Positions 1 through 64,000 of a stretch of DNA of 64,000 nt are shown here, in pieces (within the stretch, counting starts at the first letter, position 1; each line of letters starts with the position of its first letter). The stretch comes from Bugula neritina. Lineage: Eukaryota; Animalia; Bryozoa. The notes below the pieces were generated by a model. That model was not told the DNA's origin and did not search any database. It saw nothing but the letters and a program-made list of their open reading frames with translations. Position numbers and translations under genes: made by a program. Where the stretch lies: contig OZ037766.1 in the NCBI GenBank assembly GCA_964035545.1, positions 30,432,773-30,496,772 of the forward strand, in the 5' to 3' direction.

Positions 1-1345
1 GGCTTTAGTATACATAAAATTAAATGTCAGGTATAAAAATATGCTGTTTATAAATACGGTGGAGTGACAGGTGGGCGATGAATTGCCAATTATTCTATTG
101 AAACTGCCAGCTTTTTTATTATAAACAAACTTTGAGGTGATTAATTTGCAATCTGGCTATAATGTAAAATCTGGGAAATGCTTTACGCGTCCCTTAAAAC
201 ATGCTACCTCAAACTGGTGCAAACATACACTGCCCTATATTGATATTAAACAGGATTACATTGACTAAAATCAGAAAGCAACCTGGAAGGTACTGAACAC
301 TCATCTTTTACCCACAACCCAGAATACAAGAGGTATAACCCCAATATGAGAAACAAACGGGCAAAATACAGGTATATGCAGACATTTGAGTTGTTTTCAG
401 TTGGTGTTTAATTAGATTTGTCATTACTTAGTAATACTTCACTTCTTAAAGAGAAGAAAACTCTAGTTTATAAAAAGCTAACTTAGCCTATACCTGTTCA
501 GGTTGTCATGCTTATAGTCACAAAAAACATGCACCTTGTCCCAAAAAATGGGAGTTAACAAGTGGGCTATTTACTTTACTTCAATTGATATTGGGAACAT
601 AGCTTGAGAGTTCTAAAGTGGTGCATATGGGATTTAACATAATGCCCTTCCTAATATGACTATCCTAGGCAAGAATGAGAACTAACCTAACTGCACTGTG
701 TATTATGTAGCCTATACAGTTTCAAGGCTATCTGAATCTATAAACAACATGCAGCACTAATCTTATTCAATAAACTCTACTAGCTTTAACATAATGTTAC
801 GGCATACTGAATTAATGTGACAGGTGACAGCTAGCAACACATGCTCTTAAAACCACAGTGAATAGTCACCTACAATGCTCAGGTGGTATTAATTAAAGTT
901 TTTAACCCTGGAAACACATGCATCCAACTATGGATTTTGAGTTCTCGGTATAAACAAATGCAAATGAATGTCTAACAGCAGGTATTAATTCTAAAAAGTC
1001 TGCCCTGTGTTAAACTCCTTATTTAACTCGGTGCCATTAATTGAATTTAAGTTTTTTAAAGTGGAAATAGCCGACAAAAAACATAAAAATGTTCAGTAAA
1101 ATCTAGACATAAAGTTGAATTTATGGGATTCAAAAGTAAAACATAAATTGCAACAAAAACAAGCACAATTTTTCATGTAACCTTCTTCAAAGCAAAACAA
1201 ATATGTTTCAATTAAATTGACAATAAAAAAAGGAAAAAGTTTAAACAGAGCATTGACCTGGTTTAAGAGGTTTCAAATAATGAAAAGGAGTGTTCATTTT
1301 ATCACCACCTACAATAAAAATACATTGACACTCAAGATAAACCAC

Positions 1346-1423
1346 CTGTATTCTATGCTTGGGAATGAGTTGGAGTGACTGGGCCCACTCTGGAGGTTGA
1401 TATTCTTTCAACCTAAGAGTCAT
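1346..1423 (-). CDS. D-cysteine desulfhydrase/ACC-deaminase-family paralog A, first coding exon only (gene runs off the left edge or is a relic)
   Basis: The 78-nt exon encodes MTLRLKEYQPPEWAQSLQLIPKHRIQ and ends at a GT donor (1344-1345). It has the same length and nearly the same sequence and 5' flank as exon 1 of copies B and C. No exon 2 (KRDD motif) was found in 1-1345. Confidence 0.7.
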
Positions 1424-2826
1424 CTTCTATATTCAAGTCACTCACTCTTCTCACTCTGTCTTAATCTACAAATCATTCTGAAACTTGATGAAATGATTTT
1501 AAATAACTCTCACCTCTCCAATAATATTACAATTAAAAACTTCTAGCCTTACTCAATTACTCTAGTTGTATGACTTGTAGCAAAAAAAAGTATAGCACTG
1601 TAACATTAACTACCAACTATAGACATGGTCTCTATCAGTCATAACTTCTACTAATAGTAATAATTGTACTATTAATTATTATACTTTGTATTCAAGTATA
1701 ACTATAATTATAGCTATAAGTATTAAGTATAACATTAACCATGAGTTTAATTAATATAAACTGAATATAATAATTAAAACTATAAGCTACAAGTTATTAT
1801 TATAAGTATCACATTTACTAAACTCAATCACAGTCTACACTCTACAGTTACAATGTAATCATCATTATTATTAAATTGAATGATTATTGTGATGATTATC
1901 AATATCATTATCATTATGAATGAGACTGCAACTGAAACTATAGGCATAGCCATAGGCATAGCTATGGTATTATTGCATAGGTATTAATTTTAAAAGCAAC
2001 AACAAAGATAAGTGATAATCATCATCATATTGATCATCACAATTACCATTACTATTACTATTGCTATTACAAATTATTCGGTATTTATATTTGTAATTCA
2101 GCAATACTAATCATAATAAATAAATTAAAACATTAAATAATAAATATATGATTATGATCTTCAATCAGAATTACTATTACCAATAGTATTAGTAGTACTA
2201 TTAGTATTAGTAATACTAATACTATTAAGTATTAGCATAACATCAAGTCATCAAGTTTAACATCCAGTTTTATTGCAGAATGGCAAATAAACAATCACCC
2301 AATTCATATTAAAATCATACAGCTAAGTTACACCTACACTATGAGTATGACTATCACTGGGAGAGTGTGATCAACTACAGCTAGTCCCAAGACCTGGTCA
2401 TAGTGCAACTAGAGAAGATTTCAATGACAATAGTTCAAATAGTAACAGTAACACTATGACTAACAGTAACAGTCAAAAAAATTTGAACAACTTGAACTAC
2501 TTGAGTTTGAGTTTAGCTTCAAGTTCAACTATTAGTATTTGACCCTACATTTGTTACGATTTATATTTAAATGTTATACTAACAGCCTACCAATTGATTT
2601 AAGCTTTAGAATTAGTAGTCTAATAGTCTTTTAGTGCACTGACATTGAATTTACTCAGTGGGGTAACTGTAAGGAAAAAGATACACATTGTAAGCAGAGT
2701 GATATACATACCCTTTAAGGCTTCAACCCTTGAATGTATGAGAAATGTATCTAAACTAATCCAACCTGACATTGCAAGTTTTGCAAACTTTAGATAAAGA
2801 GTTGCCTCCTCTGACATCAAATTTAA

Positions 2827-2905
2827 CCCAAGGGGTGAAGTTTTTCTACAATCTGCAGCACAATGCTACGAGTCACTGAGTATAGTAATCGTGGACACCT
2901 CAGGG
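2827..2905. mobile_element. Possible miniature piggyBac-type (TTAA) element
   Basis: TTAA (2823-2826) + CCCAAGGGGTG ... CACCTCAGGG + TTAA (2906-2909). The imperfect TIRs have CCC/GGG ends and are flanked by TTAA. Only one copy is seen. Confidence 0.3.
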
Positions 2906-3570
2906 TTAAAGGTCGCGTACAAAAACTGCACTCAGTGACATAGCGCTTTACGCTGCATCTAGCTATTTCCACAATCAGTGCACAGGTTCAAGAAATACTA
3001 TACACATTAAAATAAAGAATAGGGGTTTTCTTCCCAATCTACAACCATTTCATCAAACAAAAACCAAATGACTTTCATTTTGCTCTAGCGTACAGCATTC
3101 AAAGCTGATCATCTTTAAAGTTCACTGCAACATTTTTTGGTTTTCATTTGGCTTCAAAATAAAAAGAAGCCAAAAGAATCTTGTGTACAATAATGAGCAT
3201 TCACTGCAACAGTAAATAATTTTATAACTTATAAGGATTACAAAACTATAATATTATAATTGAAAGCAAAAGAAAACCAGAAAATATAGAGAAGCTTTTA
3301 TTACAGACTTAATAGTACAGTAGGCTATCAAAAAATATTTAGCAGAGACAAATCTAATAACAGTGAAGTTGTATACATCATTAAGGCTGAAACTAAAATA
3401 TATATCCAAGCACAAAATTAGGCAATTTAATTCTGTACCATCATAGAAGGAGAAATTATTTCATTATAAGAATAATATGCTATGGTGTATCACCTCAAGA
3501 AGCATTATAATCACACTAGAATTAGGTCTATTCTATAAGGCTATGATTTTTTCAACTGTCCTTTATTGGT

Positions 3571-6500
3571 TTAAGACATAAATGTGAATTTGCTCCTTGT
3601 TAAATAAGGCAATAGTGGATTTATTTTTGCCTCAGACTGCAAAGATGGCAAACCTCCTACAAATAACAACAGAAAACGGAGAAATTTAGTTGTAAGAATT
3701 TAATGCATATAGGTCTGCATTGACCTGCCAAGATGAGTCTGGATGCAAACAATGGGAATGGTTAATTTACCCTTAGAGTTTAGTCAATTGTCTGAATATG
3801 TTGTATACAAGGGATCATGAGATTTCAAAATAATTTAACAGTGGTTAATATTTAAAAATGCATCAATTCAATTTGAAGAACTCCAACCTGTATGTAGAAA
3901 TAGGATCCGCTTTCCTTTGAACACTTCTGGTTTATTTTGCATCAACTCCTTGAGTTTGTTTGCAGCTTTAGCAGTGTATATGTTGTCTAATACAACTCCA
4001 GTTTGTTCAGCTGATTTGACCATCAGCTCTACAATTTCATGACAGACTTTTACTTTGCGAGAAGAAATAAGGAGCTTACAACTTCATATGTGTTAAGTCT
4101 TAAATAGTTATTAAGTTTATTATAAGCAGTAACCAACAAAGTAAATATTAAATGTTTTGTAGCTTATCAGAGTGCCATCTTTAGAAAGTTACCAAGCTGA
4201 CACGGTAAATTCTCCCCATGTTCTGGAGTAATTTGGTTAAAGTAGAGAGTGACAACATCTTCAACGGTGACATCCTGAAGGCCAACTTCATTTAGATGAT
4301 CTTGTACAATCTTTCTATAATTATCTCTTTTTAATTTGCTAACTACAATAGTATGGAGTCTACAAAATAAACAGTGCTTGTACAATTCCATATAATGAAG
4401 GTTTAATGTAAAGGTCTGCCGTCCCTTTCAATGTTATATTATGTTCACCAAACATTTTTTTACATATGCATACTCTAGCTATTACTACAAATTGCACAAT
4501 AATATGAGCATCTGAATAACAGCTCGATCAAATTTGTTTGCATACAAGAGTAACTATGGTGCATAATGATTGTAACAAACCTGTAAGGCATTCCACACAG
4601 GTAGTTGGCTACAGCTAGACCACAAATGGTCCTTCCTCCTCCAAATGCACATAAAATGTCATCAAATTCTACACCCTAAAATAATCATAACATTTGTACA
4701 TGTGCATTCTTATAATATTTATATGAGAACAGTTTGACAGATAAAAACGTTATAGGAGTAAAACATTTGTTTAAGTCCTGAAATTAGTATCAGGAGATTA
4801 AGCATAGCATTATTGGTTTATATAATAATATTATAATATGAATGAATTTTCTATATAATATGAAAGCCAAATAGTTGCATGTTGCATAACTAAAAATAGA
4901 TTCTACATAAACCTGTGGGTTTAAAACAAATATTATGTGTATTGTATATTTTATTATTTTGTTCAAAAGTATGTAACCATCATAATTATAATACAGACCA
5001 GTAGATTCTTGCCATCTATTCTCCTGATAACAAAACTGAACATATTTTCAAAGTAATTGTTATATATTACATAGCCACTTGATTTCTATAAAATAAATAT
5101 ATAAAACATCAACAGACCTGCTGTCTAATATCCTCAAAACATTGAATGTAGCCCCACATTCCCATGTCCTTAGATCCGTTTGCACAGATGAGGTGAGACG
5201 TTTCCCCTTTCTCCTTTCTATGATGCAATTAATGAAGTAAGAAATAGTTATTAAAACTACAGATGTCTATGGGACAAAAGCAACATCGTGTTCTCATTTT
5301 ATAAATGTAACAAGCTACAAACTGAAACTATTTCCCAATTCATACAATGCAGAATAAAATTTTCATTTCATTTTAACCAGTTAATATTATATTGAAAAAA
5401 CTATTTTTGAAAATTTATACAGTGGGTAAAAAGGAAAGCACATCACTTTTATTATGGTTACTTACAGTGTTATAATAACTAATTTACAAAGATATCTGTG
5501 GCTTACTCTATCTGTTTGGCCAGCTCTTGCATTTTAACCTCAATAAATTCCACATAGTCAGCATCAGCTGGAACAAGGTAAAAATTGGCTCCAAATAGTC
5601 TATCCAGGAATAAATTGCCATCAAATTTAAGATCTGAAACTTGCTGCAAAAGAATGACCAGTATTACCTTCGCATCATTGTAAAAATATATGATACGATA
5701 CTACCATGTGCAATTTCAGAACAATAACAATATAAGTTGGTATGGTAGGATAAGTGTTGTCAATAACTATGTTTATAGCCACACATTGAATCAGTTGATG
5801 TTATTTCAATGTGCTTTTGCTTCTTAGCTTATGCCTATTGTTCTTAGCTGCTTTTCTGTAACAGCAATTTTATAGCTATTTACTTATGCGTGCTACTTTA
5901 TGTTTTTTCTTTTTTTTTGTTCTTCATTCACTTGCTTGTAATATTCAGTGCAATAAAGAGCTCTGTCAAATTATAACTCTAACAAAGGTCAAACTATCAC
6001 TACGCTGTATAAGGCTCCGTTGTCACCGTATATCACATTTTGCTCTAAAATGAAAACAATGTTATTGAAAACAAAATTAACAAAGCCCTTATAGTACCAA
6101 GTTATAAAAAAGCAATGAGTTTATTTTTTATTGGCTTAAAATGTATTACTTTTATACAGAAAGGTTTTTAAGGAAGCTGCTCAAATTTATTTTACTATAT
6201 CAATTGGAAAAATTCTTTTTAAAAACGGGACTTTTTTCATGCCTTTTGCAAAGCTGTTTAATTCTGCCAGATATAACTGTATAAAATTGGGCATGCTGAG
6301 ATTCATTTTAATACAATGATTTACAAGAGATAGTCAGTCACCAGTTTTCATACAGGCATCAGTGGATAATAAAATGAACCATTATAAGCTGGTGGCTAAG
6401 AAAACAGACAATGTGGTGATTTTAAGCCACAGCTGAACTTAAAATTAGAATAACAGCTGCAGTTGGTTTTTCAGTTTTATGATCACTTACTTTATAATTG

Positions 6501-8276
6501 TAACTTCCAGGGCTTGCACTTTAAGGCCTGATACACTGGTCCGTGTGGAATTATTGATTAACTAATATTTATTTAGAGTTTAAATAATTTTTTTCAGGCA
6601 GCAAACAAATTAGCGTGACATCACCGTGAAGATTCCTAAGAGAATTATATGTGGTGTTTTATAGATGACATCATTTTCACATCTTGCATATTTTAAATTG
6701 TGTTTTTTGATTTGAGTAACGCAGGATAACTTTGGCCTTCTTCCAATAAAACATTTGTATTCTTTCACTATAGAGGGACGGAATAGGTTCTAGAATCTAG
6801 ATGCTACAAATTTGTTACAAGTGCTTATAGCTATTGACGGACATTGAGCAATTATGAAGACATTATCTTTGTAATTAAAACAGACACAGACTGAAGAGGA
6901 GCTTATAGTATTAATAAATTAGAGCTTAGTCAAGCAGATAATACTAGATTATGGTCACAAAGTAGCTGTTACGAAATAATATTAGGATTGCTGCATTCAA
7001 TACGCTTCATGTCTAAAAGGCTAAACAACCTGTTAAATCAAAATCAAAACTGTAATTATATGAATAGTGTAGAGTCAGAAAACACAAACCTTAGCTGGAG
7101 TTCTAAGGAACAGATGACTTTGTAGCCCAAGTTCTGCACAGATAGCTGCTACAGCTCTGCAGTGGTTACTATGCACTGCCCCAGCAGTAATTATATGTTT
7201 ATGTCCTTTGGCTATAGCATCGGCTATAATAAATTCCAGCTGCCTCACCTGAAACACCACATGGAGTTTAAAAGCTGTTATTTCACAACTATGCCATTTA
7301 ATGAAAACAAAGCACTGTAATAACGTAAGCAACATGTTAATTTATTTAAGCTTCTTGAAAATCTTAAAGAAGAATCTGAATAAATACGCAAGTAAAAGCT
7401 TTGCTAGCCATCAACAACTCCACACTCCAGCTCCTATAATTTTGCCATACACTATAAAGAAGGGCATGCAGATGCTTTCAAACTAGGATACAGATGGGAT
7501 GTAGAGTGCAACTTCCAGAAGCTGATATTTAGTACTCAGGTATCAAAACCAAGTGCTACTATTGCAAAAATAATTACTATTATTATAATAGCGCTTTCAG
7601 AGCTAAAAACAAAGCTAAAACAATTATTTTTGATTATAAACTTAACAGGTTAATTTGAAAAACCGGGTTGCAAAGCCTTTAAAAGGCCATATGATGAAGT
7701 TGAGTGACCCTCGTAAGAAGTAAAATCAAATATTTCACATTTGACAAACCTTGTTGCCAGTTAATACACTTCCTGTATAATCATCACGTTTTAGTAGAAC
7801 TTTGAATTCTTCAGGAGCATCTGGAAGCTTCCATTCTGTTATTGGAGTGACACCAGGTGCAGCTAGCTATAATAATTTATACCGTATGTTGTTTATAGAG
7901 AATCCTTACAAATTTGTGAGAAACCTATTTTTATTTATTATGTCAGCCCTTGCATCTGAACATATTCTGCTAATATTTAGTAAATCATGCACACCCTCTA
8001 GAGAAGCTATAAAATCACTACCTAGATTTTTAATATGTAATATTTTGTTTGAATGGCTCAACATTTACCTTTCACATACCCATCTGTTCCGAAAAATGGA
8101 CTCAAATTCATAGCTGTTTGCTATTTAAAGCATTATTCAAATAAGAAATGGTGGCGTTACAGAGTTTTCATAACACAGATAAGCATATACTAACTAACCT
8201 GCACTCGATACTTGGGAATGAGTTTGAGTGACTGGGCCCACTCTGGAGGTTGATATTCCTGTAACCTATGAGTCAT
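3571..8276 (-). CDS. D-cysteine desulfhydrase-like PLP enzyme (fold type II, ACC deaminase/DcyD family), paralog B, 359 aa
   Basis: Nine GT-AG exons in consistent phase: 8199-8276, 7750-7866, 7090-7248, 5507-5643, 5118-5217, 4581-4675, 4193-4359, 3888-4028, 3571-3656 (1080 nt, TAA). Motifs: KRDDYTG..GNK(PLP)VRQLEF, SNHCRA, GNL, DNIYTAKA, ILFLHTGG. Confidence 0.9.
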
Positions 8277-8607
8277 CTTCTATATTCAAGTCACTCACTC
8301 TTCCTTATCGTAATCTGCAAATTTTTTGGAGTTAGTGAAATAACTTTTTGGCAAATAAGTTTGATTTTGACACTTAGTATTTGTTTATCAACTTACCTAG
8401 AAAATGTCTATAGCAGTTTTGTGTAGACTGTGTTACCTCTAGCTCTATATAAAAGATGGGTGGGGCCTCCAGCTAAGCTGTTCCTCTGCTGGTGCCTCAC
8501 AGTGTTGGCTTTTAGGTTGAGTCCTCACTCTACACTCCAACACTTTTCTCATCTATGTATTAGTAATTGTTCCTTATCAACTCTCTTCTACTGCATTATA
8601 CTCAGAT

Positions 8608-11004
8608 GGTGACTAGTCAATATTCCGAAGGCCCATTAGTCCGAAGGTCCATTAGTCCGAAGGTCCATTAGTCCGAAAATTAGTACACATGATAGTAAAT
8701 AGCATCCTCACTGAGAATATCATTGATTTCATTCACAATCTAGTTTAAGTTCTTGCTCTGTTAAAGCTGTATGTGGGTGGCATGCGTGTTGCCTACTTGT
8801 GATTGTTTAGCCTGAGATTACACTATGACCAGAAAACAGCTGCATCATCTATCAACATTCCATTGCGGCTGCTTTATAAACAAAGTACACAGCAAGCTAT
8901 TCACTAGCCTGTCAGCTAACAGGCTTGTAATTAATAATGTAATAAAGAGCACATTTGCAGTGTATAAATCACTTATATTTTATAGAAAGTCTATAAAACC
9001 TATTGAAAATTTCAAAAAAGTTGCTTTGAGGGACAGAAAGATCTACAACATGGTTTTTAAATTTTGATTCTATAGCACAATTAGGTGAGGTTTTATTTGG
9101 CTGGACTGAATTCTTATATACTAATAGTGTGGTCCCAGCAAGGTAGTTACAGCTAGAAGGTTGCCCTTATCTACATATCTTGTGGATATGTTTGGTTTGG
9201 TATATTATGGTGTGCAGCTTTGGTTATTTGATTTTAGAGTAGTGTCCAAGATGTTTATAATTTTTAGTCTTCAATGCATTTTTACAGATATCCCTAATTA
9301 AAGATATTTTTAATTGAAATAGATATATGTATAATTTAATTAATATAATAATGCAGTTTAGCAGCTTACAGATAATTGAAGAGATTAAATGTGATACAAA
9401 ATAATTAACTACCAAGCCAGATATTTGCTATTACATTCAATAGCAAAATTCTAAAACAAACCATTATTTTTTTGACGCTAACTTCAAATGCAACCTTTTT
9501 TTATATATATAATGTGTGTGTGTGTGTGTGTGATCTTCTCCACACACATACCTGCACTAGTATAGGCTACTCATAACTAAATGTAAATAGGTAAAATCTT
9601 CCTCCAAGTTTCGATTTAGGACTTAAGTTACTAGGGACTACCATGCCGGTGTTGTTTCTAGCAAACCATTGTAATTTTGCATATAGGATACACTGATGTT
9701 TGCTAAATATAATTTAAAAAATTCATTATAAATCCTTTTATCATTTATAAAATTTATTATTTATTTAATGTTGGAATGTGCTTCAATAGAATAGGTTAAT
9801 TGTAACTTTTTGTATTAGTTTGTTTATTATCTGTTTGTTTTTGGCTATTTTTATATAATTTACTGGCATTTAATTAGTATTACTTATTTTACAGTTAGTG
9901 TAAAAATGACAGGGGACTGTAATTCTATTCTAGCTACAGTCAGTCAGCTTATATAGGCCCTTAATGTTGACTATAAACTGAAAAACTAAAGTAGAAACAT
10001 GAAACCGGTAAAATTAAAGCCAAGTAAACATTTTGTGTCTACTGTACTGTATTTTTGTAAAAAATTACGGGCACCTCATAACTTATAAAAAAAGTTGCAT
10101 TTGAAGTTAGCGTCAAAACAATAATGGTTTGTTTTAGAATTTTGCTATTGAATGTAATATATAGTAAATCTCTGGCTTGGTAGTTAATTATTGGGTATCA
10201 CTTTTAATCTCTTTAATTATCTGTAAGCTGCTAAACTGCATTATTATATTAATTAAATTATACATATATCCATTTCAATTGAAAATATCTCTTTGTAATT
10301 AAAAATATCTTTAATTAGGGATATCTGTAAAAATGCATTGAAGACTAAAAATTATAAACATCTTGGACACTACTCTAAAATCAAATAACCAAAGCTGCAC
10401 ACCATAATATACCAAACCAAACATATCCACAAGATATGTAGATAAGGGCAACCTTCTAGCTGTAACTACCTTGCTGGGACCACACTATTAGTATATAGGA
10501 ATTCAGTCCAGCCAAATAAAACCTCACCTAATTGTGCTATAGAATCAAAATTTAAAAACCATGTTGTAGATCTTTCTGTCCCTCAAAGCAACTTTTTTGA
10601 AATTTTCAATAGGTTTTATAGACTTTCTATAAAATATAAGTGATTTATACACTGCAAATGTGCTCTTTATTACATTATTAATTACAAGCCTGTTAGCTGA
10701 CAGGCTAGTGAATAGCTTGCTGTGTACTTTGTTTATAAAGCAGCCGCAATGGAATGTTGATAGATGATGCAGCTGTTTTCTGGTCATAGTGTAATCTCAG
10801 GCTAAACAATCACAAGTAGGCAACACGCATGCCACCCACATACAGCTTTAACAGAGCAAGAACTTAAACTAGATTGTGAATGAAATCAATGATATTCTCA
10901 GTGAGGATGCTATTTACTATCATGTGTACTAATTTTCGGACTAATGGACCTTCGGACTAATGGACCTTCGGACTAATGGGCCTTCGGAATATTGCTCCGT
11001 CCCC
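8608..11004. mobile_element. Non-autonomous foldback Mutator (MULE)-like DNA transposon, 2397 bp
   Basis: Near-identical inverted arms at about 8608-9504 and 10084-11004 surround a ~580-bp spacer. Both ends carry subterminal 16-bp tandem repeats (CCGAAGGTCCATTAGT) and GG...CC termini. An exact 9-bp TSD TACTCAGAT lies at 8599-8607 and 11005-11013. No transposase ORF. Confidence 0.88.
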
Positions 11005-11791
11005 TACTCAGATACTCTCTTATATACCAGCATAGTATTTATACTCACACAGGCCACACCTACACTATACAAGTATTACTGTAGCCAAATTACTTAAGTT
11101 ATAGTTGTGCTCTCTCTCTCTCTTTCTCCTAAATACACTTGAGTGCTGACAAAAATATGCTTTAGCGCTAGCAAAACAGCGCTTTAACTTAATCTCGTTA
11201 AGTGAAACGCAGAGGCAATTAAGATTGCAACATAAACAGAATGCTTTTTTTGCAGGAAGCTCACTTGGGCATTTGGACTACACTTCCCTATATTAACTTC
11301 ATGGCAGGACTTCTATAGCAGGACTTCATTAGAATGTTGTTGTTATATATAGCCATGTGATGTTGTAGCACCTGCTTGCAAGGGGGGGGGGGTTGACACA
11401 TCTTTATCTATTTGGCATGTTGCCAAGTATTAAATGGGTCACAGGAGCTGCTATGGAAACATGTTTGACATTTGTGACCTTTTTTGTGTTTGTGGAGACA
11501 TCAAGAATGCAGTGTATATACTACTTTCTGCAAAAACAAATGCACTAATAATTATTAGTTTTATAACCCCATGAACTCTGGAACTGACTGAAATGTCATT
11601 AACATGAGCACAGAGTTTATTACAAAACAATATGGTTTGAGCCTTAAACAGTCTGTAGATAAAAGCAAATATATATAAATACTTTAATAACAGATAAATG
11701 TGGAGTAATCGAAATTTCTAAATATATAATGATGTCACAATGTCTGTAAATTATAATTTCTCTCATATTTTAGTTTTTGACATTATGTAGA

Positions 11792-11837
11792 ACATGCTTA
11801 GGGAGCATGCATTTTGTAGCATGCTCCCTCAGCATGT
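11792..11837. repeat. Short inverted repeat (19-bp arms, 1 mismatch)
   Basis: ACATGCTTAGGGAGCATGC ... GCATGCTCCCTCAGCATGT with an 8-nt loop. Confidence 0.6.
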
Positions 11838-12723
11838 CTCATTGACCTGCTGCAGCTTGAGTAGCAATGTTGTAGATCTTGTTGAATGCAATGTTAGGGA
11901 TGAATGAGTGCAGTGGTTTGGAGTTCTTGAGTTAGGGATTCAAAGTTCCAACCTAAACTCCCAACTCCAAATTTGAGAACCCTAAGTTACAGCACTCAGT
12001 CACTCTCAACTCTGGGCGTACAGCAATTTTCTTAAGTTAACAGGAAACACATAAAAGTAGTTAGGGTACTGTGCATATTTATAATTTTGACCAATGGGCT
12101 GCTTTTTTGACAAGGGCCCCTGCCTATCTTAATTCAACCCTGGGAGTTAGAGTGGAATAAATAGTGCAGAAGTATATATGACTGGAAACTTCTCCTGATC
12201 CATCTACTAGACTACAACTACTCCCTGCCATGGTTTAAACCTCCATTATTCTCTGTAATTACCAATTTCTTTTTAATATTGCATATTTTGACTAAGTATA
12301 AAGCTGAAACTTATTTAGGATACAATATTATGCTAACCTCACTTTCGTGCTGCAAGCAATTTTATAATTGTATATGAGCTTTTGAAAACCTAGTTTTTCA
12401 TCATAATGTAACAGAATATTCATGCATAAAATAAATTACCTATAAAGAACTAACAGCAAAAACTATTGAACATACTTGATAAAATAGTAGACTTTCTTGA
12501 AAAATATGTAGTAAAAAGTAAATCCAAAAACTATAAGCAGAATTATATGCAAAAACAAAAAGTCGTATAATAAAAATTTAGACAGTATATATTAGGAATT
12601 ATTTTATTAAAGCAGTATTAGTGTACACATAGAAAGCATTGTAAATGGTGAAACATAATATAAGCTTACACTAGGGCTTAGTGAATCCACAACTATGATT
12701 GTTTAAACTGTATCAAGTTAGTT

Positions 12724-15700
12724 TTAGGACACAAACGTGACTTTACTCTTTGTTAGATAAGGTAATAAAGTATTTATTCTTGCCTCAGTTTGCAGAGATG
12801 GTAGGCCACCTATAACAAATAATAAGATTAGGAGTTGAAGTGTTTAATTGTATAAATATTATATAACCTTTCAATTTAATGTGCTATAGTACATAATTAT
12901 TACCCACAATGCACCTGGATACAGGAAATGACAAATTTATACTAAACTGAGTGCATGTGCATAGAATACCAGCATGCTGTATACTGGCAAATAATTTTGA
13001 TTCAATATCTTTTGGTTTTTAGTTAAATACATTAAATTTTTCAACATGGACATTGTGAACAGGGATTATATAGCTCAAATACTAGCTAGAAATATTACCC
13101 CCTGAGCTATCTAGTAAATAGTTTAATGATCTAGAAAATAAAAATGCAATGCAGTGATTTTCAGTGAAGAAACCTGTTTAAAAATATAAAGTACATAAAA
13201 TGTAAAAGCTTTGAATGTCAATATTTCTGTTGAAGAAAAACTAGCTCTAGCCAAAACAAGAATAATTAGGTCAATATAAAGTGCCTGGGGTTTTATAAAA
13301 TTACAATATTGCCAAACAAGCTGCATCCAATTTAGTTAAGTTTTCAGTGATAACAGTTTCACTTGATTCAACATTCCACAATTACCGTGAGAAAAGCAAA
13401 TTTCAGTCAACATATTCAATTCGATCAATTAGATGCAAATTCTAAGCACAGCAGTTTAATTATGCAACATATTATGTATTTTAAGAGCTTGTTTTTGTTT
13501 TCTACATATTTTATCTGTCTACATATTTTATCTATTATTTAAATATGTTATTGTGAGTTGAATAGTTTGCAATCAATTAAACAAAAAAAATATGAAGACA
13601 AACATGTTTTTTTCTCATTTTCAAATTTCCAATTCACAGAGAAGAATCTTCAACCTGTATGTAGAAATAAGATCCGCTTTCCTTTAAAGACTTCAGGTTT
13701 ATTTTGCATCAAATCCTTCAACCCAAAAGCAGCTTTAGCAGTGTATGTGTTATCTAGTATTACTCCAGTTTGTGAGGCTGACTTGGCCATAAATTCTACA
13801 AGATTCAAACTTTGAGTGACAAATAAAAAGAAATCAAATATGCATTTATTAGTTTTTTGGGGTAAAGTTATAAGGCTTAGTAATCAGTGCTAAACGAAAA
13901 TATGTGAAATTTTGCTATGCTTATTCGAGTAAAAAATTAGAAGGTTACCAAGTTGAAATGGTAAGTTCATTCCATATTCTGGAATAACGTAGTTATAATA
14001 AAGAGAAATAATTTCTTCAACAGCGACATCATGTAGGCCAACTTCATTTAGATGATCTCGCAAAATGTTTCTGTAAAAATTCTCTTTTCCATCACCCACT
14101 GCAATGCCATGAAGTCTACAAATTGAAACACTCGGGTATAATACAATATATTAAATGTGAAAATTTACAGCAGTGTTGAAAGAAGAAGACAACTTCCATA
14201 TAAGTGGTTGCAACAGTTACTAGAAGTTTTATTGTATGTTCAAAAAACTGGGCACAAATTTACCACAAAAATAAAATTCGAAATGACTAAATTATGCTGT
14301 AAGTTTCTTTTGAGCTGTAAATATCAAGAATAAAAGTCTAATGGTTATATGAAATTAAAAGGAAACAAATTTAGACTAGTTTTGTTCAACGACTAAATTT
14401 GTTCAACGAACTTTCCTGCCAATTAACTAAACTGATCAGTAAAGCAGCAAACTACCATGAACGTATCAACTAATAAAAATTTTATACTATTTGTAACATC
14501 TCACCATTATAAACTATATGAAAGAAAACAATTTACTAACAAAAGTTTTACATATGTATTTTTAGATGCATGTATATTTTAGTCAAACCTGCAAATTATT
14601 AATTAATATAAGTTGAAGTTGGAAATATAAAATTAGCACACAACTGTTTTATAGCAACAAAAAGAACTTCATTATTTACGAGCATAATTAAGGTCCTAGG
14701 ACAAAAATACAGACTACTACAATAAGGAGGGGGAGGAGTGGTTCTAAAAATAGCAGAGGGAGACAATGAACTAAAACTAAGGGGGTTATAGTTTGATGGA
14801 TAGAGATCGGTGTCTATCAAAAAGTATTCAAGAAAGCTATTATAGCAGCTTGTCTAGAAGGTGCAAGATTATGTAATTGTGCCCAGTAGTTGTCAGCGTT
14901 TCTATGCCTGCCTATTCACAGCAACTATAAAATAAAGCCCACTCAGTCCTCACTGAAATTGACCAAAGATATGCAAATGAACCATTCAAGATTTTGGTAA
15001 ATCTTCATGAAAATTCCATAGTTTTAAGGAGCTGCAGGATTTTAGCTCTCCTTTTAAATGCTAGTTATCTTTTTTACTAACAAAGGCAGCTAATGGAAAC
15101 TGAAATTATTCAGCCGTTTTTCTGGTCTGTAAATTATGAAATGTGAATAGCTGTATAGGAACAAGTGTCATTTATTTGAAAATTTGTTTGAAAGAGTAAT
15201 TAGTGCATGCTAATCTTAACCTACCTGTAGGGCATTCCACACAGGTAGTTGGCTATAGCTAGACCACTGACTGTTCTGCCACTACCATATGCACACACAA
15301 TGTCATCAAATTCTACTGCCTGAAAAAATTCATTTACTCTGTATAGGTTCATTAGAGGGGTAACAGTTTAGATGTATAAGAAAAAATAATTTTTTATTTT
15401 AAAACATATTGGCAAAACTTTTTTTAAACATTTTTTCTCATAATTTTTGAGACAATCTTTTAGTATCTCTGTTAAAATCCGACTTTGAAAAATGACACCA
15501 GGCAAAAATTAAATGCAACAACAGAATAGTCACTAATTTAAACAAAATGTTTTGCAACTAGCAGCAATCACCGTCAGCATTTGATCTGTCAGCAACTCAG
15601 AGCACACACAAATTCAGTTGACAGAAGAGGGTCGAATTGAAATAAAAAAAGTGTACTCACTAAATGGTAATCGGCCAATTATATCAAACCCGCCCGAGCT

Positions 15701-17497
15701 TTCTGCACTTCTCGCTCAGCAGCTACATGCATGAAAACCCACACAAAACAGCCAATTTTTGAGCTGGATGGGTTCCCACATCTTGCCCATGCTACAACTG
15801 TAGCTGACTGAGTGATTGAATAACTGACTAATTAACTCACTAACTAACTGACTACCCAACTGACTGACTGACTACCCAAATGACTGACTGACCAGTAGGT
15901 TGATCAAATTACTAACTGATTCACCCACTTGCTGTCTAATATCCTCAAAACATTGAATGTAGCCCCACATTCCCATGTCCTGACATCCATTCAAATAAAT
16001 AAGATGAGATGTCTCTCCTGTCTCTTTTCTATGCAATCAATAAAATAAAAAATAATTAATACAAATCATAATGGCTACTGGAAACAGGAAAATAATTATG
16101 TACTGCAATTTAAAAACGCTAAGATGTTGTATCGTTCCTTGTAATCAGCTACAACGTGAAATATTTTTTAATTCAATAAATGCAAAATAGCATTTTCATT
16201 TTATTTTGATAAAAAAAAGTATTTGAAATATTAGTACAGTAGGTAAAGAAGAAAACACAGACTTTTAGTAGTTACATATATTACTTGACCTTAGCCTATA
16301 TAACGTTAGTTTATCAATTTAGAACAAGATTTGTGACTCACTCTATCTGGTCAGCAAGCTCTTGCATTTTAACCTCAATAAACTCTACATAACTAGCATC
16401 TGGTGGGGAAATGTACAAATGAGCTCCCAACAGTCTATCAAGGAAGAAATTACCATCAAATTTTAGTTCTGAAGCTTTCTATAAAATAATTATTAGTATT
16501 ACCTCCTCATAATTGTAGAAATGAACAAAGCAATCACTTAAGCAACTTTTGTAAAAAAATTTCTAAAGTTAGTGAAAACTGCATTGATCATTTCTATAGA
16601 GAAACCAAAGACCATTGTGTATGAACGTGTATGAACAATAAAAACCTTTCTGTATGTATGTGAAATTACAATAACAACACTGTATGTATATTTGAAGTGA
16701 AAATCACAACTAGTTATTAGTCCCAAAACACTAACCTTAGCTGGGGCTTTAAGGAACAGGTGACTCTGTAGCCCAAGTTCTGCACAGCTAGCTGCTACAG
16801 CTCTACAGTGGTTACTGTGTAACGCCCCAGCAGTAATTACATGTTTATGTCCTTTGGCTATAGCATCACCTAAAATAAACTCCAGTTGTCTTGCCTGAAA
16901 TGTTGTGATAATAAAACATCTTAGAAGAAAGAATACAGTTCAACACTAAACGCTATCACTAGGAGTATGAAATGACACTAGTTGGTGCAATGTGAAAAAC
17001 ATGTCTAAAAATAAACAAACCTTGTTACCACTGAGTATACTTCCTGTATAATCGTCACGTTTTAGTAGCACTTTGAAATCTTCAGGAGCATCTGGAAGTT
17101 TCCATTCTGTTATTGGAGTGACACCAGGGGCAGCTAGCTGTAATAATTTATTATGTATGTTGTTATTATATTATAGTGTTGCTACGTATGCAAATATTCA
17201 TATTGTCAGATATTTTGGTGTGATATTCCTTGTATCCATGCACACACTACAAGTAATACATTTGGTAAAACTTTTAGGGAAACAATAGTTTTTACTTTAA
17301 TAATTTACTTTAAATGGTCAGCTGCTATGAAACTATTTTGCTCATGTAAATTATTTAGAAAAGGAATATATGCCGCATTACAGAGTTTTTATAAGACAGC
17401 CTTCCATATACTAACTAACCTGCACTCGATACTTGGGAATGAGTTTGAGTGACTGGGCCCACTCTGGAGGTTGATATTCTTGCAACCTATGAGTCAT
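12724..17497 (-). CDS. D-cysteine desulfhydrase-like PLP enzyme, paralog C, 359 aa
   Basis: Exons 17420-17497, 17021-17137, 16736-16894, 16342-16478, 15929-16028, 15225-15319, 13949-14115, 13655-13795, 12724-12809, with sizes identical to paralog B. Motifs: KRDDYTG..SGNKARQLEF, SNHCRA, DNTYTAKA, HTGG. Confidence 0.9.
15804..15895. repeat. Degenerate (GACT/AACT)n microsatellite next to the exon 5 donor of paralog C
   Basis: Runs such as actgactgactgactacccaa are visible directly. Confidence 0.65.
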
Positions 17498-19029
17498 CTT
17501 CTATATTCAAGTCACTCACTCTTCTTTATCGTAATCTGCAAATTTTCTGGAGTTAGTGAAATAACAATCAGGTGCAGTAGTAGAAAAATTTCATTAGCTC
17601 AAGTTCTTGACCTTTGTTAAGATTTTCCGAGACGCCACTTTTGTCTTTTGTGATAGTTTCCGGTTTGCTTCAGTAATTCGACAAATCCATCATTATTATT
17701 ATGGTTATCATAATGATTACGAGTATCAGTATGTGCTAAGAAAATAATTTCTTAGCACAAAAATATTTTTAACAGATATTCATAATTGTTATGAGTATTC
17801 ATATTATATGTCCTTTTCAAAATTGTCAAGTTTAATCGCTATAATCCTAGTTAAATTTTAGGCTTTTGCTTTCAAGTTTCAAGTTTAAATTTGCTGACAC
17901 TTTTACTTTTAGTTTTACTTTTGCCTTTGGTTTTACTTTTACTTTTAGTTTTGCTTTTAGCTTTAACTTTAAGTAATCTGTTAGCTACCTGATGGTTATT
18001 TTGAAAACTTTCGTTTCAACTCTTGAAAAACAGCATGAATAATATTGTTCTAATTATAATAAACACCGTGATTATCATTATGACTTATTACTTATTAGTT
18101 ATTGTTAGACTTAGAGTATCATTATCAATCTATTAGTGTTATTGTCATTATGATTATCACTTATCGGTATCACTATCATTATTGCGAATAATAATAACAA
18201 TATCATTAAAATAACATTAAATGTTACCTCCAGTTACCTCCAGATTACGATCATGCTAGACCACTAGGAGTAGGTAGCAGAAGCGGCATGCCTCATATGT
18301 TTATGGTTGGTCAGAAAGTAAAATGCATACAATAGTCCATAAATTGGTTGCAGTGTGTGTTGCAATATTGTTTATTAGTACAGGTAAGTTAACCTGTCAA
18401 TGTTTAGATTATTCTGTGTGTAAATTAGTCTTGCAAGTTTTGGAACAACTCTGTACGAGTATCACTATAACTATTAGTATTAGTGCTAATGTTACTCAAA
18501 TATCATAATAATTTATTAATTTAACACTAGCAGATTGGGAGACACACATTCTCAGATTAAGTATCGTAGTGACACTAACAAGTAAGAGCAGCCATAGGCT
18601 AATCTCACTTAGAGTATGAGTATCTGTAGGTTTTCGTTTACATTTATTTTGACTTTCAGCATCGCCATTATTCTTATGATTACGACTGTGATGCAATCAA
18701 ACTGGTTCTAATTGTTGCAATATTTTGTGAAGTATCAGTGTTACTATGGAAGTTATAGAGCTCACTAATGACTCTAATTTTATTTTGATTGCGTGATCAT
18801 GATATATTATCATCATAATTATGATCACAAAGATGTTAGCTTTAGATTACTTATTGTTTTTATTTTTCAGAGTGTGGGCATTTAGTTACTACTTAAAACT
18901 CAAATTTTGAATGAAATTGTTATCATACGACTGAAAGCTTGGCAAAGACAAATGAAGAGTGAGAGTTGAAGTCGCTCTTTAAAATAGTTTACTCTTGGCT
19001 TGTTTCTACTTTAAATATTTCTTGCAATA

Positions 19030-22000
19030 ATGGCTGAACTAGGATTTGTGATGGGTAAGTTAGCTTACCAATTTTAATTTTAAACTATTCTTTGAACACA
19101 TTGGCAATGCTCTAATTATATTAGTTTTCGATTTTTAAGTCTTTAGTTTCATTGCTAGTTTCCTTTGTTAGAAGCTTTCAAGAATAGAGTAATAATTATG
19201 TCTGTTGAATTTAATTGATTGAAATGTAGGTGTTTGTTGGGTTTAGTACACAGGGTAATGTAATTATGAGGTTTGAGTCAACCTGTGACATAATGTAATT
19301 AGGTCAAATTCTTGGAGCAACCAGAATTTAGGGCTTTATACAAAGAGGGGGTAGCTCTTTCAATAACCTGCCTTATGCTCCAGGATTATATAGTCATTAG
19401 AGTTCACGTTTAATAAGGTTTTCTTATTAGCACATCTTTAACAACCAGCAAAACACATTTTATTGATTCACCATTTTTATTCTTTCAGGCAATGAAATAA
19501 AAATTTTAGTGCTTTGTCTACAACAGAGACTTTATAATATGTGCATTTGTAAAGTTTAAAGAAAATATTGTAATAATATCACAGTGTTTTTATTTTATGT
19601 TTTGATATTATAAATGAAGGCTCTGGATATGTCACATGTATTTTATTCAATTAGCATTGCTACGTTCTACATTTCTGCTATGTTATCTGATAACTCTGTT
19701 TAAAGGGGGGTTGAGCTACACCTATGAGAATGGTGTTACGAGTACCGATCCATTTCCACCATCAAACGATCCTGTCATTATTCTAGGAAAGAGATACAGT
19801 TCATTTTTTGGTAAGCTATGCGAAAAATAGATTTACTGATATCTGTGTCTAATACGTTTCGAAGTAACTTGTCTCCAGGGTTGGTGTTAGTGTACAGCTT
19901 CTATATGCTTTGAATTTCATGGTCTAAATAGTAACCAATTACTGACTGAGTAAATATAATAACTTCATTGTTGGTATTGAAGTTGTTTGTCAACTTTCTA
20001 AATATATTTTTTGGCAGATCATAAAAAGTTGAAAAAGGTTGTTCAAACACTTCCATGGTTCACCTATAGGAAAGGATTCAACCCCATAGGTGGTACAGGT
20101 AGGTTACTAGGTGGTACAGGTATGTTACTAGGTGGTGCAGGTATGTTACTAGGTGGTGCAGGTATGTTACTAGGTGGTGCAGGTATGTTACTAGGTGGTG
20201 CAGGTATGTTACTAGGTGGTACAGGTATGTTACAGGTGGTACAGGTAGGTTACTAGGTGGTACAGGTAGGTTACTAGGTGGTGCAGGTATGTTACTAGGT
20301 GGTACAGGTATGTTACAGGTGGTACAGGTAGGTTACTAGGTGGTACAGGTAGGTTACTAGGTGGTGCAGGTATGTTACTAGGTGGTACAGGTAGATTACT
20401 AGGTGGTACAGGTAGATTAATAGGTGGTACAGGTAGGTTACTAGGTGGTACAGGTAGATTACTAGGTGGTACAGGTAGGTTACTAGGTGGTACAGGTAGG
20501 TTCTGAATATCTACGTATTCTTCATATTTATATCTGCTGTTATCTATATTTATAGTATATTTTCTGTATATCATTATAATATATTGTCTATTTTATTGTT
20601 AACGGATTTTATTTATCTTTTTCTGTAACTATTACTGTCTATAAACACTACAGCTATTATTCCAATCTATTTCTTATGATATAATGTTTATGTATTACTG
20701 TCTATAGTATCTATATACCATATTCTATATCTATGTTATAGTCTATAATATCTATATATCTTACTCTATATCTATGTTATAGTCTATAGTATCTATATAC
20801 CATATTCTATATCTATGTTATAGTCTATAATATCTATATGTATTACTCTATATCTATGATCTACAGGCCCGACGTCAGACCAAGGCTGGGGCTGCATGTT
20901 ACGCTGTGGCCAGATGATGCTCTGCCAATCTCTAGTCAACCTTCACCTTCCTCCAAGTAAGTAAACAAGGTCAAGGTCAGTTTATATACTCGCAAGCAGC
21001 ATGTTAAAGTCAAACTAGACCATATATTACACTAGATTGTTACTATACGATATTGTTACTATACTCTATTGTTACTATACTATATTGTTACTATACTAGA
21101 TTGTTACTATGCTATATTATGGTCACTATACTATATTGTTACTATACTAGATTGTTACTATACTCTATTGTTACTATACTCTATTGTTACTATACTATAT
21201 TGTTACTATACTATATTGTTACTATACTGTATTGTTACTATACTATATTGTTACTATACTATATCATTGTTACTATACTGTATTGTTACTATACTATATT
21301 GTTACTATATGATATTGTTACTATATTATATTATGATGCAGATTGGACCTGGTCTATTGATAGTCTAGGAGGGAATCCTGCATACAGAAAAGTTCTGGAT
21401 ATGTTTTTAGATAAGAAATCCTCATGTTATTCCATTCACCAGATAGGTGAGTTAATTCTGTAATATTTGAGTTACTTCTTTTGAGTTTTGAGTAGTTTCT
21501 TTGCTTTTGTATTTATTCCAAGTGTTTAATTTGTCTTGTCAAAGTTTTACAGCGGCTGTTTCGTATTTTGGGTAATAATTTGGTTTTCTGAGTTTTTCCA
21601 AATTACTTTGGTGTGCCATTTTTTATTTACTAAAAATATATACAAATTTCTGAGATGACATTTAAAATTTTGCATTTTCATATCAGCTGAAGCATTTTTA
21701 TGCAAGTTGGTTTCAACTTTCTTGGTCCATAGTTTTCATTAATTACTATTCAAGACAGTTTTTTCAAGTGTACAAAATTTAAGTTTCACATTTCACAAAG
21801 TAGCTGAAATTTTCTTCTGTTTTTAAACTTGTATAACTCTGTTTTGTTAGTGCTTTTTTAGAAATATGTTTTTATTTTCCTTTATTTCAGCGTCAATGGG
21901 GGTGGCAGAGGGCAAGAATGTGGGTCAGTGGTTTGGTCCCAACACGGTGGCGCAAGTCTTGAAGTAAGTTAGGAATAAAGAATTTTTTAGAGAACTTATT

Positions 22001-25000
22001 GTTCTTATTAAACTGTTTGGACGTATTGTTTTGCTTTTGTCAACCTTTTTAATGCCGTTTCTTTTTTTCATACATTCTTTAGCAATTTGTATGCGTATTT
22101 TATACATTCATCCTGTATTTGATTAGTTAACTCGAAATAGGTTGAATAAATTGTGTTATCCGCTACAGATATCTGAAACATTTAAAGTGTTTTCAATGGT
22201 TATACACGACGTATTCCCATTGAGTAAATGTCATTAAATATGGTTGGAAAGTAAATTTCCCTGCTTCCGGTCTCAATAAAGGGAAGTATTGGTGTTTAAC
22301 TTATTGTAATATTGAAGAGGCTTTTCTAAAAGTTTATTATTAAATATTGAGAACATTTGACTCAACTAGCTGAAGGTGTGCAGGTCTAGATGTATTCTAC
22401 TCATCAAATGAGCTCCATTTAGTCTGTAAGTAACTAATGTTTATCTTATACACAGGAAGTTGACTTCTTATGACGACTGGAACCAGATTGTTATTCACGT
22501 TGCCATGGACAACACTGTAGTCATTGAAGATATCAGTAAGTAGAAAAAAATTTTTTCTTCTTAGGTTAATGAGTTTTATTGAACTGTTTTACTGTTCACT
22601 TATAAGACATCCTAAATTATCATAGTCATCACAATATTAAAATTTGCTAAATTTTGCTATGTTTAAACTTGGTTCAGATATGTAATTATTAAACTAATCT
22701 CAACATTGCCATAGATGATAACACTCATTCATCTGTTTGGGTATTTTAACATTTTCTGAAATTTTTTCAGTTTGGAACTGATTAGGAAACAATTAGCTTT
22801 AGTAAATAAATATTTTATAAAATATGTTAAAACACAATATATCTTTTTTATTATAACAACCTTTTGATTGTTTTTTTCATGGAATTGTTGAAGTAATAAC
22901 TCTCCTCCCTCTGCCATGTTTATTTAGCATACTCTTTTATTTCAACAGAAAAACTGTGTAAGACGCCACACACTTCCAGCGGAGTAAACCTGCAGTTTGA
23001 ATCAGACACCTCAATAACCACGAGTTTGTACAGGGACCCCAATCTATCTTCCCACCTCTCACCACATACTAGCCTCACGTCCTCAGCAAGTTGGGATGGG
23101 CACGTGTGGCGCCCTCTCCTTCTCATGGTGCCTCTCAGACTAGGATTGTCTTGCATCAATGATATCTACATGAGAAGTCTCAAGGTAAACAAATTAAATA
23201 CACAAATACGTCTATTCAGAGAGTGGAGAAGCTACATGCATTTTACTGGCAATTTTTCATTTCAATGAAGCTATTTGAAATACTGATGCAACTCATGCAT
23301 TCATTTTTACTTTGACTATAAACTTTGTATGACTGTCTTTTCTAGAAATTCTTTGAGTTGCCATATACGGTCGGAGTTCTTGGCGGGAAGCCAAACCACG
23401 CCCACTGGTTTATTGGTTACACTGGTGAGCAGACGACTCTCTATCTCTCTTGCTATTGGGTTTTTTTTCCAGATTCACCATTGTTATACTATAGGTGTTT
23501 TTGTGAACAGCCAACAGCATTTTGTTTTAATCTGCTTTGCTAGACAAGTAAATAAACATTAAGAAACTTTTATAGCCAAATTGAATTTCTGTTTATTGAG
23601 AAAGCCTTGCATTTCATTTCTGTTTTTATGTGCCTGTTGAAGACCTACTTTATGGTACTTTGTCTTTATGCTGTTAGTGTTCAGTTTTGTAGCTGATGTT
23701 GTTTATATCGTTGCCTAGGAGACGACCTTATATTCCTTGACCCACATACTGTACAGCCAATGGTAGATACCGATACTCATGATGGATTATGGGACGACTC
23801 CAGTTATCACTGCACTGCAGCCTGCAGAATGAATATTTCTAACTTGGATCCAAGTGTAGCTTTAGTAAGACGATTGTTGACTAATAAGACTAAATGTTCC
23901 TGGTATTCTAGGTCAACAGATTGACATACAGTATTACATATTATATATTCATTAGTCTGACTTGCTTGTATGCTTTTCAACTGTTCTTCTATTGTTACAT
24001 AAGATCACAGGTGTAATGCTTTACAATGAGTGACACTACTTTAGTATTTGGGGCTTTAGCGATCAAAAACCTGTCAACTATATACTTATTGCATATATTC
24101 TTGTTTGGAATTATCATTGGTAATCATCATAATAAGTTTAAGTTGACAGAATGTTTATATAACTGCCATGCAATTTATGCAAAGTGGTTGCAGGTGTTTG
24201 TCTATGCTTTGACTATCTGCTAGTTATAATGTTTAGATGTTCAATGCAACACATATGTAAGGCCAATCAGCTACTCCAACACACATGTAGGGCCAATCAG
24301 CTATTTTAACACATATGTCTAGCCAAGCAGGTGCTCCCTATCAATGCTAATATCACTCAGACAAATAATTTTGGCTGCAGGGCTTCTTCTGCAGAACGGA
24401 ACAAGAGTTTGATGACTTAGCCCAAATTCTTCAACACGAAAAGAATTCAATAGCCCCAATGTTTGAGGTGTGCTTAAAGCGTCCCACACATTGGCCTCCT
24501 CTAAACACTGGAAATCCTCACGGCACAGACACAGGTACGTTATGTTTTTCGATATAGGAACTTCTGAACAATTTCTGATTTTAAATCATGATTTTTTTTT
24601 GTAGTTGGAGTGTATTTGAGTTTAGCTAAAGCAAGTGAAGCTGCTTTTCACACTTCTAATGGTTTAGTAGTCAATCCATATTTTTTTTAATACGAATTAA
24701 AATATAGGAAATTGTCTGCTCATGCAGTTGATAGTCTCAAATCTCCCACAATCCTGAGTTATTTTAATATTAGAATTAGCAAGCATCTTGTTGATGTTTT
24801 GATTTTCATCCTAACAACTCTAATCTGAAATTCTTAAGTTTCGCCTCTCCTGTCATAGTTTTTTCATTTTAAATCTTATGAAGTATAAATCATTATTTCA
24901 AGAGGAGATAATTTCTCACACTTGAGGTACTCTTCAGTTACCAGCAAAATTATGTGAAGATTCATTTAAACTGTATTGGATTTTTCAAACCTGCTTTATT

Positions 25001-25301
25001 TTCTTCAGTTGTTGGTCTATTTTAAATACTATTTGATGCCAAATTTGTTGCCCCTTTAAAAATGTCATCAACATCAACAACAATTTTGTACTCAAATTAA
25101 TAGTGACAAAATATGGTTAGCTATTAACAAGTTTGTCTAGCAGAGTTCATATATATTTTGTCTTTAAATGAAATATTTTTTTTAATTTTAGAGCCCTTGA
25201 TCTTAACTATTGTGTAATAACATAAGTAATTGATTTTTTCAGTGTTCACTGTAGTACCTTCTCCAAAGTATGATACAGATGACGAATACGAGCTGGTGTA
25301 G
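19030..25301 (+). CDS. ATG4: Cysteine protease ATG4 (ATG4A/B type), about 410 aa
   Basis: Twelve coding exons: 19030-19054, 19706-19810, 20018-20098, 20867-20956, 21342-21446, 21891-21963, 22456-22535, 22949-23184, 23346-23424, 23719-23864, 24381-24534, 25243-25301. Motifs: WFTYR, catalytic Cys in TSDQGWGCMLRCGQM, WFGPNTVAQ, PLRLG, GGKPNHAHWFIG, catalytic Asp/His in FLDPHT, DPS. The C-terminus is an acidic LIR, DDEYELV*. Confidence 0.95.
20087..20502 (+). repeat. 21-bp minisatellite (~20 units) spanning and reiterating the ATG4 exon 3 donor site
   Basis: Unit TAGGTGGT(A/G)CAG|GTA(G/T)GTTAC. The first unit overlaps the exon end, and two units are 1 nt short. Confidence 0.95.
20699..20860. repeat. 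~41-bp AT-rich tandem repeat (~4 units) abutting the ATG4 exon 4 acceptor
   Basis: Repeated TATAGTCTATA(G/A)TATCTATATA...CTATATCTATGT. Confidence 0.8.
21020..21332. repeat. 16-bp minisatellite (TATTGTTACTATACTA)n in ATG4 intron 4
   Basis: About 19 units ending just before the 21342 acceptor. It generates the spurious Y/L/I-rich ORFs in the track. Confidence 0.9.
24247..24331. repeat. 30-bp repeat, ~3 degenerate units
   Basis: CAACACATATGTAAGGCCAATCAGCTACTC repeated upstream of the 24381 acceptor. Confidence 0.7.
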
Positions 25302-26195
25302 ACAAATTGCATAGTGATATGATGAAGTAGCGCGCCAATAAGCAACAAGCTTATTGGATACTCATCCATAATATTCAATATGATTGGTTACTCTTTACAA
25401 ACTCATGCAGCTATGCAATACAAAACATGACTGTTAGGACATGTGATACACATAGTTATTTTTTTCATTGCGTAGATGTGTTTTATATAAGAGACGATTG
25501 TATATTTATATAATTAGATGTTTTACTCTTGTTTGTTTACAGGGCAATAATCATTAGTATTTCAAAATTATTTATTTGTATTTAACTTCAGTCTAAAACA
25601 TACTATTTATTCTGCAATGTAATTTTATCTTGATAATAATCTCATTTTGAAACAATAAATTGCAACTAATTTTTAAAATGTGATAAAGTGGCTGTTATAC
25701 ATACTAGAATACACACAAATCTTCCCCCTCAACAAACAATTTTTTAGGATTGATATATGAATGGGTCAACCTATTTTTAAATATAACCCCAAATCTATAA
25801 AAGTTTTGACTTAAATATGATAACCAAAGCAATTATTTTAAGAATTTCCAAGCTTCTAATGCTTTTTATAGAAACTAATAGATATCTTACCCTTCTAAAT
25901 GTTAGACAACAATTTTGTGTTTTCTAATCTTAAAATATAAAACTTATTTAAATACAGAATGAGGTAACTAACTTCTTAGTGATAATATGCATTATGAAAA
26001 TTGTATTATATACATTATGTTAAGCTTACATACATTCTAAACTATAGTTTAACAGTTTGCCTTTAATAACATTTTTATTTTGTGTAAATAGATATATAGT
26101 CAATACATGTATAAATTAGAAAACTTGGCGGACAAAATTATACAATATTCATATTCTATAGGTCGCAGTATGTAAAAATATGTTGCGAGTAAAGC

Positions 26196-29100
26196 CTACA
26201 ACTTTTCTGGAAACATCATAATTGTGCTCTTACTCTCCAGAGGAAGTAAAGCGTCTGCCATTGCCTGAGTTTGTAGGGAGATAAGACCACCTAAAATGGA
26301 CACATATTATAAAGTGTCATCTCTATAAGTATTACTGGGAGGATGTATTTTTTTCAATCCTAATATTATTGTTTATGTTAGTTTACGATATTTGTTTGTT
26401 TATGTCAGTAATTCAGGCAATGAAACTAAATATGGAAAATTAGATGACAATTCATCTTCATTTAATATTTGCTTTCAAACATTAGCTATACATATAATAT
26501 ACACAGCTTCACTACCATAATAATCTGCTTGCAACACTCACGCAAGTTTATAGTCGCTATCCCTGTGAGAAACCCCTGATAGAAAGGGTTTTTGTTAGAA
26601 CGGGCTAAGGACATGTTCAAATGAGGCACAGGAGCAATTATGACTGGATGCTCTTCCTAACATCACCAATGGCCTTTGTCGGGGTTTGAACCCACGACTT
26701 CGTGTTCACAAAGCGAACGCTCTAACCCCTAGACCACGGCTGCTCCCTAATCTGCTTGCAACACTGATCTACGTTTAAGATTTCTTACAAATTATAATCT
26801 ATAATAATCAGACTTTACACATGCTGCTTCAATTAAAATAAAATTCCTCTAATTTTATGTTTTAAACAAATTATTACAATAAAAGTACAACAGTTTTACC
26901 CAATGCCAGCCTCACATATAATCACCAAACATGTATTAGTGTTGACATTTTAACAACACAATAAATGTTAAATAATAAGAATAATATAATCAATATATCA
27001 ATCAAATAAAATAATAGAATAGGGAACTATTTCCAACCTGAATACAAAAATAAGATTCGTCTCCCCTTGAACACTTCAGGTTTGTTCTGTAGAAGCTGAC
27101 TGAAGCCGTAGGCAGCTTTGCCTGTGTATGCGTTGTCCAATAAAATACCGGTTTCGTGAGCTGTGCGTACAATGTACTCTACAACATTATACACACAAGT
27201 ACACTGACAAGTGAGATATTGAAAGGTATCAGTAGAAACAACACGTGTCAGAGTTATATATGTTATATATCCATAACTTGTATAACATCATGCCTCAATG
27301 TTTTATCTCCTCGTAATGTCAAGGTCGTACACTCACCTAACTGATAGAGTGTCAAGGTCGTCTACTCACCTAACTGATAGAATGTCAAGGTCGTATACTC
27401 ACCTAACTGATATGGATAGTTTTCACAGTAAGCAGGTCCCTTGTAATCCTCATACATGGTGACCAAATCTTCACTCCTCACTCCAGTTATACCCAGAGAC
27501 TGCATGTTCTCATTGATTTCATTGTGCATGAATTTGCTGTCTGCACATACAAGTATCCCGTGGCATCTGCATCGTATTATCGTATTATAGTAATACATAT
27601 ACAGTGTTATAGTATTACAGTATTATAGTATTATAGTATTACAGTATTATAGTAATACGTATACAGTGTTATAGTAATACATATACAGTATCACATACAA
27701 TAATTTTATATAAAGTATTATTTGCAGCAAGCACTGTAGGTGTGCCTACAATATTATACAGGCTTGCAAAGACTTGATCTATTCAAAGTGATGCACTTTT
27801 CTAACTATTAAATTTTGATTTCCAAAACTATCTGGAAGAACAACATTGCAGTAATACTCAGATAATAATGAGAAATATCTGCAATATGGATTTCGACCGC
27901 AATTTATTCTTTTTAAAATAATATTGTTCAATATGTCTGATTGCCTATGAATAAAGAGTAATAAGAAACAAATTTCCAGTCTTTTTACAAGTTTGACTTC
28001 TTTTACCATTAGTTTTCGTGTCAAAATAATCGAAGAGAAAGCATGTATTCCTCAAATGGAATGCCCAAAGGTCATAAGGTCACGTAGTCGAGAGACGAGA
28101 CTTACTTGTAGGGTTGTCCTGCCAGATAATTAGCTATAGTTAGTCCTGCAACAGTTCCCCCTGTAGCGCAGGTAACCACCACATCATCAAACTCTATTCC
28201 CTGCAACAAGTAAACACTCAACCATACTAAGAATCTCAACAACTTGTCTGAAATTCCTTTTAATTAAAATATTTTTTTTGCAATTGATTATTTCATACAG
28301 CAGAAAAACTGGTCATATTAAGGTAAAAACAGGTCAGGAATTTACGTGCCTCCTGATTTCTTACCTGTCTACTGATTTCTTACCTGGCTCCTGATTTCAT
28401 CAAAGCACTGAATGAACCCCCATAGACCAATCTCATCAGATCCACCTGTAGACACCAGTTTTGACTTCTCACCAGTCTCTCTCCTAAATAGATGTCCCCA
28501 AGAACAGGTTTCTTAATTATGTTATACATAACTGCAGAGTATTAATTCAGTTTAGCATTCGTCACGTATATCTAGGGTGAAGCAAGAACTAATGCTAGTT
28601 TTCTAAAATGATTTTTTTTCTAAAACTTAGGTTTGATGACGCAAGTTCTCAATTAAATTAGAATATCTCTTTATATGGTAATTGCAGTTTAGAAGCTAAA
28701 GATACCATAACAGTTCAACATAATTCAGGATTTTAACCTAGCTCCAATGTTATCACCAGGTTAAGGAGAGGTTCACTTGAAAGCCCTGACAACCAACAGT
28801 CTAAAGTGAAAAAGCTAGAATGGGAGAACTCACTCTATTTTGTCAGCTAACATTTGCATCCTGGGTTTGATATAGTCCTTGTAGCCTCTAGGTCTAGGGA
28901 CTAGGTATATATTAGCACCACAGAGTCTGTTGATGAACAGGTTTCCATCGTATTTTACTTTAGACACATCCTACAACAGTGAAGGTGACAATGTAACCAG
29001 TGTTAGTATATCTACAGCTATATGCAGCACTACATGCAGTGTCTTAGTTTTATAGAACAACTCTGTAATGCAGACATTGCTAGCTTCAGACAACTGCATG

Positions 29101-31653
29101 ACAAAAGCTAATTAATCATTATTTTATATTTTTGCTGTCATCGCATTTCATCATCTTTTTTATACAAATGTAAGTGTATTGCATCAGCAGTTTACAAACA
29201 GTTAAATAGCCAATAGTTTTCTGTAGCATGTACAGCTATGTGCAACATGCACTGTTATCTGTAACATGCGCATGATTGTAGTGTGCTATATAATATGCAT
29301 TACAAACATAGGATCTACATAGGCTATTTATTAAGATCTATAATATCTACGTAGTACTATAATTTACACTATATACCTAGATCTAATACTGTTCTATAAA
29401 CTATGTACTTACATCTAAATAACTCTCGAGGAACAAATGACTTTTTAGCCCAAGTTCTGCACACGCAGCTGCTGTGGCTCTGCAGTGGTTACTCTCAGAC
29501 GTGCCGCAAGTTATAATGTGTTTGCATCCTTTCTGAATAGCATCAGCTATGATGAACTCCAACTTTCTTATCTACAATCAAATACATTCATTTTGTACAA
29601 GACAAGGTGAGTCTAATATAATATAAGTTCAACTAGTGTACAACAAACAGTCTAGTAGAAGGTGTAAGAAGACTGCAGAAGGCAATTGTTTTATCTCATT
29701 TACCACAGAAGTCTTCTCGGAACTTCTCTGGCTCTCATCCTTGAGATCAAAGGTCAAAAGATGAATAAACTAATCAAACTAGTTTGCGTCGCCAGTCATT
29801 GCATGTTGTCAAGAAAACAGATTTCAAAACATGGAGCTTAATTTCTATTGATTGAAAATCATTACATTATTTGTTTCTAGCTTGTCTGAATGATCTACAG
29901 TAAGTTGATTGGAACTTCTGAAAATGTGAGAACATTGCGAGGAGAAACCTGTTGTTTGTAGCAGACATTAAGGCAGAATTGATATTCATATATTTAGTTT
30001 GTCTATTAGAGATGCAATTAAGTGATAGTCCCTTCAATTGTTTATGTTTCATCAACACAATTTAGTAAATCAACTTAATACATGGCTATATTTTCCTGGA
30101 CTCACGGGTGAAGTGACTGCTCAGTTTAGCTATTCACTATGATGAACAGAAACCTGTTGCAACATGTCATAACATTGACATTGATCATGTGAAGTGTTAA
30201 CTGAAAGCAGAGCTGTTAGCCTTAACATTGGCGAATCTTAAGGAGCTGCTAGTAAGACTAGTGCAAGTTTGGTTTTAATTTATCACATGCATGGAGTATA
30301 TCACATGGTAATAGTTTAAAGTACAACTTTGCTTGATACTGTTACTGTGAACAATTTTCATAAATTCACTCATAGACATATGCACACCAACAGTGTCCTT
30401 CATTGTTTAAAATGAAACTAATTGAAAAAGTTGTCCATATTTTATTGATAACAGATGGCAACTTGCCAAAATCTAGTTTAAATCAAATTGTCTTCAAAAC
30501 AAATTAGAGTACTGTGTAACATCTGTATGAATCGTTGCTCAAAGATGCTTTTAGCAAAAAAGGTGTGAGCAAAGGCAAGCCAATGACATTTCAGCAATTC
30601 TTGAAGGCTTAGACTGAGTGAATAGAACTGTAATTTTACAAGATGAACTGGATTGGTTACTCCCTAAACGCCATGAAGCATTCTTACAATTTGAACCTGT
30701 TGATAGAAGGTTTGTGGTTGGCTACACTATAAAATACATAAAGTAATGTCTCTCTAACAAGGCATTTGATTGGACGTTACCTTAGTTCCTGTAAGTGAAC
30801 ATCCAGTTAAATCATCTCTTTTAATATAAACTTCTACATCTTTAGGTGCTCCTGGAAGTGCCCACCTTGTGATCGGCGTTGGAGTCATTGTCAGCTGAAA
30901 CAAAATCATGACGTAGATATCAATAGTGTGAACAGTAAGACAGTGCTTGAACATTTCTTCCACATAATATCTTTATAGTAGGGTAAACCTATAAGTCAGA
31001 TGATATGAGAAAGTGCTAGCCAAGGTGAGGGATATTTTTATAGCTATTTTGTTAGGTTCAAGGGTGGAGCATTCTATAATCATGATAGAATAGTCTAGCA
31101 TTGGAGTTACTGAAGGGCCACAACTCCTAGCCACTAAAGCCCTCTGGCTAAGATATGCACCTCTTTCTAATAAACATCAGACTGTAAATTAATGTTTCCA
31201 TTCCAAAGGTGTAGTTCACTTTGTTCAGAGCGCATGAAGGGACAAACCCTGGGATATTTACTAACTTAGAATTTAGGTGATTGCGCATTATTTTCGTATT
31301 TATAAAGAAATTAAAATGGTGCATCTTTTTAACTAATAAAAAAGGAATGACTTTAGTACATGCCAAGCTATACAGTATTGGATTGAGTAAACACAAGATT
31401 TTTCAGTATCAAATATAAAGTTATAGTAATACAGCATTGAATTGTTTGCTGTGTTGTAAAACACTAACATTTCTGTTGGTTGCAAATGAAAGTGACAATA
31501 TACTAACATTGAAACAACCATTTAGGAGTAACTTATTTTGAGAAAAGCCTGAGCAACTATTGCGTTTGGGCTTACGTTTAATTTTCCTGAGGGGATGTAC
31601 TTGAGTGCCCGTGCCCATTCCGGTGCTCTGTAAGGAAGAACTTTGTGAATCAT
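26196..31653 (-). CDS. D-cysteine desulfhydrase-like PLP enzyme, divergent paralog D, 360 aa
   Basis: Exons 31576-31653 (MIHKVLPYRAPEWARALKYIPSGKLN), 30781-30894, 29413-29571, 28834-28970, 28384-28483, 28106-28200, 27403-27566, 27038-27178, 26196-26290, with the same intron positions and phases as B and C. Motifs: IKRDDLTG..TGTKIRKLEF, SNHCRATA, TCATGGT, DNAYTGKA, YSGG. Confidence 0.9.
26539..26747 (-). mobile_element. tRNA-derived SINE, 209 bp, in intron 8 of paralog D
   Basis: The minus-strand head has a Pol III A box (TGGTCTAGGGG) and B box (GGTTCAAACCC). It is flanked by an exact 18-bp TSD, TAATCTGCTTGCAACACT, at 26521-26538 and 26748-26765. Confidence 0.85.
27315..27412 (-). repeat. 33-bp triplication of the paralog D exon 7 donor site
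   Basis: Minus-strand unit TATCAGTTAG|GTGAGT..ACGACCTTGACA.TC, with GT donors at 27401-2, 27368-9 and 27335-6. Confidence 0.9.
27574..27695. repeat. AT-rich 8-mer-based repeat (AGTATTAT/AGTAATAC) next to the paralog D exon 7 acceptor
   Basis: Visible periodic tatagtattacagtattatagta run. Confidence 0.65.
28342..28398 (-). repeat. 19-bp triplication of the paralog D exon 5 donor site
   Basis: Minus strand GAAATCAGGAGCCAG|GTAAGAAATCAGTAGACAG|GTAAGAAATCAGGAGGCAC|GTAA, with GT at 28382-3, 28363-4 and 28344-5. Confidence 0.8.
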
Positions 31654-34246
31654 TCTCTCTCCTCCTTTCTGTCTTTCTGCTCCAACACAGAGACTCTATG
31701 CAAGGCAACTTACTGGCACCTATAAACAAATATAAAATTCAGGGAATAAAATAAAAACCAAGGATTCTAAAAACACAAGCTGGAAATTTTAAAACCCAAT
31801 TGTATCTTTTCTTTCACATGTCAAGAAAATTTTATAAACAATTTCAAAAAAAGAATATTGAAATAACTTTACTTAAAATTTGTAAATTAAGGGAAGGAGT
31901 TAGACTTAAAATAACTCTTATATGTCATTATATGAACTTGATTGTAGAAAGTGTGTGGAACATTAGAATGTTCGCACAATTGTGTTCCATAGAGCATAGC
32001 TATAAAGTGTTAGTCATAAGTTCTAGATAGCAAACGCAGCCAAGACTCTATGTCAATAATTTGGTTATATTGGAGTTTAATGTGGTTTTTTGATCACTAA
32101 GAATTACCAGTGACTAATTAGCATATTAGTGCTGGGTTACTGAACCTCACTCAACCAGTCTATTAATCTACATGTATAATACCGAGCTAAAAATAACCAC
32201 TTTACAATATTTCTTATCTATCTTGGAATTCCCCAAATAACATTACAAAAACAAACCACGCAATCAGCTGTATGTATTAGTACTTGACCCATAAACAAAT
32301 TTGATTAAATCATTCAACACCTCAAGCCTATAGCTATCAGAGTTCACTGTTTGCCTGTCATGGAAAATTTCTATCACTTACTTCAATTCTGATGGAATAT
32401 CACTAAGGATGTGATAAAGTTGAAAACTATCCAAATAATGCAGGTTCTGCAGCCCAATGTCGTTAGCCAACAATCTAAATGTTATCACACCGCTGTACGA
32501 AATATCAAATGAACTTTCAACAGTCTAATTATAGATTGTAGCTTTGAAGTAACAGGACTGCAGCGTTAAGGTATATTTCAACAGCTCAACCAAATAAGAG
32601 CTGAAATACAATCTCTATCAACTAATACATGCTACAGCAACTAGTTATGAGCTGTCTAAATTCTTTAAGTTCTTGATTAGTGAAAAACCGGGGTATGTGT
32701 ATGACCAAATTGAACAGAGCTTAATGTACATACACCTGGTACACAATAAGACTAATTTAAATTGAGAGACTACCTCATTGCTCAGAAAGTAACACTATAC
32801 CTGTTCCAACAAGACAGAATAACAATAAAAATACCACAATGTTATTGAGCTATACATGTAAAGCAAATTAGCTAACTACTAATTACTATAGTCAGGGATA
32901 TGATCAATGAACAGTTAGCAGTGGTCCACTTACTAGCAGTAAACAAGTATGTATGTACTTTATCTAAGATAATACTAGCTGACGATATTTGTGATAGCGC
33001 AATAAGGCCAAGGCTTTGGCCTGCAATTATCCTGCACAATATTAGTAAAAGCTTCATAGTTAGGCTTCTGATAAACAGAGTAGAGTATATATACTATATA
33101 GTCATCCTATGTATACAGTACAGAGTGGAAATAACTACCCACACCGAAAACTGAACCTAAAACTTCTAATTTGCACAACACTACACAAAGTAGTGATGTG
33201 TTTACAGTGTAGAGTAGTGATTTGTGTATAGTAAAGTCTTGAATAGTGGTTTGCAAAGAACATCTGCAGGAGTGACTTTTAGCAATTGACTGGTTTAACT
33301 CACGCACTAATTGTAAAAGCACCTCGTATAGTCATTATGAATGCAATAATTTCTACTAATGCTACTAATAATACGGTATTGTCAAGATCACAAAAGCAAT
33401 GCTTATGGATGAATTACAAAAAGTATAAGTATGACTATGACTATAACTATAAGTATAAGTATTACTATTAGTGCAGTAGGTAACTGAGAAGTGACACTAA
33501 CAGTAGGTACCTTAACTGGGCATGGACTAATAACTGGTATGACTATCAGCTCTATATATACTTACAGAGTATCAGCCCAACGTTTAGTGTTATATCAATA
33601 TGAATATGCCGTGCAGTGCGACTACTTACTCCTGGAAATTATTGAAAGCAACTGCAAGCTACTGCAACGTGCTAACTAATGCTAACTGCTAACTTCCCTT
33701 CCAACAATCGGCATATCCATTCTTTTGTTTGCTCGCCGCCAGCAAACCGGTTCATACTAGTTGAGGAAAGCCGCTATGCACTTAAATGATTGTGGGCGCG
33801 GCTGTAGTCTAACCAATCAGGGATTAGAGTGTTGATCATAATAAACAAAAATAAACGTGGTAATAAGTGCGCAAAACACGTATTAGCCCTGGAGTAAAAA
33901 GTGCTTTCAGTTGTGAACATAGTTGTTGTTGAAACTGATCCAGCAAAATCAGATAAATAAAGAAAAAAGTGTTTCTATTTTTTTAATATTGAATGCTCAT
34001 TTTTAATAAGCTGTAAGCAATAATGGCTATATTTTCAAAGCAGGCAGATAATGTTTCAGTAATACAAGGCTAGGAATAAGGACCAGTTTGCGTATAGATT
34101 GTAATTTGTGCATAGAAATTCTGTGAAAACACTTGATTGGTTGATGTGGTTTCTCATACAGACCGCAAGTCTAATTGATTAATACTATAGTAGTAGCATA
34201 ATTTCTCTTTATATAAATACATCTACAGTACATTCTATTGGTTGAT

Positions 34247-37200
34247 TTAATAATAGTACGGTTTCTCTTTAGAAATACAGACAGCACATCTGATTGGCTG
34301 ATTTTTAGCAGCAGTGGTTTCTCTGTACCCATGACTCATGAAGGTAAGTTTAAAATTGGAGCTCATAGAAAGAGTCTTATTGGAATCTGAAACAGTTATC
34401 TGTTGGTCCATGCAGATGGGGTCAGAGGTCGCGCTTGAGTTAACTGAAACTGATGTCATCAGGTAGCCGTTGTAAGCCAATGTCCAATGGGAGCTTTGAT
34501 TACAATGATCCCATCCAATCACTGTAAACTAAACAAAAACATGGTTGTTGAAACACATGTATGCAAGCGCAACACTGCAGAGGTTATTATGATGCAATGT
34601 TAAAGTTTGTTATCAATTTAAAGAATTAGTAATGGGCTAGTACATGCAACCCCTTCTAGCTCAACAACTACTGATCTGTCACACAATAATAATTAAAGAT
34701 AGTTTTGTTGACACTGAGTAAAAATGATTAACAAATAGCTACATGTTTCTAACAATGCAGTGATAACAATAATTCCTTACAAATAATGTTTTAATGGTAA
34801 AACTTTATTGCATTCTGTTACATGGCTTACTCCCTTGCTAGTTGTGTAGAGAAGGTGTAGTTACTTACTGATCTTGTTCTGAAGTCATGACAGAGAGAGC
34901 AGCTGACGGAGCTGTATGTTTTATTTTCAGTTATTGTAGTGTTTTCAGAAAGGAGATGGAATATTTCTTGCGTTTGTGAGTTGATCTTTAGTATCTCCAG
35001 CTTGGGAGAGTCTTCCAGGTGTGTGGAGTTGATTGTCATATTGTCAGCTACCTGATCCATGGCTGGAACGCAACTCAGTGACTGGATGTTTGGTGAACCG
35101 GCTATATAACCTTCAAACCCAAAGAGTTGCCTTATAGTTACTACACAATCATTCTTTAATTATTAATTGAAGAAATGGGCCATCAAAATACAAAGTGTTA
35201 TTCTGTGTTATCATTTACAGATTAAAGAAAGTTGTTATTAATATAAAGACTTGTTAGATTTAGTTTAGTTTTTACACTGAGCCACAAAATGTTAAATTTT
35301 GCTTCATTTGATTTAATTTATTTAGTTGATAATAGTTTAATATACTAGTTTTGTTTAAATTTGTTAATGCTATGATTGCTATAAAATTTGGCACAGTCAC
35401 ACTTTTAAATAAGCAAATAACTTTCAAATTCAATGTCTTCTGGTGCACCATTAGAGATTTTGAGGTTGCTATAAAAAATATATGGATTAGTTAAAGATCA
35501 GTTCATATTAAAGTAACACTCAGCCTTAACTCATTTTCTTTTGCAACGATAAAAAATCACGATGCTATTTATTATAAATTTAACAAAGTTTATGATCAAA
35601 AGTATGTTCTAATAAAAAGTCATTAAAAAAATATTGTCCTGAATACTCAGCTCATCAATTTATAAACCCACAAGTTCAAAATCTTCTTTTAATAAAAAAA
35701 TTTTTTTAATAAAAAATACACCAGCATTTAATTTTATGATAAATCAAGTTTGAGCTAGAGCAAGTAAAACTGATATTCCGTACATAATTGAAACACAAGC
35801 AAGGACCTCATAGTCTAAGGGAAATGTTCATTTGGAAAAAATAACTATATTATATTCATATTATAAATATAGCTTTATGTACACACCAGCTACCACAATA
35901 ATTCTCCCTTGATTCGTTACTAGGGAAAGTAATTTTAAATATGTACATGCAAATTAAATATAATGCTTTATATTGCGAAGAGTACTGTATAATTATATTG
36001 TAATTTATCAATAAGATAGCGCATTATGTAGTGTTCAACCTAAATGATAACTTCGAAAATGCAGCATGTTCTTAAATTAGTACTATACAGGATTTGTCTT
36101 CCCTTACCTGTGTAGATATTCCAACCCTCGTTGCAGCTTGGTTTTCCCCAATGAATATATGTGACATCATCAGACCCTGAAAGCATAATATAATATTATA
36201 CAAAGTAAGCACTGCAGTACATGATAATAGCAAATAGCAAATCAGGTGGCAAAAGAAATATTTTCACAACTTCAATTAACAAATAACCGTCTGTATGGGT
36301 ACAGAGTTTACAGCTCAAATTAAATCTGTAAAAAATAAAGCTGACAAATGTATTTCTAAACAGAAATTTTATTGTTTCATAAAAGATACATAGCGCCTCA
36401 GGTTGCTAAGGTATTAGGGAAAAACTGTTTTTAGCTTATTTGTTGTTAATATTTGATGAGCTGTCAATTACGCAAAAGTATATTTTTATTAAAAAGAAAA
36501 AACTATATTATCACTATAATTAATGTGAATGTGAAATTTTTTACGACACTTATGTAAACTACCTTACCAACACTGTCAACAGGTGCTCTTCCATAGATAT
36601 CAGAAAATGTTTCTCCTACAACACAAACACAGTCGTGGGATTGAAAACACATCATGTATAATGCTGTCAGCAAGCATTCTTGTAGACTTTCATGTGCATG
36701 GGTTTTTATTAAAGAATGTTAATAAAAAGTATTCATGAATTATATTTAATATCTATTTATGAATACAAGTTATAATGTAATACAGATGGCAAGGTCTAAG
36801 TATATAGGTACAGTTGGGAGGCTGTGAATTCTAAATAAAAAATAATATAGTAAAATTCATATAGATAGAATTCATAAAACTAATTAAACTTCATTGGAGC
36901 ATTTACAGTTACTTTCTGCACTTGAGTGAAAAAGTCTGACTCACCAGTTACTTGAGCCTTGAACCCTCGAGCACTGACAGCGTGGTCAGATTTAAACAGG
37001 ATGTACAGAGGCCCATCATACACTATGTCAGGGACATCGACGTTGCTCCCGCAATATGAACCCAATAGTGGTCCCTTACTACTTCCACCTCTTACCTATG
37101 AAAAATATTACGAGGGAGATTACTCTACACTCTATGGTGATGAATAATAAACCTTGCCATATAAATTCTGCAGAGAATGTTGTATATAAACTTCATTACA

Positions 37201-40200
37201 TTGTTCGAATATGCTCACCTAAGAACACAGTTTCAGTAAAAAAATGTATAACTGCAAAAGCCGTAAGCTGTCAATAAAACTGAATATTAAACCTAAATCG
37301 AAATGGCATTATTTCAAGTACACACACTTTTTACAGCTTTTATGTAGTCATCAGTATTAAATAGGGTTTATTAAATGTTGAATTGGTATTAGAGGTAAGC
37401 AAATTAAGTAAAGCATTCGAAATACGTATTATAGCCTAAATAAATTATTCAAACAATTTTAAAAATATTTTATAATTAGTGACTCACTTCTATGACATCA
37501 TAGGAGCATTTCCTGTGATGTTCCAAATCCAAAGCAATGAGAAACTTTAGCCTCAGGACTTTGTTCAGAGCTCTAGAGCTCTGTAGTTCATCAAGTGAGT
37601 CTGAGTAGAGATCAGGGTCAGGGTAGGAGAGGACAAACAGCCACTCGCACCGAGAGTTAGATGGGTACTGGGAGGGGTGGTTAGGAGATTGTAGCTCATA
37701 CGTCTTACTGTCATTGAGTCGGTCTACGTGGATGGTACCTCCACATGGGTGCTTCACTGTAAATATATCAGGGTTTGAGAAAGAGGTGTCTTGGCATCAA
37801 AGGTGAAAGTTTAAACTCAGACCACTGGCAGCTACCAGGAACAACTGGCAGACACATTTATAATAAGGGTCTTCACACATCATACTTGTTGTAATTTATA
37901 GCTTTAAAAACTTTAAATATCGAAATCATCTTCAGTTATGATCAAAGCTATACCTTAAACCTTTCACCCAATGAAAATGAGTGTTTTTAATGTGTACTGA
38001 AAATAAAAGGACATGGTGGTTTCATTCATTTATGTGACTGTAGATGTCTCATCAGTCTGCTTATTTGGTTGCTCATAGACATGTTATTCTGCTGGTATAG
38101 CAGTCAATCATTATACGAGTTGGAAGAGCTATATTATTTTGGTAAGCTTGTCCTTCAGGTCTGTAAACCTATCACTTCATTTGTTAAAGTAGTAAGAGAT
38201 GCCAGGATAAACAAAATACAAGTTGTTACTGTAACTTGTGAAGTAGACAGTGGTGTTATTCAGCTGTCTCAAAGCATGACAATCTCTGTTGTAACATTTG
38301 ACTGAAAACACATCTAGTGTCAACTACATGTGTTAGCTTTTAAAGCAGAGTAAATAAACTAAAACCACTATAACCTGGCTTGAGCTTGAGGTAAATGCAG
38401 ATATATTTGTGTTTCTCCTAGGACCTTGGCTAGTGCGATTAAAGAAGCAAGCACATTTGGATAAAAGCTACCTAAACATTATGTTTAACAAAAGTGAGCT
38501 AATTTTCCGCGAACAGTGAAATTTCACACCGCTGGCAATGTTAATCACAAGTTCATGTAAACAACAGCTAAAACAACTCCAATTTGCATAACATGTCACA
38601 ATATTATGGCCTAATATTTAAATAGCTTTCCGATGATTCTAAACTATAAACTAAAATTTATAAACAAGCCAAGTTTTACTCAACAGATTGGAAGTACCCA
38701 TGCCAGAAAGCTTTAGCGGGGCTATATTATGTTTGAGTAACTTTATAGGAAATATCATTTCACCTCTTTGTAACATTTTGGTCAAAAAACAAAACATACG
38801 AAAATACAAATATTTGCATGCAGCAATTAGAACATCAAGTAAATGTTAAAGCTACCTGAAACTTCAGCTCTGAAACCTTTCTCGTTGACAATAAAGTCAG
38901 ATTTGAAGTGAACAAAGAGTGACCCTTGATACTCTATGGCTGGTATAGTCTTGTTCTGACCACAGTATTGACCAATCAGGGGGCCCTCAGGTCCATCCTT
39001 CCTTACCTGTGCAGTAAAAACAAAGCTCAAACTATACATTAACTTATTACGGGCATTGTAAGTATATTGAAAAGTTTAGGAAACATTAATACTTATTAGT
39101 TATTATATAGGTGTTTGCAATATTATTTTGTGTTTAATCACATTGCTGATAAAATCCTAATGGCAGCAAAACTGCGAAGAAAGCAGTTCTTGCAATGTTA
39201 AATTTAACGCAGACGGACACATTTACTTCCTGTTTGAGTACTCACTGACCTCTAGCATGTCATAGGAACACTTTTTCTCATTCTCTAAATTCACGCTGCC
39301 CTGAAAGTTAATCGTCAAAGTGGTTTTCATATCCTGTGAGTTAGAGACTAGGAAGTACCACTTGCAGTCCTGATTGGGGAGGTATTGGTCAGGGTAGCCT
39401 TGAGATTCGATCATTATGGTTCTAATGCTATTCTGATTCATATCATATGTGGCACCGCAGCTTTCTTTGGTTGCTGAAACCAAGCAGTAGTCAAACAGTG
39501 AGAGAATATAATGTCTACATAAATATTATATGGGTCATTTTACTTAATTTAGTACACACTGGAAATTTCCAGCTTTTAGCTATTTTCACAATTTAACTGC
39601 TAATGAACATGGTTTTTTGCCCAAAACTAGTAAAATATAAATGAACACACCTAAATAATCAAGGTTGTTCTTAATTTTGCTTGATTTCCCATGTTTTTTC
39701 CTAATTCAGCTACTTTCGATTTCGGACCGTTACAAAAAACACAGTTTTACATACCTATAGCACCTCATGTAGGAGAGAACAACTCTACGACTAGCTCAAC
39801 CAGACATCTACTGAGCTAAGCAATACCAATTCTAGTATTTTTTTATTACAATAATTGCAACCTGCATTGCTAACTTATCAATAATGCAGTGGTTACAGCA
39901 AAATGCCTGCATCTATAGTTATCATTTAACAAGCTGGTGGTATATAACCTGTATGCATGGAGCAGTGAAATTAAATGAGAATACAGTTAATTTGTCTAAC
40001 TTTAGTAGTTTAAAATTTATGCCAATGTATCCTTTATCATAGTATGAGTTTGAAGTGAGCCACTAGATGCATGTTAGTAATATAGATTAGTGCTTGCTTT
40101 AAGTTTTCTTTTAGTTTTAGAGCAAGGAGTTGTTAAATAACTATAAATATTTTAGACTAATTCCTGTAATATACATAAAACAGCAAAGATTGTACATTTA

Positions 40201-40783
40201 CCTCTCTTTGAAAAGTGGTACCCTGTAGTAAGCACTCCACCATCTGCAGGCTACAAAACAACTGGCTATAATATAACTATTATATACTTTTTTGGGTCAG
40301 TTTCAATAAAATATAAAGCCAAGATGATAGGATATCTGTGTTTTCTTATTATAGCAACTTTTAAATATAGACTAAATAATATTTTGTGAGATTTTCTTTG
40401 TTAATTCAAATAAAGTATTTTCTAAAGCTCTGTAACTTTTTTCATTAATGAAATTAGTTTTCAGTCTGTGATGAAATATAGTAATATAATAATTACTGTG
40501 ACGTCATGTAATTTATTCACTTTTCTATGCTTATAATATAATGCTGTACCTGATAATTATTTCGACCTCCGTCATAATTTGGAATTGAAAGATCTTGCAA
40601 AGCTTCCACTTTGTTTTTCAAAGTATTCTGATCCTTTTTCAAATGAATTACTTCCGAGAGAAGAACCACACAACAGATGAGAGTTGTAAGCTGTGCCAAT
40701 ATGGAGAGAGCATGAAAGCACCTTGCATGGGCTGTCATGGTCAGCTCTGACGGATAAGGCATGTTGTGTGAGATTTTTGACAT
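34247..40783 (-). CDS. Type II membrane protein: signal-anchor, coiled-coil stalk, two CUB domains, C-terminal short-chain-collagen-C4-like cysteine-rich domain (~572 aa)
   Basis: In-phase exons 40550-40783, 40202-40250, 39250-39473, 38856-39006, 37488-37756, 36945-37095, 36568-36615, 36108-36176, 34869-35110, 34247-34528. CUB motifs: CGG/CGA, SPNHPSQYPSNSRCEW, CSYD, YCG, FKSD..V...GF. C-terminal motifs: TYIHWGKPSC..YTGYIAG, CSLC, W.LAYNGYLM, ICMD, IRCAVC. Confidence 0.8.
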
Positions 40784-42887
40784 CGTTTAGAATTCTGCCA
40801 CATGTGTATTCCACTGTAACAATGATGTAAGAACAGCTTAATTGTCGACTGTCAGTGTTAACACTCCTGTAACTTGTTTGCACATGTCACATTTCTTCAA
40901 CTGTCACCTGCTACTCGAGTAGATTATATTTATTCAACTACAACTTTACCTGTAGCTTAGCTGCATCTGTCACATTTGATAAGTTACATCATAGTTAGTA
41001 ATAACTCTGACATTGAATCAGTTACATTGCAGTCACTGATGACACCTGTCACACTCTTTCAATTACATTACAGTGATGACACCTGTCACATTTGACATGT
41101 TACATTATAGATAGTGGTGGCACCTGTCACATGAGCACTTTACTAAAGAATTACCAGTTGCTCAAACAATTAAATACCTTAATTATCACTATACTATTTT
41201 TAATATAATATTATGTAGCTATATAATATTTTAGATGTGATAATATAACCAGTTTATAAGTACATACGAACGATACCTACCTACTCACACTTCTCCTTGC
41301 TTGTGATGCTATTTCTCCATACAACCTGACCTGTAGCTAACTATTTTATCAGACTGGCTTGTTTGGGAGGATACATTGCCAACCATACTGCTATTTAACT
41401 TCAGCTTTATTGAGGAAGTCAAATATTATTCTAGAGGTTGATGAGATGTATAAATAGTGCCTGAACTTGCTTGGCGTAATGGGCTTTAATAAGATGTAAA
41501 CTATTACTTAGCTTGGGTGTCTAGAGTTTAGCTTAGCAGTGATGTTAGGAGTCAGCCTGCCCTACCCTACCTAAAGGAATATTTGTTTATTCTGCAACTA
41601 TTGCTCTGATAACAAATCTACAGCTTTATAACACCTACCTCTGATAAGTTGCATTTTTAAAGTAATTGATTATAAATAAACATTTTAGTTTACTGATCGT
41701 ATAATTCAAATCTGCCCAACAAATTTGATATTATAGAAATGAAATTTCAAAATGAAATAATGAAACAATTTTGGTGCTTGTTTAAATTTACATGTGCAAC
41801 TTTTTATATTTATAGGAAAGCTTCAACTAAATTAATTTCTTAAATTGAAAGCTTATAAATGCCCTATGCTGAGGATGGAATTCATGACTTTAGACCTAAT
41901 ACTGAAGTGCTAAAATGCTTCATGTGCAGAATATTTAAATTTATTTGATGCTGAAAGATTATTTTTATAAGTTTATTTTTAAAATAAATAATTGTGAATA
42001 ATATTATATTGAAATAAAGGCTCATACTTCAATACTTTTTTATCAAATTAGCTGTCTTTCTATAATCATCTGTAATTTATAACCTCTGATCTACAAATAT
42101 CTGCTGCGTTAAGTGTTGGGTCATAGTTTTTTTATACTTAAAACACATGAGCCTGTTACATATCTTATTTTATATCTCATTATATTACACTCATTATCTT
42201 ATAATAAAAGTTTTAATATCACAATATATTTACTTTAATATGAAACCACATAACGCAAAATATATTATAATTTATATTATAACACAGTGTACTACTAGAA
42301 TTCTATATACTGTATTAAAATGTATGTATAATATAATATGTAAAAGCAAGTTTAATGTGCTTTATCAGTGATTCGTAGAAACGCATTCTCTTTTTAATTT
42401 AGCGACAAACTAAGATGTTGGTATATATTATATACCCTTTATTGGTCATTGTACGATGAAATCAAACAATTATGCTAACATATTACTGATACAATAATTG
42501 TATAAAATACATTAAAATTAATATTGTTGTAAATCAATATGTTCTATAAAATGTTATTATGCAAAGCTGAATCAGGAAGTGCCTTATTAAATGTTTTGTG
42601 AGGATAGAAATTCAAGGAATGTTAAATAACATAACATCTACATAACATAATAAAATTCCAACTTATATATTGGTGATAAAACTACCCTAAATATAAAATG
42701 TAGTTTCAGATAATAAACCATGAACACTTCATTTCTCTACCCTCACATTAATAATACTGTGCCTGTTATCTAACTAAACACTGGATGTATGTAGCACCAT
42801 AACAGTTTCTATTGTGATTAGACGTATCTATCAACAGCTGACCAAATAGCCTCAGCACCAAGTATAGCCTTATTTACTCACTTACTA

Positions 42888-45216
42888 ATGTCTAACAGTA
42901 GCTCAAGGTCAGGGTCGTCTGAATTCAATGATGGCCATCAGTTTTCATCCTTTGCCGTAAGTAAGTTGAACTACACAGTAACATGTGTGTCATCAGTTTT
43001 AGATATATAACTTCAGGCTTGTAGTTGTACTGAAACATATGAGTTGCGTTTTTATTTTTGTCTAATAGGATTTAGATAATATAGTAACTATCTATCCGAT
43101 AAAACATTCTGTATTTTGTTTTAGTAACTAATTTTACTGCATCTTTAATGTAACTCACCCCGAGTAAAACATGTTAAGCCAGCCAATAAAATTTCACCAT
43201 TGCTCCCCTCCACTAAATAGTGTTTTTGTAATGTTTTGTAGAGAATATGTCAAAAAATTCACTAGCGAAAGTTGTGTAGCCAAATACCGTGTAACACCTG
43301 TATTTTGAATATGCAGTTATATACTTTCATAACTAATCACTAATATTAGGTATTGTGATAAGATAAACTTGACCTCTATAATATATGTTTACAGAGGAGC
43401 ACCACATCTTTCCTCAACTCTATTATAGCCCGATATGACGATATAGGCTCAGAAAATGTGGATGTTGAACAAGACGGCCCGGTATTAGCATTCGCCCTGA
43501 GAGTGGTACAAGCTATAATGCCTATCAGTAACTTTGGGCAAATGCTGTTTGGAGGAGCTGGTGGTTGGTGAGAAACATATTTGTAGTTGTAACCTAATGT
43601 TATCGGAAAGACAATGTCTTTACAAATTTTAAAAGGAGGCAACTCCATAATTTCATTGTCTAATCTTTCAGATAAAACCTATTGTTAGCTGTAATATAGC
43701 ATCAATATAACTATATAATATCACTATATTATATTTATATATTATATATTATGTATTACTGTATAAGGTTGCAGTTAAAAACTTTAGATATACCACATAA
43801 CTATGCATGTAAATATATAGTTATACTATAATAATTATTATAGTATTGTTAATTGAAAAATTCAATACATTACATAATTGAAAAACTCTTGCATTTAAAA
43901 GAAGCTAAAGTGCATAAAAACAGAGCTTCTATGCAAAATGTATATAACATGTATGCATGGTCATTAACTCTAGTGCAAATATCAAAGACATATTAAACAT
44001 ATACATTATATCAAAGAATATTATGTACAATTTGTGTTTAGGCTAACAGGACTGATTTTAATGAAGCTAGGAAAGGTGGTGGCTTTATTACTAGGAGCTG
44101 GACTCTTGTCTTTACAAGTGAGTTGTTGAGTTGTCTCACTAATTTACCTGGAGCGGGAGGGTAACTCTTCAACAGGCTATGATTATTGTGGTTAGAAAGG
44201 TGTCAGAATAGTCGATTGTATAATAGGCTATTACATCATGCATGTTTAATTTATTACTACCTGGTTGGTGCTTAACTTAGAGGAAAGAAAGTTTTTTCAC
44301 TGGTTCTTAATTGAATGCTTTGTGGGCCAGACTAAAATATCAATGTGTAGAATATAACATTTGAAATATAAATAAAACACAACTATATTTTAACTTGCAA
44401 CCAATCATAGCTGCAGTATTTTCAAATATATATATATAATTATTTTGACACCATGAATGTTGGATGCAGAATGAAAGAATTAAAACTACAGAATAAGAAA
44501 TTGGAAAAGCCACTTTCTAGCTTTCAACTTTTAGCTAAGCCTATAAATTTATTTACTTTCTAAGAAAATGTTCACTTATAACAGATGCTGCCTATGCTAA
44601 ATTTTGGAATAGCAAAAGGTTAATGGTTACATCATACTATATCTAGTTCTTTCACTACTGCGAGTATGTACAAGTTGACTGGGAGAGAGTGCACAGAGAT
44701 TTGTCAGGTAGGGGAAGACAATTCATAAGAAGATCTAAAGTACCATCTGAAGCAGAGGAAGTTTTTGAAGTGAGTGCATTATATATCAGCGGATTGATTA
44801 TTATTATATAGCTGAAGTGACATATGCGCTTGCCTTCTTCTATTTATATATATAGCCTTATTTGTTGTCTTTTCTTGTTTTTACATCATTTTTCAAATGC
44901 ATAGTGGGTATAGGTCATTCCTATCATTATTTAGAATTAACTGACCTAATTTACATCTGGTGTAAATATACTAAAAGCATGCATGAACAAGTAGACCGAT
45001 ATGCATTTAACAGCTTATACATTATATACTTTTGCTATACAAAGTATGTATAAATTATGTTTCTATGTGGTGACAATACCATATTACATTGTATACTATC
45101 CTACAAACCATGCTACTAATAATTCTATTTTGCAGTTCCCCAGCTTTGTGGATCGGACTAAGCATGTTAGCATAGGCTTCATAAGTGGATTCTTTTTGGG
45201 CGTAGCTTTGGCTTGA
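42888..45216 (+). CDS. FUNDC1: FUN14 domain-containing mitochondrial outer membrane protein (FUNDC1/2-like), ~173 aa
   Basis: Exons 42888-42956 (start exon less certain), 43395-43567, 44042-44117, 44647-44769, 45136-45216. The translation QMLFGGAGGWLTGLILMKLGKVVALLLGAGLLSLQFFHYCEYVQVDWERVHRD...SIGFISGFFLGVALA* matches the FUN14 pattern (GG.tGW..G.l..K.GK.aA..vG.G.l.LQ.....GYv.idW.rv.kD; GF..GFllG). Only the last exon appears in the ORF track. Confidence 0.88.
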
Positions 45217-46980
45217 CATCACCAGCTGATTGGCTGATCTCATATTTCGTTATGATGACTCATACAGCATTTGGAAACTCTACTTGGCAAGAATCACAGA
45301 TGCACATCATTGCATGCATTAAAGCAACAACATTATGTTATCAATTTACTTTCATGTTACATCATGCCTTTTCTCCTTTCTTTACACAACCCACATGTTT
45401 CATTAGCATTGAGTAATACTGAAGAACATTCTAGACTAACCTAACCTGTGTGTTGTAGTGAATTGATAATAATAATAAAGTAATGCTTTAGCATTGGACA
45501 TATTGTAGTTGCAGAAGTATTTGGTGGCTTAATATTAATTGTATTAAATAATATTATTATGCTGTCCTATGCTTTTATTTTAAGGCTTTTGAATAAATTT
45601 TCTATGTTTTGAAATTTATCAAATATAATATTCTGATAGTCAAAAGGAAGAGACTAACTTGTTACTCCTTACAATATTCTAATTCACACTTGCATATAAT
45701 TACTGGACTTTTTACCTTCACAAGAAGCAATATTGCATAGTCACATCATGTATACTTATAGGTAACATCTTTAGACGATTACACTATCGCAAAAGTAGAT
45801 ATTATAATTATTCTTACACTAATAATATATCATTCTTAGAATGAGATCTGTATGTTTAATAAGCCAGGTTTGCATACAATATTATATATGTGCAACTAAT
45901 GCATACTTATCCCAATATCAATGAGGGTTTAATAAATGACACAGCATGTTTGAAGTTGTGATAAGAGTTGATCACATATGAAATATTCATTGCACAATAC
46001 ACTGGAAATTCCATTCAACTACTACTTTCTAGAATCTAGTGTAAGTTTGTGGAGAAATTGAGATAGCCAAGTCCTTTATTGTTCTTAATAAATGTATTTT
46101 TGGTAATATGCTATTTGAAATACTCACGAGAACATAGCTTTTTTTGCTACATTTCTAATCTAGAACACACGATTTTCTCCATTTCTCCATTGCTGCACCT
46201 ACCTCAGTTTTGTTACGTAGCTCAAAAATTCCAATAGATAAGTCACAAGAAATATTACTGATCCATGACTCCCACCCTAGCACAGTTATACCTAGTAATG
46301 GTAGTTAATACTAATAAGCAAAATTACTGAAGTTTATTCAGAAACTTAAAAAGTGATCAAAATCTGGCTTACATTTGTGTATGAAGTACTTTACTAAGAA
46401 ATAAATAAAAATAGATATGCCTATTGGGCTAACTTGATCGAACTGTTGATGACTAGAAAACATATCGGATTGATGAAATTTATAATGTCTTTATGTTAAT
46501 ATGACCACCTTTCTACGATCCTCACATGAATGCTAATATTAGCATTGTGTTATTCTGGTAACCACTACAAGTTTACCACTGGTCTATCAGTTTTAGTAAC
46601 AATTGCCAAGAGAGTACAGGAACGAGTAAACTAGAGTGAGACTAATAGTGACAATGAGTTAACTAATAGTGCCATCTAGGGATGACTCTTACAGAATTCC
46701 TACTGTATTTTACCATCTGACTTAGCATTGCCTCAAGGCACTTATACAATATACTGTGTAATAGTTATATATAGCAAGTATATATTTACATTGACTAGAA
46801 GCGTAAAGGTCAATGCTATACACTACATTACTAGGACTAGTGGTTTAGATTCATTTCATCAGCTTTATGCAGGTGACAAGGCAAATTAGAGCTACAGCAG
46901 GGACATTGCCCGCGTCCATAATAATATATTATTGTTATTGTATTATGGTTGCTGTTTGATTACAAGTATAAGGATAACTG

Positions 46981-47128
46981 CACGTGACCATGATAGTTCG
47001 TTTTTGAACACGTGACATATTGATTACTCAGCAAAATAGGTGGAGTGTGAATCATGATTATCCAATCACCTCACGAGTTACGGAATATTCTAGAAAATTC
47101 CAGGCTAATAATAAGTTTAGTATATAAA
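46981..47128 (+). promoter_or_regulatory. SQSTM1/p62 proximal promoter with clustered stress/autophagy elements and TATA box
   Basis: CACGTGAC at 46981-46988 and 47009-47016 (CLEAR/E-box); TTACTCAGCA at 47024-47033 (ARE/MARE-like); TGAATCA at 47048-47054 (AP-1-like); CCAAT at 47062-47066; ATCACCTCAC at 47065-47074 (SRE-like); gGAAtaTTCtaGAAaaTTCc at 47082-47101 (perfect 4-pentamer HSE); TATATAAA at 47121-47128. Confidence 0.75.
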
Positions 47129-47231
47129 CAGCTGCGTTAGTTGCTAGTGGCATACACCTGCTCTAAATCTAATACGAAAACAACAACATAACGCAGTCTA
47201 CACATTGCACATTACACTTCATCAATTCAAA

Positions 47232-50206
47232 ATGTCAGTTAGTTCTAACGTGAGCGTCAAAGCCTATCTGGACAAGAAAGGCTTGACCAATGGAGAAGTT
47301 CAAATAAGAAGATTCGACTTGGACCAGGAAGTTTCCTCGAGTTACGAATATCTGAGAAGTAAACTGGCTGCAATCTTTCCTGATTTGGTGGAGCACGGCT
47401 TCAGAGTTTATTGGAAAGGTAAGGACGTTTAAATAACTTGACTAAATCACCAGTCATATTCACTTTGAGATATGTAGTTTGTGAAACTAAAATGTTACTC
47501 TTGCCTATTATAATAGTTTGTATCATTAAGTTTATTGATTTTATATCTCTTTCTTGTGTATAATATTATTATCATCTATTTGATTGTTGGCTTAATCTTA
47601 TATTATACTGTTTTTGTTCTCCAACAGATGAGGAGAACGACATGATAGCTGTTAGTTCAGATGAGGAACTCACTCAAGCCCTACTCTACGGCAGACCAAC
47701 TGGCCTTCTCAAGCTTTTCATTCGTGTTGAAAACTCTGGACAGAATACATTTACTGGACCAACTGGTATGCTATAAATATGAATTTAGTCTGATTTTACT
47801 ACAATGAATGATATAAGCAGAGTTGCCCACTGTGGCACAGTTGCTTTGAGTGATTACTAGACGATTGCTGCTATAAGTTCAAATGAAGTATAAAAACAGC
47901 TTTTCACCTCACTAATATTACAATTTCGCTTCTTTTCAGTCTATGACTTTATTTTGTTTCTTGAATTTCTTTTTCAAAATTAACAAAGCAACATTAACAT
48001 CAACATTAACAAAGCAAATCATTTTGTTTGACTATAAGCAAATTATTCTGTATATAAGATCTGATAAAGTGGTTAATTCAGAAACTTTATTATAAAACAT
48101 GCAGCACATTAGTATAAGACTCCTGTATATGCTATAAATAGATTTTGTAATGCGTATGCAGGTCATGAAACTGAACATCCAGGTGTTCTATGTGATGGAT
48201 GTGATCAAGGTGTGAGAGGACTTAGATTCAAGTGTTTAGTCTGCCCTGACTATGATCTTTGCTCTACATGCTGTGATAAAGGTGTGTATTGTTGGACCAC
48301 AGTCTATTAAGCAGTCTATGGAGTACTCCTTGATATAAATTCTAGTTATTTGCTAGCTGTCATGATTGCATAATATGGAAGAAGTTCAATAATGGCTGGA
48401 AAATCCATGCTGAGTATTATTTTCATCAATTTTGCCAGCTCATTTTTTTCCATGTATTGAAAACCTTTGAAGCATAATATTTGTTTAGCCATTATAATAA
48501 TATTGATTTTAGATAAGGTAATCAGGTGCAATGCATTGTGGGATTACATTATTGAAATGTTATTGAATAATCTGACATGGCAGCCATTATGATAGCAAGT
48601 TAGTAGGCTGTAGTCTCTGTAATATGTATATATTTTGTTTCTAGGCATTCACAATCACCACTACATGCTGAGACTGGCCACACCAGCTTCTGATTGGACA
48701 AGTTGTGGCAGACGACAAGGTAGAAATGCCTGGGGGTGGCCAGGATTTGGTGCTCCGCAATTCGGAGGAGCTGGATTTCCAGGTAACATGAGAAAGTTCT
48801 GGAAACAGATGATGAGAGGTCAAAGGGAAGACAACTGCGCTACTGGTACAGGCCAAGGTCAGTTGGAGGTCAACTACTGTTGGAGCTTTGTGTCATAGTT
48901 TAATACTAATAAAAAAATATATATATTGAAATTGAAAAAACTAATAACACTCAACATTTAGCTACTGCTTAATGCAAAAATCTGTATTTTAGATGAGAGT
49001 GCTAGATGCTCCAGGTCTGCCGGAGAAACCCCTGCCAGTGAAGCACCAGGTGCTCCTTCTGCTAACAAGGAAAAGGAAGAAGAGAGAGATTATCTGCAGC
49101 ATGTTGGTGAACAAGTTTCTGCTCTGTTGGAGCCTCTTGGCGTGTCCGTAGATGTAGACGTGGAGGAACGAGGTCCTGACGGCGTGAGAATTGAAAGAAG
49201 AGGTCATGGCAAGTGTAGAGGTCAAGGCAGACGGCAAGGGGGCAAAGATCGTCAGTGCGCAAGGGGAGGCAAGTGTCGACCGGCTGCAGATTGCAAGAAA
49301 TCTCGAGCTTGTGGGGAGAGTGGTCCTTCTCGGTGCCAGTTTGGTGAGACTTCCGGAGAATCTGGCCAATCACAGGGCGGCGAAGCTGCCTCTGCTGAGA
49401 TGACAGGAAAGAGCGAACCAAAGAGCATGGTTGATGAGGATATTGATATGGAGAACGGTGAAGACGCAAGCTGGATCAAAATTGAAGAAAAGGTAAGATA
49501 AGTCAAATTATTTCAACTCTTACAAAACAACATTAATGCACGTCCTTAATATTTTATTAGCTTCTATCTTTGTTTCTAGTTTCATGCATTTCTTTGATGT
49601 TTTGTAGTTTTACTTCTGTGTTTTTTGTAGCCTGTGAGCATGGATGTGTTGTTTGACTCTTCCTCCAAGTTTCAAGGGGCGGGCTCTAGCAATGAGACTG
49701 AGCCCCAGCAAATTCCTGCAATAAAGCTCTACCCCAGTCTAACCAGATCTACTGAAAGCCCATCTGCCCCTCCTCTTCTTGACTCCACCCTTGAGGCTCC
49801 CCCCTCATCCGAACCCAAGACTGACCTTGATGTTAAGGTAGCTGAGGCTATCGAACAGATGAGAACTATGGGTTTCCATGATGATGGTAAGTAACATCAT
49901 CTCATTTGCGTTACTATAAAACTGCGATTTATTTGTTAATTATAATAATTGCATTTATATATTATGTGTTGGCAACTAACAATACTGTAATATACTGCCT
50001 CACATATTTCTAGTGTAGACACTTATATAATATAATAGCTGAGTTTGATTTGCTTTTAGTGTATATAGTGTTGAAGATAAATATAATGCATGTATTATTT
50101 TTTGTTAGGTGGTTGGATGACGGCCATGTTGTATGAGAATGGCGGAGATGTCCACAAAGTCATCGACAAGGTTCTTAGGACTGCCCAGAGTGTCAGAAGA
50201 GAATAA
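47232..50206 (+). CDS. SQSTM1: Sequestosome-1/p62 (PB1-ZZ-LIR-UBA), paralog 1, ~503 aa
   Basis: Exons 47232-47418, 47628-47765, 48162-48281, 48645-48857, 48993-49492, 49631-49886, 50109-50206. PB1: VKAYL..IRRF and OPCA WKDEENDMIAVSSDEEL. ZZ: [31 protein letters not shown]: EDASWIKI. UBA: EQMRTMGFHDDGGWM. Confidence 0.95.
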
Positions 50207-51341
50207 ACGGCTGGTTGAAAATTTATCTGAGACTTTCTGGTACACCAATAGTGCCACTATTTATACTTTAGATTTGATATGAATATTGCTTTATTATATT
50301 CTTTATATTGCTTTTAATGTGACAGAAAAAGAACCTAAAAAATAAAATTTATGTACATCTCTATTTTCTATTTTATAATATATAAAGGTGATTTTATATT
50401 ATGTAGTGCGCTAGATTTTCTTCTATTGATGTATGCATGTTTACATATTCATATTGACACGCAAATAAAGCACTAATGATAAATATGCATGTGCTTTATT
50501 TTATTGCTTAAAATGTTGTAATCTAATGCCATATTTGTAATAGGAACATAATATTATTGTACCAGCACAATACATTTTCCGCTCAATATATACTGCTTAT
50601 AGGCAATGTTCCCATAACAGCAACTCATCTCCTGGTACAAAGGAACAGTTTTGTAATTTGCTTCATCTGAAAGCAGTAAAAGCAAGTTTATGGAATGTAG
50701 AGTTGTCCTACCTATGTATGCAGACTTAGTGATGCAAAATTAATTAAATTCAACAGTTGTGTGATGTGTTCACAGTAGAGTTCGATAATGACATAATAAA
50801 ATACTTTTGCCATGCACCACATGAATTTGATAATTACATAAATATTGCTGATGAATATGTGTCATCACACACACATGCCTGCTACCTGCAACTGGCCTGA
50901 ATGTATTTTGATTCTACTGTTACCTTTTCACGTTACTTTTCATATTATTGAAAATTAGAAATTTATTCTACATCAAGACAAAGTAACACAAAATAAAGAA
51001 GCTTTATTATAAACATAAACTCAATAGTGTAAAACACATTAACACCACAATAAGTAATACCAACTTATTGATTTCCGGTGAAAAGTACACTGCACTTCAG
51101 CTGCAATATAAGCTACTATAAAACGCACCACCGATATGAAAATAAGCACAATATAAAACAAACCGCAGTAAACAGATACAAAATGAATTAACAACGCAAT
51201 AAAATGAAATATTTAAAATAAAGGCTATGATAAAACATGAACTACTATAAAAGAGTTTCAAACCAATAATAAGTCCTGTTAATTGTAGATATATGCAGAC
51301 CATATTATGTGAAATATATAGTTCAAAGGTCTTGAAGCTGT

Positions 51342-56241
<4,900 letters not shown>

Positions 56242-56835
56242 CTTTAATTAAGACAAAAAAAACCTGAAAATATTAATTGCAATGAATCTTTTGTTAGAGG
56301 AAACATAAACTATGAATTGGTTAACTATTTTAAATATTCATGAGACTGTATCAAGAAACTATTCAATTTGCAAAGCTTTTTTTACAATAAATGATGCGAC
56401 AAGGATCACTATTAGATTTAGTATACATACAAACATTTTTCTCAGTTTGCAATGCCTTTGCCCTGTTCAGTTAGTTGATTCTATCACTATTAATACAACT
56501 ACAGGAATTAGTATATCACTACAAGCATACATAACAGGTTTCATTATTCAAATAAATCTACTTAATTCATTAAACAGTTACCCATAGATTTAATAGTAGC
56601 CACAAGAGCTTAGGCTTTGGTGAGTCCAGTCACTATTTAGTCAAATTCAACTTAACTCTAATAACTTTTAGTTTTAGTCTTTAGCAGCAACCTTTAATTT
56701 CTTTGCAGTTGTTAGGGTTTTCATTATTTGAATTACTATGTTCCTCTTTTAATTAAACTTACGATTGTCATAACTCTTAGTACTAAGCACCCATCATTAT
56801 GATTATGACGCAATAATCAGTAATGACTAACACTA

Positions 56836-56960
56836 ACAGTCATAGTGCCAATGGTAACCATAATCATAACATTAATAGTATTAGTATTAGTATTGAGTTA
56901 TACTTACAGTTAAGTAACCGTTAATGTTATGATTATGGTTACCATTGGCACTATGACTGT
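56836..56960. repeat. Perfect 40-bp inverted repeat with 45-nt spacer upstream of p62 paralog 2
   Basis: ACAGTCATAGTGCCAATGGTAACCATAATCATAACATTAA (56836-56875) and its reverse complement (56921-56960). Confidence 0.85.
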
Positions 56961-57339
56961 AATAGTAATAGTAATAGTAATAAATTTGAAAAAGTATACT
57001 CATACTGATAGTCATAGACTCATGGCATTTGCTGATTGGCAAATGCACTAATGACTAATAGTAATTTAAAAAGTAAAAGTAACGTTAGCTTAGTCATTGT
57101 CAATACTCAAATTCAAAGTGAAAGTGAGTCATAATCATAATGATAAAGTTTAACTGGTGATCACAAAGTTGGTATAGTTTTTCATCAATATCCACCAATA
57201 GTAGCTAAATTATATCATAACAGTTGTATAACTGTTATTATCTTAGCTCATAGTAATACACACAAATATAGGTTGTTTGAGGATAGTTCGTGCTGACACG
57301 TATTTTGTATAAAATCATTGCAAGGTGACAAGCACGGGA

Positions 57340-57950
57340 GTATTGGTAAACAAAGACACGTGACTTAAAGCATGAGACCAACCTTTAAAAGTCGGATACA
57401 TGAGAATACTCGCTGATAAGATAATCGCAGCGAAAATGCAAAAATATATTACTAGTAGTCTAGTACATAGTGAAATTTGTAGAGTTGTCCTCCTAATTAC
57501 TCTATAATGGTTCTAATGTTTCTCCAGAAAACCCACCACTGCAGCTTTTTCATATTGTATTTTTTATTCATTTAACTCATTTGACTAAAATTGTTTTCAA
57601 ATTACACATTTTCCAGTTCAATGCTAACCACACTCATGTCCATCATTACTGACTGATTTAGACTGTAGAGTTATCTCTCTTAAGCTTTACCCACTTAAGT
57701 GAAACATAAGGAATAGCCTGTGTTACAATAATGTTTATCAAAGAACACAAGTCAACAGATCATACCAACGGGCAAAATATCGTAAGCGGTTATTTCATTC
57801 GCATAGCCTTCACCGAATGGCACCACCTGCGATTCCACACGCTGATTGGCTAATAAAGTGTTGCCACTACTAATACATGAGTCACCAATTAATAGTAATA
57901 ATATACGGTAACGTGGATATACTAATTAGTATTACAATTAGTAAACAAAT
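57340..57950. promoter_or_regulatory. Putative divergent promoter region between p62 paralog 2 and SREBP
   Basis: Relatively CpG-containing segment with GTAAACAA (forkhead) at 57346 and 57941, CACGTGAC at 57357-57364, CTGATTGGCT (NF-Y) at 57842 and TGAGTCA (AP-1) at 57878. The TSS positions are not known. Confidence 0.5.
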
Positions 57951-58132
57951 AAATATACCTAAACTCTATAGCTACATTGATTTCGAGTGGTGTAGGAAAA
58001 TATTCAAAATTGAATAACTAAGGAATGACAAGAATCTACGTTCACTGTTCACATTGACATTGTGATTGTGATTGAGCTTGAATCATTATCATTGATCTGA
58101 TGAAATGATTGATAAAACTAAGTCAAAGTGAT

Positions 58133-61100
58133 ATGAATAATTTTACCGGTATGTTCCATTGTTTGGTTTTTAAATGTTTTTTTATTAAATTAATTATTTT
58201 TATTATTATGTAATCATAACTGCAATTCTAATAGTAATACAATACTTGGAGTTGGTATTTCGTAATATTAACAATAAATAACTGTATCACACTCTGACTC
58301 TAAGATCAGTACGACTATCACTATGACTATCGCTGACACTATGACTATCAGTGTCACTGTGAGTATGACTATGGCTCTAAATATTAGTATGAGTATCACT
58401 GTCAGTATTACTATCACTATCTGTAATTGTAACTGTAAAAATAACTCCCAAGAGTAACGCTAACAGTAACTGTAAGTGTATCACTGTAAGTGTATGATAC
58501 TGTATGTACTATAACTAAAATACTAAGAATGACATTATTAATACTAATAGTAATACTAATGGTAAAACTAACAGTAAAACTAAATTTTATGGTAATACTA
58601 ATGCTAAGCATTGGTAATACTTATTTACTACTACTACTACTACTAGTACTACTAATATTAGTATCAAAATAGCTATTATTATTAGTATTAGTACTACTAC
58701 TGCTACTAGTACTACGTCTACTAGTACTAGTAAGAATTGTTAAGTGGAACACTAGCAGTAGATCTAATACTAATAGGAATATATTATTACTATTAGTAAT
58801 AGTAATAATATATTACGATTGGTACTATTAACAGTCCATTACTATTAGTGTTAGTATTACTATATTAGTATTACTATCAATACTACTATAACTAATACTA
58901 TCACATTTACATAACCATGATGAATAGCTTAAAGTAACTGTTTTATTGATATTCATATTAGAAAGCTTTCATTATGATTATCTTATAAATAACTGCAAAA
59001 ATATTAATTTTAACGATATTCATATTTTTACCTAATGCTTATTCTTATTGAGTTAGTTGTGGGTTATTGAAATTGATGTAAATTATGTTAATATTGAGAA
59101 TATTATTTATTTCTATTTCAATTTAAATTTCAACTAAATGGTGTCCTAATTTTGTAATTAAATTGAAATTGTGTTTTAATTTTTACTCGAACTTGGCAAT
59201 GATGACACTAACTGTTTTTGATTTATATAATATGTCTAAAGACACTGTGATTAGTAAGTGTGTCATTATGAGTATAGGCCGGATCAGTATACACCGAGTA
59301 TCAGTTTGAGTAGCTGAAGTAGAACAATGTAAGTGTGAGTAGAATAAGATAGACAAGGACGTATACAAATACTTTTTTCTCATACATTAGCCAAATGAAC
59401 TTTCAGTTGACATTAATACAACTGAAGCGGTTTTTGAGCTCATTTTTATTTTTTCTACTGAGAAAATGCCTATGTTTGGCGTGTGAATTAGTCATTGACT
59501 TTGACAACCTCAAATTGGCTTTAGAATGGAGCACTTGCTGATTTTTTGCTCTATGTAGTGCGTTTAAATGTAAATAAGCTTTGTAAGGTCAAACAGTGTA
59601 TCGTTCTCAGATTGGTGGTTTATTACTTATTACCAATTTGCTTAAAATGGTATTCTTTTTTTCCTCTTTACATTTGTCATCTTTATTATTTTTTAGATGC
59701 TTTAGAATCGTTTGATAACTCAACTGTCAGTGAAGATCATTCGAGTATAAACATGAGTGACGGTAAGTTTTAACTGTATTTTATATTTCGTGGTAATATT
59801 TGTTTATAGTTTTATACTGCCAGAAAGTGATTGTTCAGGCTACATTGAAGTGCAGCATGTATAGTAAAGTGATTTACTGTCGGGAATATTTTTCCCTTAT
59901 ATGTTGTTGCTGTGTAAATTCTCTCAGCTTCAATGAATGAGGGTTTCATGATTACTGTGAATTTAGTATTGAGAAATTTTGTTGAGGTCTCCTTACGCTG
60001 ACTTTAGTTTATATTTTATTAGCATTTTACTCGAGTGGCGGCAATGAGAATGACCTTCACATGAGTTTGGAGGCATCGCTAGCCTCCGAGTTTGACTTCT
60101 TGCAGTATGCTGCCGACAACTCGGATGTTAAAATGGAACCTGGCAGCTTTGATGACATCATAGATGAGGTAGAGTTCTGCTAGTTTTTAGCACTTACTTG
60201 CTGTAATGAAATAGTTAGAGTTGTCTTCTCTTTGAACTGTAGATGACTATATACTATATAGTGTGGGATATTGGCAACTGGTTGAGATATACAAATATAT
60301 ATATTTGTAATTGTAATTTGTAAAAGCTTTTTTCTCCACATGTGGAGAAAAACTTCGAACCTAAATATGAAATTGCTCACTTATTTACACTCTGGAATAT
60401 TCATCAAGTTTAGCTAGGCCAACTGTGTTACGTAATGCAATGTTGTGCTAGTGATAGCCATAACCTTAGTTATATTTACTGCATGTTTTATGCAGCTGCT
60501 GGTACAAGACACCTCTTCACTCTTTCCCGTGAAGGAAGATTCCATGCTGTTTTCTCAACCAGCAGTTGACAGCCCGGCTGAAACTATAGTGGTGGGTTGT
60601 TACGCAAATTATATGTGTGTGTGCGTTTGTGTATGTGTGCGCGTGTGTCTGTGTGCGTGTGTGTGTGCGCGCCCGATATGTGTATATATATATAGTAATC
60701 ATATTGTTGAAGTAAATTTTTTATTTAAACTGAAAGTAGATAATTGCAAATTTTATTCTATTATAGAGTCCAATGGAGGTATTGGGCTGTGATACAGTAC
60801 AGCAATCACCTCTCAACCATCAACTGTCTCCACACAATCAGCAACCACACAACCACCTGCTGTCACACCCTCACCAGGTGCTCAGTGAAAACCAACCACC
60901 TGCTATGCCAGCTGACATGCAGGGTAACATATCACACATACCAGCTGACGCAGTAGGCAGCATCAATGTTGGTCAGCTCACCGTAGATCAACTTAAGCAG
61001 GTTAGTTAGTTACTAGTTTACTTTAAACAGCTTTGCTACAGCAATGAGAATATCTTGCACGTCTAGTGAACTATTTTAGTCGGCAGCTTATAGTAATACT

Positions 61101-63285
61101 CAGTCTTTTCTCATTACTCTGATCCACTTGACGGAGAAATGTGATGTATTTAGGAGTTAACTTCCAATTGTGTTCTTTGTGAAATGGTAGATAACTCCAA
61201 ATTTGTATAACTAGCAGAGTGCAATTTTATTCTAATTCTTGTATGCATCTTTTAGGAAATTTCTAGAATTATTACATCATTACTATGTTGTGACAACTAT
61301 TTTATTTTCTATTACTAATACTTTTGTCACAACACTATTTTGTTATGTCATAATATTGAGAAGAAATTAAATTATTTTATAAAACTTTTTGTGATACGGG
61401 CTAGCATGTAATTAGACGTATAAATTAGGAGCAGTATTTTAATATTTTCTCAAAATAAACTCAACCCTGGCTAAAGGTATGTAGATTATAATATCTGTAA
61501 GGTATGTCTTTTAGATTTTAATGCAATCAATGCCAGCCGCGCCTGTGGTCCACAACACACCTCCAGCCTCTCTTTCTATTCAGAAATCTACACCCACTAT
61601 GGCCGCGCTTCTCCTCAACTCTTCTAATTCTCAGTCTATTTCTCCTGGAACTGCCAGATCTACTGTGACCGCACCTCAAAATATTAACATAACTCCTAAG
61701 GCTAACATTACTTCTACTGGTAAGTATATCTGAAGCATCTCATTGCTGTGATATTTCCTGTGGAACATTTTAATATTACCACAACATAATAAATATATAT
61801 ATAAAATATCACATTCATTATATCACTTTGGCTTTAACAACTTACATAATATGTGTAAATCTATTATTAGATAATTTGCTAGAATAATTTAAAAGTAACC
61901 GTAGAAAGCTGTGAAATTTCGTACACACTAATTTTGTATATATCTAAGTCAGCAATGTGATGTCGCATGATCACGTCATACTGATAACAAATATTGTGAC
62001 TCAAACTTGTTATATATGATCCCCTAGTACTTCTTTACACTTAACTGGTTCATATAGGATAACATTGTACTATCCTGTAGTTCTGCCGAGCAACAATCGG
62101 CAGCATGCTGCTGCTACAAGCTCCGCCTCCCCTGTACTGCCCACTGTCCGAGTCTTACCTGCTCAGACTCAGAAGTTGTCCTCCACTTCTAAGGCACAAA
62201 CCCCATCTATCAGATCTGTATCTGCATCCGTCACTAGTATGGTCGGCACCCCTCCCGTCACAACGCTATCCGTCACTGATTCCAGTAAGATAGCCATAAG
62301 TAAGAGCAAATCTCAGTCTAAACCGAAGGAGAGGAGGTCATCTCACAACATCATAGAGAAGAGGTACTTAATAGTCAGTGTAGAAGTACTTGGTAGTTAG
62401 TGTAGAGATACTTGGTGGTTAGTGTAGAGGTACTTGGTGGTTAGTGTAGAGGTACTTGGCACTTAGTGTAGAGATACTTGCACATAGTGTAGAGGTACTT
62501 GCACATAGTGTAGAGGTACTTGCACATAGTGTAGAGGTACTTGCACTTAGTGTAGAGATACTTGCACATAATGTAGAGGTACTTGGCATATAGTATAGAG
62601 GTACTTGTTGGTATTAGATGTGCAGCTGTTACTAGCCTCTAGAGTTGTCCCATTTTGCGCAGGTACCGGATGAGTATCAATGACAAGATTATAGAGTTGA
62701 AGGACCTTGTGATGGGTACAGAGGCTAAGCTAAACAAATCCGCTGTCCTCAAAAAGGCTATCGAGACTATTCACTCCCTCCGGGACCAGAGAATGCGACT
62801 GTCTAAGGAAAACGCCATTCTCTCGTCTGCCCTTGCCAATCAGGGCATCGACACGAAAGAGGTGAGCTGTGTTCGCATGTGACAAGTCTTTAGGTCTAGT
62901 CACGCAGTCATTCTATATCTTAAGGGTTTTCATTTTCTGATATGAAATACATTTCCTTTTAATAATTCTCCGTTTTATTCATGCACGAAGCGCGACACTG
63001 CATAAGGGAAGTTGACGCATTCTATTTCCTGTTTCAGCTGCTGTCAGGCTGTCTGTCTGACCCCTTGACCCCATCCAGTTCAGACGGCAGCAGCTTCTCC
63101 CCGGAGACACTGCTGCCCGAGAGCCCGCCATATTCATCGGGCGGGGAAGGGGAGGATGACATGCTCCCTGCACTGCCCACCTTCACTACTCACACAATCT
63201 ACACTCCCAGCACTGGCATGGTGGACGGAGCTCGTATCACGTTGTTTGTCTTCATGTTCGGGATTCTCATCTTCAACCCGTTCAG
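58133..63285 (+). CDS. SREBP: Sterol regulatory element-binding protein, N-terminal part (gene continues beyond the window)
   Basis: Exons 58133-58148 (start uncertain), 59697-59762, 60023-60168, 60496-60591, 60767-61000, 61515-61719, 62081-62363, 62663-62861, 63038-63285. It has an acidic N-terminus and a Q/S/T/P-rich region. The bHLH-Zip reads [45 protein letters not shown], with the SREBP-diagnostic basic-region Tyr. LTPSSSD is degron-like, and TM1 [20 protein letters not shown] carries the NP site-2 protease motif. Confidence 0.93.
60614..60672. repeat. Imperfect (TG)n microsatellite
   Basis: tgtgtgtgtgcgtttgtgtatgtgtgcgcgtgtg... Confidence 0.8.
62361..62607 (+). repeat. 21-22-bp minisatellite reiterating the SREBP basic-region donor site
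   Basis: Unit TAGTGTAGAG|GTACTTG(CACA/GTGGT), about 11 copies, starting at the exon end GAG|GTACTT. Confidence 0.9.
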
Positions 63286-63518
63286 GTAATACACGCCTGG
63301 CAGGGTGCCAACTGTGTTAGTAGGTCACTGAAGTCTGATAGTAGGTCACTGAAGTGTGTTGGTGTTTTATTAGCATTAGTTATTGGGTAACATTTGCTTT
63401 GAGTTTCTGAAGTGGCTAAGTTGTCAGACTGGCTATCATTGTTGGTTAGTTTCAACATTCTGCTATACTCTATCGTATAATAATATATTCCAGTGTATCA
63501 TGTTAGCTATTCTGATAT

Positions 63519-63913
63519 GTCATATAATATACCCTAGTATGTAATATAATATACCCTAGTATGTCATACAATTAGTATGTCATATAATATACCCTAGTAT
63601 GTCATATAATATACCCTAGTATGTCATATAATATACCCTAGTATATTATATAATATACCCTAGTATGTCATATTATATACCCTAGTATATTATATAATAT
63701 ACCCTAGTATGTCATATAATATATCCTAGTATGTCATATAATATACCCTAGTATGTCATATAATATACCCTAGTATGTCATATAATATACCCTAGTATGT
63801 CATATAATATACCCTAGTATGTCATATAATATACCCTAGTATGTCATATACTATACCCTAGTATGTCATATAATATACCCTAGTATGTCATATAATATAC
63901 CCTAGTATGTCAT
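63519..63913. repeat. 22-bp minisatellite (CATATAATATACCCTAGTATGT)n in an SREBP intron
   Basis: About 17 near-identical units. Confidence 0.92.
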
Positions 63914-64000
63914 GTTATCTGCATATGTGTTACGTTACGTTATCTATTACATAAGTTAACTCTTAGCATAGGAGAGTGATTCTCACAAAACTTGTCCAGC

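Follow-up and report, generated by a model that had tools for sequence, protein, structure and literature searches.

The analysed window, a stretch of 64,000 nucleotides of the Bugula neritina genome, contains seven genes between 19 and 64 kb, the models of which were obtained by exon-by-exon reading of the DNA sequence alone. The gene order (ATG4, a PLP-enzyme gene, a CUB-domain gene, a FUN14-domain gene (FUNDC), p62-1, p62-2 and SREBP) and the orientations read from the ORFs and domains match those given in the initial annotation, as does the head-to-head arrangement of SREBP and p62-2. The features are as follows:

19030..25301, plus strand: ATG4 gene (C54 cysteine protease), with the start codon at 19030 and the stop codon at 25299-25301.
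27030..31740 (~27.0-31.7 kb), minus strand: PLP-dependent enzyme gene (PALP family), third copy.
34250..40886 (~34.2-40.9 kb), minus strand: CUB-domain protein gene, with no relation to autophagy.
42888..45216, plus strand: FUN14-domain (FUNDC) gene, exon 1 at 42888-42956, exon 2 from 43395, stop at 45214-45216.
47232..50206, plus strand: p62/SQSTM1 paralog 1 (p62-1), with PB1, ZZ, LIR-like DASWIKI at 49463-49483, and UBA.
51342..56241, minus strand: p62/SQSTM1 paralog 2 (p62-2), with PB1, ZZ, LIR-like DASWVRI at 52345-52365, and UBA.
56242..59752, no strand assigned: shared 5' region of p62-2 and SREBP, with 3.5 kb between the two ATGs.
59753..64000, plus strand: SREBP gene, running past the end of the window.

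Three unrelated ATG8-pathway families (ATG4, FUNDC and p62) are indeed close together, in five gene slots if the p62 duplicates are collapsed, and the LIR-like motifs quoted earlier, DDEYELV, YDDI, DASWIKI and DASWVRI, were all found as candidate LIRs. Peptidase_C54 (PF03416) is matched by four exon ORFs of the ATG4 gene (21008-21460, 22900-23265, 23346-23540 and 23697-23921), the last of which scores best (Pfam E=1.1e-12) and also matches human ATG4A/B in PDB (ATG4A, 2p82, E=1.8e-12). The catalytic-Cys motif GWGCM lies at 20884-20895 and the Asp-Pro-His (DPH) at 23739-23747. DDEYELV, at the C-terminus, occupies 25278-25298, immediately 5' of the stop; a C-terminal LIR is a feature of ATG4A/B-type proteins. 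With its C54 domain, catalytic Cys, Asp-x-His and terminal LIR-like motif the product is predicted to be an ATG4 protease. Minisatellites are present inside the introns of this gene. ATG4 is enclosed by a tandem array of PLP-enzyme genes, since copies 1 and 2 are found at ~3.8-8.1 kb and 13.6-17.2 kb and copy 3 beyond ATG4; judged by eye, this PALP-family gene looks like a D-cysteine desulfhydrase/ACC deaminase.

The FUN14 profile is matched at positions 10-35 by exon 3 of the FUNDC gene (18.1 bits) and at positions 36-55 by exon 4 (14.7 bits). These matches follow one another collinearly; each is sub-threshold, and their summed bits exceed the 22.5-bit cut-off. The gene is single-copy in the Bugula genome. 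YDDI, at 43434-43445, is its candidate LIR core, and it is preceded by IIAR, not by acidic or serine residues.

In each p62 paralog a PB1 exon was recognized (E=2.5e-4 and 9.8e-5, slightly short of the Pfam cut-off because an intron splits the domain). The ZZ domain is encoded by a further exon (E=2.8e-9 and 1.4e-8; that of p62-1 against the ZZ of human Sequestosome-1 in PDB, E=6.7e-14), and both paralogs have a candidate LIR of the W-x-x-I type with acidic residues before it, and a UBA-like C-terminus (MGFHDDG/MGFNDDC). This domain order, PB1, ZZ, LIR-like motif and C-terminal UBA, is that of p62/SQSTM1, to which the two predicted proteins can be assigned. The paralogs stand tail-to-tail. Their divergence is that of an old duplication: dS is saturated in most exons (from 1.1 up to not computable) and dN is lower than dS; the exception is the two ZZ exons with dS of 0.16-0.18, and the intervening intron cannot be aligned between the paralogs.

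An error of the assembly or annotation, in which the adjacency or the second p62 would be a mis-join or a haplotype duplicate, is extremely improbable. No evidence was found for it, and the paralogs with their saturated dS are too divergent for haplotypes. Moreover, p62-2 is head-to-head with SREBP also in the draft assembly GCA_010799875.2 of a sibling lineage (DNA ~87% identical). The tail-to-tail p62 pair is retained in this lineage as well, where a JGI contig, an independent data set, covers p62-2 and reaches the last exon of p62-1. About 7% of the Bugula assembly is unplaced, and it includes ciliate contaminant contigs.

The bHLH exon of SREBP has its best PDB matches in SREBP-1a (1am9, E=6e-18) and SREBP-2 (E=3.7e-14). 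The bHLH-Zip is spread over exons 62020-62397 and 62643-62879, the first of which encodes HNIIEKRY, and a bHLH-Zip with such an SREBP-type basic region identifies the predicted protein as SREBP. A protein named 'SREBF2 [Bugula neritina]' (P0153) is 100% identical to it over the covered part, and its full-length relatives are SREBPs across animals. The gene extends ~2.6 kb beyond the end of the window (L013:1305-2612). The elements recognized in the 5' regions of the p62 and SREBP genes are these:

46981..47128, plus strand: promoter elements of p62-1.
46981 and 47009: CACGTGAC in the p62-1 promoter.
47062-47074: CCAAT overlapping an SRE-like ATCACCTCAC in the p62-1 promoter.
47083-47100: perfect four-unit heat-shock element in the p62-1 promoter.
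47121-47128: TATA box of the p62-1 promoter.
57357: CACGTGAC, the third in the window, inside the shared 5' region of p62-2 and SREBP.
~57843: CTGATTGGCTAA (NF-Y-type) box in the same shared region.

A four-unit heat-shock element is expected 0.003 times per 64 kb, and p62-1 may be heat-inducible. The CACGTGAC at 57357 and the CTGATTGGCTAA box are both conserved in the sibling-lineage assembly, and possible 5'-UTR intron acceptors are found immediately upstream of the ATG of p62-2 and of SREBP.

The divergent p62-SREBP pair is not limited to bryozoans. In the annelid Capitella teleta the next gene upstream of plus-strand SREBP is a minus-strand p62 of 398 aa (PB1, ZZ, UBA_5), and in the bivalve Tegillarca granosa a 476-aa p62, again on the minus strand, is the immediate upstream neighbour of plus-strand SREBP. 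Orthology is confirmed by tblastn with the Bugula p62 exons (Capitella and Tegillarca, PB1 E=3e-13 and 4.5e-13, ZZ E=5e-13 and 8e-14), and the 5'-5' orientation is kept in all three species. The annotated SREBP models of Capitella and Tegillarca begin at the bHLH; the ORFs upstream carry a mutually similar first exon (MA..GW...LDGK), and from our own reading of these unannotated first exons the ATG-to-ATG distance is ~0.59 kb in Capitella and ~0.44 kb in Tegillarca, compared with the 3.5 kb of Bugula. Immediate adjacency in distant phyla together with the divergent orientation is not a matter of chance; since the head-to-head arrangement also occurs in an annelid and a clam, the pairing is ancient and probably constrained.

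Elsewhere the pair belongs to an old block. The available part of supplementary file 4 of PMC8851819 lists SUPT7L-TTC29-SQSTM1-SQSTM1-SREBF2 in the brachiopod Lingula as block 1900, classed as 'Bilateria novel' with orientation not tabulated, and p62-TTC29-SUPT7L in Lottia within the same block. The linkage of SQSTM1 and SREBF2 is common to this block and to Bugula; that paper tabulates it and nothing more, with no mention of orientation, shared promoter or functional pairing. In Capitella four gene types stand in a row, TPR, Bromo_TP, p62 and SREBP, where the Bromo_TP and TPR domains are those expected of SUPT7L and TTC29. In contrast, the Bugula pair has no adjacent SUPT7L and TTC29: FUNDC is on that side instead, and the Bromo_TP genes are at C2:21.7 Mb and C5:8.7 Mb, away from p62.

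Conserved 5'-5' microsyntenic pairs such as HSPE1-HSPD1 (Irimia et al. 2012, PMC3514665) likewise consist of two non-homologous genes which are adjacent and divergent across phyla, and the very short gap of p62-SREBP in the annelid and the bivalve (~0.4-0.6 kb) resembles them. The present pair differs from them in its wide gap in Bugula and its absence in Ciona and in human, and for it co-expression and a shared promoter are putative. We propose that it goes back at least to an ancestor which bryozoans, annelids and molluscs have in common, and that the most likely cause of its retention is one short promoter region used by both p62 and SREBP: the pair would persist because a break in such a region would damage both genes. 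In Bugula a compact shared promoter is only putative, since the gap is 3.5 kb. The Bugula pair outlived the scattering of its old block partners SUPT7L and TTC29.

A rather unlikely alternative is that all of the stretch is neutral, p62-SREBP included, the ancestral adjacency being simply unbroken and the tiny gap a small target for breakpoints, with no shared regulation. Such a short intergenic target, as measured in Capitella and Tegillarca, could keep the pair neutrally without co-regulation, and the pair was lost both in Ciona and in human, where SQSTM1 is at 5q35, SREBF1 at 17p11 and SREBF2 at 22q13. Lophotrochozoans, according to PMC8851819, keep most bilaterian blocks generally. However, the pair survives in Bugula despite a bryozoan gene order reported as minimally conserved (PMC11789643), while the other block members were dispersed; it stayed unbroken even though the gap had widened, its divergent orientation is retained in all three phyla examined, and conserved 5'-5' pairs as a class show an excess of co-expression (PMC3514665). 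These points speak against the neutral reading.

With regard to the p62 duplicates, an old local inverted duplication would have produced p62-1, which has its own stress-type promoter (heat-shock element, E-boxes and TATA box); p62-2, because of its head-to-head position with SREBP, would be the copy which kept the ancestral place.

The initial annotation went further and proposed a co-regulated autophagy/lipid-stress neighbourhood. What holds of this proposal is the p62-SREBP link, which the cross-phylum comparison demonstrated to be non-random; the links of ATG4 and FUNDC gained no support. The microsynteny comparison suggested at that time likewise showed conservation of the pair only: in Capitella there is no FUN14 or ATG4 (C54) gene within 10 kb of p62-SREBP, and in Tegillarca none in the 25 kb seen around it. 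The suggested random-order test was run as a simulation of 20,264 genes, scored for how often 5-7 gene slots hold three pathway families. With the pathway chosen post hoc, the nominal P was 0.001-0.006 for 40-60 families, 0.014-0.036 for 100, 0.10-0.24 for 200 and >0.8 for 500. At realistic pathway sizes (40-100 families, P ~0.001-0.04) chance is therefore uncomfortable as an explanation on that number alone; nevertheless the pathway was picked after the genes had been seen, and very many windows were scanned.

It is conceivable, though very unlikely, that selection joined ATG4, FUNDC and both p62 genes with SREBP into a co-regulated autophagy and lipid-stress neighbourhood, which would have grown around the old pair in the bryozoan lineage. 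The nominal P values of the three unrelated families, the non-random p62-SREBP link and the short distance of 2.0 kb from the end of FUNDC to the p62-1 ATG downstream would fit with this. On the other hand, ATG4 is separated from FUNDC by 17.6 kb and two unrelated genes and lies within the PLP-enzyme tandem array, and both FUN14 and ATG4 are missing from the surroundings of the pair seen in Capitella and Tegillarca. None of the tested motifs (E-box/CLEAR, SRE, FOXO, ARE, ATF4-site, hypoxia-element and HSE) is common to the 5' regions of ATG4, FUNDC, p62 and SREBP, which is weak negative evidence. When seven long flank ORFs (±100 kb) were compared with Pfam, ankyrin-repeat, WD40 or exonuclease domains or nothing were found, and no autophagy family. 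As a group, the long ORFs of the flanks resemble retrotransposons. The ATG8 genes sit on other scaffolds.

FUNDC has partners of its own in other animals. KDM6A, FUNDC1 and EFHC2 form a block at human Xp11.3. The same block is recorded for hemichordates as block 2517 in the available part of supplementary file 4 of PMC8851819, which names KDM6A and EFHC2 as the conserved partners of FUNDC1. Only the FUNDC family is common to this block and the Bugula locus, where the block is broken: FUNDC has the CUB-domain gene on one side and p62-1 on the other, and the DM10 (EFHC) genes map to C4 and C7, scaffolds other than that of FUNDC; the present position of FUNDC is therefore derived.

In known clusters of non-homologous pathway genes (fungal and plant metabolic clusters, nematode operons), members of a single pathway likewise lie within tens of kb. 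Unlike these, the Bugula stretch has unrelated genes interspersed, mixed strands and no tested motif in common, and conservation was found for one pair only. Taken together, the 45-kb stretch is quite probably a composite of three things and not one functional cluster: an ancient pair, a p62 duplication, and ATG4 and FUNDC as coincidental neighbours. No sign was found that these two are there other than by chance; their positions are likely neutral, and extensive shuffling of the bryozoan gene order probably brought them near.

The larger 'autophagy cluster' should consequently not be accepted at face value. That the p62-SREBP pair is a shared stress/lipid regulatory unit which captured FUNDC and ATG4 into one regulatory domain in bryozoans is highly improbable; if such a capture were true, it would be a rare animal case in which selection built a pathway neighbourhood within a scrambled genome. 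With its two p62 copies Bugula may offer a natural example of divided labour, one having a textbook heat-shock promoter and the other the ancestral position. If p62 and SREBP indeed share one promoter region, retained over more than half a billion years by several spiralian phyla, co-regulation of the selective-autophagy receptor with the master lipid regulator probably existed in early bilaterians, while in vertebrates, where both are studied, they are no longer linked physically. For the cross-talk reported between SREBP and autophagy, the pair offers something concrete to test: a single intergenic fragment, two genes and several phyla.

The gene order of the window was determined from stop-to-stop open reading frames (ORFs), each exon being compared singly with Pfam and PDB.

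Genes and repeats of the window (window coordinates, strand, basis of assignment)
~3.8-8.1 kb, minus strand: PLP-enzyme (PALP) copy 1; ORF and Pfam
~13.6-17.2 kb, minus strand: PLP-enzyme (PALP) copy 2; ORF and Pfam
19030-25301, plus strand: ATG4; Peptidase_C54, ATG4A/B
~27.0-31.7 kb, minus strand: PLP-enzyme (PALP) copy 3; ORF and Pfam
~34.2-40.9 kb, minus strand: CUB-domain gene; ORF and Pfam
42888-45216, plus strand: FUN14 gene (FUNDC); FUN14 profile, two partial exon matches
47232-50206, plus strand: p62-1; PB1, ZZ, UBA-like end
56241-51342, minus strand: p62-2; PB1, ZZ, UBA-like end
59753 to ~2.6 kb beyond the window end, plus strand: SREBP; bHLH exon, PDB
20087-20502, 21031-21332, 54589-54952, 62360-62607 and 63516-63913: minisatellites

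The genes and motifs reported in the initial annotation were borne out in full. Four exon ORFs of ATG4 matched Peptidase_C54, the best of them also matching human ATG4A/B; the catalytic GWGCM, the Asp-Pro-His and, immediately before the stop codon, the claimed C-terminal DDEYELV were all located. The FUN14-domain gene, which is single-copy in the Bugula genome, was recognized by two collinear exon matches (profile positions 10-35 and 36-55), each below threshold but together scoring above the cut-off, and a query of ESM Atlas with a FUNDC exon gave no matches. Its first coding exon (42888-42956) lies upstream of the ORF originally named, and the candidate LIR core YDDI is the sole LIR-like core in the N-terminal part, preceded by the non-acidic IIAR. 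Both p62 genes carry PB1, ZZ, an acidic W-x-x-I motif as candidate LIR and a UBA-like end. The best PDB matches of the SREBP bHLH exon were SREBP-1a and SREBP-2, and the database fragment 'SREBF2 [Bugula neritina]' (P0153; NCBI/UniRef) agrees with the downstream SREBP exon at 100% identity across the covered part. As claimed, SREBP (plus strand) stands head-to-head with p62-2 (minus strand). The minisatellites, with 16-32-bp units in 11-20 copies, lie in introns of ATG4, p62-2 and SREBP, where they yield long spurious ORFs. Additionally, an inverted repeat of 715 nt (8601-9315 and 10297-11011), with 99% complementary arms, 981 nt between them and weaker arms inside, could represent either a transposon or an inverted duplication of recent date.

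A mis-join could in principle have created this adjacency. The 2020 draft (GCA_010799875.2, VXIV02001528.1) and two host-associated JGI contigs (3300002729, 3300003318), which are only ~87-89% identical to the window in DNA and probably derive from a different sibling species within the B. neritina complex, reproduce both the p62-2/SREBP head-to-head and the p62-2/p62-1 tail-to-tail layouts, and this identical arrangement rules out a mis-join. These lineages are too close for the conserved layout to say much about selection. The draft annotation divides p62-2 into two gene models and SREBP into four.

More distant species show that the head-to-head pairing of p62 and SREBP is ancient and conserved. 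P0153, the SREBP fragment annotated in the 2020 draft, served as query for SREBP orthologs, the neighbours of which were then read from their contigs; it matched SREBPs from a gastropod, a bivalve and an annelid, and also from Ciona, spiders and vertebrates. Immediately upstream of the Capitella teleta SREBP lies a divergently oriented gene, encoding 398 aa with PB1, ZZ and UBA_5, and the layout is identical in Tegillarca granosa, where the divergent neighbour has 476 aa and the same three domains. Using tblastn, the first (PB1) exon of Bugula p62 matched both neighbours (E=3e-13 in Capitella, 4.5e-13 in Tegillarca), as did the ZZ exon (E=5e-13 and 8e-14, respectively) and the YL..VGE..LEPLG region, and the UBA was matched in Tegillarca. 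The annotated SREBP models of both species begin at the bHLH and lack the N-terminal third, which is supplied by unannotated upstream ORFs (8514-10198 of the Capitella locus, 8519-10698 of the Tegillarca locus) encoding a Q-rich stretch that continues into the bHLH. Capitella and Tegillarca also have a similar short first exon in these ORFs (MA..GW...LDGK, 37% identity, pairwise E=1e-5), so that on this reading of the unannotated ORFs the p62 and SREBP start codons are only ~0.59 kb apart in Capitella and ~0.44 kb in Tegillarca. No p62 was found near SREBP in Ciona, nor adjoining the HLH gene of three eukaryote Logan/ENA contigs; the spider SREBP genes are very large, with no neighbour within 10 kb, and hence uninformative. 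Searches starting from p62 added little: the best 150 matches of the ZZ exon all had 2-18 matching stretches, apparently multi-ZZ proteins with summed scores and no usable p62 among them, and exon 4, compared with proteins of similar length only, matched a single JGI fragment of the sibling Bugula lineage.

The pair belongs to an old block of genes. In the available part of the supplementary table of a survey of microsynteny in animals, block 1900, classed as a bilaterian novelty, comprises SUPT7L, TTC29, SQSTM1, SQSTM1 and SREBF2 as consecutive gene models in Lingula, and p62, TTC29 and SUPT7L in Lottia (PMC8851819). The next genes past p62 in Capitella carry Bromo_TP and TPR domains, as expected of SUPT7L and TTC29. 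The two Bromo_TP genes of Bugula are located elsewhere (scaffold C2 at 21.7 Mb and C5 at 8.7 Mb), which indicates that the old block has been scattered, the p62-SREBP junction excepted. Since gene order in bryozoans is reported to be minimally conserved (PMC11789643), the survival of this junction is notable. As far as we could find, the link is catalogued in that table but has not been discussed in the literature.

The two p62 paralogs stand tail-to-tail with their stop codons 1.1 kb apart. In most exons dS is saturated (1.1 up to not computable) and dN is well below dS, thus the duplication is old and both copies are constrained. The two ZZ exons differ from this pattern, with 93-94% identical DNA and dS of 0.16-0.18 around an unalignable intron:

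48166-48307 and 48643-48879: ZZ exons of p62-1
54123-53982 and 53493-53257: ZZ exons of p62-2

The simplest reading would be repeated short gene conversion, limited to the best-conserved exons of old inverted duplicates. It is p62-2 that holds the ancestral place beside SREBP, though the PB1 exon of p62-1 is the closer one to the Capitella and Tegillarca genes in tblastn. The two SQSTM1 models of Lingula might suggest a duplication shared with Bugula; this was rejected as unproven, because a single p62 gene is split into two models in the Bugula draft annotation and the Lingula models could likewise be one gene. Upstream of its LIR, the large coding exon of p62-2 contains a 30-bp unit repeated 4.2 times (52536-52662), giving a ten-residue repeat of the ADKLDQSG type which p62-1 does not have.

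A wider neighbourhood, in which ATG4 and FUNDC would be co-regulated with the two p62 genes and SREBP, had also been proposed. Comparison of gene order retained the p62-SREBP part of it (in Capitella, Tegillarca and the Lingula table), but linkage to ATG4 or FUNDC was not seen: no FUN14 or C54 gene occurs within 10 kb of the pair in Capitella, or in the visible 25 kb in Tegillarca. The PLP-enzyme gene, which by eye looks like D-cysteine desulfhydrase/ACC deaminase, occurs in three tandem copies, all on the minus strand, and ATG4 lies between the second and the third of them; ATG4 is separated from FUNDC by 17.6 kb and two unrelated genes. A second ATG4 paralog is on scaffold C5, and the ATG8 genes are on C3 and C4. 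FUNDC1 belongs to a different conserved block, and KDM6A, FUNDC1 and EFHC2 are adjacent on human Xp11.3 as well. The available part of the survey gives KDM6A-FUNDC1-EFHC2 in two hemichordates (PMC8851819). The DM10 (EFHC) genes of Bugula are on scaffolds C4 and C7, so the position of FUNDC beside p62-1 is derived. Intronless ATG4-like and DM10 matches with many in-frame TAA/TAG, on contigs C101, C96 and C66, fit ciliate contaminants.

The probability of chance clustering was estimated by simulations in which the order of 20,264 genes was randomized, this being the number of protein-coding genes in B. neritina tzBugNeri2.1 (PMC11480708), the event being some three marked single-copy families within 5-7 consecutive genes. 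P was 0.001-0.006 with 40-60 marked families, 0.014-0.036 with 100, 0.10-0.24 with 200 and above 0.8 with 500. A broad autophagy GO set has a size of about 500, and pathway sets as small as a strict ATG8-pathway set number in the hundreds. P is nominally small for such a strict set, but it is uncorrected; since the pathway was picked after the genes had been seen, many such sets exist and 3,366 windows were scanned in this genome alone, a small P by itself decides nothing. In the ±100 kb flanks, where only long ORFs were listed and rated by a rough measure of coding potential, the ORFs read as retrotransposon-like or repeated ankyrin-type, and seven of them compared with Pfam gave ankyrin-repeat, WD40, exonuclease or nothing, with no autophagy family among these seven. 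Downstream of SREBP (C2:30506773-30546772) at least four long ORFs, all intronless, follow one another in tandem; the scanned one is ankyrin-repeat and the remaining ones start with near-identical sequence; several long GC-rich, retrotransposon-like ORFs occur in both flanks as well.

The 5' regions were scanned for E-box/CLEAR, SRE, FOXO, ARE, ATF4-site, hypoxia-element (RCGTG) and heat-shock motifs. None of these was common to ATG4, FUNDC, p62 and SREBP, and the CLEAR-type palindrome TCACGTGA is found nowhere in the window. One promoter stood out:

46981-47128: compact promoter of p62-1, with a heat-shock element, two CACGTGAC boxes, CCAAT, SRE-like ATCACCTCAC and a TATA box

The heat-shock element (47083-47100; 0.003 expected per 64 kb), a perfect one of four units, lies 21 bp upstream of the TATA box, and the CCAAT box overlaps the SRE-like ATCACCTCAC. 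None of these elements is near the p62-2 ATG. This architecture predicts that p62-1 is the heat- and stress-inducible copy. The third and last CACGTGAC of the window, at 57357 in the p62-2/SREBP gap, and an NF-Y-type box are both kept in the sibling lineage, which by itself is not significant. The 46-bp perfectly conserved island at this CACGTGAC was likewise discounted as evidence, since ~0.5 such runs are expected by chance in 3.5 kb at 86% identity.

Taken together, all that favours the wider autophagy cluster is a P that is nominally small and uncorrected, and several observations oppose it: ATG4 and FUNDC are absent from the stretches read around the pair in Capitella and Tegillarca, none of the scanned motifs is common to the four gene types, and FUNDC1 has a conserved block of its own. 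What stands of the proposed co-regulated neighbourhood is the link between p62 and SREBP, which is ancient and non-random across phyla. From the behaviour of conserved 5'-5' pairs as a class (PMC3514665) we infer that the regulation of p62 and SREBP would be shared, and the pair has most likely been kept together by a shared promoter region.
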